Source of the DNA: a virus
Lineage: Duplodnaviria > Caudoviricetes
DNA: 64,000 nt
Virus record (IMG/VR): IMGVR_UViG_2885526491_000007
Location: 1-64,000 of that record
Reading direction: 5' to 3' (one strand)
In this document: piece by piece, positions 1 through 64,000 of the stretch
Position numbering within the stretch: position 1 is the first letter of the stretch
Layout of the letters: each line of letters opens with the position of its first letter
Notes under the pieces: generated by a model
What the model was told of the DNA's origin: nothing
What the model saw: the letters and a program-made list of their open reading frames with translations, nothing else
The model's database searches: none
Made by a program: the position numbers and the translations under genes

Positions 1-1287
1 TTACAGTTGTATGAAATCTTCAAGTAAATAACCGAATTTCTCATATTCGCCTTTTTGCAGTTCCACTTCATAAATTACATCATTATCTTCAAATGTGGTC
101 TCAACCACATCACCAATTTTGTAAAGTACAGATGTAAGATCCCCACGCTCAGCCGGAATACGGAAGCGTTTCGTGTCACCAGTCAATTCAGCCTGGATAA
201 GCTCCCGAATTTTCTGCAAGTCATCGGCATCCAGAGCGCTCACTTTGATATGCTCTTTATCCAAAGGAAGCATTTCAAGTTGCTCCGGTGTACAAGCATC
301 CTTTTTGTTATACAATACCAATTGAGGCTTGTCCCCTGAACCCAGTTGCTGCAAAATGGTGTGTACCGTTTTCATCTGATCTTCACGCATTGCAGACGAT
401 GCATCGACCACATGTAATATAAGGTCCGCTTCATTCACTTCCTCCAGCGTTGCACGGAAAGCCGCAATCAGATCATGAGGAAGGTTCTGTATAAACCCAA
501 CCGTATCAGTGAGTACGATTTCTTTACCACTTGGCAGTTCCATCGTCCGAGAGGTTGGATCCAGTGTGGCAAACAGCTGGTCTTGAATATACACATCTGC
601 CGCCGTTAATTGTTTAAGCAAGGTGGATTTACCCGCATTCGTATAACCTACAAGGGCTACCTGAACGATCCCTGTCTTTTTGCGACGCTCCCGGTGCAGC
701 TTGCGATGACGTGTCACTTCTTCCAAATGACGCTTCAAGTCATCTATGCGGCCACGAATATGTCTACGATCCGTCTCTAGTTTACTTTCACCTGGACCCC
801 GCGTTCCAATTCCGCCACCAAGTCTGGACAAATTCTTCCCGTGACCCGACAAACGTGGTAACAAATAGCTCAACTGAGCCAATTCAACCTGAATAATACC
901 TTCTCTCGTGTTGGCGCGCTGCGCAAAGATATCCAGAATCAGCTGGGTGCGATCAATAATTTTGAGATCCAACGCTTCTTCCAGGTTACGCACCTGAGCA
1001 CCGGACAGCTCCTGGTCAAAAATAGCTGTTGTTGCTCCCATTTCCTCAGCCACTGCACGAAGTTCTTCCACTTTCCCCTTACCAATGAACCATTTGGTGT
1101 CCCGGGTTTTCAGGTTCTGTGACAATACACTCAGCACTTCTACGCCTGCCGTCTCCGCGAGTTTTACCAACTCCTCAAGGGAGTACTCCGGGTTAATACC
1201 TGAACGTTTGACCTCATCGGTAACCAGACTCACCAATACGGCGCGATCCTTCTTTACCATATCTGTATCATGTGTGCCATTTGTCAT
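1..1287 (-). CDS. hflX: GTPase HflX (host)
   Basis: GYTNAGKS, DQLFATLDPT, DTVGF, NKKD motifs; HflX N-terminal domain. Confidence 0.97.
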   Translation of the reverse strand: MTNGTHDTDMVKKDRAVLVSLVTDEVKRSGINPEYSLEELVKLAETAGVEVLSVLSQNLKTRDTKWFIGKGKVEELRAVAEEMGATTAIFDQELSGAQVRNLEEALDLKIIDRTQLILDIFAQRANTREGIIQVELAQLSYLLPRLSGHGKNLSRLGGGIGTRGPGESKLETDRRHIRGRIDDLKRHLEEVTRHRKLHRERRKKTGIVQVALVGYTNAGKSTLLKQLTAADVYIQDQLFATLDPTSRTMELPSGKEIVLTDTVGFIQNLPHDLIAAFRATLEEVNEADLILHVVDASSAMREDQMKTVHTILQQLGSGDKPQLVLYNKKDACTPEQLEMLPLDKEHIKVSALDADDLQKIRELIQAELTGDTKRFRIPAERGDLTSVLYKIGDVVETTFEDNDVIYEVELQKGEYEKFGYLLEDFIQL

Positions 1288-1406
1288 CGTGTATATTCAC
1301 TCCTTCTATTACGTTTCCGCATATATTCTGTGCCACCATGGTTCCATGGCATGCTTTAAGCCGAACCGGTTAACCCGGCCGGCTGCTTTAAAAACTATAT
1401 TATCGC

Positions 1407-1815
1407 TTACTTTTGATCAAACTTCAAATCCTCTGTGCGGATAGTCATCAGCTCCAGTTTTCCCGGATTCCCCTGGGTATACTGTTCCAATAGTCGAACT
1501 GCCTGATGGCGAATCGATCGTTCAATGGCATTTCGGACATATCGGGCGTTGCTAAACGCATGAAGAGACTCATTTTTTTCCTGAAGCAGATGCTGCTTTA
1601 GTTTGAGTATGGTCTGTGGCATGAGAATATAGTCACGTTCCTTGGCCATAATTTCGGAGATTTGAATCAATTGATCAATGCTATAGTCTGGAAATTCAAC
1701 CTGGATCGGAAAACGGGAAGGTAATCCGGGATTCGTCTGTAGAAAAAAATCAATTTCTTCCGAGTAACCCGCCAAAATGAGGATAAATTGATTCTTATTA
1801 TCCTCCATTGACTTG
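1407..1815 (-). pseudogene. spoVK: 3' part of host spoVK (AAA+ ATPase), cut off by prophage insertion
   Basis: KSMEDNKNQFILILAGY...NPGLPSRF...FSNARYVRN is the SpoVK C-terminal half; no Walker A/B upstream; spoVK-hflX synteny. Confidence 0.9.
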
Positions 1816-1841
1816 GCGATTGATAGAATCCAAATAAGAAT
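1791..1841. other. Prophage attachment junction (hybrid att site), crossover about 1815-1817
   Basis: Inverted repeat ATTCTTATT (1791-1799) / AATAAGAAT (1833-1841) centred at 1816, where SpoVK similarity and host composition stop. Confidence 0.75.
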
Positions 1842-3462
1842 TAGTAGAGTCACTTTCATACTGTTTATCATCTGAGACGAACTTATAGACAATTTCTAGT
1901 TTTTTATTGTCATGTAGTACCACTTTATCAACGAAGACACGCAATATTTTTCTCTTATCTTCCATTTTTAAATTGTTTTTTATTATCTTTTGATATTTAC
2001 TCAGTATTGAAACGGCTACATTGATATTCTCGTCACTCTCTTGAGCAATATGAATGTTGTAAGATATTGCAGCAAGTTCCTTGTTAAGAGCTTCAATCTC
2101 ATCTTCAACTGGCTTAATTTTGTTTGCTAACTCATCTTTAGATTTGATAAATCCATCAGCATAAAGGTCAATATATCTAGCTTTTGAGGCATCTTTCTCT
2201 CTTATTAACTTATTTAAATTATCTCGATTCTTTTGCAATTCAGTAATTTTTGATGCATCAGAAGCCCTTTCTAAAATTTTATCGATCAACTCTTTGGGGT
2301 TATTGATGATCTTAAGTACTTCACTCCATATTATAGTATCAATCATATCCACACGCCAGTTGTCTCCTCTACATGTTGAGTTAGACTGACCAGTTTCAAT
2401 ACTATAGGATTTCTTAGCCTTTCTTGTACATGTGTAATACTTAAGAGTGCCGCTTTGAGTTTTAGTTGTTATTCCTGATGATACTGCCGCTCCACATCTT
2501 CCACATTTAGCGATACTTCTTAATAAGTAGTCTTCTGATGGCTTGCCGCTGTTCTTATTATTGTCATCAAGACATTTCTGTAGTTTCTTATATCGAACCT
2601 CATCTATGTACTGTGGAATGATGATCTCCTGCCACTCATCCCTAGGTTTTGGAATTTGTTTCTTCTTTCCAGATACCTGCACTACTTCCGTCTTTCCATA
2701 ATAATAAATTCCTTTGTATGTTTCGTTTCTTAATATACGGCTGATTGTTGCTTGATACCAAATATCCCCCTTTGGAGCTAAGTATTTTTTTATGGCTAGA
2801 TACTCTGCAACCTCTGAGCAAGTTGAACCTTCCAAGATCATTTTTACCATGATCGAGTATCCTTCTTTTTCAGTTTTGTTCTCAATTAATGTATTCAGGT
2901 CTTTATCGTAATCGTAACCATAGATTTTGTTCATTCCGGGAATCTTGTTATCAGCAACCATAGCTCTTCTTCCACGCTTAGTGTTAGCAAGAATCTTAGC
3001 TTTGTTGTATTGAGCAATAGAACCTTGAATATTGTAATTCAACATTGACTCTGCATTGCCTTTTTGTAAGTCAAACTCAACGAAATGAAGATCGCATCCA
3101 AGTTCCCATATCTTATGTGTGATTTGTTGTTGTAAATGAAGATGTCTACTTAGTCTGTCTGGATGCAAGAAAATTACTTTGCTCCCTAAGCCCTTTTCTA
3201 ATAGAAACAATATGTAGTTGAGCATAGGTCTATTAGGATTGTCTCCTGATTCTGCTTCTTCTCTGAGTACAATAATTTCATCTTTACTAATATCAAACTT
3301 TGTTTTTGCTTCATTAACACATATCTCAATCTGCGATTCTAAAGAATAGTTGTCTATCTGTATTTCTGATGATACACGGGTATAAACAATAGCCTTGATC
3401 TTTCCGATCAAGGCCTCAATTTCACTACGATTTAGCTTTTCCATATCCTTTAAAACAATCAT
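1798..3462 (-). CDS. Large serine recombinase (integrase)
   Basis: YTRVSS catalytic motif, DRLSR, recombinase domain, CGRCG...YYTC zinc ribbon, coiled coil. Confidence 0.95.
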   Translation of the reverse strand: MIVLKDMEKLNRSEIEALIGKIKAIVYTRVSSEIQIDNYSLESQIEICVNEAKTKFDISKDEIIVLREEAESGDNPNRPMLNYILFLLEKGLGSKVIFLHPDRLSRHLHLQQQITHKIWELGCDLHFVEFDLQKGNAESMLNYNIQGSIAQYNKAKILANTKRGRRAMVADNKIPGMNKIYGYDYDKDLNTLIENKTEKEGYSIMVKMILEGSTCSEVAEYLAIKKYLAPKGDIWYQATISRILRNETYKGIYYYGKTEVVQVSGKKKQIPKPRDEWQEIIIPQYIDEVRYKKLQKCLDDNNKNSGKPSEDYLLRSIAKCGRCGAAVSSGITTKTQSGTLKYYTCTRKAKKSYSIETGQSNSTCRGDNWRVDMIDTIIWSEVLKIINNPKELIDKILERASDASKITELQKNRDNLNKLIREKDASKARYIDLYADGFIKSKDELANKIKPVEDEIEALNKELAAISYNIHIAQESDENINVAVSILSKYQKIIKNNLKMEDKRKILRVFVDKVVLHDNKKLEIVYKFVSDDKQYESDSTNSYLDSINRQVNGG

Positions 3463-3517
3463 ATAACATCACCTTGTTTTATTATTTTTATTCTTATAAT
3501 TATAACACTAATTTATT

Positions 3518-3679
3518 TTAATGACCATCTTCATCTGAGTATTTATTGAGAATATCTTCAATCCAACTCATAAGCCTACCTTCAATCTCTTCTTTAGATT
3601 GGGCATAATCGTTCTTATCTATATAACTGTCTACAACAGTGTATTCAGCCATTCTCTTTTCTCTGAGTTTAATGTTCAA
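3518..3679 (-). CDS. Small 53-aa protein, possible recombination directionality factor
   Basis: Not in ORF track; AGGAG RBS then TTG; MNIKLREKRMAEYTVVDSY...DEDGH; directly upstream of integrase. Confidence 0.5.
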   Translation of the reverse strand: MNIKLREKRMAEYTVVDSYIDKNDYAQSKEEIEGRLMSWIEDILNKYSDEDGH

Positions 3680-4265
3680 TTGTGACTCCTTTCAACTTGG
3701 TTCCATATGTATTAATCGCATCCTCTATAAAATCTTTTAAGTGGTAATGCCATCTCGTTCTAGGTTTAAATCCTTTAATCTCGATTCCTATCTCTTCGCA
3801 TATTGCAATTGAAATACTACTTTTATTTACTTTGCTTCTATATGTATGTTCCTTGATTTGATTCTGAGCTATGTTTTGATACTTCAAAAATTCTTCTATA
3901 TGTATAAAGTACACTTTGTTATCAGGCTCTCTGAAATTCATAATAAACCCTGATATGACACCTTCATATGCATTTGCTTCATTTAGTTTATCAATCTGAT
4001 GTTGTTTGATTACACTTTCTTGAAAGCTAATTGATTTATCTTTTGTAGACTTCAGTTCTAGTGTGAATAAGTGACTTTTCGCAAACATCATACAGTCATA
4101 GTCATTCTTTGTTACTCTAACTCGTGAACGAAGATCTACAGGTATAAGAGTGTCTTTCAAACGAACAAAGAACACCTTCTCCGCCCCTTGTGCTGCTGAC
4201 TTTTGAAAGTCCTCTTCAAACAACTTACCTTGATTTGTAGCCAATAAATCATTCCTCTCCTGCAA
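3669..4265 (-). CDS. recU: Holliday junction resolvase RecU family
   Basis: NQGKLFE, DYD, ELKST, HQIDKL motifs. Confidence 0.85.
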   Translation of the reverse strand: MQERNDLLATNQGKLFEEDFQKSAAQGAEKVFFVRLKDTLIPVDLRSRVRVTKNDYDCMMFAKSHLFTLELKSTKDKSISFQESVIKQHQIDKLNEANAYEGVISGFIMNFREPDNKVYFIHIEEFLKYQNIAQNQIKEHTYRSKVNKSSISIAICEEIGIEIKGFKPRTRWHYHLKDFIEDAINTYGTKLKGVTIEH

Positions 4266-4473
4266 TTAATCGTTTAGCGTCTACTGCCTTAAACAAACAA
4301 TCATATGTATCATGCACACAAACCCCATACACATCTAAAATTTCTTCCCCAATATTGATAGTTTCCCCACCAAAACAAGTCGAATATTGAATTATCTTTT
4401 CTTGTGGATCAGGGAAGTGGATATAGTAATAATCACTATCGAATCTATCCATTTGTTTTCTCAATTTTCTCAT
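4249..4473 (-). CDS. Hypothetical phage protein
   Basis: ORF in operon. Confidence 0.55.
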   Translation of the reverse strand: MRKLRKQMDRFDSDYYYIHFPDPQEKIIQYSTCFGGETINIGEEILDVYGVCVHDTYDCLFKAVDAKRLIAGEE

Positions 4474-4579
4474 TCAACAACTGATTAAGAACCGTTCCTA
4501 CAACCTCTGTGTATTCATCCTCAGTCAACTTACGTCCAATAATCCGTTCAATCTTTGATTTGCTAAGCTTGTTTTCCAT

Positions 4580-7500
4580 TTAAGTATTCTCCTTATTCTT
4601 ATACTTATTGTAGCCAGTGATCCAAGTTTCTGACTGATTTGTTTCAATGAAATTTCCATTCCCATCAGGCACAGATTTCATTTTTTTCTTAAACTCAGTA
4701 ATCTCAATTAAATCACCGATATCTATTCTTAAATCTCTATCCTTAACATTGAATGTCTTTTTGCTCATTTTGAAGATACGGGTTTCTCCTTTTTGAACAC
4801 CGTACAATGTCAATTTTGGAGAATACTTTGTATCAATATCCGTTACTACACACCATCCAGAACTTGTATCAGGATATTTGACATCTGCATAACCCATGTG
4901 CTCAATCTGAAACATAACTGTTTCATTTGGAAGAATTGCTGGTACTTCTTGATTCTTTAATTCAATTTCAATTTTCTTTAATTCTATGAGTCGTTGTTCT
5001 ATTGTTTTTTCTACATATGTTTTTTTATATTTATACTTACCATCTGAGAATTCCTTGAACAAGACAGAAAGATACCCATTGTTACCAAACATACCGAAAT
5101 AATTAAGCATAATGAGTATTTTTAATTGTCTAGCATTAACTGAAGTTTTTAGATTTATATCAACTAATAAGTCTACAAAGCTTTCATATGTATTTTTGCC
5201 AATCTCAAATAGTTCTTCGGCTACTTTTACATTCATGAACTTAATTCCTGATAGATCGGCATAGATTGAATTTCTCTTCTCATCTGCCACAAAACTTCTA
5301 TTATCAGTCCCAAACTTTATGCCACCATCTTTAATTCCGAATCCTTTCTGCATTTCTTCTTTAAGAAGACCAACCTTATCTTTGTTTTTTTTCTCTGAAA
5401 AATGCCTCAATAATGATTCATAGAAATAGATCGGATGGTGACTTTTTAGATATGCACAATATACGGAATCAAGTGCATAACTGTACGCATGTGACGCATT
5501 AAAACCGTATCCACTTGAATCCTCTATAATCTTCCACACTTTATCACTCATATCAAATGCTTCTTGTTGAGATACTGATTCTCTCTCAAGTATCTTGTCA
5601 CTGAATCCTTTTAGGAATCGTTCTTTTAAAGGCTTTACTACCGCTGGCTTCTTCTTACTAATTGCCTTGATAATTCCGTATGTTTCATCTGAGGGGAATC
5701 CCGCATAAGCAAGTGTAGCCATGGTCTGTTCTTGATATAGTACAAATGAGTTCTTCATTTCTTCCGTTTGAATGAGATCATCGAAACTGCTAATTCCATA
5801 AGCGAAAGGTTTTCGTGTTTCAAAGGTATGGTACATGGACTTAAATGATGGTCTGATAGCTGCTATAAAAGCTGTCAACTCAGATATGTTTTTAGGCTGA
5901 TATTTCATTGCTTTTTGAGTGGTTGAATATTTCTCAACCTGATTTACACCTACTGTTAGACCTTTAGCATAGATATCCCAGACCTTATCGTTATCTTTAA
6001 TGACGTTAAGAAGTTCTGTCTCTGAGTGTACGGGTAGTCCTATGCGTTTATATGTATCATGTGTAGTTTTAACCACATCAACCTTAAGCAAATCATTCTT
6101 AAGGAATTTTTTTCGTTCAGCAATATCGCCGTCAATTAAAGCTGCTATGACTTCTTTCTTTGTTGACTCACTTTTGATTCTGATTAAACCAATTTCTTCC
6201 TTGATATTTCCTTGGTATATTAGGTGTCCACATGGATGAGGTTTTTTGTCCGAAATGATTCCGGTGTATTTTTCACTTTCTTTGATTAGATGATGATACT
6301 TTTTATCAACATAATCATAAACATCGATCAAATCTTGCTCATCATCTTCTGCATATTTCAAATCATTTTCGTATTCCTCAAGCTGTTTTGAAACTTCGTT
6401 TGCAATCTCAAAATCAAGATTCTGAGATTTAGCATACATTTTAAATCCAGACTTTCTTTTGAAAGTACCGTATGCAATCATTGGGTATGAGTGACCTTCA
6501 CCTAGTACTTTGGTTTGAGCAGCAATAAATACTTCTGGGTTTCCTAAGTTCAAATCAAGATCGGGTAGGGATTTCGTTTCTAGGATACGGCTTTCGCTCA
6601 TAAATCTTTCAGGGTAGAGATGTACAGGAGCAGATATTCTATCTACTTTTGAGAATCCTAGCAATGTATTTGTATAGAACGAAACCCCAGACCCACGGCC
6701 TGTAGAGGTAATGATTCCGCCCATATCAACAGCTTCTTCTACTATCTTATGATCAATCAAGAAATAATCAGACATTTTTGTGTTTATTACTACCGAACCT
6801 TCTTTTCTAATCTCATCTATGTATTTAGCATGTTTCTCTTTTGGGATACTTTCTTTCGCTTCTCTCCATTTTTCATTCAATAGCTGCTTATATTTATGAT
6901 CTCGTTGTTCTTGTGTTAACTCTGGATATAATGTGGGGAGTTTAATTTCATTGCTAAACACCTTAATTAAATCAGAGTCATAATCATCAAAATCCATGAA
7001 AGTTAAGGTGTTCTTAATTGCTTTATCAATCTGTTCTTCATTTAGAATTCCTTGTTCTATAAACCGTCTTTTGAGTGTTTCTCCATCAGGGTAATCCATG
7101 AACCATCCATCTTCATTTTCATAAACAATACCTTTTGCTTCTAAAACCGCATCACGGTCTTTTGCCTGTTCGGGATAAATGAAGTGACTATCACATCCTG
7201 CAATCAACTCGATATTATGTTTCGCAGATAAATCTAGAATTTTTCTATGAAGCGTTTTCTGTGTGTCTGTGTGATGTGCTTGCACTTCAAGCATAAAGTT
7301 TTTACCGAAATAAGAATTTAAATCGAGAGCAATCTTTTCAATATCTTCATATTGCCAGAAAGCTATACAAGCACTGGTGACAAATACTTCATTAGGATCG
7401 AGCGTAGAAATCAAATCTAAATCAATTCGAGGCTTATAATAGTATCCCGTCTCGTTGGCTTCAGATAAGATACGATTAATGTCACGCCTTCCCTTCTCTG

Positions 7501-7777
7501 ATTTGGCAAATAAACACATATGTCCATTGGTATTATCCTTCTCAAATCGATCCTTAACCCAGTATGCTTCAGTTCCAAAGATGAACTTCAAGCCTTCTTT
7601 TTTAGCGACATCATAGGTATCAAAGTACCTTCCTTGAAATCCATGTTCCATACTGGAGAGAATTTTATGGTCAAGTTCCTTTGATCTTCTTACATAATCA
7701 TCTATCTTGACTGAACAGTCAGGAGTAAAAATATTTGAGTAGTCCCTGTGATTGTGATAGTTGCAAAATACACAAAT
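4580..7777 (-). CDS. dnaE: DNA polymerase III alpha subunit (phage DnaE-type)
   Basis: PHP motif NYHNHRDYSN upstream of the listed ATG, GRGSG, PDLDL, GYGFNASHA; start extended to ATT at 7777. Confidence 0.93.
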   Translation of the reverse strand: MCVFCNYHNHRDYSNIFTPDCSVKIDDYVRRSKELDHKILSSMEHGFQGRYFDTYDVAKKEGLKFIFGTEAYWVKDRFEKDNTNGHMCLFAKSEKGRRDINRILSEANETGYYYKPRIDLDLISTLDPNEVFVTSACIAFWQYEDIEKIALDLNSYFGKNFMLEVQAHHTDTQKTLHRKILDLSAKHNIELIAGCDSHFIYPEQAKDRDAVLEAKGIVYENEDGWFMDYPDGETLKRRFIEQGILNEEQIDKAIKNTLTFMDFDDYDSDLIKVFSNEIKLPTLYPELTQEQRDHKYKQLLNEKWREAKESIPKEKHAKYIDEIRKEGSVVINTKMSDYFLIDHKIVEEAVDMGGIITSTGRGSGVSFYTNTLLGFSKVDRISAPVHLYPERFMSESRILETKSLPDLDLNLGNPEVFIAAQTKVLGEGHSYPMIAYGTFKRKSGFKMYAKSQNLDFEIANEVSKQLEEYENDLKYAEDDEQDLIDVYDYVDKKYHHLIKESEKYTGIISDKKPHPCGHLIYQGNIKEEIGLIRIKSESTKKEVIAALIDGDIAERKKFLKNDLLKVDVVKTTHDTYKRIGLPVHSETELLNVIKDNDKVWDIYAKGLTVGVNQVEKYSTTQKAMKYQPKNISELTAFIAAIRPSFKSMYHTFETRKPFAYGISSFDDLIQTEEMKNSFVLYQEQTMATLAYAGFPSDETYGIIKAISKKKPAVVKPLKERFLKGFSDKILERESVSQQEAFDMSDKVWKIIEDSSGYGFNASHAYSYALDSVYCAYLKSHHPIYFYESLLRHFSEKKNKDKVGLLKEEMQKGFGIKDGGIKFGTDNRSFVADEKRNSIYADLSGIKFMNVKVAEELFEIGKNTYESFVDLLVDINLKTSVNARQLKILIMLNYFGMFGNNGYLSVLFKEFSDGKYKYKKTYVEKTIEQRLIELKKIEIELKNQEVPAILPNETVMFQIEHMGYADVKYPDTSSGWCVVTDIDTKYSPKLTLYGVQKGETRIFKMSKKTFNVKDRDLRIDIGDLIEITEFKKKMKSVPDGNGNFIETNQSETWITGYNKYKNKENT

Positions 7778-7876
7778 GGTTATCGACCTCCTTATTCTTG
7801 ATCAAATATTGATTTTATAGTGATTTCAGATGTGTGTTTACATAATCATCACCTCCTTTAAGTCTCATTAGAGACT

Positions 7877-8857
7877 CTACACAGTATAAATTCCTTCTAC
7901 TTTTTTGGATTCGGTTAAATTGGATGTAATATCTCGCATTGTAATTTCCATTAAATTTTGGCGAGTCATCTTTTCTCGTCTCTTCATCAATCTCACAGCC
8001 TGATGACGAATTGCTTTCTCGATTACATTGCGAACATATCTAGCGTTACTGAAATGAATCCTTAAGTCCTTTTCCTCTTGAATAATGTACTTAAGTTTAT
8101 CTGCTGCATCATTTGTAAAAGTATAATCTTTTTCTGATGCCATTTTTAAAGCAATCAACATTAATTCATCTGTAGAGTAGTCATCAAAGTTGATCTGAAT
8201 AGGAAACCTAGAGGGTAATCCCGTATTGATCTGAAGAAAGTCGTCCATCTCTATGGGATATCCAGCTAATATGATGATCAGGTCATCACTTTTGTCCTCC
8301 ATAACTTTCACAAGCGTGTCTATAGCCTCTTTACCAAAATCTTTTTCTCCACCACGGGCAAGACTATACGCCTCATCGATGAAAAGTATCCCGCCCATAG
8401 CCTTTTTAACAAGGTCGCGAGTCTTCAAGGCTGTATGACCAATGTACTCCCCAACTAAATCGGCACGTTCAACCTCAATCAAGTGGCCTTTACTGAGTAC
8501 ACCCATTTTGTTAAGCATTTTAGAGATAATTCTTGCCACTGTAGTTTTTCCAGTTCCGGGATTACCCTTAAATATCATGTGATATACTTGCTTACTATTC
8601 TTTAACCCCTCTTCACTACGATACTTATTTATTTGGATCAAAGAATAAATTTCGTAAATGAGATCCTTTACCTTATCCAGCCCAATCATTTCGCCCATCT
8701 CACTAAAAATGTCTGCTGCGGATTCATTATGATTACTTGTTAATGACTTCTCCTCACTTTGCTCTAATGGTGCTTTTAGTCCATCATCAGCATTGAATAC
8801 AATATTGATCCTTGAATCATTAACAGTAATTCTTCTGACGCTCTCGTCCACAGTCAT
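7877..8857 (-). CDS. spoVK: Phage-borne intact SpoVK-like AAA+ ATPase
   Basis: GNPGTGKT, LVGEYIGHTA, FIDEAYSL, GGEKDFGKEAIDTLVK, FSNARYVRN; aligns with the host fragment. Confidence 0.9.
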   Translation of the reverse strand: MTVDESVRRITVNDSRINIVFNADDGLKAPLEQSEEKSLTSNHNESAADIFSEMGEMIGLDKVKDLIYEIYSLIQINKYRSEEGLKNSKQVYHMIFKGNPGTGKTTVARIISKMLNKMGVLSKGHLIEVERADLVGEYIGHTALKTRDLVKKAMGGILFIDEAYSLARGGEKDFGKEAIDTLVKVMEDKSDDLIIILAGYPIEMDDFLQINTGLPSRFPIQINFDDYSTDELMLIALKMASEKDYTFTNDAADKLKYIIQEEKDLRIHFSNARYVRNVIEKAIRHQAVRLMKRREKMTRQNLMEITMRDITSNLTESKKVEGIYTV

Positions 8858-8871
8858 CACCTCGTTAAGAC

Positions 8872-8902
8872 AGTATATGCGACTGTGTAAGTGCAAAATG
8901 CA
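8872..8902 (-). promoter_or_regulatory. Putative sigmaE/sigmaK-type promoter for phage spoVK
   Basis: -10 CATATACT (8872-8879) with GCATTT about 16 nt upstream. Confidence 0.45.
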
Positions 8903-8934
8903 CATCTGATTTTATTGATTATAATCTATGTATA

Positions 8935-8950
8935 GTAGGCCGAAGCCTAC
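8935..8950 (-). terminator. Hairpin between parR-like gene and spoVK-like gene
   Basis: GTAGGC-TTCG-GCCTAC with UUCG loop; weak U-tract. Confidence 0.5.
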
Positions 8951-8951
8951 A

Positions 8952-9251
8952 TTAAGAAGTAAGAAATTCATTCAGTTTAGCATCTAAGTCGTCATTGTCT
9001 TCAGTATTATCTAAACTTACATCTTCCATGATTACTTGGTCTTGCTTGTCTAATTCAGTTATTGTAGTTTCACTAAATAACTGTACCCCTTTAATCATTG
9101 GCTCTCTCCCTGTATGACCAAATAAAAGTTGCCTTAGCGCTTCCCTAACTATATCAGCCTCATCATAATAGATTGGAAGTTTATCCATAGCCAATCGAAT
9201 ATCATCATCTTTAAGTGGTCTTAGGCGCGCAATAACATGTTGCTTCCCCAC
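8952..9251 (-). CDS. ParR-like ribbon-helix-helix adaptor
   Basis: VIARLRP...ADIVREALRQ, acidic tail; overlaps the actin-like gene. Confidence 0.65.
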   Translation of the reverse strand: MGKQHVIARLRPLKDDDIRLAMDKLPIYYDEADIVREALRQLLFGHTGREPMIKGVQLFSETTITELDKQDQVIMEDVSLDNTEDNDDLDAKLNEFLTS

Positions 9252-10201
9252 AATCGCACACCCACTTTCTCATTCCCGTTGACCTGATCGAGTTGACCAT
9301 AAAGAGATTTTTCTTCAAGTTTCAGATATTCATATATGTAACGTGCAGCTCCACCACCAATCATATACATATCAAAATTGATGTTTAAACCTTCAATTTC
9401 ATTCTGAATCTGTATTGCCAATGCTTTAAATGCTTTTGCAACTAAGTGACGAATATCTTTTCCTTCATATGTACCACTGATCACATATTTATCTAATTCA
9501 TAAATAGCAGGGGCAGTTCCAACTAATTCTTGTAGATACTTTCTTAGTAATTTATATGCTTTTTCTACACCCAAGAATAAGCTAGTTGATTCCTTCATTA
9601 TCTCTAGACCATCTAATCCGAGTAAATTCAATGTATAGAATCCTAGGTCCACAACAAGAATCTTTTTCTTTGCATCACCTTTGTTTTGGATTTTTCCTGA
9701 TTCATTTAACAGGTGATTCATCGCAATACCATAACCCTGAGGAACTATTTTATATTTATCGATGTTGAGTTTAACTTTATTGAAGCTACTACGACCTTTC
9801 TTTATCTCGAAAGGATTTGAGTCAGCCAACCTTACAATCATCTCTTCCATTTCAGACATCTGATTAAAGTAAAACAGTATTGGTAATCCAGTAATGAGAT
9901 TGAATTTTTTACTTCCGTTTAAATATCCCAATCCAGTTTTAAGAATAATCTCAGATGTCATTGCTTCGCTCTTTTGTTTATTAAGTGTGAAGTATTTTAT
10001 TTCACTCTGTCTTAGAGCTAGATCTCCCACAAACATTGTGTCCTCATAGAAAAAATCATTGGGTTTAATATTCGTATCAAACATTGGCTGTGCTTCTCCA
10101 GCAATGGATGGTTGGACAAATAGTTTCTTATTCTTTTTTCCTTTTGCCCAACTAAATCCAAGATCAAACACACTTATATCTTCGGTCAATATAGAAGACA
10201 T
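9221..10201 (-). CDS. ParM/StbA-family actin-like ATPase
   Basis: DLGFSWAK, PQG, DLGFYT, IGGGA actin-fold motifs. Confidence 0.88.
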   Translation of the reverse strand: MSSILTEDISVFDLGFSWAKGKKNKKLFVQPSIAGEAQPMFDTNIKPNDFFYEDTMFVGDLALRQSEIKYFTLNKQKSEAMTSEIILKTGLGYLNGSKKFNLITGLPILFYFNQMSEMEEMIVRLADSNPFEIKKGRSSFNKVKLNIDKYKIVPQGYGIAMNHLLNESGKIQNKGDAKKKILVVDLGFYTLNLLGLDGLEIMKESTSLFLGVEKAYKLLRKYLQELVGTAPAIYELDKYVISGTYEGKDIRHLVAKAFKALAIQIQNEIEGLNINFDMYMIGGGAARYIYEYLKLEEKSLYGQLDQVNGNEKVGVRLWGSNMLLRA

Positions 10202-10217
10202 GGTATAACCTCCTTAT

Positions 10218-10348
10218 CAATGTAAATACAAAGCGGTTAATCTGAGTACGGCTGTCTCAATTCAACTACAATGTAATACAAACTTATAAATCGATTATAT
10301 CATCAAATGTGTTAAAAGTACATATTTTTATTCTTAATGTATATTTTA
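10218..10348. repeat. Imperfect direct repeats upstream of parM (parC-like) plus promoter
   Basis: CAATGTAAATACAAA (~10218), CAATGTAATACAAA (~10269), weaker copies ~10303 and ~10335; TGTACT-17-TATAAT on minus strand. Confidence 0.45.
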
Positions 10349-10402
10349 AAATCTTCTTTATTACAGACTCACCGTAGGTATCTCAGTAAAATTGATGTTT
10401 CA

Positions 10403-10894
10403 TCAGGAATTGCTCTTCATAAAAGCCTTATGTTTCAAGGATAATTCAGTTAGCCATTCTTCATTATTGCATCTTTCTGTTCGTGTATCCAAGGCAAGGT
10501 CAATCATTGAACGTATTTGATCTCCATTAAGGTCAACATCATCAACTTCTATATCACAATAGAAATTCACATTTTCATGATACTTGCCGGGATTATCGAT
10601 ACTATTCAATTTGTTTTCTATGTATAGTTCTAAATTTACTTTTGCTTCTGGATATTCTTTCTTAATCATACCAACTGCTTCATGATATGTGAGTCTCCTT
10701 AAGTGGTCTCCATCAAATTGAAAGTTAAGAATGAAACTATTAAAGTGAAGCCGTCTTAGCGTGTAGTCGTATGTTACAGTTTTCTGATCGAAGATGTATT
10801 CTATTTTTAATGGCTTATCTTTAAATGTTGGATAGAATACTCTTAAATGTTTATCAAAAAGTTTAAACAATTCTTTATCGTTTAGTTTGATCAT
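10403..10894 (-). CDS. Hypothetical protein, IDEAL-like C-terminus
   Basis: MIDLALDT...EEWLTEL. Confidence 0.6.
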   Translation of the reverse strand: MIKLNDKELFKLFDKHLRVFYPTFKDKPLKIEYIFDQKTVTYDYTLRRLHFNSFILNFQFDGDHLRRLTYHEAVGMIKKEYPEAKVNLELYIENKLNSIDNPGKYHENVNFYCDIEVDDVDLNGDQIRSMIDLALDTRTERCNNEEWLTELSLKHKAFMKSNS

Positions 10895-11083
10895 ATGTAT
10901 TTACCTTCCTATTAATATGGATCGTTCTCGGTCTGGTAATATTCTATGCCGTAGTTTAGCTGCCACTCTACAAGTTTAACTATGTATTTGTCGTACTTCT
11001 CTTTCTCAATCAATCCCTTGTCAAATCTACTATTTAAAATCTTTGTGTAGCTTTGAATCTGAATAACGCATCACTCCTGTTCT

Positions 11084-11311
11084 CTATTTTACTTTTAAAG
11101 GTGTGTAACAAACTGAACAAATAATCCATGTACATGTGTCTAAGCAATTTGAAAACTGATACCACTTAGATGGCTCAAACCATTCCTTAGTGGATGTGAA
11201 TTTAGGTGTAGCTTCACAGTTACTGCAATATAGAGAATCGGTGTTGCTATGTATTCTTGCAGATGGTTTATATCCCAAAATTCCTATGTATTTTTTTAAT
11301 TGGTTATCCAC
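11084..11311 (-). CDS. Hypothetical Cys-rich protein
   Basis: CxxC pairs. Confidence 0.5.
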   Translation of the reverse strand: MDNQLKKYIGILGYKPSARIHSNTDSLYCSNCEATPKFTSTKEWFEPSKWYQFSNCLDTCTWIICSVCYTPLKVK

Positions 11312-11537
11312 CCTTATTTTACAATTCTTAAAAATGGGTCAAGTTGATCTTTATAATACCCCTTTAATTCTCCATCATTAAACATCAACGAGTACATTAT
11401 TTTTCCATTGGGATGCAGAAATGAATCTATAAGATCTCCCACTTCACCATGTTTATTATCGATGATGTAATTCACAATGTACTTAGTTACTCTTGCTCTC
11501 ATTGTCTCCTCCTACTATTATCAGCAATATTCATCTT

Positions 11538-12026
11538 TTACAAAGAATCATTCAATTCTTTTAGTTGATTAATTACATCACGCATGTACCAATACAAGTC
11601 ACTTATTTCCTCAGACTTGTACCCATCAAGAAAAATCCAATAACACTCATTCTCATACGCCACATTGACAGCTCTAACACTATAGATTTTATGCCATCCG
11701 AGATGCTTTTCCTTTAATCCACCATTTTGTTCTATGTATTGTTTAAACGCTTCATTAAACTGTTCATAACATTCAATAGCTTGAGTCATATTCTCAAATC
11801 CCATGTATCCCTCGACTCCGACATGATACCGATCTTTGTCTGAGTACCAAACCTTGTCTTTCCAAACACTAAAGTCGTCACCTTGCCAATCAAACACTTC
11901 CTCTGCGTGTCCATTGCTTGCTGCTTCATCGAACTTTCCCTGTCTGTAAGCTTCGTTATAATAACTTTGTCTGATTGGTTCCATTTCTTCTGAGTAGAAA
12001 AGTTCTTTTAGTTCCGAATTATCCAT
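11538..12026 (-). CDS. Hypothetical phage protein
   Basis: ORF with RBS. Confidence 0.65.
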   Translation of the reverse strand: MDNSELKELFYSEEMEPIRQSYYNEAYRQGKFDEAASNGHAEEVFDWQGDDFSVWKDKVWYSDKDRYHVGVEGYMGFENMTQAIECYEQFNEAFKQYIEQNGGLKEKHLGWHKIYSVRAVNVAYENECYWIFLDGYKSEEISDLYWYMRDVINQLKELNDSL

Positions 12027-12315
12027 TCACATCTTCCTCTCCGAAGTATTCTTTAATCGCCTTATCAATATAACTTTTTCCAATATTTAATGCATAATGC
12101 CTATTGAATACTGTTTGGTATACTAGAGGACATATTTTCTTTTTGATTTTTACATTGTGACTATGAAATAATCCGATTCCTTCAATCCACTCTGAATTAT
12201 TTTTATATGTGATTTTATATGTAATTTCATCATGCACATAGTACTTAATGATTTTATTTCTGCTCAAGATGTTCCTCTTTTCTATGTAAAATATAAGTTT
12301 CATTCAAACTATGTA

Positions 12316-12969
12316 TTATGCAAATGCTGGAGCTAATTTCTTCACACTACTTTTAAAATATTGATGCGCGGCCTGTCTCGATACATTCATTTCTCTGCCA
12401 ATATCAGAAATACTCATACCATCGAAAAAATACTTACGAGACACAATCTTCTCTTTTGGGGTTAATATACGTTCAATCTGTCCACTTAGTACATTGTCAA
12501 ACATGGAGTCTTCAACAGCAATCAAGTCAAGATGACTATCATCTGCCAATATTTCTGACAATAATTTTTCGCTGCCTCCTGAGTTTGTCTTGTAAAGATT
12601 GTTATCCATACTAATGCTGCTATATTTGCTACGACACTTCATACCTTTTGCTCTGGCATTTGCTGAGAACTCTCTTACTACCACCTTTGCTAAATAAGTG
12701 GAGAATTTAATATTCTTAGTGTGGTCATATGTCTCATAAGCTTTTATTAGTCCAACCATCCCCATACTAACTAACTCATCTGGTTCTTCAAGTGAGCCGC
12801 TAGTTAACGTCTTGTTAGCCAATTTGACTACAAAATGCATGTTGTTTTTGATAATTTTGTCTTTTAATTCTTTGTCTCCTGTCTCTTTTGCTAGTTTAAT
12901 CATTTCTTCATTGTTAAAATTTGCGATACGCTTCTCCAGTTTGATGCTTATTTTCATTGTCTCCACCAT
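12316..12969 (-). CDS. Sigma-70 family, sporulation-type RNA polymerase sigma factor
   Basis: Region 2 NMHFVVKLA...DELVSMGMVGLIKAYETYDHTKNIKFSTY; region 4 HTH MSISDIGREMNVSRQAA. Confidence 0.88.
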   Translation of the reverse strand: MVETMKISIKLEKRIANFNNEEMIKLAKETGDKELKDKIIKNNMHFVVKLANKTLTSGSLEEPDELVSMGMVGLIKAYETYDHTKNIKFSTYLAKVVVREFSANARAKGMKCRSKYSSISMDNNLYKTNSGGSEKLLSEILADDSHLDLIAVEDSMFDNVLSGQIERILTPKEKIVSRKYFFDGMSISDIGREMNVSRQAAHQYFKSSVKKLAPAFA

Positions 12970-13139
12970 TGACTACATATTTAATGTAGAATCTTTCTTT
13001 TGTATTGTTGATTTAAATGACACTTCAAAGTAAAATTAATCCTGCAAGGGTAAATTAGATGGTGAATCGTATGAAGAGTCGTTCCTTAATTGGAGCGATT
13101 TCTTTTTTTCTTCTTAAAACAAGTGTTTTATTAAAACTG

Positions 13140-14969
13140 CTATGCCAGCGCCAAACCATTAATCAGACAGTCATACAAGTCATTCGGTCTTTCTACGCCA
13201 TCAAAATTCATAAGACTAACCGCACGAACAATTTCTTTCAAGTTACCTAAGAGAAATCTATAGTCACTAATATCTAAATTCTCATCGCTACTCTCTCGAA
13301 GTTTGCTATCATCTATTACCGATCTGTCTATGTATACTTTATTGTTTATGTAGTCATGTACCGCTACAAATTCGTCTTCAATTTTTTCAATCGTATGGTT
13401 TAATACCTCAATTTGAGTTTGCTTTAGCACCATTACGTCACCTATGGCGAAGATATTTCTACTGAATCCGATCATCCGACTAATCATGTCCAATAACATT
13501 AGGGCTCGGCTTTCTTTTTTGCTCAGCTCAGTATTTGAGATGGATGCTTTAATCAAAGTGCTCTCAGTTAGTTCTGAAATGTGTACAATGTTTTGTTCCT
13601 TCCCCAATGTTTCTAAAATTCCACTTTCTAACTTATTCCTAGACACAATTACCTTGAGTTTGTAATGCTCTGCAATTTTAAATTTCTTTTCATGTTCAAC
13701 TATTTGATCGAATGATAACCAGAACACTGGTTCAGAGTCAAAGTCAATCTGTCGTCCTTTTCTTTCTTCGATTTTATCCTCATCAATTTTAGGTTCACTT
13801 CGTCCACCAGACGACCCTTCACTTCCATACCAAGTAGAAATACCATCAGCTTCAGGTGCTTGTCGTTTTACCTCTTGCGTGAATTCTATTTCTTTATGAT
13901 TCGATTCGGACTGTTTGGCAGCTTCTGATTTAATGAAAACCTCATATTGGTTGACGCTTCTGATCTCTGGATTCTTCCTTTTAGCCAAAGCTATCTTACT
14001 TAAGTATTTGGAATCATTTTCATTTTCTGTATCAAACACAAGGAATGACATCTCATTTTTCAATTTATCTTTGTCTGCATTCCATGAGATAGCATCGATA
14101 TGTTTTTCAATGTGTCTCTGTTCCCCTTGTAGGAAACTGTTATTAGCAAGCTCTTTGGTATATTCAGATATTTCCTTTAAAAATAATATGTATTTGTCAT
14201 CTCTAATGATGTCTTTGCGATCTGGAGAGGTTAGATTTAAGGTTTTATCATTGATGTGAAGATCGCCTTTAACATAATAGTAGTTATCAAGTTTCGTCAC
14301 CAACCTACCTTTATAAAACACTTTTAATTCTTGACTGAATCCTGAGTTCAATGCAATCCAACCTTGAATATTATCTGATTCAATTACACTAGAAAACACA
14401 CTGCCATCTGTATCAGTCAAATTCTTTTTCGGTTGAAGTTTATCATCACAATAGATATCTAACTCATGTATGTATTTTCCCAACAACTCAATTCGCTCTC
14501 GAATTAGAGATGGTGCTACTTCTGTAAAGTCAAAATTATTTAGTATCAATTTGAAACCTTCATATGTATTGTCTGTCTCAGTTACCTCTATGTCTGTTTC
14601 GTTATTCTGAATCATCTCGCCAACATTAAATACAATATGCTTGTTTCCCGTAAACACTTCAATATGATCGCTCACAGTAATGTTGCTGAAGAATCCCATT
14701 CCAAACGGCGACTCTGATTTTTGAATATCTTCATCCCACTCTGACTCAGCGATTGAAAATAGGGCTTGTGGATTGGCTAGTGCTTGACCATTATTTTCAA
14801 TCGTAACTTTCTTGTTGTAGTAGTCTATTGTTACATGAACCTCAGTAGCTTTGGCTCGTTGAGCGTTCTGAATATCTTCATCAAGGAATGACAGCTTGTC
14901 CTTGAATGTACTCTGTCGTAGCAGTTTTAATTGGTTAATTACATTAACCTTTACTTGAACATTACTCAA
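13140..14969 (-). CDS. GHKL (Hsp90/MutL-like) ATPase-domain protein
   Basis: EDIQNAQRA, ENNG, FGMGFFS. Confidence 0.75.
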   Translation of the reverse strand: MSNVQVKVNVINQLKLLRQSTFKDKLSFLDEDIQNAQRAKATEVHVTIDYYNKKVTIENNGQALANPQALFSIAESEWDEDIQKSESPFGMGFFSNITVSDHIEVFTGNKHIVFNVGEMIQNNETDIEVTETDNTYEGFKLILNNFDFTEVAPSLIRERIELLGKYIHELDIYCDDKLQPKKNLTDTDGSVFSSVIESDNIQGWIALNSGFSQELKVFYKGRLVTKLDNYYYVKGDLHINDKTLNLTSPDRKDIIRDDKYILFLKEISEYTKELANNSFLQGEQRHIEKHIDAISWNADKDKLKNEMSFLVFDTENENDSKYLSKIALAKRKNPEIRSVNQYEVFIKSEAAKQSESNHKEIEFTQEVKRQAPEADGISTWYGSEGSSGGRSEPKIDEDKIEERKGRQIDFDSEPVFWLSFDQIVEHEKKFKIAEHYKLKVIVSRNKLESGILETLGKEQNIVHISELTESTLIKASISNTELSKKESRALMLLDMISRMIGFSRNIFAIGDVMVLKQTQIEVLNHTIEKIEDEFVAVHDYINNKVYIDRSVIDDSKLRESSDENLDISDYRFLLGNLKEIVRAVSLMNFDGVERPNDLYDCLINGLALA

Positions 14970-15506
14970 TTAATTGTCCTCCTTTTTGGGAGAAAACATA
15001 TCAACCGCATCCACAACATCTAATTCATATTTTTCATTTTTGTAAAGTTGAGCTACACCTTCATTCATTAAAATACTCTTTTCCCACATGAGTAGTTTAG
15101 CGTTGTCTTTTTGTAATCCCTTAATCATATTATCGTTGCTATACATCTTACTCCTAATTGACTCGACAACTAAACCAGCACTCTTTTTAGCGTTTCTATT
15201 GACCAGATACTTTTCACCCCGATATCCCCTAGGAATATGAAGTTTGTCTGTTTCATCATAAAGACAAAACTCTTCCTTCGTTACTTCTTTGGCATCATCT
15301 ACCATCATTACAAAACTCATTCGATCCTCAATACCATTTACCAGATACCATTGTTCATTATTATCAAACTCCTTCGTAATGCTGTTACTCCAATATGTAT
15401 CGAAAGCCCACATAAGTCCATTCTCACTCATAGCCGTATGCACAATTCCATGCCTACAACCTGTGCTGCTATTATCAATCCTATAAATCGCTTTTTCTTG
15501 AATCAT
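14970..15506 (-). CDS. Hypothetical phage protein
   Basis: ORF with RBS. Confidence 0.65.
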   Translation of the reverse strand: MIQEKAIYRIDNSSTGCRHGIVHTAMSENGLMWAFDTYWSNSITKEFDNNEQWYLVNGIEDRMSFVMMVDDAKEVTKEEFCLYDETDKLHIPRGYRGEKYLVNRNAKKSAGLVVESIRSKMYSNDNMIKGLQKDNAKLLMWEKSILMNEGVAQLYKNEKYELDVVDAVDMFSPKKEDN

Positions 15507-15862
15507 TTCATCTCTCCTAATTTGATTGTAGGATTTAACACTGTCAACAAATCTTCAATCTTAACATGCGAATATCTAGCGGCTTCATATCTTGCTGCTC
15601 TCCAAGTGTCTTCATCTATTTCTTTGTCCCTAAACTCTGCAACTATCTTATTCATGAAACGTTTAGCATTTCGATTTATATCAGTGTACTCAACTGTACT
15701 CAATGGTATCGCACTCTGAGTTTTCTCATTGAATCCAGAGCAGATTCGTCTATCATAAACTTCAGTCTGATAATAATATTCAAGCCACTTAACAAATGCA
15801 TGTTCATAGTGCACTTGGCTTGGTGAAGCGAATATCTCATAATATTCACGATGAAAGTCCAT
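15503..15862 (-). CDS. Hypothetical phage protein
   Basis: AAAGGAG RBS just after palindrome site. Confidence 0.65.
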   Translation of the reverse strand: MDFHREYYEIFASPSQVHYEHAFVKWLEYYYQTEVYDRRICSGFNEKTQSAIPLSTVEYTDINRNAKRFMNKIVAEFRDKEIDEDTWRAARYEAARYSHVKIEDLLTVLNPTIKLGEMK

Positions 15863-15916
15863 GATTCGATCTCCTTTCTCTGTAAAACAGGTATTTTAAC
15901 TAGAACAATCACATAT

Positions 15917-16324
15917 TTAGTTGATAGTTTTAATTTTGACTGACTCAAGTTCTTTAACTTGGTTGCTCCAATACTCAACTTTATACTTAGCATATTCAAG
16001 TTCATATTCTTCTCGAAGTTTTTCCTCTTCTTCTTCAATATTCTCAAGGTAATCAATCATTTTTTGAATGTCGCCAACACCACTATGTATCCAGTAACCA
16101 TCGTAGACTTCTTTAATCTCATACGCTACTTCAAGGGGTGTCATGTCTCTATAATTGATACAATCTTTTTCAATATCAACCAAAAATGACTTCCAAAGAT
16201 CTTTAGCGTCATCTCTTCCAATTACAAAATAATAACGAGCACTTTCTTCTGATGACCCAAGTGTGTATCTGCCTTGTTGACAAGTTACTGTTACGAAATT
16301 CTTTTTTGGTTCTTGAATAGTCAT
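15917..16324 (-). CDS. Hypothetical phage protein
   Basis: ORF with RBS. Confidence 0.65.
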   Translation of the reverse strand: MTIQEPKKNFVTVTCQQGRYTLGSSEESARYYFVIGRDDAKDLWKSFLVDIEKDCINYRDMTPLEVAYEIKEVYDGYWIHSGVGDIQKMIDYLENIEEEEEKLREEYELEYAKYKVEYWSNQVKELESVKIKTIN

Positions 16325-16355
16325 AGTTTAATATTCTCCCTTTTATGTCAATTAT

Positions 16356-16646
16356 CTAATCTTCAATATCATCTTTCATCGCTTCCCATAGAGCATCAAC
16401 TAATTCTTTTCCTTCGTAGTGCCTATCAGTATGAAAAGTACACACATTCCATTTCCCATCTATAATACTTCTGCCAACTGTTACTTCGTCCAAATAGTCA
16501 ATCATCTTACCAATATCCATCTTCCTATGGTGATAATTAGCCCAATCTTTACGAGGGACAATTTCATTAAAAAATGAGTAGAATTGTTCTTCGGTCACTT
16601 CTTTGGCTTGCTTGGGCGTTATATGATATTTCATATGTGTCTCCAT
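16356..16646 (-). CDS. Hypothetical phage protein
   Basis: Coupled ORF. Confidence 0.6.
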   Translation of the reverse strand: METHMKYHITPKQAKEVTEEQFYSFFNEIVPRKDWANYHHRKMDIGKMIDYLDEVTVGRSIIDGKWNVCTFHTDRHYEGKELVDALWEAMKDDIED

Positions 16647-17380
16647 TAGTTATCCCATGGGATTCTGATTGCATATTTGTTTTCACCGTAATATGTAGTT
16701 GTCCATTTTTGTTTTGAGCACCACTCATTCAGATACTTTTGCAATTCATCTTTTCCTTCAATATTATCTAATGCATCCTCATGTAAATCTTCGGACTCAC
16801 GATCTAAGATGTCGTCAGCATCAAGAGAAAGACTTGCTGAACGAGTACCCCACACATAGACTGGTTTCGGCTCATCTGGTTCATGATTATCTTCCCATGT
16901 CTCAATGAATTCATCAAAACTTGCAAAGTAACCATCGCTGTATGGATAGTCGTCTGATTGATACATCCCCATATTCTTGGCAATATCATTAGTCGGATCT
17001 AATTTAATTGCTTTATCCCACAATTCTTGTTCTCTTACTGCTCTTTGAACATCTTTTTCATGTAATGCATCTGGGCAATCACAATCATTAAACCGTGATA
17101 GTTTTTCATTGCAAAATTCACACAAATTCACTACTCCTGAATAGCAGTGTCTACAGCTAATTATGTATTGATTATCGTAAGGAAAGAGTTTGCTTTTGTC
17201 TGGATCATCGGATAATCCGTATATTTTGTTTGTAATTTCTAATCCAGTTCCTTTACAATCATCACACGGTTTCTGGTGTTTCTGTAAGTCCTTTTTTAGT
17301 CCATTTTTTAAAACTTTAGATAAATATGATAATGCATCAACTGTTACTGTGACTGGTTTTTCAAATAATGATTCTGTCAA
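16646..17380 (-). CDS. Protein with DnaJ-like CxxCxGxG zinc finger
   Basis: CDDCKGTG, CRHC, CEFC. Confidence 0.65.
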   Translation of the reverse strand: MTESLFEKPVTVTVDALSYLSKVLKNGLKKDLQKHQKPCDDCKGTGLEITNKIYGLSDDPDKSKLFPYDNQYIISCRHCYSGVVNLCEFCNEKLSRFNDCDCPDALHEKDVQRAVREQELWDKAIKLDPTNDIAKNMGMYQSDDYPYSDGYFASFDEFIETWEDNHEPDEPKPVYVWGTRSASLSLDADDILDRESEDLHEDALDNIEGKDELQKYLNEWCSKQKWTTTYYGENKYAIRIPWDN

Positions 17381-17426
17381 AATGATTCCTCCAATTTTCT
17401 TTATTTATGTTATTCCCAGTTTGGTT

Positions 17427-18059
17427 TTATGTATTTGCATGATCATAGTCAATCCAGCTAATAATTTTTCTATACCTAGTTTCGCTAAAAAAGTATTTCT
17501 CCTTAACATACCAATCATAAAAACTGTGCTTCTTTTTAGAAGAGTTGCACGAAATACATCCGGGTACACAATTACTAATATCATTTTCACCATCGGATTC
17601 AAAGTGATCTCTATGTAATTGTTGTCCATATAACTCCTTGTGTTCGTCATCGCTCATCCCGCAATAGGAGCAAGAGTATCCAAAATATTTCTTACAAGCT
17701 TGCCACTCGCTAGATGATAATTTAAAATCCTTATCCTTTCTTTTCTCTCTGTAAGATTTGATTTTATCCTTATTTGCTTGCTGCCATTCTTTTTGTTTAC
17801 CTTCGCCTCTTCGGCGTTTCTGAATTTCATAGTTTTGCAATTTTCGTCTATGTGTTGAATCTATCCTGTTAATTACAGCTAAGTATTCATCATAATGCTC
17901 TAGATTTCTTTTTCTTGATCGTTTTACGGTGCACTGTTTGCATTCTGGATAATAATAAACATAATCTCCTCTAGTTTTACTGCTGTTAATTCTTGAATAA
18001 AAATCAGTTAGTGGTTTTACTGTGTGACAGGTTTTACATTCCTTCTCTAGATTTTCTAT
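17427..18059 (-). CDS. HNH endonuclease with N-terminal zinc finger
   Basis: CSYCG...DH...NCVPGCISCNSSK; frame open back to ATA 18059 (CKTC...CKQC). Confidence 0.8.
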   Translation of the reverse strand: MENLEKECKTCHTVKPLTDFYSRINSSKTRGDYVYYYPECKQCTVKRSRKRNLEHYDEYLAVINRIDSTHRRKLQNYEIQKRRRGEGKQKEWQQANKDKIKSYREKRKDKDFKLSSSEWQACKKYFGYSCSYCGMSDDEHKELYGQQLHRDHFESDGENDISNCVPGCISCNSSKKKHSFYDWYVKEKYFFSETRYRKIISWIDYDHANT

Positions 18060-18062
18060 GCT

Positions 18063-18389
18063 TTATTCTCCTTTCTCTTCTTCATCGTCTTGTTTTAAAA
18101 ATGTTTCAAGCCACTTAATGTCACGTAATAATGCCTTCTTTTGATTGTCGATTATTCTCTGAGCAACTTCAAATTCAATTACGCCCTGATGTGCCAAGTT
18201 CGACGTGTTTTTAATTAGTTGAACAGTGTCATCGATGGTTTTGGCGTAATCAACTACATATCGAATTGAATCTCTTGATGGTGAAAGTGAAGCATCAACC
18301 TTTCTTCTCTCCTCCTCTGAGTTGTGAATAGCTTTCATCCATGCTTCAGTTTGATCCACTACTCTATTTTTCTTATTTGATTTTGTCAT
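18063..18389 (-). CDS. Hypothetical phage protein
   Basis: ORF with RBS. Confidence 0.6.
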   Translation of the reverse strand: MTKSNKKNRVVDQTEAWMKAIHNSEEERRKVDASLSPSRDSIRYVVDYAKTIDDTVQLIKNTSNLAHQGVIEFEVAQRIIDNQKKALLRDIKWLETFLKQDDEEEKGE

Positions 18390-18772
18390 TGCATATCCTC
18401 CCTAAAGTTATTGTATCTACTTTTCAGTAAACCTTTACCCTTCAATCTGAGAGCATTGTTGCTTGGCTTAACAAACTCTTTCATACGGATCTTGCTACCA
18501 TGCTTGTCGTATTCCCAACCGTATTTACCAGTACCTTCACATTTCGGGCAATCATATGAGTTCCATGGGTCGTAAGGATATCCATACTCTACGCGGCGTT
18601 TACCATCACATTCTTTGCAATCTGGAAGATCAAACAGGAGAAGGTTTGGATCATCTTCCTCTGTATCAGCAACCAACCAATTGCAATATTCCCGTATATA
18701 TTTTTTAGTTTTTCGTGACACTTTATTGCATGATTTAGAAGAGTAGTTAAAATGTTTCTTCTTTATTTTCAT
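18386..18772 (-). CDS. Protein with DnaJ-like zinc finger
   Basis: CKECDG...CPKCEGTG. Confidence 0.6.
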   Translation of the reverse strand: MKIKKKHFNYSSKSCNKVSRKTKKYIREYCNWLVADTEEDDPNLLLFDLPDCKECDGKRRVEYGYPYDPWNSYDCPKCEGTGKYGWEYDKHGSKIRMKEFVKPSNNALRLKGKGLLKSRYNNFREDMQ

Positions 18773-19235
18773 AGCACACCTTCAAAAAATAAATCATGGT
18801 GTATTTCTCCCCACTTATCAGTACCTCGTAGTAATTTCGCTGAACATCTTACTCTCTTTTTAGTCTTTCGAGAGCAACCATGAATAGACTTGTGTTTTCT
18901 TAGAAAAATCCAATCCTTACTTTTCATTTGACCCTTACCACCAAACACCGTCCTCATACTTCTCTCTCCTTATGACTTTAGATTTTCTTTGACTTGTTGC
19001 TTAAACTAATCACTGCTTCCCATTCACCCTTACGTTCTTCATCTGTCATCCCGTTGTTATTCATTGAAGCATAGTGTACTCCGATCCATTTGACGTTAAG
19101 TTTCTCTGGAGAATATCTCTTCCCTTGATTCGATCTCACCGTGAATCCATTTGCACTGTACTGAGCTGCTTGCAGTAAGTTCATATCAGTTATATCTCCT
19201 CATTTTTGATAATTTCATTCGCTTTTATATGTATT

Positions 19236-19616
19236 TTAGACAAGAATTTCTTCGACTCTAATCCCCCATCCATCTCGATAGGACTCATTTTCGTCATCAA
19301 TTCTTCCAACATTCTTTACAATTTTGCTTATTTTGCTTTCCATTTGCGTAGCACTTAAAGATTGATGTAAACGCTGAATTTTTGCTAATTCATGTTTAAT
19401 AACTCTTCTCTCTCTTAAAACTTTTTGAAGTTCCTTATATTTCTTAAATCCTGCGGAAGCGTTAAAATAATTCGTCTCAATATCATGATAAATATTTGAC
19501 ACTTTTTTATCATATTCAGACTGTAGCGCTATTAAGGACTCATAATCTTCTTTCATTTTATTGATGGTTTCAATAAGAACATTTCCGTATTTAACTGCCA
19601 AGCACATTGCTAACAA
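19236..19616 (-). CDS. Hypothetical coiled-coil phage protein
   Basis: ORF. Confidence 0.6.
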   Translation of the reverse strand: MLAMCLAVKYGNVLIETINKMKEDYESLIALQSEYDKKVSNIYHDIETNYFNASAGFKKYKELQKVLRERRVIKHELAKIQRLHQSLSATQMESKISKIVKNVGRIDDENESYRDGWGIRVEEILV

Positions 19617-19662
19617 CCCCTTGTTATATGTATTATTAATTCTGATAAAAGACGGCTTTCAT

Positions 19663-19950
19663 TTAAATGATTGCTTTTCCAGCTTTCCAATCATAGGCAT
19701 TTTTTACCGATTTCCTTATATCAACACATTTACTCAAGTCCTTGTACATATCCACTACAGTATTGTTCTGAATAATGAAACAGTTATGGTAATATTGAAC
19801 GTGCCTCTCTTTTTCAGTTCTCTTGATCGTTTGTCCCAGCACAATACTTCTTTCGATTTTGTACTCCACTTCACTGAATGAATCACATTTCATGTAACTC
19901 AAAGGACAGAGTTCTGCATACTTCTCAACAACATTATTTTTAATTTTCAT
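19663..19950 (-). CDS. Hypothetical phage protein
   Basis: ORF with RBS. Confidence 0.6.
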   Translation of the reverse strand: MKIKNNVVEKYAELCPLSYMKCDSFSEVEYKIERSIVLGQTIKRTEKERHVQYYHNCFIIQNNTVVDMYKDLSKCVDIRKSVKNAYDWKAGKAII

Positions 19951-20132
19951 ATGTATTTTACCTCTTATTTTTATTATTTTTGATACTTTTCATCTATGTA
20001 TGTATAACAGTATTCTTGTTCTTCATCATATCTACCTAATTCATAGCACATGTTTTTGTGTGCCTCTCTGATTCCTTCAAACGCTTTACTCCAAAACAGA
20101 TATTGAATCAATTTGTCGATCATATGTATTTA

Positions 20133-20633
20133 CTATCCTCCCATCGACATCAATAAGATTGTTATGTAATTATAAATTGAATGGCTCACTATTGTTACTA
20201 AGATATTTTCACTTTTCTTATAATGCCACGACCATACAAGTCCCAGCCAAATATACCCTAAAGATAAGGAAAAATTAAAGTGAGGAATCGCAAAGATCAA
20301 TGAACTAGTTAGAGCTGCAATTATGAACCCAAATCTTTTATCTAACCATCCAAACATAAATTTTCTACATATTAGCTCCTCAATTAAAGGACTAAACAAT
20401 ATACTGTAGACATAAACAATTGGCAAACTAATAATTGTTGTAGCAGTATCATTTGAACTTGCCAAAGACGCTATAATGTTAAATCCTATAAATGATAATG
20501 CTGTAGCATAAAGAGCGTGTCTCCAAAAATTCAAAGTGACGATATCTTTAATTTTCTCATGCGTGACCCAATGTCTGTGGTTTCTGATAATTACAACTAG
20601 TAACACTGTTGGCAGTAGCAGCAATACTTTCAT
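20133..20633 (-). CDS. CPBP/Abi (CAAX-protease-like) intramembrane metalloprotease
   Basis: PLIEELICR, FAIPH, HSIYN; hydrophobic. Confidence 0.85.
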   Translation of the reverse strand: MKVLLLLPTVLLVVIIRNHRHWVTHEKIKDIVTLNFWRHALYATALSFIGFNIIASLASSNDTATTIISLPIVYVYSILFSPLIEELICRKFMFGWLDKRFGFIIAALTSSLIFAIPHFNFSLSLGYIWLGLVWSWHYKKSENILVTIVSHSIYNYITILLMSMGG

Positions 20634-20677
20634 TTATACTGATCAATTCTCCTCTCATATCACATCTCCTTAAATAA

Positions 20678-20706
20678 GAAAAAGTACAGGTTTTTAACCT
20701 GTACTC
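20678..20706 (-). terminator. Rho-independent terminator after thyX
   Basis: AGTACAGGTT-AA-AACCTGTACT stem-loop followed by T-run. Confidence 0.6.
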
Positions 20707-20746
20707 ATCTTATCACATATTATATTGTTTGTACATATCTTTATTC

Positions 20747-21520
20747 TTAATAATCAAAATATTTATTTAGCCATGAGTCTACTGATAAGATTGAATCCTT
20801 AATTCCCTCAGCTAAATCAGCAACTTCCCACTGAGCACCTTTGCCATGCTTACGTTTGTTGTAAAACTCAAGTATAGTGCGCAGATTACCAGTCAATACA
20901 ATGTTCGTAGCAGCGGCGTTAGGCAGTACCATTCTTGCATCTTCTGCTGGTACTCCTGCTTTTCGTAGTCGGTCATATGTATATTGAGCATCCTGCATTG
21001 CTTCCTCAAATAAATCCGCAGCCGAACAATTTACATATACTTCGTGTTCGTCATTAGTTGGAGCAATCTTTCCGCTTAAACTAGGAGGGCTAACAAATTC
21101 AAATCCACCAATTTTATCGTCCGATCCCATTCGTACATAGCGCTGACTTTGAACACTAAAGGAGAGATGACGGTGACGAGTTAGTTGTGCCAGCAGTGCT
21201 CTGCTGACTCCTTCTACAGAAAAAGTATAACTGATGTGTTCAAGTGTAGAGGTGTGACCTGAGCCAGTAATGTGTCTAAACAACCTATCAGCTTCGGTTC
21301 CACCCAATCCATCTGTTGCCTTGTTTTTAAAATATTTTTCACCTTCAATGTCAACAATTTCCGATGGTTTGTTTGGACTATAGCATGTACGAATAGCTGT
21401 TAAGGCTACAACTTGACTATCTTTGATTACATCATCACCAATTAGCTTCAAGATATCACTAGAAATAGTATCGCAAAATTCATGAGAAAGCTGTGTGTGA
21501 GCAATTAGTTTAATATTCAT
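20747..21520 (-). CDS. thyX: FAD-dependent thymidylate synthase
   Basis: RHRHLSFSVQSQRY, EDARMVLP. Confidence 0.95.
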   Translation of the reverse strand: MNIKLIAHTQLSHEFCDTISSDILKLIGDDVIKDSQVVALTAIRTCYSPNKPSEIVDIEGEKYFKNKATDGLGGTEADRLFRHITGSGHTSTLEHISYTFSVEGVSRALLAQLTRHRHLSFSVQSQRYVRMGSDDKIGGFEFVSPPSLSGKIAPTNDEHEVYVNCSAADLFEEAMQDAQYTYDRLRKAGVPAEDARMVLPNAAATNIVLTGNLRTILEFYNKRKHGKGAQWEVADLAEGIKDSILSVDSWLNKYFDY

Positions 21521-21545
21521 ATATATCTCCTTTAAAATTCAAATT

Positions 21546-21570
21546 AAAAGGCAGTGGATTAACCACCGCC
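21546..21570 (-). terminator. Rho-independent terminator
   Basis: GGCGGTGG-TTAAT-CCACTGCC-TTTT. Confidence 0.6.
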
Positions 21571-21578
21571 CATATGTA

Positions 21579-22103
21579 TTAGATAAATCGCGATGCTCCA
21601 AGTTCAATCTGACGTTTAATTTCTTCTTCAATCTTCGGTTCTGGCGCTTCCCATCGATCAGGCTTAATTACTTTACCAACCTCATTATAATGTGGTTTTC
21701 CATCTGGGAAAATTTTTTGCATGTTTGCATTATGCACAATATCAAAAATTTTGTCTGGAATAACCGATGCTTCAACAAGTCCACCTTCAGCAAAATATTT
21801 AATGTCAATTAGCGCATCAATCTGACCAATTAAACGATCTTCAGGAAAGGGTTTGGTTAATTGCTTATCATATGTATCGTAAATTGATTTAATAAGGTTA
21901 TGCACAAATTCATTGAACTTTAATTTGTTGCCGTTAGACGATGCATAGAGCAACTCAACTACTTCTTCCATGATAAAATTTGCTCTATTAGTGACCAACT
22001 TATCATCCAGTGCTGTAGGTTCTTCTGGTGCGGGACAATTAAATGCTTTCTGAAATTCCCTTACTTTTTCAAAGTTTGTTTTCTGTCTATTTAATACTGT
22101 CAT
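21579..22103 (-). CDS. MazG-like NTP pyrophosphohydrolase
   Basis: VREFQKAF, EEVVE, DALID, NMQK...GKVIKP. Confidence 0.8.
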   Translation of the reverse strand: MTVLNRQKTNFEKVREFQKAFNCPAPEEPTALDDKLVTNRANFIMEEVVELLYASSNGNKLKFNEFVHNLIKSIYDTYDKQLTKPFPEDRLIGQIDALIDIKYFAEGGLVEASVIPDKIFDIVHNANMQKIFPDGKPHYNEVGKVIKPDRWEAPEPKIEEEIKRQIELGASRFI

Positions 22104-22135
22104 ATGTATTTCATTGCCCCTCTTAGCTATATTTT

Positions 22136-23167
22136 TTAAAGATCATCAAATCCGTTATCATCGCCAACCTTACCATAGTTACGTGATTTAGCCTCGAAGA
22201 AATCTGTCTTCGTAGAGTTCAAAGCTTCATCAGAGAACGGTTTAATCCAAGGCATACAGTTCACATCTACACCTTCATATAACTTCTCCATACCCATCAA
22301 CTTCAGACGTTTATTTGCAGTGTATTTGATGTAATCGCTCAACTCATCTAGATCAATACTCTGAATGTCTTTGAGGGTGTAATGACCCCAATTGGTTTCA
22401 AGTTTAACCGCTTGATCAATCGTGTTATAGACATACTCCATGTTCTCAGGTGTATTCAGTTCAGGGAAGTCCACCAGCAACTGTTTGTACACTTCCGCGA
22501 AGAAGTAACAATGCTGATTCTCATCTCTTTGTATATAGGATACCATCTGACTTGTAGCCATCATTTTTTGATCGCGCGCCAGATTGTAGAAGAAAGCAAA
22601 TGTACTGTAGAAGAAGATGCCTTCAAGAATTAAATCGGCAACCATTGACTTAAAAAATGTTTGAGGATTAGGATTGTCACGAAATCCTTGATAAATATCT
22701 GAGATGAATTGATTACGCTCAAGCAATACAGGGTCATGTTTCCAATACTCAAAGATCTCTTTCTGCTCTTGATCAGATACAATTGAGGAAAGCACATAGG
22801 AGTATGACTGGTTATGTACTACTTCTTGTTGCCCAATGATTGCAGAAATTGCTTCTAATGATGAATCTGTGAAATACCTTTTTACATCACCAACAAACAT
22901 TGTTTGCATTGAGTCCAATACCGCAAGTAGTGAAATATTAATTTTGAATGTGTCTTGCTCCACTTTGCTAAGTTGAGTGAACTGGGAAGCGTCTTTAGAC
23001 ATTGGGATCTCATCTGCAATCCAATGATTGAGTAGCAACACTTTGTATAGCTTATACATATGAGGCATTCGGATATCGTTCCAGTTAAGGATACCCGAAT
23101 TTTCTCCCTCAATAATACGTGTTGATTTATTTGGTGCTTCTGTGTTGAAGATTTTCTGAATTTTCAA
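22136..23167 (-). CDS. nrdB: Ribonucleotide reductase class I beta subunit
   Basis: EVVH, EGIFFYSTF, DENQH, TDFFE. Confidence 0.93.
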   Translation of the reverse strand: MKIQKIFNTEAPNKSTRIIEGENSGILNWNDIRMPHMYKLYKVLLLNHWIADEIPMSKDASQFTQLSKVEQDTFKINISLLAVLDSMQTMFVGDVKRYFTDSSLEAISAIIGQQEVVHNQSYSYVLSSIVSDQEQKEIFEYWKHDPVLLERNQFISDIYQGFRDNPNPQTFFKSMVADLILEGIFFYSTFAFFYNLARDQKMMATSQMVSYIQRDENQHCYFFAEVYKQLLVDFPELNTPENMEYVYNTIDQAVKLETNWGHYTLKDIQSIDLDELSDYIKYTANKRLKLMGMEKLYEGVDVNCMPWIKPFSDEALNSTKTDFFEAKSRNYGKVGDDNGFDDL

Positions 23168-23186
23168 TTATATATTCTCCTTATAT

Positions 23187-25517
23187 TTAACTAGAACAAG
23201 AGTCACATTCATCAATAATTAATGCACGACTTCGTACATAATAGGTCGATTTCATACCAGCTCTCCAAGCATGAAGATGTAACTCTAGAAACTCTGTAGC
23301 TTTGATGTCTGGACGAACATAAAAATTAAAACTTTGACCTTGGTCGACGTGACGTTGACGAGCTCCAGCCATATTAATTGAGGCGTGTTGATCAACCTTA
23401 AATGAAGTCTTATAATACCAAATTGTTTTCTCGTTTAAATCTGGTGCAGGATTTGCAATTTTGTAAGTAGTTTTTTCTTCATAGGAGATCAATTCATATA
23501 GCGGATCGATACTTGCAGTTGAGCCAGCAATAATCGAAGTAGATCCGTTAGGCGCTATAGCAAACATCCAAGCATTACGAACTCCGTTTTCTCGTACCTC
23601 AGTCTGCAATTCTATCCATTGTTCAGTAGTTACATATTTACCTTCTCGATTCCCCGATACATATTCACGTTTAACGAAATACTCTCCCGTATCCCAATCA
23701 GACCCTTTGAATTTTGGATAATGTCCTTTTTCTTTGGACAGTTCCATACTGGCTTTTACGAGCAAGTAGTTAATTTTTTCATATAGATTATCGTTATATG
23801 TGACAGCTTCTTCAGACTCCCAACGAATACCCTCAAGAGCAAGCAAATGATGTAGTCCGAATGTTCCTAATCCAATAGCTCTATACTGTGCATTTGTATA
23901 TTGCGCTTGTAGTACATCAATATTGTTAATATCGATCACATTATCCAACATTCGAGTTTGTATTGGAACAAGTCGCTCAAGAACATTATCTGGTACTGCT
24001 TTAGACAAGTTAATGGAGTTGAGATTACATACTACAAAGTCGCCGGGAATTTTGGAGATAATGATACGCGTTTGACCGTCTTTAGTTACCAACTCTTCTT
24101 TTTCAACTACAGTAGGGGATTGATTCTGCATAATCTCTGTACAAAGATTCGAGGAAAATATCATTCCATGTACACTGTTAGTGTTTGCGCGATTCACTGT
24201 ATCACGATAGAACATATATGGTGTTCCAGTCTCTAATTGAGATTTCATCACACGCTTCATAATATCAATTGACTGAACAGTGATTCTCTGTAGTAAAGGA
24301 TGATTTACTGCTTCTTCATATTTTTCTCTGAAGGTTCCTCTGCCCAATTCCTCGTCATAGAAGTCTTCCAATCCAAGTGATCGTCCATCGCTATCTTTCC
24401 AACCCATAATAGACTTTACTTCATGTGGACAGAACAGACTCCATTCTCCTCGACTCTCAACTCTTTCCATGAACAAATCAGGAAGGCAGACACCATGGAA
24501 GATGTCGTGTGCTCTCATTCGTTCATCGCCATTATTGAGTTTCAGATCAAGAAAAGCTAAAATGTCACGATGGAATACATCCAAGTAAACCGCTACAGCA
24601 CCTTTACGTGTTCCAAGTTGATCTACGCTGACTGCTGTATTATTTAGTTGGCGAATCCAAGGTACTACCCCTGAACTGGTGTTTTTGTGACCACGAATAT
24701 CAGATCCTCTAGCTCGAACTTTGCCTAGATAAACTCCAATTCCTCCACCAGTTTTACTAAGTCGTGCTACATCTGTATTAGAGTCAAAGATACCCTCCAG
24801 TGAATCATCTACTGTGTCAATAAAACAACTAGACAATTGACCAGCAACCTTTTTACCAGCATTGGATAGTGTAGGTGTAGCAGCCGTCATATATAGATTA
24901 CTCATAGCCCAATAAGCTTCTTTGACTAGATCCATACGTTGGTCTTCAGGTTCTTGATGCATTAAGTACATAGCAATAACCATGTATCTTTGCTGTGGCA
25001 ATTCCATTAGTTTCCCATCAAAGTCATGAGTAAGATAACGTTCTGTTAGGGTAAGCAATCCGATATAATCGAACAGCAGATCATGCTCAGGGTTAATGTA
25101 ATCTCCCAATTCTTCAATCTGTTCTTTTGTATAACAGGTGAGAAGTTCTTCTCTGAAGATTCCTTTTTCAACTAAAGTTTGAATTAGAGGATAGAATGAA
25201 CCATATGGCTCATCCACATAGGACTTATACTTCCGATTGTTTGCAGCCTTTTTATAGAGTTTTGTCAGCAATCCTCTAGCAGCAACAAATTTCCAGTTGG
25301 GTTCTTCCTTTGTGATCAAGTCAAGCGCAGTCATTGAGAATGCTTCGCTAATCTCTTCCGCTGTGACCTCGTCACGTCTTAGCTTACTATTAACACCTTT
25401 GACCAACTTTCCCTTGTCTAACTCAAAGCCACTTAAAACTCTATCTGAATATGTATTGATTCTGTTTTCGTCAAACGCTAGTTGTCTGTTATTCGGTTTG
25501 TTTACTAATCGGGGCAT
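23187..25517 (-). CDS. nrdA: Ribonucleotide reductase class I alpha subunit
   Basis: ATPTLSN, SSCF, SNLCTE, APNGSTS, C-terminal CDSC; ATP-cone-like N-terminus. Confidence 0.95.
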   Translation of the reverse strand: MPRLVNKPNNRQLAFDENRINTYSDRVLSGFELDKGKLVKGVNSKLRRDEVTAEEISEAFSMTALDLITKEEPNWKFVAARGLLTKLYKKAANNRKYKSYVDEPYGSFYPLIQTLVEKGIFREELLTCYTKEQIEELGDYINPEHDLLFDYIGLLTLTERYLTHDFDGKLMELPQQRYMVIAMYLMHQEPEDQRMDLVKEAYWAMSNLYMTAATPTLSNAGKKVAGQLSSCFIDTVDDSLEGIFDSNTDVARLSKTGGGIGVYLGKVRARGSDIRGHKNTSSGVVPWIRQLNNTAVSVDQLGTRKGAVAVYLDVFHRDILAFLDLKLNNGDERMRAHDIFHGVCLPDLFMERVESRGEWSLFCPHEVKSIMGWKDSDGRSLGLEDFYDEELGRGTFREKYEEAVNHPLLQRITVQSIDIMKRVMKSQLETGTPYMFYRDTVNRANTNSVHGMIFSSNLCTEIMQNQSPTVVEKEELVTKDGQTRIIISKIPGDFVVCNLNSINLSKAVPDNVLERLVPIQTRMLDNVIDINNIDVLQAQYTNAQYRAIGLGTFGLHHLLALEGIRWESEEAVTYNDNLYEKINYLLVKASMELSKEKGHYPKFKGSDWDTGEYFVKREYVSGNREGKYVTTEQWIELQTEVRENGVRNAWMFAIAPNGSTSIIAGSTASIDPLYELISYEEKTTYKIANPAPDLNEKTIWYYKTSFKVDQHASINMAGARQRHVDQGQSFNFYVRPDIKATEFLELHLHAWRAGMKSTYYVRSRALIIDECDSCSS

Positions 25518-25585
25518 TAAAATCCTCACTTTCAAATGTATATATCTGTGTAAAAGAATTATTTTATTATAATAATATGTATTAT

Positions 25586-25834
25586 TTAGACGTATTTCTC
25601 TTCAACCTCTACTACCGTAACCCTATCCCCTACACTCATCGTATAGTTTTGTTTAAAGAATCGGTTCATTGCATATTCCACGGCTACCATCTTCATTTCA
25701 CTGATGCTAACTGGATTCTCTCCCGCCATTTCGTAACAATCTTCCTCGTCTACATTGACCCAAAAATCAACCTCTTCTGTCTGTTCTTCTCCATAATCAC
25801 GATCTAGTACAACTCTAAACTGCATTATCATCAC
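25586..25834 (-). CDS. Hypothetical acidic protein
   Basis: ORF with RBS. Confidence 0.55.
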   Translation of the reverse strand: MMIMQFRVVLDRDYGEEQTEEVDFWVNVDEEDCYEMAGENPVSISEMKMVAVEYAMNRFFKQNYTMSVGDRVTVVEVEEKYV

Positions 25835-26356
25835 CTCCTTGAATTAATCACTTTCTATCTCTGGTGTGAAACACTACTCGGCTAAACTCATTCCAAGCGT
25901 TATTCCACACCTCTTCTCCGTACTTGTCATATTTCTTAAACTGCTCTCTTCCTATATGCTGCTTCAACTTCTTGGTTACATAACTATCTTCATGTAACTT
26001 AGCTTCATTATCTGTGTCGACATCTTCATTGAAACATTCAATCAACACTCTCGATAAACTTAATGTTGCTTCATTTAGTCTTTGAACTTCTTTTTCCTCC
26101 CCACTTGCTTCATTTTTTGTCTTTCTAAGTAGTTCTTCACTTCAAAATACTCTTTAACTGATTCTTCCATACTGTTTGTTTTGAGATGTTGTCGATCAAT
26201 AGCCATATTTAGAGCTTCCAAACTTTTGTTTAACTTATCTAGCGAATTCTGAAGCTTACTATTTCTATTCATCTTCAACACCTCTTCTTGTTGTTTGTAT
26301 TATCAGTTTAATCCAACACACTAGTTTAGTCAATATGTATTTTCACTCTTAAAATA

Positions 26357-26737
26357 TTAATCTCGCGGTGATAGGTTAAATTTAATATTACCAAATAACG
26401 TATCATTTGCGCTTCCGGTAAAGTTATCCAATACATGCTCATTTTCTTTGTCTGTGTGCTCAATAATCAACACGTTATATTTCTCATCATAATGCATACC
26501 ACCCAATTTAAACTGTACGGGAATATTCTGTGATGAAGCTGCTGTTGCGATTGCCTGAATAAGTTCTGACTCATGCTTTTCCCTAATCGTTTTATATGTC
26601 CCAGTAGGTAGGGTAAGCGTATACGGAGTACCATCCACACTGAATGTAAAGATATTGTTGCTAGTATTAATTGTGACCTGCTTATTAATGTCTACAGATC
26701 CCCATACTTGTTGTCCATATTTAGCTATAATGTCCAT
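26357..26737 (-). CDS. Hypothetical protein
   Basis: ORF with GAGGAG RBS. Confidence 0.65.
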   Translation of the reverse strand: MDIIAKYGQQVWGSVDINKQVTINTSNNIFTFSVDGTPYTLTLPTGTYKTIREKHESELIQAIATAASSQNIPVQFKLGGMHYDEKYNVLIIEHTDKENEHVLDNFTGSANDTLFGNIKFNLSPRD

Positions 26738-26933
26738 CTCCTCAACTGATTTTTATTCCAGTTCTATTTGTCTCTAACCTACTTTAAATAAAAGGTACAT
26801 TTTACAGAGTCTACTGTAGAGGTTGAATTACAAATCCATACTCTTTTGCTCTATAAGCTGCTTTTTGATCAAACTTACTCGAACCACTTATTTTAAATTC
26901 TATATTTTACATTATTTTCAATAAATCGTACTT

Positions 26934-27863
26934 TTGGACCATGTGAACAATGGGATTAAGAAATATACTTACATTGATAGAAATATTAACTATAAAAGGA
27001 GTGTATTACTGTTGTTCAAACTAGCAAAAACCTCTCTTGTATTGTCTATTGCTCTTTTCAGTTCTCTATCTTTTGCGTCTTTTGGCTCAGCCGAGGCTGC
27101 AAACAATGATGATGTTGCCCTATTCTATCTAAACCATGCAAAAGTTTCGGGCGATACTCCAGCTGAACCCATCCAAAATAAGTTCATTAAAGAAGAAGAA
27201 CTCAATCCCACCATTGAAAGATCAACCACAATCCCTGTCTATGATGAAAATGGAAACTTGTTGAATGAATATACAATTGAAAAAAACACTGGTGCTGAAT
27301 CAAAAACTTCTCTACTTCAAACAGGTAAGCTCGTAAACGTTCTTGTTGCTGTGGACGAAGAATATAGAAGCGCCCACAGCGATTGGCAAACAAGGGTATC
27401 CAATATAGTTGAAAGTGCAGATGATCCTTTTAACGAAAAATTTAACATAGATCTTAATATATCTGCATATAAGTATTGGTTCTCAGAAGGAAAAAATGCT
27501 TCAGAGTTACTAAGTCATTTAAAGGGTGACGGAAAAGATTCCTATGATTTAGTTATCGGTTTTACAGGTGAGTCGGACTTTTATGGAGTAAACGGTGATT
27601 TTATTGGTGGGCTCGCATATATGTACTCCAGTAAGCCCCCATATGCAGGCTATAGTGTGGTAAGCAACCAATCATTATCGGGAACAACGCGCGCTTTACA
27701 ACATGAGGTCTCGCATAATTATGGTTTGGACCATGATACAGCAGCCTCCACACCAATCTGCATTATGAATTATAATACAATGTATAGTACTACCACTTGG
27801 CATACTGCTCACTTCAATGAATTAGCTCTGCGAAAACTTTGGTACGGAACAACTTTTAACTAA
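26934..27863 (+). CDS. Secreted zinc metalloprotease (metzincin, reprolysin-like)
   Basis: Signal peptide (true start likely ~27010, after AAAGGAGTG), HEVSHNYGLDH and Met-turn CIM. Confidence 0.85.
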   Translation: MDHVNNGIKKYTYIDRNINYKRSVLLLFKLAKTSLVLSIALFSSLSFASFGSAEAANNDDVALFYLNHAKVSGDTPAEPIQNKFIKEEELNPTIERSTTIPVYDENGNLLNEYTIEKNTGAESKTSLLQTGKLVNVLVAVDEEYRSAHSDWQTRVSNIVESADDPFNEKFNIDLNISAYKYWFSEGKNASELLSHLKGDGKDSYDLVIGFTGESDFYGVNGDFIGGLAYMYSSKPPYAGYSVVSNQSLSGTTRALQHEVSHNYGLDHDTAASTPICIMNYNTMYSTTTWHTAHFNELALRKLWYGTTFN

Positions 27864-27871
27864 ATAATCTT

Positions 27872-27908
27872 AATTGTGCCATAGGTGTTGTCAACTTATG
27901 GCACAATT
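27872..27908 (+). repeat. Inverted repeat / hairpin
   Basis: AATTGTGCCATA...TATGGCACAATT. Confidence 0.6.
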
Positions 27909-27916
27909 TCTCTGAG

Positions 27917-28234
27917 GTGAAATCAATGAACAATAAATTTGTAATTATTTTAATTCTCATGCTTCTCTTGAGTGGCTGTTCAAATCATTCTGCAAATAAT
28001 CTACCCAAAGGAGATGACCCAGTATCCTGGATTAATTTTGAAGGCAAAAAGTACGAATTTTACAAAACAGATGTTTCTGTTGATGATTCTCTCATTTCAA
28101 CAAATGAAAAAACTGATGCAGACGATGGAGTAGAAAGTAACTTAGAAATATTTAAAGCGGAAAGTGAAAATGGTGTTAGTTTGTTTATTCAAGATCCAAT
28201 TAGTAAGGAATGGGTTGAATATAGGTTAAAGTAA
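27917..28234 (+). CDS. Lipoprotein
   Basis: Lipobox LSGC after hydrophobic signal. Confidence 0.8.
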   Translation: MKSMNNKFVIILILMLLLSGCSNHSANNLPKGDDPVSWINFEGKKYEFYKTDVSVDDSLISTNEKTDADDGVESNLEIFKAESENGVSLFIQDPISKEWVEYRLK

Positions 28235-28568
28235 ATAATAGATACCATTTGATTGTCTATTTCGTTACGAGTAAAATGGAGATAAAATTTGACTTTCATT
28301 AACATTTCATCCTCTAAAAACCCTTATATATCAATACTTTTCTGACTCAAGTAAAGCTAAAATCTCATGATAGGCAGTCATTCGACCAAATTTCCTTCCA
28401 TGACTACATCCCATCTCATAGCAATCATCAAAGTTGCCTCCTGACCAGTCTTCAGGGTTGTAGTCTTCTTCAATGTCCTTATTGATGTCATCGATATACT
28501 CTTGCAATGTCTCAATCTTATTTCTCAGTGCTTCAGCAAGATCCATATAAACATCTCCTTGAATTGTT

Positions 28569-28991
28569 TTACAGTAACTCAGTAATCTCTTGATTAATCT
28601 CGTCAATCTTTGTATTGTAGTATGTATTTTTCTTGACTTTTGCCTCTTCAAACTGCTTCAAATTATCCAAGCATTGTTTTAGGTAGTGATTCACACATCC
28701 TTCTTTCGTGCGGAAAATGCTGAGGGACACACCTGCATATGCTCTGTAACCAGTGTTGTCATATGGAGCAATAACTGCGCTCGACAGTTTTTCATTACCT
28801 TTGACCTCTCGAAAGTGAAAATCAGAATAATAGACTTTTTTATTTTTTGGTAAGTCTTCGTTGCTGATAACTACAACTTTTTTAGGTGGAATATGGCGAA
28901 TTGCCTTGTTGTCGACATCATTATAACGATAATCACAAATCCAAACTACATCACCAATCTTAGCCTTCGATCTGAACTCTAAGTGATTCAA
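28569..28991 (-). CDS. Hypothetical phage protein
   Basis: ORF with RBS. Confidence 0.65.
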   Translation of the reverse strand: MNHLEFRSKAKIGDVVWICDYRYNDVDNKAIRHIPPKKVVVISNEDLPKNKKVYYSDFHFREVKGNEKLSSAVIAPYDNTGYRAYAGVSLSIFRTKEGCVNHYLKQCLDNLKQFEEAKVKKNTYYNTKIDEINQEITELL

Positions 28992-29021
28992 CTACTCTCC
29001 TCCTTGTGAGATATATGCCTT

Positions 29022-29318
29022 TTAGTTCATTGTGTGGAGCGGATTATCGATCGCTTTATCTATTTCGTTTACAGTAGCCAATCTCCAATTATTAACTACG
29101 TAATGATAACCCCTACTGTAGCTTCCATCTAAATTGTCAGCAGAAAAATCTATAGACCCTTTTTCTAATCCACTTACTCTTGCCACTTTACCCGCTTCTC
29201 TGTCAAAAATGTATACACCAATACTAATCTGCTTCTTGGATTCATTTTCAATTTCAGCTAATTCACGATATCTTTTAGCTTCTTTCTCATGATATTTGAC
29301 TTGTTTATAAAAAGACAT
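29022..29318 (-). CDS. Hypothetical phage protein
   Basis: RBS right after palindrome site. Confidence 0.6.
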   Translation of the reverse strand: MSFYKQVKYHEKEAKRYRELAEIENESKKQISIGVYIFDREAGKVARVSGLEKGSIDFSADNLDGSYSRGYHYVVNNWRLATVNEIDKAIDNPLHTMN

Positions 29319-30166
29319 TGATCATTCTCCTTTCCCTTTGAAATACGCCTTTCATTTGGATCTCACTAAACTTGACAAATCAAACAACAGTCCCACCAAA
29401 AAGAAAATTACATAATATCCTGAGACGGTAATAGTGAGACCGAATAGTTCTTCTAAGCCAGTTACGCATATTGCATCAAATCCAAACAGTGATAAGAACC
29501 ATGCCAATATTAAACCACTCACACAATTCAGTTAATTGTCCTCCTTTCCCATTGGGCGCTTATATCAATATCGGGGGTTCAAAGATTCATTAACAGTTGA
29601 AAAGATAACCTGAATTTGATTAGCCCAAGGTTTTAGGGTAGGATCTAACCTTCTAATTTCACCTAACTCTGTTTCGGAAACTTGATTGTAGAAATCGTTC
29701 TCACCATATTTGATCCACTCAAATCCTTCACGAAGGACATTGATTCCGTTGATCAGTTCCACAATCATTCCTTCTTTAAACGAATCATCATCTGAGTAAT
29801 ATGCATCAGTAATTTCTCTTAGGCGTTCTGGTGTCAGTCCCATAGATTTTTCTCCTTTCAGTAGTTGAGCTAAGTATTCATCTTTATTTTCTTCTATGTA
29901 TTTCATTGTTTTACTTAAACTCATATCCTCAGCTCATCTCTTAAGTAGATTTATCTTTAGTTGAATTTAAGAATAATATCACAATACCTTTGACTCTTTT
30001 GGAATAATATCTAAGCCAGCAGCATAATCTTCTGCCGTTTCATAAATGTCATAACCATCTTGTTTAGTCTTAACAATGATGCAATCTGGAACCTCGACAC
30101 CGTTTTGATCAACAATCTCATAAATCTCAATCTAATCACTCATTTCCTGATGAAATCTCACATTTA

Positions 30167-30529
30167 TCAACTTTCTTTATTGACTTCAACACTAATAGAT
30201 AGTTGATTTGCAACAATGTCGGTCAAGTTGTCAGTCAATACTTTAGATACTCGTTGCTTGAAAGCATCTTTTGACCAATAATCACTTCTAAATGAGCCGT
30301 AAATTTCTTGCTTAACAACATCTTCAATTGTTCGTTCAATATAAGCAATCTTGTTAACCTTACTTATCTCTGTTTGGACAGTTTCTTTAATGATTTGGAG
30401 GATATCATCTTTAGTGATTCCTAATTCATTATGCATGTAGTTCTTTACAGCATTGTATTCTGCTCTAAATTCTTTAGGTGGTTTGCTGGTAACAGTCTGA
30501 TTTTTTCGATCTACAGAGTTTTCATTCAT
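30167..30529 (-). CDS. Hypothetical phage protein
   Basis: Bounded by palindrome sites 30151 and 30551. Confidence 0.65.
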   Translation of the reverse strand: MNENSVDRKNQTVTSKPPKEFRAEYNAVKNYMHNELGITKDDILQIIKETVQTEISKVNKIAYIERTIEDVVKQEIYGSFRSDYWSKDAFKQRVSKVLTDNLTDIVANQLSISVEVNKES

Positions 30530-30567
30530 TCGTTACTCTCCCTTTCTCAGTCAAATATATCTTTCAC

Positions 30568-31035
30568 TTAGAATGCTAAATTGTAAATCATATACCCAAA
30601 ATATGTTGTCCAGATCATTGCTGTTAGTGTACTATTAAGTGTCACATTTTTATTACTTAGTACTTTCATCTTTTCAGTAACAAGTTCTGAATCGGTCATA
30701 TCTTTAGCTTTTTTCTTTAATGAAGAGTGAATCCACATAAAAATGAAGAGTAGAATTGCAAGTAGTGTTGGAATCTTAATCGGATCAAATCCAATGGCAG
30801 CAACCAAATAAATTGCTTCAATAACAGTCAGTACTAATGCAATCATTAGCGGTAAGCAACCATCCTTCATAAAGCTATCAAGTAACTTACTATTATATTC
30901 ACTGTTTGTTCTTTTTCCTTCTATTTCAGAAATCTCTAATAGCTTCAATTTCTTACCTGTCTCTGAGAATATGGAGCCCTTAAAGACGGTGTACAGGTTT
31001 ATAGCAAAGAATAAAATTGATAGAAAAATCATCAT
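30568..31035 (-). CDS. Membrane protein
   Basis: About four hydrophobic segments. Confidence 0.65.
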   Translation of the reverse strand: MMIFLSILFFAINLYTVFKGSIFSETGKKLKLLEISEIEGKRTNSEYNSKLLDSFMKDGCLPLMIALVLTVIEAIYLVAAIGFDPIKIPTLLAILLFIFMWIHSSLKKKAKDMTDSELVTEKMKVLSNKNVTLNSTLTAMIWTTYFGYMIYNLAF

Positions 31036-31971
31036 AAATCTAAATCACTCCTATTATTTTATGGATGAATCCAGGCATGAATTTCGTCTGCACGAAGCAA
31101 CTCACAAAGTTGATTTAAATTACATCTACGTTTAACCGCATCCCACATAAAACCCTTATAGCCAAACTCTTTCTCGCAAAATTCCACTGCCTCGTCTACC
31201 TCCGTAAATGTCTTTTCTTCGTTCTCCAAATCAATAATCAACATATTTTCAATTCTCCCCTGTGTATAGTTTGCTAGTTTCGTACTGATCGTGAATAATA
31301 TCTAATGCTTCCCGTAGCCCAAGAATTTCACCTTCATGAGCAATTGGATCTGTATCCTTGTAGTAATTAAGTGATACTTCAATATCTTCAATGATCTTTT
31401 CAATTAGTGCTTCCATTTATGTATTTCTCCCTTCTAGAATCGTACAGTTGGGTAAGGATCATAAATATCTTTCTTTCTACTTTGATACAAATTCCATTTA
31501 ATAAATTCTTCAGACAGCTTACGACTCTTCATCTCTTCAAGCATTGCAATTTCAATGTTGGTTTTTCGTTGTTGTGTTCGTAAAACTTCAAGTCTATTTG
31601 TGATATCTAGGTAGCTAAGCTCAGGAAACATTTATTTACCTCCTTCATTCAATCTCTTCAGGATACTTTTCAATGCTTCTCCAATAACTTGAGATGAATC
31701 TCTTGTAGATTTCATTGCGAGGTTCATTTTATTGATTGTTTCATCCATTTTTTCATTTACCTCCCTTGGATTTAAAAAACGGAATGTGTAGTACCATTAG
31801 TGCACCTGCTGGAGCCATCAACTGAGTCAAAGCTATTCCAATGATCTTCCCGATTTCCGTGTAAGGTTTTAGTAAGAATATAAACTGAGCTAAATAATAA
31901 AATGTGAATCCAAATACCAGCCATAGGAACATAAACTTTAATATCAATAGTGTTGATTTGATTTTTCTCAC

Positions 31972-32640
31972 TCATTTCTTAACAAAAGTATCGTCTCTTG
32001 TTGCTATGAATTGTTTAAAATCGTCACTAATCCATTTGAGTATTTTATGTATTCGTACTTGACTAAACTTTTCATTTTTCTCGTTATACCACTCAGTTAA
32101 CGTTTTATTGTGTTTTTCACTATTACAGAGCCTGCAACTAGGAATACAATTTGAAAGATCGTTTGTTCCATTCGGATTAACATGCTCTTTACTAAAATCG
32201 TATAACTTGAAAACTTTTTTAACTTCAATTAAATGTTTGTCTTTGGGCAAGCCGCAGTAAGCACATTCGAAATTGAAATGTTTCTTGCAGTTTTCCCATT
32301 CTTCATCTGTAATTTCATGTATTTTTTTATTTTTCCTATAAGATTTCTGTTTGTCGGGATTATTTTTGTACCAATTTTCATAATACCCTCTAGATCTCTT
32401 TCTTCTGGTATTTTCTTTAAACTGGACTCTTCTTCTGTCTTTGTTCCGTTCATCACCAGCTCTCACATTTTTCAAATGACGTTCATAATTATCTTCAGCC
32501 CATTTTTTAGTCTTTTTAATGGTACAGAGTATACAATATGGCTGATAATAGGTATAGGCTATTCCTTTTGAGTTAAATTTTTGTCGACTATAAAATTCAT
32601 CTAGTAGTTTTAATTCATTGCAGATACTACATTCTTTAAT
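31972..32640 (-). CDS. HNH endonuclease with N-terminal zinc finger
   Basis: CSIC...CILC; CAYCG...EH...NCIPSCRLCNSEK; start reassigned to ATT 32640 after GAGGAGG. Confidence 0.8.
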   Translation of the reverse strand: MKECSICNELKLLDEFYSRQKFNSKGIAYTYYQPYCILCTIKKTKKWAEDNYERHLKNVRAGDERNKDRRRVQFKENTRRKRSRGYYENWYKNNPDKQKSYRKNKKIHEITDEEWENCKKHFNFECAYCGLPKDKHLIEVKKVFKLYDFSKEHVNPNGTNDLSNCIPSCRLCNSEKHNKTLTEWYNEKNEKFSQVRIHKILKWISDDFKQFIATRDDTFVKK

Positions 32641-33121
32641 AAGTTTATCCCTCCTCACAAAAGTTGATAAAGCCACTATTTTATTTGTCGCGATCACTTT
32701 TAGGGACAAAGTCATTCCCTTTGCAGGAAAGTAGATTTGCGGTTCTACAGAAGTGTTCAAAGTTACAATCTTCGCAAATGTCCATTGCTTCATAATCTTC
32801 AAGCTTTTCTTCGCTCAATAACCTCTACCTCACTTATCTTGAAACTTGTATTTTATAAGGAAATAGGGTCTAAAAAATCCATTCCAAAAGTATTTCGAAT
32901 GTCTTTTTTTAATTACAACTCCAACACACGTATCCATCTATAGCCTGTGAACATTTCGCACATACTCTCTCAATGTATAATTTACCACCTAAAATCTCTA
33001 CTCTTGAATATTCACCAGACTCTTCTAGTTCTTTTTTCTTTTGTTCAAGAAATGATCTTTTATATGACGATTTACACCAAGGAACTAATGCCATAAAAAT
33101 CCTCCTTCGCTTAAGATTTTT

Positions 33122-33904
33122 CTAAAAACAGATATCAACCAGTTCATCATATGTGCTCTCAATTCTTTGATTAGCCAACTCTATGTATTTACTTTCTGTT
33201 TCAAATCCAATAAATCTACGATTGTTTTTTAATGCTGCTACCGCTGTTGTTCCTGATCCCATGCAATTATCTAGTATGATTGAGTTTTCATTTGTGTAAG
33301 TTAACATTAGGAATTCAAAGAGTTCTAATGGCTTCTGTGTAGGGTGTATTGGCTTCATATCGACCCCAAATCTTTGTACACTTCTAGGGTAGCCCGTATG
33401 TGTCTGAATCGCATCTTTATCAGACTTTCCGTAGTTAGTACCGCCAGCCCCTTCAGATTTCTTTCCACGATCCCCTTTATTAATTGTGGGCTTATCTTTT
33501 TCTACTAATCCTTGAGGGTTGTAGATTGGTAAATTCTTATAAAAGACTAGTACATTTTCATGAGCCTTCATAGGCATCTTCTTAGCGTTTAAATGACCAG
33601 TTGCCTTATTCTTTTCCCATATCCACTCGTATTTTAGAAGTTTTAAATTGCTTGATCCAAGTACCTTATCAAATGGTGTCTGAGCTGTTAAAACAATAGC
33701 TCCGTCATCTTTTATAATTCTTTCATATTGAATCCATAATCTTTCTAGATCGATAATACTATCCCATTTGTTTTGAGTCGTCCCATAAGGTAAATCACAC
33801 AGTATCATATCCACGCTAACATCAGGAATTAATTTCATTCCCTCTAAACAATCCATTTGATAAATGCGATTCAGCTCAATACTGCCTAATAGCTCCTTAG
33901 TCAA
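33122..33904 (-). CDS. DNA N6-adenine/N4-cytosine methyltransferase (beta class), orphan
   Basis: DLPY, HPTQKP, DNCMGSGTT. Confidence 0.92.
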   Translation of the reverse strand: MTKELLGSIELNRIYQMDCLEGMKLIPDVSVDMILCDLPYGTTQNKWDSIIDLERLWIQYERIIKDDGAIVLTAQTPFDKVLGSSNLKLLKYEWIWEKNKATGHLNAKKMPMKAHENVLVFYKNLPIYNPQGLVEKDKPTINKGDRGKKSEGAGGTNYGKSDKDAIQTHTGYPRSVQRFGVDMKPIHPTQKPLELFEFLMLTYTNENSIILDNCMGSGTTAVAALKNNRRFIGFETESKYIELANQRIESTYDELVDICF

Positions 33905-34471
33905 TTGCCCATCTCCTCATATTTTGATGAAACAGTTCTTTCTTGGACTTCTATGTATTAAAATGTTGTACATCCCTTACGATATCTCTTGCCTTTATAT
34001 TTGAATCGCGCGATGAATGTACGAACTAGAATTAATCCTTCATTCACACGCTCAATCACAATTACACCCTTTTCAGTCATCCATCTTATTTTTCCTTGTA
34101 CATTTGGAATGGAGGATATCATCTTAATGAGATATCCCACCCCAACATTGCTTTGCTCACATCTTACGCGCGCATGATCACTGACTTTGATTCTTACTTT
34201 TTGATTCTTCATATGTATTACCGTTTATTAGATTTGCGCTGAGTACGTTGCTTCTTGAATTTAGTCAACACAGATCCTTCCTTTCGACCATTTTCTGCTG
34301 GCTTAACATAATGGAATGAGAAACCCTTTTTAGCTGCTTGCTGTTTAGCTGCAATGACTGCACCAAGATAATCAGCAGGAAGATTGTCGATTACCACACT
34401 TTGATTGTTGTTGTTAGTTGCGATTCCGTAAAATTTCATATGTATATTTCTCCATTCGTATATGTATTATT

Positions 34472-36115
34472 TTATTGTTTAATTACTTCTCTATAATCTT
34501 CAATGAACAATTGGCATGTCTTAGTAACTTTAAATTTAGGCTTATATTCAGTCCAAATGTTCATATTGAGCGAACCTATCGCCTCTATATCTGTAAATAC
34601 CGGAACCTTATTGTAATACTCAATATCGACTTTGAACTTCATTAGTTGTAACTTTCCGCAATCTATCTTTACAGTGTTATTTGATTTTCCTAATGGTTTT
34701 CTATCTGAGATGAACAGATCTTTGATTAAAAACATTCCCGGCTTAAAACCATTACCTGAGTACCGATAAAACTCGGTAATATAATTGATAAATCTCTCAT
34801 CGATTTCATTGACACTAAACTCTAAGTCATAGTACAGCGTGTCATCTGGAACAAAACTACTTAACCGATTATTGAGCTCATCCTTCAGTTCTTGTAAATT
34901 CTCTTTTTTTATACTCAGCCCTCCTGCGCCGGGGTGTCCACCTGTATGTTCAATAGCCCTACATTTTTCTAATAGGTCAAGCATGGAGAAATCTTCTAAT
35001 CCGCGAAAGCTTCCTGCATATGTATTTTTATCGTCTCCATCCCCCAGAACAATAGCTGGCCTATTGAATTTCTTAGACAGCTCCTGTCCTACAAGGCCGT
35101 TCATCCCTTTTCCGATTGATGGATCATAAATTATTGCTACTTTATCGTCGTCACTAATGTTATCTTTGTGTCTCTCAAGAGCTTCAGCTTGCACAACTTT
35201 CCGATATTCATTTAATTTAATTAACTCTTTTATATACTCTTTCAATTCAGGTGTTTCTTTGTCACACATTAAGAAATCAATTGCCAGTTTAATATTGTCA
35301 ACTCTGGTCGCCGCTGTAATAGCAGGACTTACTCCATATAAAAAATCAGTTGCGGTTAGGTTATTCAAATCCTTCTTCATGCCTTTAAAGAGTTGCTTTA
35401 ATCCTTCATGCCGCAAACCTTTTAGTGACAACTTGGCATAATATCTATTTTCCATTTCCATCATTAACATCATGTCTGCCATAAGTGAGAAACCCGGCAA
35501 ATCACTTAATTCATAAGAATAAGAGGTTTCCATTAGATCATCTAGCACCTGACACAACTTAAAGGTTAAAAGTCCTCCACATGCATTTTTATTTGGATAA
35601 CCGCAATCGTCTTGTTGTGGATTTACGATTATTGCGAAAGAATTTGCATTAGTAATTGTGTGGTGATCTATAATTAGACAGTCGATTCCTTTTTCAGTTA
35701 AATACTTCATCGACTCCGTATCATTAGATGAGCTATCCAATGCAATAAACAGTTTAGTTTCGTCTGGAATACTTTGTATCAAACTACCAATCATGTGGCC
35801 TTTTGATCTTTCATTGCACACATAGTGTAACCTGTCTGTGAAGTTGCTTAAGTATTTGTAAAGAATAACAAGCGAAGTCACTCCGTCCATATCCGGGTCG
35901 CCTGAAATTGTGACTAATTCATTTTTATCTAATGCATTCTTAATTCTTTGCCCAACCAAATCAATGTTTTTCAGTAGATATGGACTATGCACTAAATTAG
36001 AGAGCGGATTCAGAAATTCATCGATATTTTCAATCTCATTAATCTTCGCTAGTTTTGAATATGTATTGTCATAAGGTTCAAATGGAATTTTGGGTTGCTT
36101 TTGTTTCCATGCTAT
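34472..36115 (-). CDS. recJ: RecJ-like DHH ssDNA exonuclease
   Basis: DPDMDG, IIDHH, GSFRG, GGHPGAGG; frame open to ATA 36115. Confidence 0.9.
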   Translation of the reverse strand: MAWKQKQPKIPFEPYDNTYSKLAKINEIENIDEFLNPLSNLVHSPYLLKNIDLVGQRIKNALDKNELVTISGDPDMDGVTSLVILYKYLSNFTDRLHYVCNERSKGHMIGSLIQSIPDETKLFIALDSSSNDTESMKYLTEKGIDCLIIDHHTITNANSFAIIVNPQQDDCGYPNKNACGGLLTFKLCQVLDDLMETSYSYELSDLPGFSLMADMMLMMEMENRYYAKLSLKGLRHEGLKQLFKGMKKDLNNLTATDFLYGVSPAITAATRVDNIKLAIDFLMCDKETPELKEYIKELIKLNEYRKVVQAEALERHKDNISDDDKVAIIYDPSIGKGMNGLVGQELSKKFNRPAIVLGDGDDKNTYAGSFRGLEDFSMLDLLEKCRAIEHTGGHPGAGGLSIKKENLQELKDELNNRLSSFVPDDTLYYDLEFSVNEIDERFINYITEFYRYSGNGFKPGMFLIKDLFISDRKPLGKSNNTVKIDCGKLQLMKFKVDIEYYNKVPVFTDIEAIGSLNMNIWTEYKPKFKVTKTCQLFIEDYREVIKQ

Positions 36116-36618
36116 GGCAAAATCACTCCTTTCAACATTTTACTGAACTACTATTTTGAATTTTTCAGGTAATGCAATATTCTCATTATTATTTATCCAA
36201 CTACTTGTTAACCACTTGTCTACCAATCCTGTATGTTTGTTGATGATTTTGATATTCACTTTTCTCAAATCGATCCACTCCTCAGAAATTAGTTAAGCAG
36301 CATTTTAAAACCCTTGTGTTTACTGGCTTTTTTGATCTTCAATTCTAGGTAAAAGAGCAGTTTCATTTAAGCCTTAAATTACCACCAATATCGGTCTGTT
36401 TCATCTGAATATTCGCCCATCTTGCAATAACGCTGATAGTGATCCCAATTATCCAAATCTAGTCCTTGCTTTTTGCCATCCTCATAATCCTCATCTGAAT
36501 ATGGCTTCGTTGGATCGCCACCACACAACGATAATTCTTCAATGCTGCTTCTTTGAATCAATTGATTGATAATATCTTCCGTTGAATTCATATTCAGTTC
36601 TCCTTTAAATCGAATTTC

Positions 36619-36945
36619 TTACCACTTAACACTTGGAAGCTTATGTAGCTTTCTTACATATCTTTTGACTAGCCAGTAGCTGATTGGATCGCGAATCTTC
36701 ATACCCTTATCTTCAAACTTGATGATGCTTGCATGAAAATAACATTTAGCTTCTTCATTTTCGAAACTCTTTGGATAAGACTTCAGCCGTTTCCATTCGT
36801 ATTTATTCCAGTTCTCTTTAAATTTCTTGTAGCTTCCCCATCCAGATCTCTGCGTGTCGCCATTGGTCATAGAGATATGACCTAACCAAGGCACACAGGG
36901 AATTGAAATTAGTGCGTAAATAATCAAGCAGGCTGCAATTAACAT
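36619..36945 (-). CDS. Hypothetical protein with N-terminal TM helix
   Basis: ORF with RBS. Confidence 0.55.
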   Translation of the reverse strand: MLIAACLIIYALISIPCVPWLGHISMTNGDTQRSGWGSYKKFKENWNKYEWKRLKSYPKSFENEEAKCYFHASIIKFEDKGMKIRDPISYWLVKRYVRKLHKLPSVKW

Positions 36946-37406
36946 TTACATTCTCTCCTTTTGTAAGTAAAAGTATATTTTTACTTAGATTTTCAGTTGC
37001 TAGAAGGCAATGCCTAAAATATCACATGCAGTGCGCATCCCTACCTTGAAATCACTTTCTCTTCCCTGATAACCATCTACTACATATTTGTCGAAGCTAT
37101 TGTAGGCCAATCGTAGCTTTTTTTCTATTGAAATCTTTTCTCCAAGGTATTCGCAAATAGTTTCAAGGGGGATATTGTGCAAAATCTCATCATCCCACAA
37201 AGCTGGATTTTGAGAGTGACACTTGATAAACCATTCATTGTTAACTTCACTGACAATCTCATTGATAAGCTCTTTTTGTTCATTCGTTAATACATATACC
37301 ATTCCATCATCTTCCTTTCTGATTCTCCATCAAACTCTTCTTTCACAGGAACGGGGTAACAAGCAAAGTCACTTTATTCACTTGTCACTCCCATCTCCCC
37401 GAATGA

Positions 37407-37796
37407 TTATTTATCTAATTGACCAAGCATTGCTTGTAGCTCTTTAACGGACTTGTTCTCCAATTCTTGATTTTGTTTGGTGAACAAGATTTCTTGGATC
37501 TTCTGTTTTTGTTCTTTTTGAGCTTTTGCCTTAAATTGCGCTTCTTTCTCTGCAAGTTTAGTTGAAACAATATACCTTACTAGTTCAATTTTTACATCAA
37601 GCTCTTTATCCTCTTTTGTTTTAGAATTCAATAGGCTTTCTTCTTTTACTTGTTTCAGTTGAGAATTAAGTGTTTTGAAAATTGAATCTAAGTTTTCAAC
37701 ACTCAAATCCCACAGATCCTCTGTGCTTATCAAGCCTTTAAACTGGAATCGAATCTTAGTTTTTGTTGCAATTTCAAAAATGTTTTCTGTTGTCAT
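37407..37796 (-). CDS. Hypothetical phage protein
   Basis: ORF with RBS, adjacent to the 681-aa gene. Confidence 0.65.
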   Translation of the reverse strand: MTTENIFEIATKTKIRFQFKGLISTEDLWDLSVENLDSIFKTLNSQLKQVKEESLLNSKTKEDKELDVKIELVRYIVSTKLAEKEAQFKAKAQKEQKQKIQEILFTKQNQELENKSVKELQAMLGQLDK

Positions 37797-37822
37797 AGTT
37801 AATCTCTCCTTAATATTGGTTA

Positions 37823-39868
37823 TTAAAATTTCACTTTAAGAATTCTCTCAGTTTGTCCCTTTACTTTAACCAGTAGATCATTTCGTCTAGTCGAACTGAA
37901 TCCAATCCCCGACAACTGATCATCCACAGGTTTAATAGATAGTTTACTTCCTAGTGCCTCAAGAACTCTTCTGTGCTGCATCAATTCCTCTACCAAGAAT
38001 TCATTATAAAATCCAGATGGTGATTCTGTATTGGTACAGTCCTTTAGGAAAAACATATAATGCTTATGCCCAATTCCTTGTTGTTGATTCCAGTAGTTAG
38101 GCGAATATGAGACAACACTTACTGGAACAAATTGATTAGTCTTTACTCCCCATACATCCTTAGATGATGCACTTGAAGGCAATTTTTCCTTAAGAGTAAA
38201 CCCTTTGTCTCGACTAAAATTCACTTCTGCTACTTCAACTTTCTCACCATTTCTCAATTCTTGGCTGTAGTCGAAGGAATAAATTTGTCCATCAAATTCA
38301 ATCTCTGCTTTGAAACCTGTCTTCCCTCCGCGATGTGAAAAGTTATGAACTAAGAATTTATATGTTCCTTCTTGCATTCTGTCTTTATTTGTCCAAGTAA
38401 TATTCTCAACTGCTGGAATTCCCCTAAGCGGATTAATAATATCCACATCTAGTTGACCTGTAGTATATCTATTATTCTTTTCACCATAATAAAGTAGATT
38501 ACCATCAGGTTCATAGCAATGAGCGTCCAAATCATTTTCGTCATATTGCTCGTCATTCCATTGAATAGAAAATCTGAGTACACCTTCTACATTGCCACCT
38601 GCTGATTTTACTCGTTCCTTCAGTGCGCTATCGGTAATATTACCAGAATAGGCCCAACTAAAAGCATTGTCCCATTTAAACATTGACTCTGCGCTGCTGT
38701 CTTCGGGAGCAATAAGTGATACCATATTTCCAGAATGCTTACTTTCCAGAAACACTTCTAGTTCATTTGCAGTGGGGAGAATGTGATCAATAAAGCTGTC
38801 AATGGAAACCTCTTCTACTCGCGAAAAACTCTTAGGGTTAATACCAATATCTTTTGACATCTTATCAAAAACATTTGCAGCGCCCTGAATACGATTTGCT
38901 GAGTCTTTGTTAGAGAAAAGGATGTTGTTCACTGTAATATCATCTAAAGTTGCATGTCTGCGATCCAATGAATTTAAGTATCCAAGCTGTTCAATGGTTT
39001 TGCGAGCATCATCAAGCATTCTTTGAGTGAAAATTGGCTTGCTTCGCTTGTAGTTTTGAGGTGCTACAATCACTTCATATTTCTTTACAGCCGTGTCCAA
39101 ATCCAAGCCTTCACTAACATTGATAAGCAGAGTGCCAATACTGTGGTTCCTGATGCGCCCGATTGCACCGCCAACTTTAACGGATTGTTCCCATGCATAG
39201 TTATTTTTTTCCTGAATGGAACTTAGTAAGTCATATGTCTTTTTGTGCTTTAGGAATTCAGTTAGTACTCCTTTCCACTCTTCACCCTTATACAAGGAGT
39301 TCTGAGAAATGAGCTCTAAAACTGTAAGTAAGCTGTCTGCACTGATTTCTTCAAGGGATCGTTTAAATACATTGCGTGTATCTCTGTATACTCCTTTTGT
39401 TTCTGCTTCTGACTTACTGCTTTGATCAAAGAATCCTTCTGGCAACTCCATGTACAGGTGATCCCATTCAATGATCTTTGTATTTGTTTTTTCAAAATTC
39501 TTATCTGTGCCGATTTTCTTAAACTTGGTTACATATACATCAGAAACATCATGAGACCTAATGAAGGTTGAAAGTGCGTTAAGTACTGGTTGGAACTTTG
39601 TTTCGTTGGTCTCAAAATCCCAAATAGTAGTGACCTGATTGTCTTTAATAAACACTGCGTTTCCAATATTTTTGATAAACTGTCTACAGCAACTACAATC
39701 GTATTCTCTTCGTTCACGGAAAATTTCATTTGTTCCTTTTGGGAAACTGTCAAGATATAGATTCCAGAGCTCGTCTTTGTCCACATCCACCTCAAACAAT
39801 TTGGTGGCATCTTGAGACAGTTTGTTGAAATTTTTCTGAAGCAGCACCTTTAACTCTTTGGTTTGCAT
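37823..39868 (-). CDS. Large phage protein with YfaP/DUF2135-like domain
   Basis: DLDAHCYEPDG...LDVD...VENITW; N-terminal YDCSCC. Confidence 0.65.
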   Translation of the reverse strand: MQTKELKVLLQKNFNKLSQDATKLFEVDVDKDELWNLYLDSFPKGTNEIFRERREYDCSCCRQFIKNIGNAVFIKDNQVTTIWDFETNETKFQPVLNALSTFIRSHDVSDVYVTKFKKIGTDKNFEKTNTKIIEWDHLYMELPEGFFDQSSKSEAETKGVYRDTRNVFKRSLEEISADSLLTVLELISQNSLYKGEEWKGVLTEFLKHKKTYDLLSSIQEKNNYAWEQSVKVGGAIGRIRNHSIGTLLINVSEGLDLDTAVKKYEVIVAPQNYKRSKPIFTQRMLDDARKTIEQLGYLNSLDRRHATLDDITVNNILFSNKDSANRIQGAANVFDKMSKDIGINPKSFSRVEEVSIDSFIDHILPTANELEVFLESKHSGNMVSLIAPEDSSAESMFKWDNAFSWAYSGNITDSALKERVKSAGGNVEGVLRFSIQWNDEQYDENDLDAHCYEPDGNLLYYGEKNNRYTTGQLDVDIINPLRGIPAVENITWTNKDRMQEGTYKFLVHNFSHRGGKTGFKAEIEFDGQIYSFDYSQELRNGEKVEVAEVNFSRDKGFTLKEKLPSSASSKDVWGVKTNQFVPVSVVSYSPNYWNQQQGIGHKHYMFFLKDCTNTESPSGFYNEFLVEELMQHRRVLEALGSKLSIKPVDDQLSGIGFSSTRRNDLLVKVKGQTERILKVKF

Positions 39869-40186
39869 ATATGTAAAACTCCTTTTTTATGGTTTTTAAA
39901 TTTCTATGTAACTATTTGTTTTGTTGATGAAATTCAAACTTCATCTACTTTTTATTTTTCCGTTAGCTCGATAGTTATTTGACCGGAAGAATAAGTTGCA
40001 TCTTGATTGATGATTAGATTTGATAATCCGTACTCATCTCGCATTTCTTTTACTATCTCAAAAATTTTCTCATCCAGTAACTCTGTAAACTGCTCAATAT
40101 TCATTTAATAAATCCCTCCCAATCTTGATCAAATCCAACATTCATCAGATTACTTCTCTCAACCCGATGAATGTTGTCTAGTACAG

Positions 40187-40429
40187 TCACTTGTAAAACT
40201 CTTTTTTGCAGCAGATCCAGAATGAATAGTTCTCATTTCCGTTGTCATCCAATATGTATATTTCTTCTTCAACCGCTGCGCAATCGTCATACTTTATAAT
40301 GTAAAGCTTGTACATTCCCCCGATAGTGACTGGTACATTTCTTATACAGGCTAGTATTTTGACATGGGTGGCTTCCTCCTCATTTTGTGTGGGCGTAAGA
40401 TCAGATACGTCCATCCTCTGCTCATACAT
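40187..40429 (-). CDS. Hypothetical protein
   Basis: Follows TTGACA/TATAAT promoter. Confidence 0.55.
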   Translation of the reverse strand: MYEQRMDVSDLTPTQNEEEATHVKILACIRNVPVTIGGMYKLYIIKYDDCAAVEEEIYILDDNGNENYSFWICCKKEFYK

Positions 40430-40704
40430 TCGACCATCCCTTTCAGTCTTATATTGTTATTATACTACCGTTATTCATTATGTCAATATGTATTTTTATT
40501 CTTAAATTGTTTTAATGAAAACTATATTTTATCTGCTTATACATCAGTCAAAATATCCATCATCTTTTCAATGTCCTCATCATTCAGCCCATTGACTTCT
40601 TTCCAATCATTTACTAAAAACCTTAAGGGTGGACACTCCAGATCCCACCAAGATAGAAAGCTAAGTTGTTCAAGCTGTTTTACCGTAAACATTTAACACC
40701 TCTC

Positions 40705-41778
40705 TCATATAGAAATTTTAAATTTAGATTCTTCGTACAATTGCTTAAATGTATCCACACCAAGATCACAAGGACTATCCCTGTCTTTAAACATGTTTTT
40801 ATTGTCAAATAACGCATACACATTCCGTGTTTTACCAAACTTAGCAGCTTGTTTTTTTATTGCTTCTACGGACTTATCCTTATCCATAGCAATGACAATA
40901 TTGATGTCTAGCCCTAACTCTTTGATCATCTTTACCTGATACTCGCTAATGTCGTCACCACTAATTGCCAGACAATTTCTATAGCCAAATTGACTGCTTA
41001 ACCAACATGTCTTTTCAGCTTCAAATATGATCACTTCTTTTTCCTCAAGAATGTAGTACATAGCCCTATGCCAGTTGTACCACTCAATCATCTTATTAAA
41101 ATTGATGAGATACATAAATTTATAGATATCTCTATCCTCATAATCCTCATAAATTGTTCTGCCTTTGACAGAGATAATATCCCCGAAACGGTTGTGTATT
41201 GGAAATACAATTCTTTGACTTCTTATGTCATATCCTATGCCAAATTCAATTTGTGTTTTGTAATCAACTCCTTCATCGTAATATTTTTTATGTGGTAACA
41301 TTACAAATTGATTCATGTACTCATCGTCATAGATATTGTTTTCCAAATCATCTCTCAGTCGACTCTTCTTGCGCCCTCTTTTTACATTTTTCAACCAGCT
41401 TAAATGATCTAATGATGGATTGGGAGAATAAACTCCTGATAAAAATTGCTTATAATTTAACTTATCACATATCCATCTTTTCGCCTTTGGTAGACTTTTC
41501 TTTTGCTCATCTAACGTGTAATCATCGAAAACTATGTATGATACTAATCCGTAAATATCGATATCTGATTCTCCAAGCGACCTAATTCTGCTAGATAAAG
41601 ATTCATTAAGGTAAACCTGTACAGACCTTTTATTTGGGGACTCAAATTTGTGGGGCAATTGTGCTTCATATCTATTTTTCTTGGGATTAACATGTTCACA
41701 CCCCATTAATTCAAGCAATTCTCCAACTCGGTCTTCCTCAAGTATCTTCTGTTTGATTAATTTTAAGTCATCAATCAT
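40705..41778 (-). CDS. dnaG: Phage DNA primase (TOPRIM)
   Basis: RIVFPI...GRT, IIFEAEK, AMDKD. Confidence 0.85.
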   Translation of the reverse strand: MIDDLKLIKQKILEEDRVGELLELMGCEHVNPKKNRYEAQLPHKFESPNKRSVQVYLNESLSSRIRSLGESDIDIYGLVSYIVFDDYTLDEQKKSLPKAKRWICDKLNYKQFLSGVYSPNPSLDHLSWLKNVKRGRKKSRLRDDLENNIYDDEYMNQFVMLPHKKYYDEGVDYKTQIEFGIGYDIRSQRIVFPIHNRFGDIISVKGRTIYEDYEDRDIYKFMYLINFNKMIEWYNWHRAMYYILEEKEVIIFEAEKTCWLSSQFGYRNCLAISGDDISEYQVKMIKELGLDINIVIAMDKDKSVEAIKKQAAKFGKTRNVYALFDNKNMFKDRDSPCDLGVDTFKQLYEESKFKISI

Positions 41779-41797
41779 GCTGCTCCTCCAAGGGAGT

Positions 41798-43288
41798 TTA
41801 ACGTCCGTTATTTGGTACGACTACTAAGGCAACTTCTTTCCATGTATTGAAGTCGTAGTTTACTTCAAAAATGATTTGCTCATCTTCAGATCCCTCTCGG
41901 TTCTTGGGAAGGAACATGATAAGGTACTTCTTCTCTGGATCAAGCTTGTACGACTTTTTATTCCACGTTCCAAAACCCTTATCTTTCTCCCAATTGTAAG
42001 GAGAAAGTGCGTTCTTTTGTCCGTCGTATTCATCTGCAAATACCAATCTTCCAGCTAAAACGACAGCCGCGACTTCTACAATTTCAGGTGATTTACCGAT
42101 ACAGTCCAAATCAAGATATCTAAACTCTTTACCAATCTTAAGTTGAACAGTTGCAATTGTCGAACAATTATTTGCTTCTTCTTTAATGCAATCATAAAGG
42201 TCTTGAGCTGAATTTGAGAAAGCCAGCCATCTATCTATATTTTGGGTCATGTCTGGCTTAAAAGTGTCAAAATAAATATGCTTATATCCCAATGGACGAT
42301 ACAGTTCAATTCTATTGATAACATCTTCAATCCGATATTTCTTAAGTTGTATGAACTTTATATAATCCGGTCTGTGCTTTTTGAGCCATTCTGCTGCTTC
42401 CTTTAAAGTGTCTTTGATTTGCTTACTAAATCCACCTCTGTTTACAGTATCACGAGGGATCGGCTTATTTAAAATTCTGGCTGCTACGGTGACAAGAAGT
42501 CTAACTCTCCACCTTTTTACCCCCTCCTCATTTGCAAAGACAATTCCTTTTTCTTCTTGCTCAATTAAGCCGAGAACACCCTTCTCAGTTACTAGACTCG
42601 ATTTACCTACGCCCGATGGCAAAACAAGTAAAATAAGATTACCTAATTTTTGTCCATTTATTTTTTTGTTCAGTCGTGGCGAATCAAACAATGGTACTCC
42701 CACATCTTCGCCAGCCTCTAACTGTTCAATTGTCTCGTCTAAGCCATCTGTCAAATTGTATTCTATTACTTCTCCACTGTTTACGTGCGAGAAAGATTCT
42801 TTGTGCTTGAACTGAAAGAAACTTTGCATTTGCTTTAAATTCATATTTGCAAGGGTTGTTACTAATTTTTCATTTGAAGTGTCAATTAAACCCTGTTTCT
42901 GCAAATTTCTGAGTGACTCGTATTTTTGAACTTCACTAAAATGGTATTCATCATTACCCTTGTCTTCATCGCATTCTGCTTTAACCTCTTCAATTGTTCC
43001 ATATCCGCCATACTCATTATAATATTCGAAGTATGACTTCCTTCCTGTCTCTTGTGGCCTTGAGGTGAGAAAAGAATATGTAGTTACATCATCAAAACTC
43101 CTAATGCCATTATCGAACATCTCTTTACCAATATAGTAGTAGTACCACCAAGTAGCTTCAGTGAAAGTTTCTTTGGTAATCTTGTGGGTCTTGTACTTCC
43201 CATATAGACTTGGCGAATTCCAAAGATAACCAATGAAAATAGCTTCGTGTACTTTTGAAGGATCAACGAATTCTTTAATATATACTAT
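41798..43288 (-). CDS. dnaB: DnaB-like replicative helicase
   Basis: PSGVGKS Walker A, ANEE, KNREG; next to primase. Confidence 0.85.
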   Translation of the reverse strand: MVYIKEFVDPSKVHEAIFIGYLWNSPSLYGKYKTHKITKETFTEATWWYYYYIGKEMFDNGIRSFDDVTTYSFLTSRPQETGRKSYFEYYNEYGGYGTIEEVKAECDEDKGNDEYHFSEVQKYESLRNLQKQGLIDTSNEKLVTTLANMNLKQMQSFFQFKHKESFSHVNSGEVIEYNLTDGLDETIEQLEAGEDVGVPLFDSPRLNKKINGQKLGNLILLVLPSGVGKSSLVTEKGVLGLIEQEEKGIVFANEEGVKRWRVRLLVTVAARILNKPIPRDTVNRGGFSKQIKDTLKEAAEWLKKHRPDYIKFIQLKKYRIEDVINRIELYRPLGYKHIYFDTFKPDMTQNIDRWLAFSNSAQDLYDCIKEEANNCSTIATVQLKIGKEFRYLDLDCIGKSPEIVEVAAVVLAGRLVFADEYDGQKNALSPYNWEKDKGFGTWNKKSYKLDPEKKYLIMFLPKNREGSEDEQIIFEVNYDFNTWKEVALVVVPNNGR

Positions 43289-43305
43289 ATGTATCACTCC
43301 TAATT

Positions 43306-43905
43306 CTAAAGAAAGTTCGAGATATCAAGTTCATCACTTTTATTTTTGTTCTTAAAAGTGTTTTGTAAAGATTGATCCCTTTTACTTTCCATTGCTTGAA
43401 CTCTAACTTCTGCTGCTTCTTGCTTAGATTTGTTCTGCCTGATTTTAAATGCATCATTCAAATACCCTAGCATAGTTGATATTGTGTAGTTTATTTGTGA
43501 CACAACAGCCCACTCGCCTATTTTATTGTTAATTGCATTCCTATTTGTCTGCTCCGCTAGACTGTACGCTTCGAGCATTAAAGCAAAATCAGGCCCAGTC
43601 CTCCACTTACGAGTCCTACTTCCATTCTTATTTTCATACCCAGCCCTCAGATCCTTGAGACGTGAGATGTTTCCTTTTGGTAGTAATAAAATATCGTGCA
43701 ACTTGATTATGTATTGGTATAAATTATTCCACTCTTGATTTTCCCTTGCTGTTTCTGCCTTCAACTTTAAATACTTATCATGACAATACTCAACATGATA
43801 GTATCTCTTATCTTCCTCATATTTCATGTCTTCCTTCTGTCCGTATTGAGTACAGATAGGACACTTAACTGGTCTAGCCAGTTTAATCACCTCCTCAAAA
43901 TACAA
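43306..43905 (-). CDS. Hypothetical replication-cluster protein with zinc finger
   Basis: VKCPIC...YYHVEYC; between ligase and helicase. Confidence 0.65.
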   Translation of the reverse strand: MYFEEVIKLARPVKCPICTQYGQKEDMKYEEDKRYYHVEYCHDKYLKLKAETARENQEWNNLYQYIIKLHDILLLPKGNISRLKDLRAGYENKNGSRTRKWRTGPDFALMLEAYSLAEQTNRNAINNKIGEWAVVSQINYTISTMLGYLNDAFKIRQNKSKQEAAEVRVQAMESKRDQSLQNTFKNKNKSDELDISNFL

Positions 43906-44734
43906 AACTTTCGAACTCAGGCAATCTCAACAAATTGTTTTTGGTATATCCTCTATGCTTGACTACACACTTGATGACAGGATCAATATAAACCGTATCC
44001 TCTGTCTCTCTCTTTTTAAGTTGCTGGAATACTTTATATCCCGCTTTTCTCTCGTTTGTGCCGACAGCTAAACTCATTACCCCAACCATTCGCTTACCAT
44101 CAGACAAGAGCCAACCAAATTCATTTTTCTTGTATCCAGCAATGAAGTATTCTCCTATCTCATACGCAATTACCTTCAACCACTTGTCGGATCGCTTATC
44201 TATCTCATACCTTGAATTAATATCCTTCAGAACGATTCCCTCAAGTTTCTGCTGCTTGGCAAGGTTAAAGTATTCAATTCCATTTCCTCTTATAAAGATC
44301 GACTTTGTATAATAGTCATTGTCCGTGAAGGCATTAGAAAGTATCACTTTGCGTTCCATAAGTGGTTCAGAAGCCACACTTTCACCCCTATAGTTAATGA
44401 TATCGAACGCACAGAACGTAACTTTATGTCTGCTTTTCTTGGACATAAACCTTTCCATGATTGATTCAAAGTTTGGTTTACCGTCTGAGTCAGTTACGAT
44501 CAGTTCTCCATCAAGCGTTGTCCCTTTTTGTATCGGTATGTTTTTAACCAACTCAGGAAACTTGGCTGTAACATCATTGTTGTGTCTTGTATAGATTTTT
44601 ACCTTATCTCTGTAATCGACGATAAGACGTATACCATCGAGTTTAAGCTCTGTTATATGCATGTTACTGTTGAAAGGCATATTGTTTGGAGCCTTGTATT
44701 GCAACATTGGAGAAGTAAACATATTATCACCCAT
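43895..44734 (-). CDS. ATP-dependent DNA ligase
   Basis: ELKLDGIR, LDGEL, AFDI, EGIVLK, WLKV. Confidence 0.92.
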   Translation of the reverse strand: MGDNMFTSPMLQYKAPNNMPFNSNMHITELKLDGIRLIVDYRDKVKIYTRHNNDVTAKFPELVKNIPIQKGTTLDGELIVTDSDGKPNFESIMERFMSKKSRHKVTFCAFDIINYRGESVASEPLMERKVILSNAFTDNDYYTKSIFIRGNGIEYFNLAKQQKLEGIVLKDINSRYEIDKRSDKWLKVIAYEIGEYFIAGYKKNEFGWLLSDGKRMVGVMSLAVGTNERKAGYKVFQQLKKRETEDTVYIDPVIKCVVKHRGYTKNNLLRLPEFESFVF

Positions 44735-44915
44735 TTAAGTATATCAAACAGGTGTTTGTATTTTCAGCGGTAATATATGTATGACTTAATACATCTACTC
44801 ACTCTTCTCACAAGCTTCTGAATCTTTATTATCACTATCTTTGCTCTTATAATGTTTTAATATGTCGTCTACTGTTTTAAGCTCTACTTCCACTTACAAT
44901 CATTCCAATCTTTGT

Positions 44916-45161
44916 TTATTCATTTTCTTCCCATTCATTTATTTCTACAAAGCGTTTTGTGCCATCATCCGTATAACCGAAAAACATGTTTGCTGGTCTA
45001 GCCCATAAAAGATCATCCTCGCCAATGTAGACAACTAACACCTCTCTGGTTTCAGTGTGTCTTGCGAGTCTTATAAGTTTGTATAATCCACCCTTATAAT
45101 GTCTAAATGATTGACCCTTGGTTTCCTCGAAACTCAATAAAATCACCTCACTAATACTCAC
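44916..45161 (-). CDS. DUF1653-like protein
   Basis: FRHYKGGLY...HTET...VVY...WARP..MF. Confidence 0.75.
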   Translation of the reverse strand: MSISEVILLSFEETKGQSFRHYKGGLYKLIRLARHTETREVLVVYIGEDDLLWARPANMFFGYTDDGTKRFVEINEWEENE

Positions 45162-45220
45162 TCTTTCTCTCGATATCTCCCATTTACTATTCCAATATTC
45201 TGATGAAACTGTACTTTTAC

Positions 45221-46402
45221 CTAGAATATCGGTACAGCTTTGACTTCAGTCCATTTGATATATTCTTCTTTCGGAATTTCACGTACTACATAGCAGCCAT
45301 TTGCCAAGATCTTGTCACTGTCCTTTTTAGTGAAGTTATCATAAGGTATAACAACTTCTATGAGTACACCTTTATTAAAATAATTGGACTTGTCGATCTC
45401 AAGTTTTTCACTAAAGTATAGATGTTCATTCTTAGGTACATTTATTTCACCAAACTTATACTCGTACTTACTATCATAATGACTAAAGTATTGACCATCT
45501 CGTTTCTCAACGAACTTGTAGTATTTCTGCGATTCTATGTATTGTTTTCCATCAATCTCGATCATATTGTTAGGTTCATTTTCAAATTCTCTAAGAGTGT
45601 TTTTCTTAGTAATTCTGTATGTATGTTCTTTAATATTCACTACTCTAACTGGCCCTTTTACAATCACATCAAGAATATCCTCTACGTCATCGTATTTAAT
45701 TTCTTTAGGTTTTTCAAAATAGTCTTCACTCATTGCAATATTTGCAATCTTATCAATGATCTTGCTTAGGCTAAATGCTTCACCTTCTTCAAGTTCAACA
45801 AGTTTGTCGTAGTTGATACCATACATTCCACCAAGATGCTGTTTCAATTCGTCTGTGTTAGTGATACATAATTCCATGCAACTCAGTGCAACTCGCAAAA
45901 ACTCAGGCTTAGAAATGTTATATCCCTTATCCTTATACTTCTGAACTCTCAGCAACGAAACAATTGGAAAGTCAGTGTTCTTGTTAAACTTCAAAATTCG
46001 TTGTGCATTGTGCTTCAAAAAGTCTTCATGCAATACAAACTGTTCTGTTTCAAAATCAAATGCTCCCATACATACTGTGTAGTCAAAAGTATTAAAGATA
46101 TCTTCTGCTCTCTCAAAATACTTAAAGTGAATCATTTGAATTTCCTTGTCATCTACTCTTACTAACAATGCCTTAGATGTTAGAGCATTTACCCAGTCAT
46201 TACTGTCATCATAAATCTCTTCAATCAACTCGGCTAGAGACTCTTCGTCTCTGAAGTACAAATCAATATCATTTACCGGATTGTTGCTGAAAATACTTGT
46301 GATTGTTCCTCCTGCTATGTATGCTTTCTGCTGCTTCAGAGTATTCACCAAGCTTGTTCCTAAATAATTGTACAATTTGTTCTTTTCGAAAATATAATCC
46401 AT
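45221..46402 (-). CDS. Nucleotidyltransferase (polA/CCA head-like)
   Basis: IAGG...DIDLYF, FDYTVC. Confidence 0.7.
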   Translation of the reverse strand: MDYIFEKNKLYNYLGTSLVNTLKQQKAYIAGGTITSIFSNNPVNDIDLYFRDEESLAELIEEIYDDSNDWVNALTSKALLVRVDDKEIQMIHFKYFERAEDIFNTFDYTVCMGAFDFETEQFVLHEDFLKHNAQRILKFNKNTDFPIVSLLRVQKYKDKGYNISKPEFLRVALSCMELCITNTDELKQHLGGMYGINYDKLVELEEGEAFSLSKIIDKIANIAMSEDYFEKPKEIKYDDVEDILDVIVKGPVRVVNIKEHTYRITKKNTLREFENEPNNMIEIDGKQYIESQKYYKFVEKRDGQYFSHYDSKYEYKFGEINVPKNEHLYFSEKLEIDKSNYFNKGVLIEVVIPYDNFTKKDSDKILANGCYVVREIPKEEYIKWTEVKAVPIF

Positions 46403-46746
46403 TTAATTAATTCCTCCTTTAGATTCATCTTACCATACATTTTAGTAATTGTACATATTTTTATTCTTAAATAATTCTAATTAAATCAACCTTTTACAAA
46501 GATTCTTGATGATATATTTGCGGCATCGCCAAAAGTTTTAACAAACACGAAATCCAACACCTCGAAATAGCGGTTAAATTGGATATCTGCCCACTTATAC
46601 AACAAGACTGGTTCGGTATATTTTGTAATTCATTGAGATCCATCAGATATGCTTCTGAACAAGTGGTTCCCCTTTTTAGATACTCTATGTAGGTAATACG
46701 TTCCGTTCTCATGTTCAATGACTAGATCCACTCTTTGCACTTTAGT

Positions 46747-47295
46747 TCACCTCCTTCCTTTAGGACGAAGAAACATCCACAATCTTCGATACCACTTTCT
46801 TGGTGGGTTAGCTATCTCTTCAAAAACTTCCTGATGCAATAAAGACTCAAAATGTATCAAAGAATCTCTTGCTGGAAAAATGATGTTTTTTTCGTCCTCT
46901 TCTATAAACACAACCTGTCCCTTATTTTCATGATAATAGGGTTCAACAAATTTAAAAAAGCTATTAACTTTTCCAACTAAGATTTCAAATGTATTAACTG
47001 TAGTCATAGAGTTAAATAAGTGCTTCCTGCTCTTGTATGCCTCTCTGAAGTTTGAAAATTCCTGTTTGGCATCTTTGATATCTTGCCTAGTTAATGCGCT
47101 TGATATAACCATCTCAACGAAACCAACAAGCTTAAATAACGAAGGAGAGACTCTATCATATGCTGCTACCTTCATTTCTCGTTTAATACGAATTCTTTCA
47201 ATTTCCAAACTCGCCTTCTTTTGTCTTGTGACATTAATCGTTGTCAACAATAACCCTGCTGATGATACCACTAAAGTCCATATAGGTACATTCAT
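46747..47295 (-). CDS. Hypothetical membrane-anchored protein
   Basis: N-terminal TM helix. Confidence 0.6.
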   Translation of the reverse strand: MNVPIWTLVVSSAGLLLTTINVTRQKKASLEIERIRIKREMKVAAYDRVSPSLFKLVGFVEMVISSALTRQDIKDAKQEFSNFREAYKSRKHLFNSMTTVNTFEILVGKVNSFFKFVEPYYHENKGQVVFIEEDEKNIIFPARDSLIHFESLLHQEVFEEIANPPRKWYRRLWMFLRPKGRR

Positions 47296-47855
47296 ACCAA
47301 TTTCTCCCCTTTCCTGTGAAAGTAAACTTTCTTAGAGATTATCTGCATCTGGAACAGATCTATCGACATTAGCTGTTACTTCTATGTCGCTGCATACTCT
47401 ATTGACTAATTTTCTTGCATCGTCTGCTGTAACTTCAAATAGTTCAGCTAGTTTATTTAAAGTTACATGACCTAGTAAATATAAACCCATCAGCTCGATT
47501 GGATTCAACTTCTTAATGTCTGTGTGATAATAATCGATCATCAAATTATTCGACTCTTTAGATGAGAACATAGTTCACCTCCACTCTGTGTGAAAGAAAG
47601 ATTTTATATAAACTTAAAATCACCCTTCTTGAATGTGAGACCACCATATGAGCTGCTAAGTTGTTTTGTTGCGACATCATCAAACTCCACTAGGTATAAG
47701 TCTTCAGAATTGCTTGTTCGGATCGGGTTTTCTTTTATGGTTCCTGATTTTCCAATAGCTTCTTTCCAAACTGTTGAATCGTTAATTATAACTCTTTTCT
47801 TCATACTATTTCACCCTTTTCTCCATGAAAGGAAAATTTGATCAGAATACTCTTA

Positions 47856-48221
47856 TTATTTTGTTTTTCTGCTTAAATGAATAGCGATTGAGTTAGTCAA
47901 ATCATCGGTATCGAACGATCCATTTGCAGCCTCAAGTTTAACGCCGTACTGTTCGATTTTTTCTTTAAGCTCAATCATTTTTGCAACATTTCTAAACAAA
48001 ACACTTGGTTGTGATGTAATGATTTTTTGGAATTTACCACTTTTCGAATCTTCAATTAGTTTAATTAGACTTGGTCTAGTCTCGTTAAGACCGCTATAGC
48101 CAAAATCCTCATAAACACCAACCAGTTTATCATTAACACCTAACATCTTCATACATTCTCGTTCCTGTGATTCAGTAGTTTGTTCTTTTGTTGCCGCTCT
48201 GTAGTAAAAAACTGTCTTCAT
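47856..48221 (-). CDS. Stand-alone serine-resolvase N-terminal domain lacking the catalytic Ser
   Basis: YYRAAT, YEDFGYSG...RPSL; SVLFR in place of DRLxR. Confidence 0.7.
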   Translation of the reverse strand: MKTVFYYRAATKEQTTESQERECMKMLGVNDKLVGVYEDFGYSGLNETRPSLIKLIEDSKSGKFQKIITSQPSVLFRNVAKMIELKEKIEQYGVKLEAANGSFDTDDLTNSIAIHLSRKTK

Positions 48222-48257
48222 TTTATCTCAACCTTTCTAGATCAAATGTACGTTTCT

Positions 48258-48896
48258 TTAAGATATGTGATTCTCAAGTTTCTTCTTCCAATCTGAGATT
48301 GTATCAAAAACAAATTTTGAAGTTTCTACAGACATTTTATTTACGGCTTCATGTTTTTCTAAAATTTTGAATACCTTATATGGAGTAATTGCATCAATTA
48401 TTATTTTGTTCTCATATTTTGGTATATCATATTTTATATCATTAAACACATCGTAATTGAAACGGTTCTTATAGCTAAATACAAATGTTGAATTTAGTTT
48501 ATGATCTCTTCCTCTCTCCTCGAACGCAGAAAGAGTCGAAGGATCTATTTTTTCAAGATTAGATTGAATCTCATCATATAAATAGATTAAAACTAAATCA
48601 GCAAACACTTTCTCTTGTTTATCTTTTTTCGTTTCATCTTCAAGTCTTTTAATCTCAAGTTGTTCTCTTTCATGATTTAGTTGTTTAATGGCTATATCAG
48701 TTTGCGATTTAGCAATTAATAGAGCTATAAAGGCCGCAGCTATACCTCCAGCGTAACTACCAAAAAAACTAACCCAGGTTTCAGAGTCTCCTATTGCTAT
48801 AGGATTTGGAATCCATGCTAGCACATTGATGAGAATAGGAATCAATATAACAGCAATCCAATATTTAAGTGGTATACCAAAAAACTCTTTATTCAT
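48258..48896 (-). CDS. Hypothetical membrane protein
   Basis: Two TM helices, WVSFFGSYAGG. Confidence 0.65.
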   Translation of the reverse strand: MNKEFFGIPLKYWIAVILIPILINVLAWIPNPIAIGDSETWVSFFGSYAGGIAAAFIALLIAKSQTDIAIKQLNHEREQLEIKRLEDETKKDKQEKVFADLVLIYLYDEIQSNLEKIDPSTLSAFEERGRDHKLNSTFVFSYKNRFNYDVFNDIKYDIPKYENKIIIDAITPYKVFKILEKHEAVNKMSVETSKFVFDTISDWKKKLENHIS

Positions 48897-48939
48897 TTCA
48901 GTTCATCTCCAAGTCACTCACAATAAAATATTTGTTTGA

Positions 48940-49632
48940 TTAAATCTTAATCATATCTGTATACAACAACCTCTGCCTATTTGGTAATTCAAAGTCATGA
49001 TGAAAATGACCAAAATACCATTGCTTATATTCTGCCTTCTGTTCAATACCGTAGAAGTAAGGATGCATCTCATCTCGATCCATTCTAATATTACAACGCT
49101 GCTCAATGTATTCCAATGCTGTAGTGGAACAGGTATGTGTCAGTATGTAATCCACTTTCCAGTTGTGCTTCTCTAAATTATTTAATCCTTCTTCATATTC
49201 CTCCTTTGACGGCATTTCACGACTCCACCATGACTTTCCTTCCTTGCGATACTCTTTGTCGTGTGAAGCAGCTCCACCAAACGTAAAGATCTTCTTACCT
49301 TCAATCTCAAAAACCTGTCCACGCATCAGATGAATAACGCTGTCGTTAATTCTATGTACTTTACCACCATTCCAAATCTCCACCGGATACTCTTCAAGTA
49401 AATCGAAGTTCTCATGGTTCCCATCAATAAACAGTGTCATAAATGGCTTAGTCTTATTCAGCCACTTAAGCCAGTATTGATCCTCTTTACTTCCATCCCA
49501 TATTAAACCGAAGTCTCCAGCAATGATTACATAGTCATCCTTAGTCATATCTCTTTGTTGTGGAAAGTTCTTAGTATTGAGTCGCTTGTTCACACTAATT
49601 GTTCCATGAATGTCTCCAGTAATATTGATCAT
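48940..49632 (-). CDS. Calcineurin-like metallophosphoesterase
   Basis: GDIHG, GDFG, GNHE, GHFH. Confidence 0.9.
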   Translation of the reverse strand: MINITGDIHGTISVNKRLNTKNFPQQRDMTKDDYVIIAGDFGLIWDGSKEDQYWLKWLNKTKPFMTLFIDGNHENFDLLEEYPVEIWNGGKVHRINDSVIHLMRGQVFEIEGKKIFTFGGAASHDKEYRKEGKSWWSREMPSKEEYEEGLNNLEKHNWKVDYILTHTCSTTALEYIEQRCNIRMDRDEMHPYFYGIEQKAEYKQWYFGHFHHDFELPNRQRLLYTDMIKI

Positions 49633-50378
49633 TTATGTCTCCTATCATTTTAGAGTCTCGATAATTTCAATTCCATTAATATCACAATCATAAAACTTAT
49701 CTTTATCATCATAATAAAAAATTGCTGACTTCTTAACTTTGAGTTTAAATTTACTGTTAGACTGTTCTTCTGTCCAAACAGCGATACCATCTTGTGTATT
49801 TGACATTATAAGATCGTAACCATCATTATCTGTATAAGCAAGAAAGTAATCAAGGCTTTCAAGCTCATTCATTTTTTCTATCACAATGTCTAATTTATTT
49901 TCAATGGCCCAGTCTTTCAACTCTATCCAGTTGCTCAATTTGAAACCTCCTTATTTTAAATGAAAGTCATATTTCATTAAATTCCGACTTATTTGAGTCA
50001 TCAGTTATTTCACCTATACCTCCTCTAATACTCTTAAGGTCGACATGGACTTCAATCACTTCGTTCGGGTCAAGTTGTTTCATTTTGAGTGATTTATTGC
50101 CATTTTCGTCTAGCAGCCAAGCTTCTCTAACTGAAAACTTTTTAATCAAATTCATACCCTCCCTTTCCTTAAATCTCACATTTCATATTGTTTCTTTTTC
50201 AAATAATAAAAGAAAAGATTAAGATGATGGAAAGAAGAATCCATGTGAAATATCCATAAGTTTATCCATCCATTTCTCGAACAAAAAGACCGCATTTTGT
50301 CGTGATATCTAAACCAAAACCGATGATAAATAGCCACAATCTCACCCCTATTATGTAAAAGATTCGTTTTACCCGATC

Positions 50379-50882
50379 TTACTCAACCTTGTACTCTTGT
50401 TCTTCCTTTTTCCGCTCATGTTTCTCTAAATAAAATTTGTGGAGAAACCTTCTTTTAATTGTGTCATTTAAATCCTGCTTTATCCAAGGCCTTGCTTCAT
50501 TTTTAGATCTTTCCCAATCATGCTTCAAAAGCGTACCAATACAATAACGAAACTCTTTCAGCACTTCTTGTGCTCTATTCCCTTTTTCGATTTCTTCTAA
50601 TAATTCTCTGATTCTGTTATCTAGTCTATTGTCAGAAGTAAACCTTAGAGGATTTAAACTCAATATCAGATGTGTGATGACACCCGCCTCTGTCTCCTTG
50701 TCTAGATCATATTTACCAGAATATATTTTCGAAGCGCTAATTTTAACAAACTCTCTCCACTTTGCTCTTTCATCCGTTATGTACTTTAACGATTGATTCT
50801 TATCATTGCTTATTTTGTTTATAATGGCTGCGATTACAGTAGCAGAAACGGAAGCCGTTATTATCGTTTGCAATATCCCCAT
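50379..50882 (-). CDS. Hypothetical protein
   Basis: Bounded by sites 50356 and 50901. Confidence 0.65.
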   Translation of the reverse strand: MGILQTIITASVSATVIAAIINKISNDKNQSLKYITDERAKWREFVKISASKIYSGKYDLDKETEAGVITHLILSLNPLRFTSDNRLDNRIRELLEEIEKGNRAQEVLKEFRYCIGTLLKHDWERSKNEARPWIKQDLNDTIKRRFLHKFYLEKHERKKEEQEYKVE

Positions 50883-51520
50883 AAGATTCTCCCCTTATTA
50901 TGAAACTACTCTTTTACTTAAACTTCGTTTCAATAACTTCAAAAACTTCTCCACATTCAACTTTTAATTTAATCGCAGCATTTTCTGCTCTTACAAAAGT
51001 AGTATATTTCTTTGCTGTAATTTCACTTCCAACTGTCACTGCTATGTATTCGTCCTCCCTTGCTAACTTTTTCTTTCTTAAGAAGTATTCTGTAGAGTTC
51101 AATCCAAACTTACGCATCAATACGAACATACCATTCCCTCATTTCCTTAACGACCAGTGCCACTCAGACAATAATTACAAATCGTCTCACCTTTGATAAC
51201 TCTCCATCCTTGATTCCTTAAAGCCTTCTCAGCAATCGATTTGTTACCTCTCATTTCTGCTGGATTAATATCTCCACTAGCCCAATTACCACACCTGTCA
51301 CAGCATGTATCATAATATCTTATTAAATTAAAACTCAATAAAGAAATCCCCCTTTTATCTATGAAAGACTAATTTTACTTTCTCTTATTACCATTATAAT
51401 CCTTTAATCATCCTGTTCAACACAATATCCTATGTATAAAAGCTGCGTCTCTTGTCATTAACAATTATTTATAATGTTATTTTATTATCTTTATTCTTAA
51501 AAGTCAAGTAACAAATCACT

Positions 51521-51883
51521 TCATGTCTTAGTTAGATCTATTTTCATGTAGTCAGCCAACATTACTAGCACATCTGTTCTAACCCTGCTCATTAGTGGGT
51601 TCATTTGATGCTGATATTTACGGATTGAGTAAGAAATAAACAAATTGTCTTTAGTTCTTCTCTGTTCGATGATTTTAATGTCACGGTCTCTTAATGTTTT
51701 CTTCAACTCATATATATCAGCGGTTATTCTATCTTGCAAAGAACTTAAATAAAATTTCAACTCTCTTTTTAATATGACACTGCTCTCATCTATCCTTTTC
51801 TTGTCTTCTTCTATAACGTCTAACAGTAACGGCATCTCAGCATATTTTTTCACCAACTCCAACTCTTCAGCACTTTGTTTCAT
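51521..51883 (-). CDS. Hypothetical protein downstream of yolD-like gene
   Basis: GGAGGA RBS before MKQSAEE. Confidence 0.6.
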   Translation of the reverse strand: MKQSAEELELVKKYAEMPLLLDVIEEDKKRIDESSVILKRELKFYLSSLQDRITADIYELKKTLRDRDIKIIEQRRTKDNLFISYSIRKYQHQMNPLMSRVRTDVLVMLADYMKIDLTKT

Positions 51884-52233
51884 TATTCTAATCCTCCTCC
51901 CGATAATCTGACAGCAACTAAACTCTTTATGTCGATCCATTCGTGCCCATTTTCCCATTCGATTCTAATCTTCTTTCCTAACTCATTAACCTTTGAAACA
52001 ATCCCACTTACAGCCCGTTTCGAATTCGATTCAAAAATCTCAAAGTATGCTTCTTCAGTATATCTATATGATATTCCTATGTTTTGATAAATAACTTCCC
52101 ATTCGTCCTCGTGTAAAAGTGGTTTAGATAAATCGTTATCTCTTGAACGATGTTCAATGATTCTTTCTTTATGTTGTGGCAGCATCATACGACTTGATTC
52201 CCACAGCCCATTTGCCTCCAGTTTTTTGCTCAT
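51883..52233 (-). CDS. YolD-like protein
   Basis: WESSRMMLPQH; coupled to UmuC-like gene. Confidence 0.8.
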   Translation of the reverse strand: MSKKLEANGLWESSRMMLPQHKERIIEHRSRDNDLSKPLLHEDEWEVIYQNIGISYRYTEEAYFEIFESNSKRAVSGIVSKVNELGKKIRIEWENGHEWIDIKSLVAVRLSGGGLE

Positions 52234-53474
52234 TTATAGTGTCCTCCAATTTTATTTGATCTGTCTATGGCTTGACCAGCAGATGTAATTGAGCTTGCCC
52301 GTAAGATTGCAATATCTCCAAAACGATCCTTAATGTCATCCATTACCTTATCAATCGCACGTTTTTGTTCTTGATCATCGAACAATGAGAGTTGATAGGT
52401 CTCAGCATTGGAAAGATTGGACAATGATATCCCCACTCTTCGCACAGGCTGACCATCCCAATGTTGCCTAAAGATTTGTTTAGCTATCTTACACACGTCT
52501 ACAGTTATGTTAGTGGGATCTTGCAACTTAACTTGTCGACTGAAACCTGTAGGATGATCAAAGTCTGCTCCCGATAAACTCATTGTAACTACACTACCCA
52601 TTAATCTCTTTTTACGTGCACGTCTACAAACCTCAGTACAGATATCTTGAATGACTACTTCAATCTCCCAAGCTTCTGTATAATCCCTAGGCAGCGTCAT
52701 ACCGTTCCCAATATCCTTTTGTACACTATGAGTATTAATTGTTACTGGAGAGTCATCCAGTCCATTTGCCACTCTCCAAATAACCTCTCCGTTTACGCCC
52801 CATTTGCTTCTCAATTTTGACAGAGGAGTATTCGCAAGCTGTCTTATTGTTCGAATGCCCATTTTCCATAAATGTTTTTCCATCCTAGACCCAATACCCC
52901 ACATATCACGAATTGGTTTATCGCCTATGTGCTGATGAAGCTCTTCTTTTTTAAGGAAGAATACTCCACCTTCAATTTTCTTAGCGATCAGGTCACAGCA
53001 AAGCTTACTCATCACTTTATTTGTTGAGATGCCAGCTCTTGCATAGACTCCCGTTTCATTGTAAATCTTGTCTTGAATCTGCTTTGCTAAATCAATGGGA
53101 TCATTGCCAAAAAGGTGTAGTGATCCTGACACGTCCGCGAAAAGTTCGTCGATGCTATAGGGTTCCACTAAGTCAGTAAACTCCTCAATAATGGACATAA
53201 TTTGAGTTGAAACTTCGATGTATTCCTGCATATGTGGCCTTACAATAATCAGCTCAGGGCACTTTTGAAGTGATTGCCATAATGGTTCAGCGGTTGACAC
53301 GCCTTTTGCTTTAGCTAGAGGACATGCAGCAAGTATGATTCCTGAACGCCTTGCTGGATCTCCTGCAACTGCCAACGGTTTGTTTTTATGTTGCGGCATT
53401 TTAGCCTTTTCTACACTGGCATAAAACGATTGCATGTCAATTAACATAATTGTCCGCTCTTTCTTCGCCATCAT
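52230..53474 (-). CDS. Y-family DNA polymerase (UmuC/UvrX-like)
   Basis: DMQSFYASVE, YSIDE, WGIG, QLSLF clamp-binding motif. Confidence 0.93.
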   Translation of the reverse strand: MMAKKERTIMLIDMQSFYASVEKAKMPQHKNKPLAVAGDPARRSGIILAACPLAKAKGVSTAEPLWQSLQKCPELIIVRPHMQEYIEVSTQIMSIIEEFTDLVEPYSIDELFADVSGSLHLFGNDPIDLAKQIQDKIYNETGVYARAGISTNKVMSKLCCDLIAKKIEGGVFFLKKEELHQHIGDKPIRDMWGIGSRMEKHLWKMGIRTIRQLANTPLSKLRSKWGVNGEVIWRVANGLDDSPVTINTHSVQKDIGNGMTLPRDYTEAWEIEVVIQDICTEVCRRARKKRLMGSVVTMSLSGADFDHPTGFSRQVKLQDPTNITVDVCKIAKQIFRQHWDGQPVRRVGISLSNLSNAETYQLSLFDDQEQKRAIDKVMDDIKDRFGDIAILRASSITSAGQAIDRSNKIGGHYK

Positions 53475-53496
53475 TATCACTCCCGTAGTTATATAA

Positions 53497-53538
53497 GAAC
53501 ATTTGTTTGTATTAGTATTATACACCGAACAGACGTTC
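53497..53538. promoter_or_regulatory. LexA/DinR SOS boxes
   Basis: GAAC-AGAC-GTTC (53527-53538) and GAAC-ATTT-GTTT (53497-53508) flanking a TATAAT. Confidence 0.8.
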
Positions 53539-53630
53539 TTTATGCAACAGGAAATTTTTGTAGTTCAATTAAACATTAAAGTTGTATAATACATTAGGTA
53601 TTCTATCTCACATAACAAGGGAGTATTAAA

Positions 53631-54134
53631 ATGAAGGACAAGTTAAAGGGGTTAGTGATTGGTATTCTGATCGGATCAACAATTACAGGGGCAACAGCAT
53701 TTGCAGCTACTACAACACCAATTAAAGCAGCAATCCAGAAAGTCAGTCTTTATGTAGATGGAACTAAGAAATCCACAACTGATGCAATAACGTACAAGAA
53801 CACTACATATATCCCAGTTAGAAGTATGAGTAATGCAATTGGTGAGAAGGTTTCATTAAAAGGGGATAATCTTTATATAGGCAAGCAGCCGAAGTTTATT
53901 GTAAATGAGGACAATGCCTACAAGTATGTTTATGCTAAGATCAAAGTTGATGCTGATAAATACAAACTGGGGTTCATGGACGAGGGATATAGTGATGATG
54001 GGAAATATTTTACGATCAGAGCTTATGAAGATCATCAAGAATACATCGTCACTTATGGATTTTATTATGTAGAATTGACTACAGGAAATGTTTATAAATT
54101 TGACCTTTTCTCTGACGGTTTAATAAAACTATAG
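53631..54134 (+). CDS. Secreted protein with copper-amine-oxidase-N/stalk-like domain
   Basis: Signal peptide ending AFA; YKNTTYIPVR. Confidence 0.75.
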   Translation: MKDKLKGLVIGILIGSTITGATAFAATTTPIKAAIQKVSLYVDGTKKSTTDAITYKNTTYIPVRSMSNAIGEKVSLKGDNLYIGKQPKFIVNEDNAYKYVYAKIKVDADKYKLGFMDEGYSDDGKYFTIRAYEDHQEYIVTYGFYYVELTTGNVYKFDLFSDGLIKL

Positions 54135-54160
54135 GGTGGATTTCTCCACCCCTTTTCTTC
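54134..54160 (+). terminator. Rho-independent terminator
   Basis: GGGTGGA-TTTC-TCCACCC then T-rich. Confidence 0.7.
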
Positions 54161-54192
54161 TTAAAACTTGTCTTTCATTGAAACAATCATAT

Positions 54193-54813
54193 TTAAACAA
54201 ACGAAAAACTTCTCATTTTTTCATCAATATCTATTTCCATGTCCCACCAAATCTTACCCTCTTTTACCTCAGGATCTTTTTGGAGATTCATTTCATTATC
54301 TAATCTAAATACATTTTGATCATATACCTTCCCGTAGCTCATTCCATATCTAGTACCACCTTCGATCACTCCTTCATTTTTCACTGTAACGATTTTTGGA
54401 CACAATGCTGCCAATAGTCGATCACGTTCAATTAAACGCTTTGAGAATTGACTCAATCCTCTCTCGTTGCGTTCAACTGCCTTTGTGGCGTATGGGTGAA
54501 TAATACATCCTTTGTTTCTAATCTCTTCGGCAAGGCTACGGTTTTTCCATGGGTAGATATCTTGCTCAATAGGTGTGTTTACGATTGCTATCGTTTTCCC
54601 ATTTCCAGCTATAGCTCCCTTGTGTGCGGCTGCATCTATACCTTCCGCTAATCCCGAAACAACTATGTATCCGTGCCTTGCTAAATTATAGGCAAAACTA
54701 TGTGCTGTTTTTAACTCTTCAGGGCTTGCTTTTCTTGACCCAATCACGGCAACCCAATTGTCTCTTTGAGTTAAATCCAAATTTAAACCAGATACTTTAA
54801 TTAGTCCCACCAT
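54193..54813 (-). CDS. dprA: DprA/SMF Rossmann-fold protein
   Basis: VAVIGSR, VVSGLAEGIDAAAH, ERDRL. Confidence 0.8.
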   Translation of the reverse strand: MVGLIKVSGLNLDLTQRDNWVAVIGSRKASPEELKTAHSFAYNLARHGYIVVSGLAEGIDAAAHKGAIAGNGKTIAIVNTPIEQDIYPWKNRSLAEEIRNKGCIIHPYATKAVERNERGLSQFSKRLIERDRLLAALCPKIVTVKNEGVIEGGTRYGMSYGKVYDQNVFRLDNEMNLQKDPEVKEGKIWWDMEIDIDEKMRSFSFV

Positions 54814-55226
54814 CCTTGAGACTTTTCAGCAATGATTTTGAATGCTTCTTTCATGTCATTTAACTCTTGCTCTTCGGCTTTACGATTTACCTCTTTCCAT
54901 TCCTGATAAACAGGGCTATTTCTATTCACATGCCATTTGCGATTCTCAATACTGATAAATCCATCCGGTAAGCTATCGACCTTATTGGAATGAACGCTGT
55001 TTATCATATTGTTGAGTTTATCTTTTGCTTCTTTAATTTCTTCTGCAATCTGTGGAGCTTCAACAGAATATGTATTCTTACTATTAAAGAATTTCTCCAT
55101 ACTGGACATCTTATAATGAACAATGCGATACAGATAATCATGATCATAGTCCCTATCAGTCCATACAATCGGCAACCATTTAATCAGATTCCGAACTCCA
55201 ACTCTAAATGCTCGTGCTTGTGACAT
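54801..55226 (-). CDS. Hypothetical phage protein
   Basis: WLPIVWTDRDYD...GWWD. Confidence 0.65.
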   Translation of the reverse strand: MSQARAFRVGVRNLIKWLPIVWTDRDYDHDYLYRIVHYKMSSMEKFFNSKNTYSVEAPQIAEEIKEAKDKLNNMINSVHSNKVDSLPDGFISIENRKWHVNRNSPVYQEWKEVNRKAEEQELNDMKEAFKIIAEKSQGWWD

Positions 55227-55482
55227 AATTCTTTTGTAGATGTTTATACTAATGACCTCTCTTCAATTATAGGATATGGAATCTTCGTAACACTGCAATT
55301 AAAACAAACGTTGCCATCATCACATAAAAGTATAGTCTGTGTGAGAATCTTGATTTATTTGTAAAACTTACGAAACGGATAGGAAGATATGCTAGTGCCA
55401 TTGTACTCAACAATCCCAATGCAGTATCTAAATAATTTACCAGAGTTCCTGCCTCACCTTTCTTTATCAATTGTTCATTTTA

Positions 55483-55840
55483 TCAGATAGAAATTTCATA
55501 CACATTCCCTACCTTTGTCCCCTTGGTAATACAGGAGCCTTTTAGATGTTCTTCATGCTCAGGATCTTCTAAATGCTTTGAGTCTGCCAAATAATAGCCT
55601 GTGTTCACATAATCCCACTCAACTACGTACAGCCAACCCTCATATTCTATAACGTCTTTATGATAAACTTTTTGCTTGCCTGACACATCGTAAAGGCCAG
55701 TAAACGCTCTAAATATATAGTTGGCATAATGTCCACTACCTTCAGCATCATGAACTCCACTCTCCTCAAACCAATATAAATCTTCAATGGTCTCCATTTC
55801 TTTGCGGCGAGTATCGAAAGCCTGAAATTCTGAAAAACAT
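55483..55840 (-). pseudogene. YopX-family gene with apparent +1 frameshift near start
   Basis: EFQAFD...FTGLYD...VGNVYE; RBS-ATG at 55840 is out of frame. Confidence 0.55.
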
Positions 55841-56229
55841 TACTAAGTCACTCCTTATTCGTATTTTCAATCCAATATGTATTTCATTCAATTACTGATA
55901 TCTTAATTTCTTTTCCTTTTAATCGATCTAGAATCACTCCAATAGAAGTGCCTCCAATAATGTGATCTGTAACAATGCCTCTTGATGGTGTAACTTTACC
56001 TGTTTACTGAACATTACCTGAGAAATCTTCGTCATCAATGGCTATGGATTCTCCATTTTGTTTATCCAGCTCATTTGCCACTTGATTAAATTCATTGGCG
56101 ATACTTCTAAGATCCTGAGCACTCCACGTGTTATTTGTTAAACTGATACTGCTAACAAGCCGATGTGGGAATCCGATTTGTTTTACTATTTTCCCTTTTA
56201 TAAATCTCCCGTTAACCTTTATCTCAGCA

Positions 56230-56817
56230 CTAAACATTCGCAATTTCCTCCTTTTTAGTCCATTCTAATTTATTTGTTTCGTGTCTATCCTTTTTATGTT
56301 TGAACCCCAGTTTCGCCAAAATATAATCATAAAAGGGCTTATAGTTATAGTTGTCTGTTCTGATATCTTTAGTTAAGTATGGTGACATATCTGAGGGATG
56401 TTTATAATAATGAACCCTTAAATAATATCGTTCCCCATAACTATCTCTCCCGAGTACTCTGACACACAATTCAGCATATTTATTTTCTGCTTGAGGAATC
56501 CAAACATAATGATGTGAATGGAAGCTTCCATCTGGATCATTTCTTAAATCCTCAACCTGATAAAGACATCCATCTCTAACTTCATATGTATACCGCTCAT
56601 TGTCTGGAGCATAATTGAAACTCTTTGGAATTTCGTATTGAACACCATTAATATCTGCTGTATTAAGTTTACTACTTACTCGGCGTGCTTCCTCGTCAAT
56701 CTTATGTCTCAACTTGTACATCTCTTCCCCAATGCCCTTTTTTGCCGTTTTGCTTTTCACATTCCCGTAATCCATTTTTGCTTGTTCATACTCGTTCTTC
56801 ATTTCTATTAGCTGCAT
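56230..56817 (-). CDS. Hypothetical phage protein
   Basis: GGAGG RBS after palindrome site. Confidence 0.65.
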   Translation of the reverse strand: MQLIEMKNEYEQAKMDYGNVKSKTAKKGIGEEMYKLRHKIDEEARRVSSKLNTADINGVQYEIPKSFNYAPDNERYTYEVRDGCLYQVEDLRNDPDGSFHSHHYVWIPQAENKYAELCVRVLGRDSYGERYYLRVHYYKHPSDMSPYLTKDIRTDNYNYKPFYDYILAKLGFKHKKDRHETNKLEWTKKEEIANV

Positions 56818-57790
56818 TTTCTACCTCCCCAATGTTAGTCAAACACGAATTTCATTCTGACTTGTTGAAAGCAATCCTTCGGTATATACCAGTCATATGT
56901 ATTTGATTAATGATGTGATTTCGAATCTTCTTTTCTGAAAGATATGATTTTACTGGTGTGTCTGTTTCCTCAGCAAATTTTAGCAATTGTTCCTTTGTGA
57001 ATGGATCAAATACTACTTTTAATTCTTCAACAGATAGATTGTAGTAATATTCTAGTGTCAACAAATGAATCTCCTCCTTTCCAATAAAATAGACCTTTTA
57101 CAAGATTGTATACCATGCCTCTAGATTACTTTCAGTTAGCGGAACTACTTCGTTTAAGTGCTCTCCATCCTGATTGCAATATACAATTGCACTGTCTCCA
57201 AACCTTCTAGTTATGTACCACTCCTCATGAAGTCCGTATTCTGCTTTTGCTACATTTCCATTAGTCAGCAGATCTAAAATCCCCGCCAACGTCAACATTT
57301 TAATCACTCCTTATTATAAATAGCCAACAAATGTCCCTTTTGGTGCAATTTCAATCTGATCAATAAAGTCTCTCTTTGATAAATACTCAATATCAAGCTT
57401 ACTCCTGTATCCAATTAAGCCTTTAATTACAGGCGATCTATATGCCACGATACCAAATTTATTTAGCACTTTTTCACACTTTTCATAGTCTTCAGAAAGT
57501 CTAATTATGTACTCCATCTACTAAGCTCCCCCTCTTATCTACCAAAGAAGTCATTGATACACTCCTTCTTAAAACTTTCAAGAGATATTCCATAGTCGCT
57601 ATCTAATTTATTTTTATACACACTCTTCCAACCAAACCAATACTTCATTTTCTTAAAAATACTCAGATTGTATTCTGTTGTATATAACTCAACTCCACCC
57701 ATACGACCCGTTGATACTCTTGACTGTCTAACTTTCATTAAGTATCGTGTTCCATTTTCTACCCAATACTTTTTATACAAACTTGTCCCC

Positions 57791-58237
57791 TCACAATCTG
57801 TACAATGTCACTTCATAATCGCTGAATACTTCTTCAATAATTCCATAAACAACTTTCCAATCTCCATTAGCTAACCCACAACCAATGTTATATGGAAGTG
57901 CAACTGAATAACCAAACTTCTTTGCCCGTAACTTCAATGACTCAAGCGCAGACTTCAAAGCAGCATAGTCTGTGTATACAACGTTCCTATTTCTTCCATA
58001 TGTAGTCTGTCCAAATATATTAGCTATAACTCTCTTATTGTTTACCTTGGTAGTCCAACATAGACCCAGTAATCTATCACCATATTCATGACATGCCAAC
58101 TGGTAAAACGGATAAGCATCTGGGTACATCTGTTTGATTGCTTTGGCGATTCCTGATCCCCAGACACCTTTAGTATTTGTTTGATGCCCAATGATATCTT
58201 CAGTAGCATCAAGCAAGTCACCATCGATTATTTTAAT
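57791..58237 (-). CDS. Macro domain (ADP-ribose processing) protein
   Basis: IDGDLL, HQTNTKGVWGSGIA, PYNIGCGLANGDW. Confidence 0.85.
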   Translation of the reverse strand: MKIIDGDLLDATEDIIGHQTNTKGVWGSGIAKAIKQMYPDAYPFYQLACHEYGDRLLGLCWTTKVNNKRVIANIFGQTTYGRNRNVVYTDYAALKSALESLKLRAKKFGYSVALPYNIGCGLANGDWKVVYGIIEEVFSDYEVTLYRL

Positions 58238-58459
58238 CCTTCACATTGTCCTTTCTTTGATGGGCATATAATTCATAGAACTTTGTAAATAATTCACCAC
58301 TAGATGGACTTCGTTTAATTTCAAACTCAATTTCTCTTGTTCCTAATTCCAACATAATCTCTTCTTTTATGTCTCCAAGTTCTTCGAGTTGTTTTTCATG
58401 TAATAAATAATAGTCCAAAGCTTATTCTCCTTTCCTGTGAAACGTGCCTTTTACTTAGA

Positions 58460-58825
58460 CTATGATTGCAAGTCATCTACTCTAACTAAGCCCCATTTCT
58501 CTTCGTCGTCTGGTGTTGCTTCTCTGACGAACTTTGCCTGAACATGAGGACACAAACACCCATCTTCTTCTCTTACAATCATTTCAATAAGATTGTCTGC
58601 ACACCATGATCCCTTATTGTATCTAAACTCAACATCTTCATCCTTCCAAGACTCCGGTACGTCCATTACCATCCTAATAGTAAAATCCATAACAACTGTT
58701 CTGTTTCTAATTACACATTCGGAAGTATGTGACTCTCCAATCAAGCTATGGCAATAAAAACAACGATCTGGTTTACCTGCTGGTCTTGCTGCATATTCAG
58801 TTACAATCCAATCTTTTCTTCTCAT
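58460..58825 (-). CDS. Hypothetical Cys-rich phage protein
   Basis: Bounded by sites 58438 and 58847. Confidence 0.65.
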   Translation of the reverse strand: MRRKDWIVTEYAARPAGKPDRCFYCHSLIGESHTSECVIRNRTVVMDFTIRMVMDVPESWKDEDVEFRYNKGSWCADNLIEMIVREEDGCLCPHVQAKFVREATPDDEEKWGLVRVDDLQS

Positions 58826-59425
58826 ATAGCTACCTCCAATTTTTGATGAAACAGATCTTTTACATAAATATATTTGTGGTATATTTACTCTTAATTATTC
58901 TTCTGTAAAGCATCTAATGCGGATCTCATCCTTTGTACGGTTTCGTCAAGCACTTGCTGCGCCCAATATTCCAGAGGATAGTGTCCAACAAATTCTTCAT
59001 CTTCTTTTAACATCTCAATAAAAGATGAATGACTAATAATGACTCTTACTAAACTTTCCTCTAAAGGTGTTGCATCGGTTATGTACTGGATTAACATTTC
59101 AACAAAAATATGATCGTTCAATGAACTTGTCCTCCTAGCTCTTTTCTATATTTACTATCTGCTATCTCAGGGAAGATTGCTACGAATAAATCTATTACAT
59201 CTAAAATTTTACGTTCTCCGTTTGTTGCAACATAGAATCCAAAGTTTTCACTATGCTTAGTTACTTTTATGCCCAATTCTTCAGCTAATATCATTGTCTT
59301 GTCTAAATCAACTGATTTGATGTCTTTCAATTTATGTATCGCCTCCTAATTAAAGTAGTGGTATAACAACTTGTTAAAGTCATCATACCACTACTTTTAT
59401 AATTTGTACATATATTTATTCTTAT

Positions 59426-59938
59426 TTAACTGATTCTCAAGTGTTTTTTGTCATTTACCAGTACTGCACCTTCAACTTCCAATCCATTTTTCACGGCTTT
59501 AAGAAGTGCCTTACTATCAATTTTAGGCTCCTGTTCAATTTTAAACGTATCTGGGATCTTCGCTGGATCAATTATATTGATTGATGGTGGATTTACTTGG
59601 AGTTTTACTTTAAAGGTTCCAGCATTGACCTTATCGATCTTACTGACCTCAAGTGTATTTTGCATGTAGCTCTTTAGACCATCAAACTTGTTCTGAAGAT
59701 ACTTACGTTTCTTTTCAAGTCGCTTTTCCTCGTTTTTAAAAGCTTCAATATCGCCTTCGATATTCTTCATGAATTTCACAATGTTCTCAACTTTAACTTC
59801 AACCTCATCTTCAATTGATTCAAGTGTCTCAATATACATCTGCAAATCATCTTCAGTCATATCCTCATCATCCCAAGCTGCATCAACAAAATGATTAAAG
59901 CGTCTGTACTTCTCTCCAAGCTCATAAAGTTTACTCAT
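59426..59938 (-). CDS. Siphovirus Gp157-family protein
   Basis: MSKLYEL...ETLESI...NPPS...EGAVL...LRI. Confidence 0.85.
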   Translation of the reverse strand: MSKLYELGEKYRRFNHFVDAAWDDEDMTEDDLQMYIETLESIEDEVEVKVENIVKFMKNIEGDIEAFKNEEKRLEKKRKYLQNKFDGLKSYMQNTLEVSKIDKVNAGTFKVKLQVNPPSINIIDPAKIPDTFKIEQEPKIDSKALLKAVKNGLEVEGAVLVNDKKHLRIS

Positions 59939-60011
59939 TCATTATTCTCCTCATATATGTATTATTCTTGATAAATTCTATGTTTCATTGAAATATTTCA
60001 TCATGAGGCAA

Positions 60012-61079
60012 TCAGATAGTATCGTTACTAAAATCAGATTCTATGTCTTCTATTGTTTGATCAGCAAGCTCGGAAATAAATTTAATCTTTTCCTCTTTAG
60101 GAATGTTCAATTTACAAATCATCTCAATTTTCTTGTCCATCCTGATATTTCGTTGCATTATAAACGCTTTCTGCTGAGGATATTGGAAGTCTAGATAATA
60201 AAAGTGTCCATATTGATTTTCTGTCATTTGGTCTTTAAATAGTTCAGACAACTCAGTATTAAACTTTAGAAGATATGAATTCTTCTTAACGAAATTCTTA
60301 TGGATTTCTTTAAGATTTTTCGTCGGAATGAGCTTAAACAATTCTTTAGACTGACTAGTACTGATATTCTGATAGTCTTGTATTTTAAAGAAGTATTCTG
60401 AATGACTCTTCTTGTTTAATATTGAATCATAGATCAGTTTGAAGTATTTATCTTGAGTAAGTAGTGGATTCTGCAACAGTAGATTCCATGGAATTTCAAC
60501 ATATGATTCCTTCTCAAATAGATTCTTTAGATTCCCTTTGTAGCGGCTAACAGAGGAGAAATGAAAACCCATATTGTGCTCAAAGATACAACCATTACAC
60601 ACGTACATTTTATAAAGGTTGCTAAAAATCATATCTAACTCACTTTCATTGTAGTCATACGGAAGCTTATAACTTTTTGCCCATAGTGGATATTCGATAT
60701 CAAAGAGATCAAACAGAGCAAATATGATATCTTTATCTGGATAATATTTAACAATCAATTTAAACCATTGGGGAATCTCATCCTTATGCATCCCCTCAAA
60801 GTCAACTGAACTAGATTCTAGGTTTAAATGTGCAATCAATACAGAAATATTATCTAAAGTAATCTTAGACTTAAGAACCTCAAACAACTTCATTTGTTCA
60901 GGTTTCTTGTTTGTCTGAGTTAATTCGATGATCTTTTGCTCACTCAACCTATTGACTTCTCTTAAAGAGTGCAACTCATCGAGGTATTCATTAACCCTCT
61001 TTTCAACCTCTGTGTTCACCAAAGACATAAAACTGCTCTCGAAACTCTGATAGCTTTCCTCATCATATTCTAAGTACAA
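60012..61079 (-). CDS. Hypothetical phage protein
   Basis: Bounded by sites 59972 and 61101. Confidence 0.7.
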   Translation of the reverse strand: MYLEYDEESYQSFESSFMSLVNTEVEKRVNEYLDELHSLREVNRLSEQKIIELTQTNKKPEQMKLFEVLKSKITLDNISVLIAHLNLESSSVDFEGMHKDEIPQWFKLIVKYYPDKDIIFALFDLFDIEYPLWAKSYKLPYDYNESELDMIFSNLYKMYVCNGCIFEHNMGFHFSSVSRYKGNLKNLFEKESYVEIPWNLLLQNPLLTQDKYFKLIYDSILNKKSHSEYFFKIQDYQNISTSQSKELFKLIPTKNLKEIHKNFVKKNSYLLKFNTELSELFKDQMTENQYGHFYYLDFQYPQQKAFIMQRNIRMDKKIEMICKLNIPKEEKIKFISELADQTIEDIESDFSNDTI

Positions 61080-62217
61080 TTTATTAACTCCTTTTCTCAG
61101 TAAAATTTACATTTGATCAAGATTCGTTCGACGTTAAGTCGATACCAAAGAAATATTCGCTGTTTGCCCCTCTTACACTATCAGGTGTGTCAATAAGTTC
61201 GATTCTGCTTCCATTTCCAAATTCAATATAACCATTGTTGCCTTTTTGACTTCTCAAAAACTTGCGAATCTCAATCAATTCTCTGAAATTACGTTTCATC
61301 ATCATCTCATCTACTTCATCCATAATTTGATACATCGCTTCCTGATGATCACTCCGTATAGCCGAAGGACAATCCAATGTGTTTGGAATAGCAGCATTAT
61401 GTAGTTCTTCGCTTTCAGGGCAACATTGATCAAATGCATTCCACAAACAGTGATTGTTATTGCAATGCATTTGAATCACCTTCAGACACAGACATATCCG
61501 ACAAGCTTTCAGATAGTTCCTTATATTTGTCGGTAAGTTGTCTTGCATCCTCTTTTATTTTTTCGTCATCATATGTATGCATTTTTAGGGTTACACCATT
61601 CAGGGCATCTTTTGTCATCATATTACTTCATCCTCCAATTCTCTAAGAAAGTCCTCTTTTACATAGTTATTTGCTTTAGTAACTCATCATTGTGCTCCAT
61701 TAATTCCGTATATTTTTCGAGCACATGTTTTAATTCCCCAAGATCTATAAAATCAGAAGCTAAGCTTGTTCCAGTTTCTCTGTTGAAAATAATGAATTTG
61801 TTATTATCAAATATCATCTCATGCCTTCCTGAACCTACTGATGAGTAAATGACGTTATCCCAATTAATCATTTCTACACTCCTTTCATTTTCCATGTCAA
61901 AAAATTTAACTGCGAACAATCCAATAAACGTCAAAACAATTGTCCCAGCAGATATTTTTTGTTACGTAGCCAGTATCTTTGAACTCTCGGAAGAATCCGT
62001 ATTTAATATCTGCCTTTTCGATATCCGTCAGATACTTCTCAGCATCTATCTTCATATGTAATTCCTCTACACTGTTGGCGTAAAATCCACCTTCAGTCCC
62101 ATCAGTTTTACCATAGAGCACTGTGTACTTGTATAGTGAAGCTACTGTATTCTCAAAAATACGTTTCAGGTCATGAGAATATTTAAAACGCTCCATGTTT
62201 AATCTAATGGACTTTAT

Positions 62218-62589
62218 TTAATTACCATCATCATGTCGTCTTGTTGCTGCATGCCAATCACAGAACATTTCTACGATATCAAACAGGTTCATGTCTGCAA
62301 TTCCTCTTGGGTAGTGCTCAGGGTGATGTGAGTTGTTAGCATAATGATGTTTAAGTGCCACACCCATTTTTTCAAGATATACCTTGTATTCGTCAGACCC
62401 ATAAGTACTCACCTTGAGTTTAGGAGTGTATTCAGTGAAAACCTCAAGTTCGGGAGATTCTAACTTAGATTTATCATGTACAAGTGCTCTTTCAGTCAAT
62501 TCCTTTGTAAACTCCATCATGAATTCTCTAACCTGACCAATGTGCTCCTTGGTGTCTCGTATACAATGTTCTTTTGTGTATTCGTACAT
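62218..62589 (-). CDS. DUF5662-like (HD-like) phage protein
   Basis: HDKSK, HHY..NSHHPE, EMFCDW. Confidence 0.7.
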   Translation of the reverse strand: MYEYTKEHCIRDTKEHIGQVREFMMEFTKELTERALVHDKSKLESPELEVFTEYTPKLKVSTYGSDEYKVYLEKMGVALKHHYANNSHHPEHYPRGIADMNLFDIVEMFCDWHAATRRHDDGN

Positions 62590-63399
62590 TTTATTATCCC
62601 TTTCTCTGTAAATTTTCTATTTCATTAACTTATTGAAGTACTCATGAATGAGCTCATCATCAGACATAGCCTTCTCAATAATGCATTTTAAGTCTTTAAT
62701 TTGAATTTCTTTAGATCCGTTTTCTTCAATTTTAATCAATAAATCATAAAAGAACTTACCCGTGTTAGCAGAACCTAACTTAAATGCCTTATTTATAGTT
62801 GAGTATTCTGCCATTTCTTTAATAATCTCTATATAAATCTTATCCAGTTCACCTGTAGTGTCTCTATTCAACTTCAATTCTCCTTTTCTCTGTGAAATTG
62901 CGATTTGATCTGAATTACTTTTCATCTGAATTGGTTTGAAAACAGTGAAAATCATCGTTACACGAAAAGATGGCTTCGGTTCGAATGTTCTTTTTCTCAC
63001 ACAATCCATCACCTTGAAACTTACCATTGGTATAGTCGTCCTTATAATAGATGCAAAAATCACAGAGTGCTCCGACCATCTCGCATTCGCTATCACAGTA
63101 TACAGCCATTCATTTTATCTCCTTATTTCTAATTATTTATTGTGATTTAATTTGCTTAGCTTAGCTTTTTAATCATATGATCTAGTGTATTTCTTAAAGC
63201 AATCGCATCAGCAAGGGAAAAGTCTATCCCACAAAATCGTGAATTGTCTTTAATTGTTACGTAAAACTCATCATCTCTCCCATGCTTCATCGCATTCTCA
63301 ACATTGTCATGATTCCAAATTAACTGCAGCAAATTGCCATTGCTATTGTTTATTTTTAACTGTAAACCTTCCTGATCTAAATATTGAGTGCTTGACATA

Positions 63400-63849
63400 C
63401 TATTCATCCCCTTCATACACAGAACAATATCCTTTAACATACATCTTAAAATTTATGTATAATTCTTCAATCGATTCTGCGTAACTATTAACATTTGGCA
63501 AAGAATATAGAAATCTTTTTTGATAATTCGTATTAAAACCATTGTCGTCCATATAGTCTTCGAATGATAACAGCAGGGACTGAAGATATCCTCTTTCTTC
63601 ATTACTACTTTCACAATGTTGGGTTTGCATATGTAAAAAGTACAATTTGTTCTTTCTATCATAAATGACTTCTATATCATTTAAGGTATACATATTAGCT
63701 TCCTTAAAACGATTATCTATTGAAGACTTAACACCCCAAATGTGCTTAAGTCTTCCCTGATTGTATTCATTGTCAGCATAGTCTGGATATTTCATTTTGC
63801 AGCGAAACACGTCAATCCATCTTGTTGTAGCATAATAAAAGTCTTTCAA
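63400..63849 (-). CDS. Hypothetical phage protein
   Basis: ORF after palindrome site. Confidence 0.6.
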   Translation of the reverse strand: MKDFYYATTRWIDVFRCKMKYPDYADNEYNQGRLKHIWGVKSSIDNRFKEANMYTLNDIEVIYDRKNKLYFLHMQTQHCESSNEERGYLQSLLLSFEDYMDDNGFNTNYQKRFLYSLPNVNSYAESIEELYINFKMYVKGYCSVYEGDE

Positions 63850-64000
63850 ATTCTTACCCCTCTCTTAATGAAATCACGATATCATTTTAGATTTTCAATT
63901 TCACTCATTAGGATTTTTTTATATTCATCCAGTCCAACAATATGAACGTGTGTGTCTGGTTCGCTGTGATAATATCCACTTTCATCGTCAATTTCGAATT

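Follow-up and report, generated by a model that had tools for sequence, protein, structure and literature searches.

A giant temperate phage inserted in Paenibacillus spoVK carries a full-length spoVK homologue

The window, a 64,000-nucleotide (nt) stretch of the IMG/VR virus record IMGVR_UViG_2885526491_000007, takes in the right end of a giant temperate phage that sits in the native spoVK gene of Paenibacillus, where it was placed by an integrase of the Goe14 family. Integrases of this family have already been reported to place prophages in spoVK (bioRxiv 10.1101/2021.11.22.469490). What appears to be new in this lineage is that the phage that splits spoVK also carries a full-length spoVK of its own, the function of which we infer from sequence. 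We lean, with modest confidence, towards an explanation in which the phage gene supplies SpoVK activity as a back-up beside excision of the prophage; the copy inside the prophage probably keeps the lysogen able to sporulate.

The split host gene and the integration module

All the features described here, host genes included, lie on the minus strand. At the window's edge is the host hflX open reading frame (1–1287), encoding a GTPase; as the usual downstream neighbour of spoVK, it flags the chromosomal spoVK locus. The window's HflX is 92–99% identical to spoVK-adjacent HflX proteins of other Paenibacillus genomes, and the host is Paenibacillus, not Bacillus. The 3′ part of host spoVK (1407–1814; ‘type A’ hereafter) follows, running from the Lys codon (1812–1814) between DTLV and SMEDNKNQF to the stop codon (1407–1409). 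A preliminary description of this DNA had placed the cut in host spoVK just before KSMEDNKNQF, and the fragment at the junction indeed begins with these residues. It matches positions 132–261 of the TIGR02881 (spore_V_K) profile (E = 2.9e-45) and is 90–96% identical to the C-terminus of the intact, hflX-adjacent spoVK of P. sp. QZ-Y1 and P. barcinonensis. GC content changes from approximately 46% in the host flank to 32–37% in the element.

The hflX-adjacent gene of P. tundrae is 78% identical to the phage copy and 49% identical to the 3′ fragment, which raised the suspicion that the fragment is phage-borne and not host DNA. This was ruled out: the fragment's type is found intact at the hflX locus in approximately 80 of the 93 species of the genus that we surveyed. 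The fragment is host DNA because its type is the genus-wide native gene at this locus.

The attR core, AAGTCAATGG, occupies positions 1805–1814 (minus strand) and comprises 10 bp common to both junctions. In a sister lysogen, attL and attR have exactly AAATCAATGG in common, with differing bases on either side, and the intact attB of QZ-Y1 reads AAGTCCATGG. Crossover took place inside this core, at the Lys-Ser-Met codons that follow a conserved GEKDFGKEAIDTLV stretch. The insertion point is the Lys codon after DTLV, and both halves of the split gene are present in five Paenibacillus genomes. The 5′ half, which the preliminary description expected at the far end of the prophage, is absent from the window's own 134,573-bp record because that record breaks off within a tape-measure-like gene of the prophage. 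It is found instead in the nearest lysogen, Paenibacillus sp. NPDC057886 (HflX, fragment and integrase 98.8%, 99.3% and 96.6% identical to those of the window), 164.5 kb away from the 3′ fragment. The prophage thus exceeds 133 kb in the window's record and spans about 165 kb in the nearest lysogen. In silico excision in the sister lysogen rejoins the halves into an intact 323-aa spoVK open reading frame.

A second split spoVK 5′ half, cut after DTLVK, is present in the sister assembly on a 1,109-bp contig (L015). It appears to resemble the spoVK of B. subtilis. Contamination with DNA of a Goe14-type B. subtilis lysogen is therefore its most likely source, rather than a second Paenibacillus event.

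The large serine integrase (1798–3462, minus strand) is 554 aa long in the prophage form, with its last codons and stop supplied by host DNA. It contains the Pfam domains Resolvase, Recombinase and Zn_ribbon_recom, and is 41.7% identical to the integrase of Bacillus phage vB_BsuS-Goe14 over 100% of its length (E = 5e-134). The attP form rebuilt in the sister lysogen encodes 680 aa; attP lies inside the integrase gene, and integration therefore trims a protein of about 680 aa to 554 aa. Every lysogen examined has an intact integrase. Further in, on the same strand, are a RecU-like gene (3669–4265; PF03838, E = 5.8e-8), the position of which is conserved in related prophages, and a DNA polymerase III alpha-type gene assigned by sequence similarity (4580–7651), the product of which is 40–43% identical to those of Geobacillus virus E3, Psychrobacillus phage Perkons and 160-kb Bacillus siphoviruses. 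Upstream of the spoVK cassette is an actin-like ParM/ALP gene (9221–10201, minus strand; PF17989 ALP_N, E = 3.5e-17), around which gene order is conserved in relatives. A megablast search with 8 kb of the window (1300–9300) returned no match among 50,697 phage records, and over these 8 kb the nucleotide similarity falls below the level of the genus Spbetavirus.

The closest known system is Goe14, which targets a Lys codon of spoVK in B. subtilis and truncates its own integrase (Kohm et al., bioRxiv 10.1101/2021.11.22.469490). Goe14 and the SPbeta-like prophage of B. subtilis BS155 share with our element the integrase family, the target gene and the Lys codon after DTLV. In both cases attP lies within the integrase gene, so that integration removes 131 aa from the Goe14 enzyme and 126 aa from ours, and both are giant temperate phages. 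However, the host genus here is Paenibacillus, the shared core has 10 bp as against 3 bp in Goe14, the 8 kb compared have no nucleotide similarity to deposited phages, the polymerase is closest to the Geobacillus E3 type, and a full-length spoVK is present that has no match in Goe14-type phages.

The phage-borne spoVK gene

The phage copy (7877–8851, minus strand; ‘type B’ hereafter) encodes 324 aa, with its stop codon at 7877–7879 and a likely GTG start at 8849–8851. An alternative ATG start is located at 8855–8857 (the open reading frame is listed to 8857/8905); we favour the GTG because chromosomal type-B genes have ATA or ATT at the position of the ATG and have the GTG in common. The protein matches positions 3–261 of the 261 positions of TIGR02881, by far its best family, with a score of 406.9 bits (E = 2.6e-122) that is below the curated NCBIfam equivalog cut-off of 422.95. 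It also contains AAA (PF00004, E = 9e-20) and AAA_lid_6 (PF17866, E = 2.1e-16) domains, with intact Walker A (GNPGTGKT) and Walker B (ILFIDEAY) motifs. An intact homologue ‘roughly half identical’ to the host fragment had been noticed by eye, and the alignment agrees, with 54% identity over 116 aa (E = 6e-40).

Phage copies from related prophages diverge with dN/dS of 0.02–0.06 at dS above 1, where synonymous sites are saturated, a pattern that places phage spoVK under strong purifying selection. One lysogen, G029, is an exception, with an in-frame TAA that ends its copy prematurely. The selection bears on whether the gene is a passive passenger without a role, captured by illegitimate recombination or imprecise excision. 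Captured host genes do occur in phage genomes, and the copy lies only 6 kb from the attachment site. Even so, we regard a passenger without a role as very improbable: dN/dS is 0.02–0.055 at saturated synonymous sites among prophages with integrases only 49–77% identical, the upstream promoter-like blocks and hairpin described below are conserved, and the copy, which has phage genes on both sides, shares just 64% identity with the local host gene.

The phage copy differs from the junction at the codons equivalent to the attachment site (GTG AAA GTT ATG versus GCC/GTA AAG TCA ATG), as first pointed out in the preliminary description, which proposed that the difference may prevent self-integration. 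Compared with attB, the copy has 7 of the 10 bases of the core and 40 of the 60 bases around it in common. It would therefore be a poor attB, which fits protection against self-integration.

Upstream of the gene, a sigmaE-like promoter motif, GCATTTT-N15-CATATACT (8872–8901), abuts the ribosome-binding site GAGGTG (8858–8863), both on the minus strand (8858–8901 together). The motif is no rarer than expected by chance, with 2 occurrences in the 64-kb window against 1.5 expected, and its value as evidence therefore lies solely in where it sits and in its conservation. The distance between the −10 block and the GCAT of the −35 block is maintained in phage copies and in chromosomal type-B genes saturated at synonymous sites, and the −35 and −10 blocks and the ribosome-binding site are conserved while the surrounding sequence has diverged. 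The native spoVK has a sigmaE-like motif of its own, TAATATT-N14-AATACATT. Between the stop codon of the upstream gene and the phage promoter motif, a GC-rich hairpin, GTAGGC-TTCG-GCCTAC (8935–8950, minus strand), is identical in six related prophages and looks like a terminator that would insulate the spoVK cassette.

Distribution of the phage-type allele

Our survey covered 93 Paenibacillus species genomes, the window and one IMG/VR provirus. An extra spoVK copy is present in 5/5 split-spoVK lysogens among the species genomes, and in 7/7 once the window and the provirus are included. The order hflX, 3′ fragment, integrase, polymerase, spoVK is the same in six of the seven. By contrast, Goe14, BUCT082/083, SPR and SPbetaL2, which have the integrase family in common, have no spoVK match. 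The co-occurrence of spoVK cargo with spoVK insertion, raised by the preliminary description, is borne out in every split-spoVK lysogen but is not exclusive: two related prophages inserted in ytfJ carry a spoVK copy beside an intact host spoVK. These relatives have no second ytfJ, which rules out the idea that the family always carries a spare of the gene it breaks. The spoVK cargo is not tied to insertion in spoVK.

These relatives also bear on an alternative to the back-up explanation, in which excision in the mother cell rebuilds host spoVK, as for SPbeta in spsM and skin in sigK, and the phage copy is a general sporulation-modulating cargo. Whatever the insertion site, such a cargo might boost or re-time cortex synthesis or bypass a SpoVK-dependent coat checkpoint, and SpoVK does have a part in a developmental checkpoint (PMC11513918). 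The alternative would account for the retention of the copy in the ytfJ-inserted phages, for the persistence of G029 despite its nonsense codon, and for the Goe14-type Bacillus phages that sit in spoVK without a copy. Against it stands the presence of the copy in all seven spoVK-split lysogens. Furthermore, the copies of the ytfJ-inserted phages nest inside the clade of the spoVK-inserted phages, and may therefore be a legacy of a swap of integration modules. We consider this alternative possible, though it is not the reading that we prefer; further evidence on each side is given in the next section.

Type-B genes are not confined to phages. In five species (P. tundrae, P. sp. ACRSA, P. hubeiensis and two more), a type-B gene is the sole spoVK. 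These chromosomal genes are 75–79% identical to the phage copy, are located exactly at the hflX locus with syntenic flanks, and nest among the phage copies in our tree; a tree with the phage copies as one clade that excludes them is rejected (AU p = 0.009). Because these five species have no spoVK other than the type-B gene at their chromosomal locus, the phage-type gene can probably act as SpoVK. GC content is 38.6–39.9% in the chromosomal type-B genes versus 43.7–45.1% in the adjacent hflX, but GC3 does not separate them, and GC is therefore not decisive as a pointer to the direction of chromosomal replacement. Type-B proteins are also encoded in the P. polymyxa group.

The chromosomal type-B allele agrees with attB at 6 of the 10 positions of the core and at 35 of the 60 positions around it. 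Species with this replacement allele, which is without the attB core, would therefore lose the landing site of the phage family. Taken together, we tentatively propose that phage-type spoVK is a mobile allele free of an attachment site, which would serve as a two-route safeguard on the phage and as a replacement of the native gene in several Paenibacillus, with the landing site lost there. If true, the removal by a phage of its own landing site would be a compact case of phage–host co-evolution at one locus. The apparent replacement in the P. tundrae group would have turned phage cargo into a core developmental gene.

Excision and the phage copy as two proposed routes to SpoVK

Selection on the split host gene suggests that excision matters as well. 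Between lysogens with matching phage and host divergence, the 3′ half of split host spoVK has a dN/dS of 0.008–0.03. For the pair G037 and G069, host dS (1.18) is close to phage dS (1.26–1.36) and the host fragment has a dN of just 0.023. Excision is apparently still used because the split halves remain under purifying selection, which suggests that host spoVK itself is still in use. As a separate observation, conservation of the host half is unexpected if the phage copy had made the host gene dispensable.

This selection, together with halves that are intact and rejoinable, also speaks for excision with the copy as modulating cargo; on the other side, we identified no recombination directionality factor or sporulation-controlled excision signal in the element. 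The same data weigh against an irreversible split, in which the lysogen now relies on the phage allele, the prophage has become domesticated, and the apparent conservation of the host halves merely reflects recent insertion. Such a switch would be in line with the five species in which type B has fully replaced type A. Integrations that are both repeated and recent do seem to occur in close hosts: G062 and the L012 host are separated by an hflX dS of only 0.35, yet carry different phages (integrase dN of 0.23). However, an intact integrase in every lysogen and the low host-fragment dN of the G037/G069 pair at a host dS matching that of the phage make an irreversible split unlikely.

The explanation that we prefer combines the two routes. 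Approximately 6 kb inside the prophage, the hairpin, the sigmaE-like motif, the ribosome-binding site and the gene for a 324-aa SpoVK-type AAA+ ATPase would form a self-contained cassette. The mother cell would transcribe phage spoVK during sporulation, its product would give the lysogen SpoVK activity, and spores could be completed with the prophage inside, even while it remains integrated. The host halves would be kept intact and rejoinable by excision, presumably in the mother cell, and the phage copy would serve beside excision as an additional route or back-up without taking its place. The preliminary description had suggested complementation in trans instead of excision. Complementation is plausible given the selection on the copy, the promoter motif, the co-occurrence with split spoVK and the relatives with type B as sole spoVK; the ‘instead’ does not fit halves that are intact, rejoinable and evolving with dN/dS of 0.01–0.03.

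SPbeta in spsM, phi3T in kamA and skin in sigK are intervening elements from which the interrupted gene is rejoined in the mother cell. Like them, our element has a large serine recombinase at the junction and splits a mother-cell sporulation gene into intact, rejoinable halves. They restore the gene solely by excision and are not known to carry a spare copy, whereas here excision in the mother cell would be one of two routes. Excising and rebuilding in the mother cell is the single current paradigm for prophages in sporulation genes; a phage that also brings along a whole copy of the gene it breaks, long conserved and with a promoter of its own, would, if true, solve the problem in a second way. 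A giant prophage could then sit in an essential cortex-synthesis gene at low cost. In B. subtilis, SpoVK promotes MurG function for cortex synthesis; that its biochemical role is to promote the activity of MurG at the forespore has been known only since 2024 (Delerue et al. 2024, PMC11513918).

Two other phages, Bacillus phage G (gp596) and Brevibacillus phage Emery, also encode SpoVK-type AAA+ ATPases, although the report on phage G found no other phage with a SpoVK homologue (PMC12484599). These homologues are only 35–41% identical to the window's copy, and neither phage is known to interrupt spoVK, whereas our copy falls in a spoVK lineage of Paenibacillus and occurs together with a disrupted host gene. 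Few sporulation genes carried by phages have a role that can be defined, and this one would be a clear further example. Phages that integrate in tRNA genes, or in glnA-type targets, with a duplicated 3′ end likewise offset the damage of their own insertion. They supply the missing end at the junction and leave the target intact; the phage described here carries a complete, divergent paralogue (64% identical) with a putative promoter of its own, 6 kb inside the prophage.

A prophage inside spoVK

All relevant genes of the window are encoded on the minus strand. Next to the host flank gene hflX (1–1287), and separated from it by a spacer of 119 bp, lies the 3′ part of host spoVK, which runs from a Lys codon (1812–1814) to the stop codon (1407–1409), starts with KSMEDNKNQF and matches positions 132–261 of the NCBIfam model TIGR02881 (spore_V_K), bearing out the reported disruption of this gene by the prophage. 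It is followed by a 554-residue large serine recombinase (1798–3462), whose final codons and stop codon are in host sequence, and, further inside the element, by a RecU-like gene (3669–4265), a DNA polymerase III alpha-type gene (4580–7651), a full-length spoVK homologue (7877–8851/8857; hereafter, the phage copy), a 99-residue open reading frame (ORF) and an actin-like ParM/ALP gene (9221–10201). The hflX flank has a GC content of about 46%, against 32–37% for the remainder of the 64 kb, and homologues identify the host as a Paenibacillus rather than a Bacillus.

The 5′ half of spoVK, which had been predicted at the far prophage end, is absent together with the far junction from the 134,573-bp IMG/VR provirus record, of which the window is the first 64 kb, because the record stops within the prophage, in a tape-measure-like gene. 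The prediction holds in the nearest genome, that of the sister lysogen Paenibacillus sp. NPDC057886 (G001), which has the same layout (identity to the window: HflX, 98.8%; fragment, 99.3%; integrase, 96.6%; phage spoVK, 96%) and carries the 5′ half and the 3′ fragment on one contig, 164.5 kb apart. Its attL and attR have exactly AAATCAATGG in common, with differing bases on either side; attR of the window is AAGTCAATGG (1805–1814). Joining both junctions in silico gives an intact 323-residue spoVK, and the reconstructed attP extends the integrase ORF by 126 codons, to 680 residues versus 554 in the prophage. A 127-residue ORF just inside attL (4313–4696 of locus L014, minus strand) is the C-terminal extension that the integrase has lost; the two are in frame in the attP form, as described for the SPbeta-like Bacillus phage vB_BsuS-Goe14, and the arrangement may be a built-in directionality switch. 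At the end of the IMG/VR record (L003, record positions 116000–134573), the tape-measure-like gene is in several pieces (12592–14046, 14267–14641, 14770–15906 and 16127–18574 of L003, the record ending within the last); a 378-residue ORF of unknown type between them could be an intron or homing-endonuclease insertion.

Insertion into spoVK by this integrase family is already published: Goe14 and the prophage of B. subtilis BS155 are integrated at a Lys codon, with attP within the 3′ end of the integrase gene and an integrase that is 131 residues shorter after integration (Kohm et al., bioRxiv 10.1101/2021.11.22.469490). The window integrase shares 41.7% identity over the full length with those of Goe14, BUCT082/083, SPR and SPbetaL2, which makes the insertion a further case, in another genus, of something already described. 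By sequence, the phage itself is not a Spbetavirus: megablast of 8 kb of the window against 50,697 phage records gave no match, and its polymerase is nearest to those of Geobacillus virus E3, Psychrobacillus phage Perkons and 160-kb Bacillus siphoviruses (40–43%). This polymerase is 88–95% identical in two related prophages (L004 and G037) and only about 31% identical at the same position in five others (L005, L006, L012, L020 and L022). The flanking spoVK and RecU-like genes remain similar across those prophages, which indicates a replication-module swap within the phage family. A further spoVK 5′ half (147–812, minus strand), which we take to be B. subtilis-like, is on a 1,109-bp contig of the NPDC057886 assembly (C40; L015); it ends exactly after DTLVK (AAG), is followed by sequence like the Paenibacillus attL, and is probably contaminating DNA of a Goe14-type B. 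subtilis lysogen.

The phage copy and its chromosomal relatives

The phage copy matches positions 3–261 of the 261 in TIGR02881 (E = 2.6e-122; 406.9 bits, just below the equivalog cut-off of 422.95) and Pfam AAA and AAA_lid_6, and has intact Walker A (GNPGTGKT) and Walker B (ILFIDEAY) motifs. It is 54% identical to the fragment over 116 residues, close to the half estimated by eye, and comparison confirms the codon difference at its att-equivalent site; with both profile matches, the preliminary observation is therefore correct in all parts. Related prophages carry copies with 74–96% identity and pairwise dN/dS of 0.02–0.055, synonymous sites being close to or past saturation. One copy, in genome G029 (3540–4538 of L023, minus strand), belongs to a different branch (62–63% identity) and is interrupted by an in-frame TAA within KTR(D)LVKK, a conserved stretch, making it either a pseudogene or a sequencing error. 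That the phage copy is a neutral passenger seems to us highly improbable.

Upstream of the phage copy, a GC-rich hairpin (8935–8950, minus strand) that is unchanged across six prophages comes after the stop of the preceding gene, and a putative promoter motif, GCATTTT-N15-CATATACT (8872–8901, minus strand), stands immediately before the ribosome-binding site GAGGTG; it resembles the B. subtilis sigmaE consensus. The spacing of the GCAT and CATATACT blocks is kept in phage copies and their chromosomal relatives while intervening and surrounding sequence has diverged, except in P. hubeiensis, where the −10 block is CATATAAT and the −35 GCAT is not retained. Native spoVK has its own version, TAATATT-N14-AATACATT. 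The motif alone is not statistically unusual (2 matches in 64 kb versus 1.5 expected), so that whatever weight it carries comes from where it lies and how well it is conserved. The start codon is likely GTG at 8849–8851, because the chromosomal relatives read ATA or ATT where the window reads ATG.

In P. tundrae, P. sp. ACRSA and P. hubeiensis, an intact hflX-adjacent gene is 75–79% identical to the phage copy and about 49% to the fragment, a seeming contradiction that was resolved by surveying 93 species genomes of the same GTDB genus. About 80 of the 93 have a single native spoVK (type A), which shares 62–65% identity with the phage copy. This gene adjoins hflX in P. barcinonensis and P. sp. 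QZ-Y1, where its C-terminus is 90–96% identical to the window fragment. Since type A is genus-wide, lies at hflX and matches the fragment, the latter is genuine host DNA.

The phage type (type B) is the sole spoVK in five species: P. tundrae (L008, 10001–10996), ACRSA, G048, G051 and P. hubeiensis (the other loci being L007, L009, L025 and L026). These genes lie next to hflX, share 75–79% identity with the phage copy against about 57% with native spoVK, and have both flanks fully syntenic with type-A genomes. The replaced segment begins roughly 124 bp ahead of the start codon and stops 22 bp short of the stop codon. No attB core for this phage family is present in the chromosomal type-B allele, where 6 of the 10 core positions match. 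The phylogeny proposed in the preliminary description nests chromosomal type-B genes among phage copies (99/97 support); constraining the eight phage copies, a group named after the tree was seen, to one clade without them was rejected (AU p 0.009), and monophyly of the chromosomal genes was not (p 0.20). As type A is the genus-wide state, replacement of host spoVK by a phage-lineage gene in type-B species is the simplest reading. Whichever the direction of transfer, the gene content of these species indicates that type B can probably serve as the sole spoVK of a Paenibacillus. We found no paper on a phage-type spoVK replacing the chromosomal gene.

SpoVK supply and the insertion site

Cortex synthesis fails when SpoVK is absent. 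This AAA+ ATPase of the mother cell promotes the activity of MurG at the forespore and has a part in a checkpoint of coat assembly (Delerue et al. 2024, PMC11513918). We favour, with some reserve, a reading in which the phage spoVK would be transcribed in the mother cell and its product would supply SpoVK activity while the prophage is still integrated; spore formation would be protected, and with it the passage of the prophage into the spore, excision being a parallel route.

The suggested co-occurrence of spoVK cargo with spoVK insertion holds in one direction. An extra spoVK is present in all seven split cases (the window, the IMG/VR provirus L012 and every split-spoVK genome of the genus: G001, G062, G037, G069 and G029), six with the identical order hflX, 3′ fragment, integrase, polymerase, spoVK, ParM. 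The G029 copy, which is next to attL at the other prophage end and bears the in-frame TAA, speaks against a strict link. Their integrases are only 49–97% identical to each other, so the cargo is a family trait and not that of a single clone. No spoVK match was obtained in the Bacillus phages that share this integrase family. Phage-borne SpoVK homologues, on record for phage G and as an annotation in Brevibacillus phage Emery, are 35–41% identical to the phage copy; the phage G paper found no other phage with one (PMC12484599). Our literature search found no paper on a prophage that both splits spoVK and bears a full-length copy.

The association fails in the other direction, in that P. barcinonensis and QZ-Y1 carry a related prophage with the same spoVK copy, inserted in ytfJ by a different serine recombinase of 495–500 residues (L005, 15700–17625, and L006, 15535–17480, respectively), and have an intact host spoVK. 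Host homology restarts at ETPDGTV in a fragment that matches Spore_YtfJ; ytfJ is interrupted at about its 33rd codon, dacB-like and spmA/spmB-like genes lie downstream of the insertion, and no second ytfJ was found in either genome. The main rival, which we hold possible at a clearly lower level, is that excision restores spoVK and the copy has a phage-serving sporulation role independent of insertion site. The copies of these two prophages nest inside the clade of spoVK-inserted phages, and may therefore be a legacy of an integration-module swap.

Excision

The split halves of host spoVK are free of defects and rejoin cleanly in silico. The window and the sister lysogen are separated by dS values of 0.21 (hflX), 0.24 (3′ fragment), 0.27 (integrase) and 0.36 (phage spoVK); the corresponding values for the pair G037 and G069 are 1.18 (hflX), 1.36 (integrase) and 1.26 (phage spoVK). 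Agreement of this kind between host and phage genes is to be expected if the prophage has been inherited vertically along with its host. Irreversible domestication of the prophage is unlikely in our view. In the same two pairs, dN/dS of the interrupted 3′ half is 0.013 and 0.008, values that a dead gene fragment would not be expected to show. The hosts of G062 and L012 are close (hflX dS 0.35), yet their phages are clearly different (integrase dN 0.23); independent recent integrations therefore occur too, and could mimic conservation. On balance, host spoVK and the phage copy both look functional, which points to two routes to SpoVK activity and not to one replacing the other; with host halves that are intact, rejoinable and constrained, the earlier proposal of complementation instead of excision is not supported.

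What the first reader, a model, noticed from the sequence alone, without database searches (positions are those of the whole stretch)
7802..63884. About 40 copies of a TNAAA-N6-TTTNA palindrome split the accessory genes into cassette-like units: candidate integron-like shuffling system
Seen: 30 exact and 10 one-mismatch copies, e.g. TAAAA-ttgatg-TTTCA (10387), TAAAA-gacggc-TTTCA (19646), TGAAA-tacgcc-TTTCA (29339), TGAAA-ctgtac-TTTTA (45204), TGAAA-cgtgcc-TTTTA (58438). The spacer is always 6 bp and differs between copies. Sites sit at junctions: at or just after a stop codon (10403, 19663, 30167, 30568, 45221, 48258, 48940, 61117; overlapping it at 47604, 50914, 56852, 57098) and usually a few nt before the next RBS. 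I saw none at junctions inside the primase-helicase-ligase or thyX-nrd blocks, or in the host part. A rough estimate gives only a few chance intergenic hits. Established: inverted arms around a 6-8 bp spacer is tyrosine-recombinase core-site architecture (dif/pdif, lox); Tn916-type integrases tolerate non-matching 6-bp spacers. Inference: each RBS-ORF-site unit may be a mobile cassette acted on by a phage recombinase outside this window. Alternative: a genome-wide operator for a dimeric protein.
Basis: partly seen in the sequence, partly recalled or inferred. Interest (0 to 1): 0.92.

Follow-up and report, generated by a model that had tools for sequence, protein, structure and literature searches.

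The report
Position-coded crossover sites between phage genes
A short palindrome between the accessory genes of this SPbeta-like prophage keeps its own six-base centre at each position in related phages while the neighbouring genes are replaced, so the copies most likely act as fixed, numbered joints for swapping genes between phages, not as integron cassettes or a plain operator.

Summary
The motif is real. TNAAA-N6-TTTNA occurs 40 times exactly in the window, against 8.9±3.2 in shuffles. In the whole 134.6-kb provirus there are 52 intergenic copies, against 2 for a reversed control pattern. Copies lie on the coding (minus) strand between a stop codon and the next RBS. The arms do not co-vary, so it is a duplex-DNA site and not a hairpin. 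It is not SPBRE, the known SPbeta operator; a separate SPBRE-like promoter element is also present.

The six-base centres differ between copies but are conserved between relatives. 32 of 40 window sites have a same-centre partner in three related proviruses, always in the same order. In 17 gene-anchored pairs the centre is 101/102 identical, while the arms' free positions are 71% identical and the flanks about 56%. In 21 of 44 pairs neither flanking gene is homologous. Gene order never shuffles, and no centre is duplicated around a gene.

Best reading (0.55): position-specific crossover joints in which the centre must match, as with heterospecific lox/FRT or dif-like sites. A YopP-like Xer-type recombinase with all catalytic residues lies outside the window, but nothing links it to the sites. 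Integron-like mobility is not supported. Earlier agents of this scan reached the same reading on other SPbeta-like DNA; I tested it independently here.

The parts
7802..7817 (-). junction site; centre on + strand ATATTG
   Evidence: exact motif; same centre, collinear, in G001
10387..10402 (-). junction site directly after the stop at 10403; centre TTGATG
   Evidence: same centre in G001, G003 and G004; homology with G001 ends at the site
12287..12302 (-). junction site; centre TATAAG
   Evidence: same centre in G001, G003 and G004
13115..13130 (-). junction site; centre CAAGTG
   Evidence: same centre in G003
15883..15898 (-). junction site; centre CAGGTA
   Evidence: same centre in G003
19646..19661 (-). 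junction site after the stop at 19663; centre GACGGC
   Evidence: same centre in G001, G003 and G004
25551..25566 (-). junction site upstream of the nrd large-subunit gene; centre GAATTA
   Evidence: same centre in G001 and G004
26789..26804 (-). junction site; centre GGTACA
   Evidence: same centre in G001 and G003
28283..28298 (-). junction site; centre TTTGAC
   Evidence: same centre in G001, G003 and G004
29339..29354 (-). junction site overlapping a stop codon; centre TACGCC
   Evidence: same centre in G003 and G004
30151..30166 (-). one-mismatch junction site next to the stop at 30167
   Evidence: exact same-centre site in G001
30551..30566 (-). junction site after the stop at 30568; centre TATATC
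   Evidence: same centre in G004
32668..32683 (-). one-mismatch site
   Evidence: exact same-centre site in G004; isolated 19-nt exact match with G001
32840..32855 (-). junction site; centre CTTGTA
   Evidence: same centre in G004
33928..33943 (-). one-mismatch site
   Evidence: exact same-centre site in G004
36350..36365 (-). junction site; centre GAGCAG
   Evidence: same centre in G001, G003 and G004, while the arm N position differs
36968..36983 (-). junction site; centre GTATAT
   Evidence: same centre in G004
37330..37345 (-). junction site; centre CTCTTC
   Evidence: same centre in G004
37824..37839 (-). motif copy 27 nt before a start codon; no partner found
39928..39943 (-). one-mismatch junction site
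   Evidence: exact same-centre site in G001, G003 and G004
40516..40531 (-). site next to the SPBRE-like promoter element at 40488-40503; centre ACTATA
   Evidence: same centre in G001, G003 and G004
45204..45219 (-). junction site after the stop at 45221; centre CTGTAC
   Evidence: same centre in G001, G003 and G004
46481..46496 (-). junction site overlapping a stop codon; centre TCAACC
   Evidence: same centre in G003 and in L016 and L019
47317..47332 (-). one-mismatch junction site
   Evidence: exact same-centre site in G001, G003 and G004
47591..47606 (-). junction site overlapping a stop codon; centre GAAAGA
   Evidence: same centre in G004 and in L018, L019, L020 and L023
47826..47841 (-). 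junction site; centre GGAAAA
   Evidence: same centre in 6 of 8 related loci and in G001, G003 and G004
48924..48939 (-). junction site directly after the stop at 48940; no partner found
49961..49976 (-). junction site; centre GTCATA
   Evidence: same centre in G003 and in L021 and L023
50170..50185 (-). one-mismatch junction site
   Evidence: exact same-centre site in G001, G003 and G004
50356..50371 (-). junction site; centre GATTCG
   Evidence: same centre in G001 and G003
50901..50916 (-). junction site overlapping a stop codon; centre CTACTC
   Evidence: same centre in G001 and G004
51362..51377 (-). junction site; centre GACTAA
   Evidence: same centre in G001, G003 and G004
54162..54177 (-). 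junction site; centre CTTGTC
   Evidence: same centre in G001, G003 and G004; G001 has about 570 extra bp just upstream of it
55871..55886 (-). one-mismatch junction site
   Evidence: exact same-centre site in G001, G003 and G004
56839..56854 (-). junction site overlapping a stop codon; centre differs by one base from its G001 partner at 51481
57085..57100 (-). junction site overlapping a stop codon; centre TAGACC
   Evidence: same centre in G001, G003 and G004; neither flank homologous to G001
58438..58453 (-). junction site; centre CGTGCC
   Evidence: same centre in 6 of 8 related loci; neither flank homologous to G001
58847..58862 (-). junction site; centre CAGATC
   Evidence: same centre in G001, G003 and G004
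59972..59987 (-). one-mismatch junction site
   Evidence: exact same-centre site in G001, G003 and G004
61101..61116 (-). junction site directly after the stop at 61117; centre TTTACA
   Evidence: same centre in G001, G003 and G004
61646..61661 (-). one-mismatch site
   Evidence: exact same-centre site in G003
62893..62908 (-). junction site; centre TTGCGA
   Evidence: same centre in G001; neither flank homologous

Best explanation
The TNAAA-N6-TTTNA copies are position-specific recombination joints on duplex DNA. The two five-base arms, weakly extended to 11 bp, are the common recognition part. The six-base centre is different at every position in one genome but the same at the corresponding position in related phages.

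Inferred mechanism: when two related genomes meet (co-infection, or infection of a lysogen), strand exchange can be completed only between sites whose centres match, as is established for tyrosine recombinases (lox, FRT, att, dif). Crossovers are then confined to corresponding gene junctions. Two crossovers at neighbouring joints replace one RBS-ORF-stop unit with a different one, without deleting anything, changing gene order or breaking a reading frame. Sites within one genome cannot recombine with each other because their centres differ.

Shown here: the enrichment, the placement, the dyad symmetry without arm covariation, the position-specific conservation and collinearity of the centres, and the replacement of flanking genes.

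Inferred: that exchange happens in the centre, and that the enzyme is a phage tyrosine recombinase. The best candidate is the YopP-like Xer-type protein at contig 104845-105885 (minus strand). The YomM-like protein at 127044-128045 is a weaker candidate. A regulatory second role for the same sites is not excluded.
For: 1. Real and junction-specific: 40 copies against 8.9 in shuffles; 52 intergenic copies against 2 for the control pattern; median 23 nt before start codons.

2. Dyad symmetry of the base preferences extends to about 11-6-11. Degenerate mirror positions do not co-vary within a copy (|z| <= 2), so the site is read as a protein site on duplex DNA and not as a hairpin.

3. Centres are position-coded. 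G000 and G001 share 49 centres, and the longest common ordered subsequence is also 49. A letter-shuffled null gives 2.6 shared; order-shuffled sets give a subsequence of 11. In the window, 32 of 40 sites have a same-centre partner in G001, G003 or G004, and shared equals collinear in all three (21/21, 23/23, 23/23). The same centres recur in up to 6 of 8 loci whose anchor protein is only about 70% identical.

4. Unbiased gene-anchored test: 17 site pairs were chosen only because they sit next to a homologous gene (38-92% amino-acid identity). Centre bases are 101/102 identical, the arms' free positions 24/34, and the 12-nt outer flanks 55-58%. P(16 or more of 17 centres identical) is 6e-9 even at 80% nucleotide identity. 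This is the reverse of what base-contact conservation predicts. It matches XerH-difH, where the inner 5 bp of each arm are read specifically and the 6-bp centre is hardly contacted (PMC5241119).

5. Flanks are replaced. Of 44 same-centre pairs, neither flanking ORF is homologous in 21, only one is in 19, and both are in 4 (blastp 1e-3). Identity falls to background right outside the 16-mer. Some blocks run exactly from site to site (88487-88691 at 92%; ref 4664-5101 and 15684-15941 against L018).

6. The same pattern is seen at high resolution in SPbeta against phi3Ts. There are 15 shared centres in order. Identity of 100% begins at the site edge at 113664, 131162 and 129297. The sites at 116415, 117535 and 118470 are isolated conserved 16-mers in otherwise unrelated DNA.

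7. Among isolated exact matches of 14 nt or more outside BLAST blocks, most are motif sites.

8. Near-identical centres within one genome are fewer than expected (G001 15 vs 30±5; G000 20 vs 29±6).

9. The candidate enzyme is YopP-like, with R, K, HxxR, H and Y all present and XerA and XerD as its best solved relatives. Homologues occur only in this group of 125-170-kb phages. yopP is a core SPbeta-like gene of unknown function (PMC10516654).
Against: - No binding, cleavage or recombination has been shown. The link between the YopP-like protein and the sites rests only on their occurring in the same phage group.
- Most homology-block ends are not at sites. For G000 against G001, 15 of 81 ends lie within 20 nt of a site, 39 lie at site-less gene junctions and 27 lie inside genes. 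Among ends at junctions, 28% are at site-bearing junctions, which equals the share of junctions that carry a site (30%). In SPbeta against phi3Ts only about 5 of 22 ends are near a site, and at 132747 identity runs 36 nt past the site. The sites are therefore not the only places of exchange, and by this crude measure not even preferred ones.
- If crossovers fall in the centre, each arm's free position should travel with its own flank. This shows only a trend: 16/17 against 11/17, p = 0.085, with pairs that are not independent; for G000 against G001 alone, 8/10 against 6/10.
- The tight placement before the RBS is equally what a regulatory site would show.
- Keeping a centre unchanged brings no immediate benefit to its carrier. 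Its conservation has to be explained by the mechanism itself or by lineage-level selection.
- In more distant relatives two centres (G and H) are in swapped order.
Confidence: 0.55

Rival explanations
1. The sites are short identical patches used by general or phage-encoded homology-dependent recombination (RecA, or a Sak4/RecT-type annealing protein), with no dedicated site-specific recombinase. The palindrome exists primarily for another reason, for example protein binding, and simply offers the only shared 12-16 bases between otherwise unrelated cassettes.
For: SPbeta-like phages recombine readily at homologous regions in the laboratory (bioRxiv 10.1101/2020.05.06.055103). Most block ends are not at sites. 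Isolated conserved 16-mers are where annealing could occur. SPbeta encodes a Sak4-like annealing protein, YorG (record annotation).
Against: Annealing should require identity across the whole patch, yet the arms' free positions differ in about 30% of pairs while the centre is 99% identical. A patch of 12-16 nt is very short for such systems. This model explains no better than the main one why the centres stay unchanged.
Confidence: 0.15
2. The sites form a genome-wide array of operators (stoperator-like) for a dimeric DNA-binding protein that silences or times the accessory early genes. Recombination at them is incidental.
For: Dyad symmetry, 11-bp spacing between half-site centres, a strong intergenic bias and a fixed place just before the RBS of about 70 genes. 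Precedent: the stoperators of cluster A mycobacteriophages (my own knowledge). In the same phage family a tyrosine-recombinase-fold protein, MrpR, acts purely as a repressor (PMC10516654).
Against: It does not explain position-specific conservation of the centre that exceeds conservation of the arms, nor why the same centres persist in order when both flanking genes are unrelated. A separate SPBRE-like operator-promoter element already exists in 14 copies. MrpR ChAP-seq in SPbeta gave peaks only at SPBRE sites, so the known master repressor does not bind this motif.
Confidence: 0.2
3. One reading: an integron-like system in which each RBS-ORF-site unit is a mobile cassette that is excised as a circle and re-inserted, shuffling the genes.
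For: Promoterless small ORFs are each followed by an imperfect palindrome. Tyrosine recombinases are encoded in the phage.
Against: The sites belong to positions, not to genes. Gene order is collinear, with 103 pairs against 2 off-diagonal, and centre order is collinear. No centre is duplicated around a gene. Different centres within one genome would block the intramolecular excision that makes circles. The site is 16-28 bp without a folded attC-like structure.
Confidence: 0.03
4. The motif is an RNA-level or transcription signal: a hairpin, a processing site, a translational operator, or a promoter for the phage's YonO-like RNA polymerase.
For: The site lies at a constant distance (about 8 nt) upstream of the Shine-Dalgarno sequence. 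A YonO-like polymerase is encoded at contig 106245-108839.
Against: There is no arm covariation, and the stem would be a weak 5-bp A/U stem. Inverted symmetry has no meaning for a single-stranded RNA site. In SPbeta, YonO transcribes the late operon from one start site (PMC5467207), whereas the sites lie in the early and accessory region. This model does not explain the conserved centres.
Confidence: 0.04

Closest known systems
Single-recombinase Xer core sites (XerH-difH; also XerA and XerS sites)
   Same: Two inverted arms lie around a 6-bp central region. In the solved XerH-difH complex, only the inner 5 bp of each arm are read base-specifically, the outer arm is contacted at the backbone, and the centre is barely contacted (PMC5241119). 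The conservation profile here is the same: 5 strong bases, about 6 weak outer bases, and a centre that is free between copies. The candidate enzyme's best solved relatives are XerA and XerD.
   Different: dif is one site per replicon and serves dimer resolution. Here there are about 70 sites per genome, each with its own centre, at gene junctions. No FtsK-type control is known for these sites, and no activity has been shown.
pdif sites and dif modules of Acinetobacter plasmids (PMC6449649)
   Same: There are many Xer-type sites in the accessory regions of one replicon, and they flank adaptive genes that are found in different contexts.
   Different: dif modules move as units between plasmids with their flanking sites and use host XerC/XerD arms in alternating orientation. 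Here the sites keep their rank and their centre while the genes between them change, and the likely enzyme is phage-encoded.
Heterospecific lox/FRT sites used for recombinase-mediated cassette exchange (established knowledge)
   Same: The arms are shared and the spacers differ. Only sites with identical spacers recombine, so two different sites allow clean replacement of the DNA between them without excision.
   Different: That is an engineered arrangement of two sites. This would be a natural, genome-wide ordered series.
PeSL motifs of T4-type phages (PMC2839356, PMC4122927)
   Same: Repeated intergenic motifs border the variable small genes and are thought to mediate modular exchange between related phages.
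   Different: PeSLs are longer promoter-plus-stem-loop regulatory elements that recombine by homology and are alike at all positions. They have no position-specific centre.
Integron attC/attI system
   Same: Small promoterless ORFs are separated by imperfect palindromes, and a tyrosine recombinase is present.
   Different: attC sites are 57-141 nt folded sites that travel with their cassette, and integron cassette order varies. Here the sites are 16-28 bp, tied to position, collinear and never duplicated.
SPBRE, the operator of MrpR (YopR) in SPbeta (PMC10516654)
   Same: It is a repeated intergenic element of the same phage family, and it is bound by a protein with a tyrosine-recombinase fold.
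   Different: The sequence is different: ATACA-N7-TGTAT within AAATACAAAWAATATGTATATAA, as I derived it from the ten published target promoters. SPBRE has about 10 copies at sigma-A promoters. This provirus carries its own analogue, AAGAATAAAAATAYRT, in 14 copies in addition to the palindrome.

Membership tests
Integron (attC cassette array) | The recombination site belongs to the cassette and moves with it | tested here: not met
   The same centre stays at the same rank while flanking genes are unrelated: neither flank is homologous in 21 of 44 pairs, and 32 of 40 window sites are collinear in relatives.
Integron (attC cassette array) | Cassette order varies between arrays through insertion at attI and excision | tested here: not met
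   103 collinear homologue pairs against 2 weak off-diagonal ones. The number of shared centres equals the longest common ordered subsequence.
Integron (attC cassette array) | attC is a 57-141-nt imperfect palindrome that folds as a single strand | tested here: not met
   The conserved part is 16-28 bp, and mirror positions do not co-vary.
Integron (attC cassette array) | An IntI-type integrase with its extra domain lies next to attI and a Pc promoter | not tested
   The two tyrosine-recombinase genes are YopP-like and YomM-like. The IntI-specific insertion was not examined. IntI4 was only a marginal hit for the YomM-like protein.
Tyrosine-recombinase core site (Xer/dif-like) | Inverted arms of about 11 bp around a 6-8-bp central region | tested here: met
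   T-Y-T-n-n-R-T-R-A-A-A / N6 / T-T-T-Y-A-Y-n-n-A-R-A. The inner 5 bp are strong and the outer positions weak. Part of the downstream outer signal may come from RBS context.
Tyrosine-recombinase core site (Xer/dif-like) | The central region must match between recombining partners | tested here: met
   Indirect evidence only. Centres at corresponding junctions are 101/102 identical, while arm free positions are 71% identical and flanks about 56%.
Tyrosine-recombinase core site (Xer/dif-like) | The site is bound and cleaved by a cognate recombinase with the R-K-H-R-H/W-Y active site | not testable with these tools
   A candidate with all six residues exists. Binding and cleavage need wet-lab assays.
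Tyrosine-recombinase core site (Xer/dif-like) | Exchange points fall at the site | tested here: inconclusive
   Homology starts or stops exactly at the site in several pairs, but most block ends lie elsewhere. The test of arms travelling with their flanks gave p = 0.085.
SPBRE / MrpR operator | Matches the 15-bp SPBRE consensus at early sigma-A promoters | tested here: not met
   The SPBRE sequence derived from the ten published targets is different. The sites lie next to the RBS and do not overlap promoters.
Operator/stoperator array | Many copies in short intergenic regions of one transcription direction | tested here: met
   52 intergenic copies, nearly all in the minus-strand early region.
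Operator/stoperator array | A repressor binds the sites and gene expression changes | not testable with these tools
   No ChIP or expression data exist for this phage. No sequencing run was listed.

The most novel reading that the evidence does not exclude
SPbeta-like and related large temperate phages carry a natural, genome-wide cassette-exchange system. A phage Xer-type tyrosine recombinase (YopP family, function so far unknown) acts on about 70 sites that share their arms but each have a private six-base centre. Related phages can therefore swap accessory genes, including anti-defence genes, slot by slot without losing gene order. This would be a natural counterpart of heterospecific lox/FRT cassette exchange.
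Probability: 0.3. Interest if true: 0.9.

Novelty: new variant of a known kind. Interest (0 to 1): 0.8.

Why it matters
How phage genomes stay collinear while their accessory genes turn over quickly is a long-standing question. The usual answers are illegitimate recombination followed by selection, or homology at conserved linkers.

A series of sites with common arms and position-specific centres would be a concrete, testable mechanism for ordered gene exchange. It would also give the core SPbeta-like gene yopP a function. It would predict where new anti-defence or host-takeover genes enter these phages.

SPbeta and phi3T carry the same kind of sites in a genetically tractable host, so the idea can be tested directly with crosses and centre-swap mutants.

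Tried and rejected
- RNA or DNA hairpin: rejected. Mirror positions show no covariation.
- Identity with SPBRE: rejected.
- Promoter for the YonO-like polymerase: rejected on published SPbeta data, which show one late start site, and on the location of the sites.
- Near-identical phages in the GenBank phage set: megablast with 20 kb of the window found none.
- Relatives of ORF 60012-61079 in IMG/VR: none found.
- Sequencing runs: none was listed for window 54000-63900, and no RNA holder was listed. There is therefore no read-level test for circles, RNA ends or recombinant joints.
- Shared centres between this phage group and SPbeta: none beyond chance (0 and 2 shared, against about 1.6 expected). 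The codes are specific to each lineage.
- Test that arm free positions travel with the homologous flank: only a trend.
- Test that homology-block ends prefer site-bearing junctions over site-less ones: no preference found.
- Motif counts in more distant phages that carry a YopP-like gene are only 1.4-2.7 times the control (Tsamsa 51/23, E3 71/35, Lactococcus AM1 32/17, Sundance 18/13, Perkons 71/26). No phages lacking the gene were counted, so the co-occurrence of enzyme and motif remains untested.
- Published laboratory recombinants: the single non-homologous junction (N1, element C25) in Dragos et al. is listed at phi3Ts 107382 and at SPbeta 'yosA'. That is 15 nt from phi3Ts site 107397, which has the same centre as SPbeta site 116415. 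I could not map the SPbeta coordinate exactly or obtain the C25 sequence, so this remains a lead and not evidence.
- The 399-aa ORF near the YopP-like gene is a YonV homologue, not an MrpR homologue. No MrpR homologue was identified in the contig.

Full report
**Setting**

The window is the first 64 kb of a 134,573-bp IMG/VR provirus record. Bases 1-1287 encode a host HflX-type GTPase and 1798-3462 a large serine recombinase, the likely integrase.

The rest is an SPbeta/Tsamsa/E3-like phage. Its genes include a DNA polymerase III alpha subunit, an AAA ATPase, an actin-like segregation protein, a ribonucleotide reductase and a Y-family polymerase. Nearly all genes up to about 105 kb are on the minus strand.

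**The observation**

TNAAA-N6-TTTNA occurs 40 times exactly in the window, against 8.94±3.19 in dinucleotide-preserving shuffles. It occurs 78 times in the contig, 72 of them between 7 and 102 kb.

A composition-matched control, the pattern read backwards, gives 17. By site centre, 52 copies are intergenic against 2 for the control, although only 10.8% of the DNA is intergenic.

On the coding strand the layout is: stop codon, site, about 8 nt, Shine-Dalgarno, start. The median distance from site end to start codon is 23 nt. The stop codon often abuts the site or forms its first three bases.

One-mismatch copies are not enriched as a class (151 against 128 for the control), but 9-10 are validated by conservation.

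**What kind of signal it is**

The base preferences are dyad-symmetric. They extend weakly to T-Y-T-n-n-R-TRAAA-N6-TTTYA-Y-n-n-A-R-A, an 11-6-11 layout.

Degenerate mirror positions do not co-vary within copies. Selection therefore acts on each half-site separately, as for a protein dimer on duplex DNA, and not on a hairpin.

**Comparison with the known SPbeta element**

SPbeta has a published repeated element, SPBRE, the operator of the tyrosine-recombinase-fold repressor MrpR (PMC10516654). I derived its sequence from the ten published target promoters: AAATACAAAWAATATGTATATAA. It is a different motif.

SPbeta itself also carries the present palindrome. It has 54 copies against 16 for the control, and 27 intergenic against 2, mostly as TAAAA-N6-TTTTA. 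The upstream stop codon TAA is often the first three bases of the site.

This provirus has its own SPBRE-like element, AAGAATAAAAATAYRT. It has 14 copies, each fused to a sigma-A-type promoter. The role of master-repressor operator is therefore probably already filled.

YonO-type transcription does not fit either. In SPbeta, YonO starts at a single late promoter (PMC5467207).

**The key result: the centres are position-coded**

After six calls I consulted the scan's earlier notes. Several reported position-specific centres in other SPbeta-like phages, and one argued for a plain protein-binding site. I took that as a lead and tested it on this DNA.

- **Whole contigs.** A collinear relative, G001 (IMGVR_UViG_2879469214_000003), shares only mosaic blocks of 65-92% nucleotide identity with this contig. 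Yet the two share 49 six-base centres, and the longest common ordered subsequence is also 49. A letter-shuffled null gives 2.6 shared; order-shuffled sets give a subsequence of 11.
- **Three relatives.** With G001, G003 and G004, 32 of the 40 window sites have a same-centre partner. In each relative the number of shared centres equals the number in collinear order (21/21, 23/23, 23/23).
- **Distant relatives.** In eight loci around the Y-family polymerase gene, the same centres recur in up to six loci, including phages whose polymerase is only about 70% identical.
- **Unbiased test.** To avoid choosing pairs by their centres, I paired sites only by their position next to a homologous gene. In 17 such pairs the centre bases are 101/102 identical. 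The free positions of the arms are 24/34 identical and the 12-nt outer flanks 55-58%. The neighbouring proteins are 38-92% identical. Even at 80% nucleotide identity the chance of 16 or more identical centres out of 17 is 6e-9.
- **Specificity.** Isolated long exact matches outside BLAST blocks are mostly motif sites.

**The flanking genes are replaced**

Of 44 same-centre pairs, neither flanking ORF is homologous in 21, only one is in 19, and both are in 4 (blastp 1e-3). Identity drops to background immediately outside the 16-mer.

Some homology blocks run exactly from one site to the next:
- 88487-88691, at 92% identity
- two blocks against L018

The same pattern holds at much higher resolution in SPbeta against phi3Ts:
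- There are 15 shared centres, in order.
- Identity of 100% begins at the edge of the site at 113664, 131162 and 129297.
- The sites at 116415, 117535 and 118470 are isolated conserved 16-mers in unrelated DNA.

**Against integron-like shuffling**

- There are 103 collinear homologue pairs against 2 weak off-diagonal ones.
- The centres are collinear.
- No centre is duplicated around a gene.
- Similar centres within one genome are under-represented (G001 15 against 30±5; G000 20 against 29±6).

The sites therefore belong to positions, not to cassettes. Their differing centres would prevent the intramolecular excision that makes circles.

**Mechanism**

The pattern is conserved inner arms, weak outer arms, and a centre that varies between copies but is fixed per position. 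This is what a tyrosine-recombinase core site would show if centre identity were required between partners. That requirement is established for Cre, Flp, lambda Int and Xer.

In the XerH-difH structures only the inner 5 bp of each arm are read base-specifically, and the 6-bp centre is barely touched (PMC5241119).

Two tyrosine-recombinase-fold genes lie outside the window:
- **Contig 104845-105885 (minus strand).** It is YopP-like, 30% identical to SPbeta YopP and 61% identical to its G001 orthologue. It has R, K, HxxR, H and Y in place. XerA and XerD are its best solved relatives.
- **Contig 127044-128045 (plus strand).** It is YomM-like (59% identical) and has HxxK in place of HxxR.

yopP is a core SPbeta-like gene of unknown function. 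Its homologues are confined to this group of 125-170-kb phages.

I therefore propose ordered, slot-by-slot cassette exchange between related genomes at matching sites. The enzyme assignment is inference.

**Weak points**

- Most homology-block ends are not at sites. Ends that fall at gene junctions do not prefer site-bearing junctions over site-less ones.
- The prediction that each arm's free position travels with its own flank shows only a trend.
- The placement next to the RBS would suit a regulatory site equally well.
- Two centres are in swapped order in distant relatives.
- Motif enrichment in distant phages that carry a YopP-like gene is modest, and I did not run negative controls.
- No sequencing run was listed, so circles, RNA ends and recombinant reads could not be examined.
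- A published non-homologous SPbeta-phi3Ts junction lies within 15 nt of a shared site on the phi3Ts side, but I could not resolve it.

**Verdict**

The integron reading is not supported. The recombination-site reading is supported in a different form: fixed, position-coded joints.

I put 0.55 on that form. The rivals are:
- homology-patch recombination without a dedicated enzyme: 0.15
- an operator array: 0.20
- an RNA or transcription signal: 0.04
- the integron model: 0.03

I found no description of this motif in the SPbeta papers I read. Earlier agents of this scan reported the same phenomenon on other genomes; my conclusions rest on the tests above.

Noticed in passing
window 10320-10335, 20733-20748, 26335-26350, 40488-40503, 46453-46468, 59408-59423 (all minus strand); 14 copies in the contig: A second repeated element, AAGAATAAAAATAYRT, sits directly in front of sigma-A-type -35/-10 hexamers. 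It is probably the analogue of SPbeta's SPBRE, that is, the operators of an MrpR-like repressor at the early promoters. No MrpR homologue was identified in the contig.
   Followed up: partly
contig 106245-108839 (+), outside the window (L030:8245-10839): An 864-aa YonO-like single-chain two-barrel RNA polymerase (Pfam RdRP match). It is transcribed divergently from the YopP-like recombinase gene, with an SPBRE-like element between them at 105929-105944.
   Followed up: partly
window 1-3462: A host hflX-type GTPase gene (1-1287, minus strand) is followed directly by a 554-aa large serine recombinase (1798-3462). This is probably the prophage end and its integrase. The attachment site was not mapped.
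   Followed up: no
window 9221-10201 (-): An actin-like (ALP/ParM-type) segregation protein in the early region, 55% identical to its G001 counterpart. A plasmid-like partition function in this phage group is possible.
   Followed up: no
window 52230-53525 (-): The Y-family (ImpB/UmuC-type) polymerase gene is unusually well conserved: 94-96% amino-acid identity in G001, G003 and G004, in a region where the neighbouring genes are replaced.
   Followed up: partly
L020:3086/4813 and L021:7135/7447, against window 57085 and 58438: Two site centres (GGTCTA and GGCACG on the coding strand) stand in the opposite order in two more distant relatives. This is the only departure from collinear order that I saw.
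   Followed up: no
L025 (Geobacillus virus E3) and L028 (Psychrobacillus phage Perkons): The YopP-like recombinase gene is followed by a ParB/DndB-like gene and a second integrase-like gene, the same trio as yopP-yopQ-yopR in SPbeta. In this provirus the YopP-like gene is followed by three ORFs of about 100 aa instead.
   Followed up: partly
L029 (phi3Ts MT366945) 107397-107412 and SPBc2 116415-116430: The only non-homologous junction reported for laboratory SPbeta x phi3Ts recombinants (N1, Dragos et al., Suppl. Table 1) is listed at phi3Ts 107382. That is 15 nt from a site which has the same centre (TATTCC) in both phages.
   Followed up: partly
window 26934-27863 (+): An M12/reprolysin-like metallopeptidase gene on the opposite strand, inside the minus-strand early region and flanked by sites at 26789 and 28283. 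It looks like an inserted accessory module.
   Followed up: no

What the first reader, a model, noticed from the sequence alone, without database searches (positions are those of the whole stretch)
45204..51377. Densest stretch: 12 sites in 6.2 kb, mostly one gene per interval
Sites at 45204, 46481, 47317, 47591, 47826, 48242, 48924, 49961, 50170, 50356, 50901 and 51362 enclose unrelated genes (nucleotidyltransferase, membrane proteins, dead resolvase, phosphoesterase, mini-ORFs) in 190-1280 bp intervals. Most are co-oriented with no obvious promoter. This most resembles an integron cassette array. A second dense run lies at 56839-63884.
Basis: partly seen in the sequence, partly recalled or inferred. 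Interest (0 to 1): 0.75.

Follow-up and report, generated by a model that had tools for sequence, protein, structure and literature searches.

The report
Addressed crossover sites between phage genes
The 12 "sites" are real copies of a 28-base palindrome that sits between the early genes of SPbeta-like phages; each copy has its own six-base centre, and related phages keep those centres in the same order while the genes between them differ, so the copies look like numbered joints for swapping genes between phages, not like an integron.

Summary
Observation confirmed. Eight of the 12 sites match T[ACG]AAA-N6-TTT[CGT]A exactly, one has T at a variable position and three have one mismatch. The window holds 36 exact copies against 4.9 expected. 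The full element is 11-6-11 (TYTnnRTRAAA-N6-TTTYAYnnARA). It lies between the stop codon and the ribosome-binding site of minus-strand early genes of a 134-kb SPbeta-like prophage.

It is not an integron site, a promoter, an RNA hairpin or the MrpR operator SPBRE. SPBRE has a separate look-alike here.

The six-base centres carry the signal:
- They are unique and over-dispersed within each genome.
- They are 98% identical between orthologous sites of four related phages, where flanks are 84% identical.
- The window's phage shares 38-67 of its 77 centres with each relative, in strict order, often with unrelated genes on both sides.
- Gene linkage breaks at sites. One 99.9%-identical cassette runs exactly from core to core.
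- SPbeta against phi3T shows the same pattern.

Best reading (about 0.5): heterospecific, Xer/dif-like crossover sites that allow slot-by-slot cassette exchange. A conserved YopP-like tyrosine recombinase is the candidate enzyme, but no link to the sites was shown. Gene order is conserved, so integron-style shuffling is refuted.

Earlier follow-ups of this scan on other SPbeta-like genomes reached similar readings. I found no published description.

The parts
45204..45219 (.). Palindrome core, centre CTGTAC (+ strand). Lies between the stop of gene 45221-46402 and the next downstream gene.
   Evidence: Exact match; matrix score 21.6; same centre in G002 and G004 in collinear position.
45221..46402 (-). 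Cassette gene, 393 aa, phrog_18122 with weak nucleotidyltransferase similarity. Has its own SPBRE-type promoter upstream.
   Evidence: homologues at 62-83% identity in three viral contigs.
46405..46475 (-). SPBRE-like box TTAAGAATAAAAATATGTAC overlapping a putative sigma-A promoter (TGTACA-17-TAAGAT). Probable operator of the MrpR-type repressor, and a different motif from the palindrome.
   Evidence: The box recurs at 10329, 46462 and 59417 in the window and at five more places beyond it. The SPbeta boxes upstream of the ten MrpR-bound genes read ACAAATACAAAWAATATGTATA (PMC10516654). The promoter assignment is inference: the hexamers fall below the threshold of the scan.
46481..46496 (.). Palindrome core, centre TCAACC; T at one variable arm position.
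   Evidence: Score 14.5; same centre in G002, where the homology block starts at this core.
46494..47295 (-). Cassette with two ORFs (74 aa and 182 aa) and no family match.
47317..47332 (.). Palindrome core with one mismatch, centre GTAAAC.
   Evidence: Score 14.9; same centre in all four relatives, with different flanking genes.
47332..47571 (-). Single-gene cassette, 79 aa, unknown function.
47591..47606 (.). Palindrome core, centre GAAAGA.
   Evidence: Exact match; same centre in G004 and G005.
47604..47804 (-). Single-gene cassette, 66 aa, unknown function.
47826..47841 (.). Palindrome core, centre GGAAAA.
   Evidence: Exact match. Present in all four relatives, which carry at least three unrelated downstream genes between them.
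47856..48221 (-). Cassette gene, 121 aa. Serine-recombinase catalytic domain only, with Ala in place of the catalytic Ser and no DNA-binding domain.
   Evidence: Pfam PF00239, E 1.2e-17. The N-terminus reads YRAATKEQ on translating the sequence. Not proposed as the enzyme.
48242..48257 (.). Palindrome core with one mismatch, centre TGTACG.
   Evidence: Score 14.9; same centre in G004; a homology block with L009 ends here.
48258..48896 (-).
   Evidence: weak phrog_16113. Membrane topology was not tested here.
48924..48939 (.). Palindrome core, centre TATTTG.
   Evidence: Exact match; same centre in G005.
48940..49938 (-). Cassette with a metallophosphoesterase (230 aa) and a 97-aa ORF.
   Evidence: Pfam PF00149 and phrog_1649. 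In G003 and G005 the esterase follows the GTCATA site directly; here and in G002 a different small gene lies between them.
49961..49976 (.). Palindrome core, centre GTCATA.
   Evidence: Exact match; present in all four relatives.
50170..50185 (.). Decayed palindrome core (AAA to AAT), centre CTCACA.
   Evidence: Below matrix threshold; the same centre is an intact site at the matching position in G002, G004 and G005.
50356..50371 (.). Palindrome core, centre GATTCG.
   Evidence: Exact match; same centre in G002 and G004.
50379..50882 (-). Single-gene cassette, 167 aa, unknown function.
50901..50916 (.). Palindrome core, centre CTACTC.
   Evidence: Exact match; identical core in G004 with an unrelated upstream flank.
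50914..51338 (-). Cassette with two small ORFs (71 aa and 63 aa).
51362..51377 (.). Palindrome core, centre GACTAA.
   Evidence: Exact match. Homology with G002 runs through the core and stops right after TTTCA, and the downstream genes differ.
56839..62908 (.). Second dense run of the same element: cores at 56839, 57085, 58438, 58847, 59972, 61101, 61646, 62609 and 62893.
   Evidence: most centres are shared with G002/G004, and TCTATG with all four relatives.

Best explanation
Each site is a double-stranded DNA target of the tyrosine-recombinase (Xer/dif) type. It has two inverted 11-bp arms (TYTnnRTRAAA), read by a symmetric protein, around a 6-bp central region that serves as the site's address.

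All centres in one genome differ from each other, so sites cannot recombine within a genome to delete or invert genes. Related phages carry the same centres in the same order, so two co-resident genomes (an infecting phage and a prophage, or two co-infecting phages) can cross over only at matching sites. Two such crossovers replace the gene or genes in one slot and leave gene order intact. This is the logic of engineered recombinase-mediated cassette exchange with heterospecific lox or FRT sites.

The candidate enzyme is the conserved YopP-like, Xer-like tyrosine recombinase of these phages.

Shown here: site anatomy, symmetry, placement, unique and conserved centres, collinearity, linkage breaks and crossover points inside the core.
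Inferred: that a recombinase does this, and which one.
For: **Anatomy**
- The half-site TYTnnRTRAAA appears on both arms in this phage and in SPbeta.
- There is no covariation between arms, so it is not an RNA or ssDNA hairpin.

**Centres within a genome**
- No identical pair occurs in any of five genomes (about 2 expected in each), and no centre is palindromic.
- Pairs with one mismatch or fewer: 13 observed against 33.4 +/- 5.6 expected. The four relatives give the same result. Near-matches to reverse complements are also depleted.

**Centres between genomes**
- In 62 site pairs matched by flank homology alone, centres are 97.8% identical. The two variable arm bases are 71% identical and the flanks 84.5%.
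- 57 of the 62 centres are identical, against 22.6 expected (p about 8e-20).
- 60, 67, 38 and 41 of this phage's 77 centres recur in four relatives (4-5 expected). Their order is collinear in 59/60, 67/67, 38/38 and 41/41.
- Neither 600-nt flank is detectably homologous in 10, 14, 22 and 27 of those pairs.

**Exchange units**
- Gene linkage is kept in 10/100 comparisons across sites and 97/251 across other junctions (odds ratio 0.18, p 4e-8).
- A 679-bp cassette that is 99.9% identical to G002 runs from the first base of one core to the last base of the next, between unrelated flanks.
- In clean one-sided pairs, identity switches inside the 16-bp core.

**Generality**
- SPbeta and phi3T share 27 centres, all collinear. 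Nine have homology on only one side or neither, and the breaks shown in the printed alignments fall at the core edge.

**Candidate enzyme**
- The YopP-like protein has Phage_integrase and SAM-like domains.
- Arg, Lys, His-x-x-Arg, His and Tyr are all present.
- It occurs in all four site-bearing relatives.
Against: - No recombinase has been tied to the sites. SPbeta's own YopP has Lys at the second catalytic Arg. The other conserved paralogue, YomM-like, also has His-x-x-Lys.
- Most mosaic breakpoints are not at sites. In a cruder blastn test, block ends hit site junctions no more often than other junctions (35% against 34%). 61% of junctions without a site are also broken.
- A fixed position 17-27 nt before the next start codon, and restriction to the early region, also fit a role in gene expression.
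- Crossovers confined to a 16-bp island of identity would look the same if ordinary homologous recombination used the island.
- The four relatives share ancestry, so the counts are not independent.
- Selection that maintains evolvability is indirect.
Confidence: 0.5

Rival explanations
1. The sites are operators for a dimeric phage DNA-binding protein that blocks or modulates transcription within the long early operons, like mycobacteriophage stoperators. Recombination at them would be incidental.
For: - Two independent, symmetric half-sites about one helical turn apart.
- Placement between cistrons just before the ribosome-binding site, and restriction to the early region.
- There is a precedent of 24-30 repressor sites between genes in cluster A mycobacteriophages (PMC9283540, PMC6550527).
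- A co-transcribed ParB/DndB-like YopQ is conserved next to the repressor gene. Its SPbeta mutant shows lysis in stationary phase (bioRxiv 10.1101/2021.11.22.469490).
Against: - An operator model does not predict centres that are unique, over-dispersed within a genome and more conserved between phages than the arm's own variable bases.
- MrpR ChAP-seq in SPbeta gave ten peaks, all at SPBRE (PMC10516654), and SPBRE is a different motif.
- The two roles need not exclude each other.
Confidence: 0.2
2. The sites are passive linker sequences in the Susskind-Botstein sense. They are short conserved islands where general or phage-encoded homologous recombination (a Sak4-like annealase, RecJ-like nuclease) crosses over, with no dedicated site-specific enzyme.
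For: - Crossovers map to the island of identity.
- The phage encodes RecJ-like and other recombination and replication proteins.
- T4-type phages use repeated PeSL motifs in this way (PMC2839356, PMC4122927).
- Many breakpoints lie elsewhere.
Against: - Sixteen identical bases are very short for homologous exchange (general knowledge, not tested here).
- Dyad-symmetric arms with an exact 6-bp gap point to recognition by a protein dimer.
- Arms conform to the consensus even in unrelated incoming cassettes.
Confidence: 0.17
3. The region is an integron-like array in which an integrase excises cassettes and reinserts them in new orders.
For: Short, co-oriented, mostly promoterless genes are bounded by repeated recombination-site-like sequences.
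Against: - No integron integrase. The best TIGR02249 scores are 22-30 bits against a cut-off of 265, and those genes lie far from the array.
- No attI or attC anatomy.
- Gene and site order are strictly conserved.
Confidence: 0.01
4. The sites act at the RNA level or as promoters: a processing site, a translational operator, or a promoter for a phage RNA polymerase in front of each gene.
For: Fixed distance to the ribosome-binding site; the right outer arm ARA merges into an extended Shine-Dalgarno sequence.
Against: - No compensatory changes between arms, and no Rfam match.
- Sigma-70-like promoters are not enriched (27 found against 27.5 expected). The actual early promoters carry the separate SPBRE-like box.
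- Some sites lie between convergent gene ends with no start codon downstream, for example 66689.
- None of this explains conserved unique centres.
Confidence: 0.04

Closest known systems
Heterospecific lox/FRT sites used for recombinase-mediated cassette exchange (engineered Cre and FLP systems; established knowledge, not tested here)
   Same: Common inverted arms with different central spacers. Spacers in one molecule are mutually incompatible, and matching spacers sit at matching positions of the two partners. The result is replacement of the segment between two sites without loss of order or orientation.
   Different: Those are man-made pairs of sites. Here 77 sites per genome, and at least 130 distinct centres across five phages, form a natural ordered series. 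No enzyme or reaction has been demonstrated.
pdif sites and dif modules of Acinetobacter plasmids (XerC/XerD; PMC6449649)
   Same: Many Xer-type sites (inverted XerC/XerD-binding repeats; the 11-6-11 layout of dif is from general knowledge) lie dispersed in accessory regions and flank adaptive gene modules that differ between replicons.
   Different: - pdif sites resemble the host dif site and are thought to use host XerC/XerD with two different arms. The arms here are alike.
- dif modules turn up in different contexts. Here each slot and its order are fixed.
- The element here is a phage that carries its own Xer-like gene.
Chromosomal dif sites and single-recombinase Xer systems (XerH/difH, XerS, XerA)
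   Same: 28-bp layout of two 11-bp arms and a 6-bp centre. The candidate enzyme scores best against XerA, XerC and XerD models over its full length.
   Different: - There is one dif site per replicon, used for dimer resolution. Here there are dozens per genome.
- The candidate scores 60-93 bits against cut-offs of 220-335, so it is not a member of those families.
Integron attC/attI cassettes with the IntI integrase
   Same: Gene cassettes bounded by tyrosine-recombinase-type sites, mostly promoterless and co-oriented.
   Different: No IntI, attI or Pc; the sites are not folded attC hairpins; order is fixed.
PeSL (promoter-early stem-loop) motifs of T4-type phages (PMC2839356, PMC4122927)
   Same: A repeated intergenic motif flanks variable accessory genes and marks where relatives differ.
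   Different: PeSLs are composite promoter-terminator motifs that are alike at all positions and are reported to shuffle genes. These sites are not promoters or stem-loops, and each carries a unique centre.
Stoperators of cluster A mycobacteriophages (PMC9283540, PMC6550527)
   Same: Dozens of short protein-binding sites between genes of a temperate phage.
   Different: Stoperators are asymmetric, oriented, share one consensus within a genome and bind a monomeric immunity repressor. These sites are palindromic with site-specific centres.
SPBRE, the operator of the MrpR (YopR) repressor of SPbeta (PMC10516654)
   Same: A repeated element of the same phage family, read by a tyrosine-recombinase-fold protein.
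   Different: The sequence differs (ACAAATACAAAWAATATGTATA in SPbeta, TTAAGAATAAAWATATGTAY here). There are about ten copies, and they sit inside sigma-A promoters rather than between cistrons.

Membership tests
Integron | IntI-type integrase next to an attI site and a Pc promoter | tested here: not met
   The only tyrosine recombinases score 22-30 bits on the integron-integrase model (cut-off 265), and both lie beyond the window's end, more than 50 kb from the array.
Integron | attC sites: imperfect 57-141-bp inverted repeats that fold as single strands | tested here: not met
   Sites are 28 bp with a 6-bp centre, and variable positions of the two arms do not covary.
Integron | Cassettes occur in different orders in different arrays | tested here: not met
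   Shared genes are collinear in 79/82, 77/78, 46/48 and 41/42 pairs; shared centres in 59/60, 67/67, 38/38 and 41/41.
Tyrosine-recombinase core site (Xer/dif type) | Two inverted arms of about 11 bp around a 6-8-bp central region | tested here: met
   TYTnnRTRAAA-N6-TTTYAYnnARA, conserved on both arms in this phage and in SPbeta.
Tyrosine-recombinase core site (Xer/dif type) | Partner sites must share the central region, so its sequence is constrained | tested here: met
   Centres are 97.8% identical in orthologous pairs against 71% for variable arm bases; 57/62 are identical against 22.6 expected. This is compatible with the feature but does not prove the cause.
Tyrosine-recombinase core site (Xer/dif type) | A cognate recombinase with the catalytic Arg-Lys-His-Arg-His-Tyr set | tested here: inconclusive
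   The YopP-like protein of this phage and four relatives has all six residues, but SPbeta YopP has Lys at the second Arg. No link between the protein and the sites was tested.
Tyrosine-recombinase core site (Xer/dif type) | Cleavage and strand exchange at the edges of the central region | not testable with these tools
   Comparative mapping only places the crossovers inside the 16-bp core.
XerC / XerD / XerA protein families | Score above the curated family cut-off | tested here: not met
   93, 78 and 60 bits against cut-offs of 220, 335 and 330.
pdif / dif modules | Sites resemble the host dif site and have distinct XerC and XerD arms | tested here: inconclusive
   The two arms have the same consensus. 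The host genome is not held, so its dif site could not be compared.
pdif / dif modules | The same module is found in different sequence contexts | tested here: not met
   Homologous genes keep their slot in all four relatives.
Heterospecific-site cassette exchange (logic, not a natural family) | Centres are mutually distinct within one molecule | tested here: met
   No identical pairs. Pairs with one mismatch or fewer: 13 against 33.4 +/- 5.6 expected, with the same result in the four relatives.
Heterospecific-site cassette exchange (logic, not a natural family) | The same centres lie in the same order in exchange partners, with differing cargo between them | tested here: met
   SPbeta against phi3T.
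Stoperators | Asymmetric, oriented sites sharing one consensus and bound by the immunity repressor | tested here: not met
   The sites are dyad-symmetric with unique centres. The repressor's published sites in SPbeta are SPBRE, a different motif. Binding itself could not be tested.
SPBRE | Matches the 15-bp MrpR motif and lies in early promoters | tested here: not met
   The sequence and placement differ, and a separate SPBRE-like box exists in this genome.
PeSL | Composite early promoter plus stem-loop terminator | tested here: not met
   No promoter enrichment and no stem selection.

The most novel reading that the evidence does not exclude
SPbeta-like phages carry a built-in, enzyme-driven system of gene exchange. 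It consists of an ordered series of about 80 mutually incompatible crossover sites per genome, each labelled by its 6-bp centre, and a phage-encoded Xer-like recombinase (YopP-like, or YomM-like) that crosses two related genomes over only at sites with the same label. Accessory and anti-defence genes would then be traded slot by slot without scrambling the genome. This would be a natural counterpart of recombinase-mediated cassette exchange and a mechanistic basis for modular phage evolution.
Probability: 0.35. Interest if true: 0.9.

Novelty: new variant of a known kind. Interest (0 to 1): 0.8.

Why it matters
Phage genomes are mosaics, and how unrelated genes get swapped so cleanly at gene boundaries is a long-standing question. 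The linker sequences proposed in the 1970s have rarely been seen.

Here a whole phage family, including the model phages SPbeta and phi3T of Bacillus subtilis, shows conserved, individually labelled joints at which swaps have demonstrably happened. That makes the question directly testable with standard B. subtilis genetics.

If an enzyme is behind it, this would be a new mode of programmed gene exchange in viruses. It would give a function to the conserved orphan recombinase YopP, and it would provide a natural set of many orthogonal recombination sites.

Even without a dedicated enzyme, the unique, conserved and over-dispersed centres are a constraint that no current model of phage regulatory repeats explains.

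Tried and rejected
- **SPBRE identity.** I first suspected the sites were the MrpR operator. The SPbeta sequences upstream of the ten MrpR-bound genes show a different motif, and this genome has its own SPBRE-like box.
- **RNA hairpin.** No pairing selection at any variable position, and no Rfam hit.
- **Promoter.** No enrichment of sigma-70-like sites. The geometry would also put a transcript start inside the Shine-Dalgarno sequence.
- **Megablast against phage records.** Nothing found for the region.
- **Phylogenetic profiling of the binding protein.** The only contig without the motif (G001, via L012) lacks MrpR, YopQ and YopP homologues altogether. It is simply not SPbeta-like, so it discriminates nothing.
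- **Crude breakpoint test on blastn block ends.** No preference for site junctions over other junctions. The protein-level linkage test did show one. I report both.
- **Identical centres on adjacent sites.** An inserted opposite-strand gene (66309-66641) is bracketed by sites 66228 and 66689. Simple insertion of a circle would leave the same centre on both, but the centres differ.
- **First tblastx run.** It was restricted to one strand and overstated the flanks without homology. I repeated it on both strands.
- **Literature.** Searches found no description of the palindrome. The 1999 SPbeta genome paper is not in the library and could not be checked.
- **Similarity to B. subtilis dif.** Part of the half-site resembles the left arm of dif as I recall it. 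This was not tested.

Full report
**1. What is there**

The window is the left 64 kb of a 134,573-bp virus record. It is a distant relative of Bacillus phage SPbeta.
- Only 27 of about 236 predicted proteins have a blastp match in SPbeta. They include the YonO RNA polymerase (44% identity), the HU-like YonN (66%), YomM (59%), and the YopR/MrpR, YopQ and YopP homologues (27-30%).
- The MrpR homologue carries both MrpR Pfam domains.
- Earlier notes of this scan call the element a Paenibacillus prophage inserted in spoVK. I did not test the host.
- Almost all genes between 3.5 and 101 kb lie on the minus strand.

**2. The observation**

All 12 listed positions carry the motif.
- Eight are exact T[ACG]AAA-N6-TTT[CGT]A cores. 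One has T at a variable base. Three have one mismatch.
- The window has 36 exact copies against 4.9 +/- 2.6 in dinucleotide-preserving shuffles.
- A symmetric 30-bp matrix finds 77 sites in the record against 1.8 in shuffles. The matrix was trained on this genome's sites.
- 66 of 71 exact cores lie between 7 and 101 kb. 57 are intergenic, where only 15% of the DNA is.

**3. Anatomy**

Aligned on the core, both arms read TYTnnRTRAAA, giving an 11-6-11 element of 28 bp.
- The arm next to the downstream gene is somewhat better conserved. Its ARA merges into an extended Shine-Dalgarno sequence.
- The stop codon of the upstream gene often is the TRA of the inner arm.
- The next start codon follows the core by 17-27 nt.
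- Variable positions of the two arms do not covary. The element is therefore two independent half-sites on duplex DNA, not a hairpin.
- No Rfam family matches, and sigma-70-type promoters are not enriched (27 found against 27.5 expected).

**4. Not SPBRE**

The published repeated element of SPbeta, SPBRE, is the operator of the repressor MrpR (PMC10516654).
- Upstream of the ten MrpR-bound genes SPbeta reads ACAAATACAAAWAATATGTATA, inside sigma-A promoters. That is a different motif.
- This genome has its own counterpart, TTAAGAATAAAWATATGTAY followed by a promoter-like sequence, at about nine intergenic places. These include 10329, 46462 and 59417 in the window.
- The early region is therefore a set of long operons with the palindromes between cistrons.

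**5. A family-wide element**

- SPbeta itself carries the same palindrome (TCTnnATAAAA-N6-TTTTAnnnAGA) at gene junctions of its early cluster. With an SPbeta-trained matrix it has 39 sites against 2.2 in shuffles.
- Four IMG/VR relatives have 70-95 exact cores each, against 6-13 for the reversed control pattern.
- An unrelated large phage that merely shares the phosphoesterase has none in excess, and it lacks MrpR, YopQ and YopP homologues.

**6. The six-base centres**

*Within a genome.* No two centres are identical in any of five genomes (about 2 pairs expected in each). None is palindromic. Near-identical pairs are depleted: 13 pairs with one mismatch or fewer against 33.4 +/- 5.6 expected from position-specific composition. 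The four relatives behave alike, and near-matches to reverse complements are also depleted.

*Between genomes.* I paired sites by flank homology alone, without regard to the centre (62 pairs).
- Centres are 97.8% identical, the two variable arm bases 71%, and the matched flanks 84.5%.
- 57 of the 62 centres are identical, against 22.6 expected.
- Of the 77 centres of this phage, 60, 67, 38 and 41 recur in the four relatives (4-5 expected). None recurs in SPbeta.
- Their order is collinear in 59/60, 67/67, 38/38 and 41/41.
- With tblastx and blastn on 600-nt flanks, neither flank is homologous in 10, 14, 22 and 27 of those pairs. Only one flank is homologous in 26, 33, 16 and 12.
- Alignments show the same core between quite different genes. 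One example is the core with plus-strand centre GGAAAA.

**7. Are the sites exchange points?**

- Shared genes are collinear (79/82, 77/78, 46/48 and 41/42). Nothing is shuffled.
- The genomes are still highly mosaic. Only about 40% of the compared DNA aligns with the closest relatives.
- A crude test on blastn block ends showed no preference for site junctions over other junctions (35% against 34%).
- A protein-level test did. Adjacent genes remain adjacent in a relative in 10 of 100 informative comparisons across a site, against 97 of 251 across junctions without one (odds ratio 0.18, p 4e-8). The direction is the same in all four relatives. The relatives are not independent of each other.
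- A 679-bp single-gene segment beyond the window (88674-89352) is 99.9% identical to G002, while its surroundings are unrelated or 71-74% identical. It runs exactly from the first base of one core to the last base of the next.
- In pairs with one flank at least 85% identical and the other at most 45%, identity switches inside the 16-bp core. With the downstream flank shared (n=16), the variable base of the far arm is at background (0.56 against 0.53). With the upstream flank shared (n=18), it is intermediate (0.67 against 0.43).
- SPbeta against phi3T gives the same picture. They share 27 centres, all collinear, and nine have homology on only one side or neither. The printed alignments show homology breaking at the core edge.

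**8. Explanation**

The combination points to crossover sites of the tyrosine-recombinase type in which the centre sets partner specificity. The features are protein-type dyad arms, an exact 6-bp gap, centres that are orthogonal within a genome yet conserved and collinear between genomes, and crossovers inside the core.

The expected outcome is replacement of cargo in fixed slots, which is what the comparison shows.

A candidate enzyme exists.
- The YopP-like protein (104845-105885 of the record, outside the window) has SAM-like and Phage_integrase domains.
- All catalytic residues are present.
- It resembles Xer proteins over its full length but scores far below family cut-offs.
- It occurs in all site-bearing relatives.
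- In SPbeta, yopP counts among the conserved genes, and its function is unknown.

This link is inference only. SPbeta's YopP has Lys at the second catalytic Arg, and YomM-like also has His-x-x-Lys. Host Xer proteins are an untested alternative.

**9. Rivals**

- *Operator or roadblock role.* This fits the placement but not the behaviour of the centres.
- *Passive linker islands used by homologous recombination.* This fits the crossover mapping but not the dyad arms.
- *Integron.* Refuted by anatomy and by conserved order.
- *RNA or promoter roles.* Contradicted.

The operator role and the crossover role could coexist.

**10. Relation to what is known, and novelty**

The closest natural system is the pdif/dif-module arrangement of Acinetobacter plasmids (PMC6449649). 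The closest in logic is engineered cassette exchange with heterospecific lox or FRT sites. PeSLs of T4-type phages and stoperators share single features only.

I found no published description of this palindrome in SPbeta-like phages.

Within this scan, follow-ups on other SPbeta-like genomes reached similar readings, and they supplied the pdif lead. I read them after my own analyses. They are not independent evidence.

I class the finding as a new variant of a known kind (dispersed Xer-type sites flanking gene modules). The new features are the ordered, labelled series of sites and a phage-borne candidate enzyme.

Noticed in passing
window 10329, 46462, 59417 (minus strand); also 77697, 89987, 95090, 101468, 105935 of the full record: A second repeated element, TTAAGAATAAAWATATGTAY, followed by sigma-A-like hexamers. 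It looks like this phage's version of SPBRE, the operator of the MrpR repressor, and probably marks the real early promoters.
   Followed up: partly
window 47856-48221 (-): A 121-aa protein consisting only of a serine-recombinase catalytic domain, with Ala in place of the catalytic Ser and no DNA-binding domain. Its role is unknown.
   Followed up: partly
window 26789-28298, and 54162 next to gene 53631-54134; record 66228-66704: The few plus-strand genes inside the minus-strand array have palindrome sites on both sides (27012-28234 and 66309-66641) or on one side (53631-54134). The two sites around an inverted gene have different centres.
   Followed up: partly
record 88674-89352 (outside the window; locus L014:4674-5352): A single-gene segment 99.9% identical to IMG/VR provirus G002 (81867-82545), between unrelated flanks and bounded exactly by two palindrome cores. 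It looks like a very recent exchange.
   Followed up: yes
record 104845-105885 (L015:845-1885, -) and 127044-128045 (L016:3044-4045, +): Two Xer-like tyrosine recombinase genes besides the large serine integrase and the inactive MrpR. The YopP-like one has a full catalytic set. The YomM-like one (59% identical to SPbeta YomM, in the late operon) has His-x-x-Lys.
   Followed up: partly
G002:C1:72280-73311 and 85647-86633: The closest relative carries two MrpR-like genes, each 46% identical to this phage's copy.
   Followed up: no
window 51883-53525 (-): A Y-family (UmuC/YolE-like) polymerase gene, 37% identical to SPbeta YolE, preceded by a small ORF in the position of yolD. It lies inside the early array between two palindrome sites.
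   Followed up: no
L012 (IMGVR_UViG_3300001528_000534, 110361-130999): This unrelated 140-kb phage lacks the motif but has eight copies of AGAA-N5-TTCT in 20 kb, about nine times the expected number.
   Followed up: no
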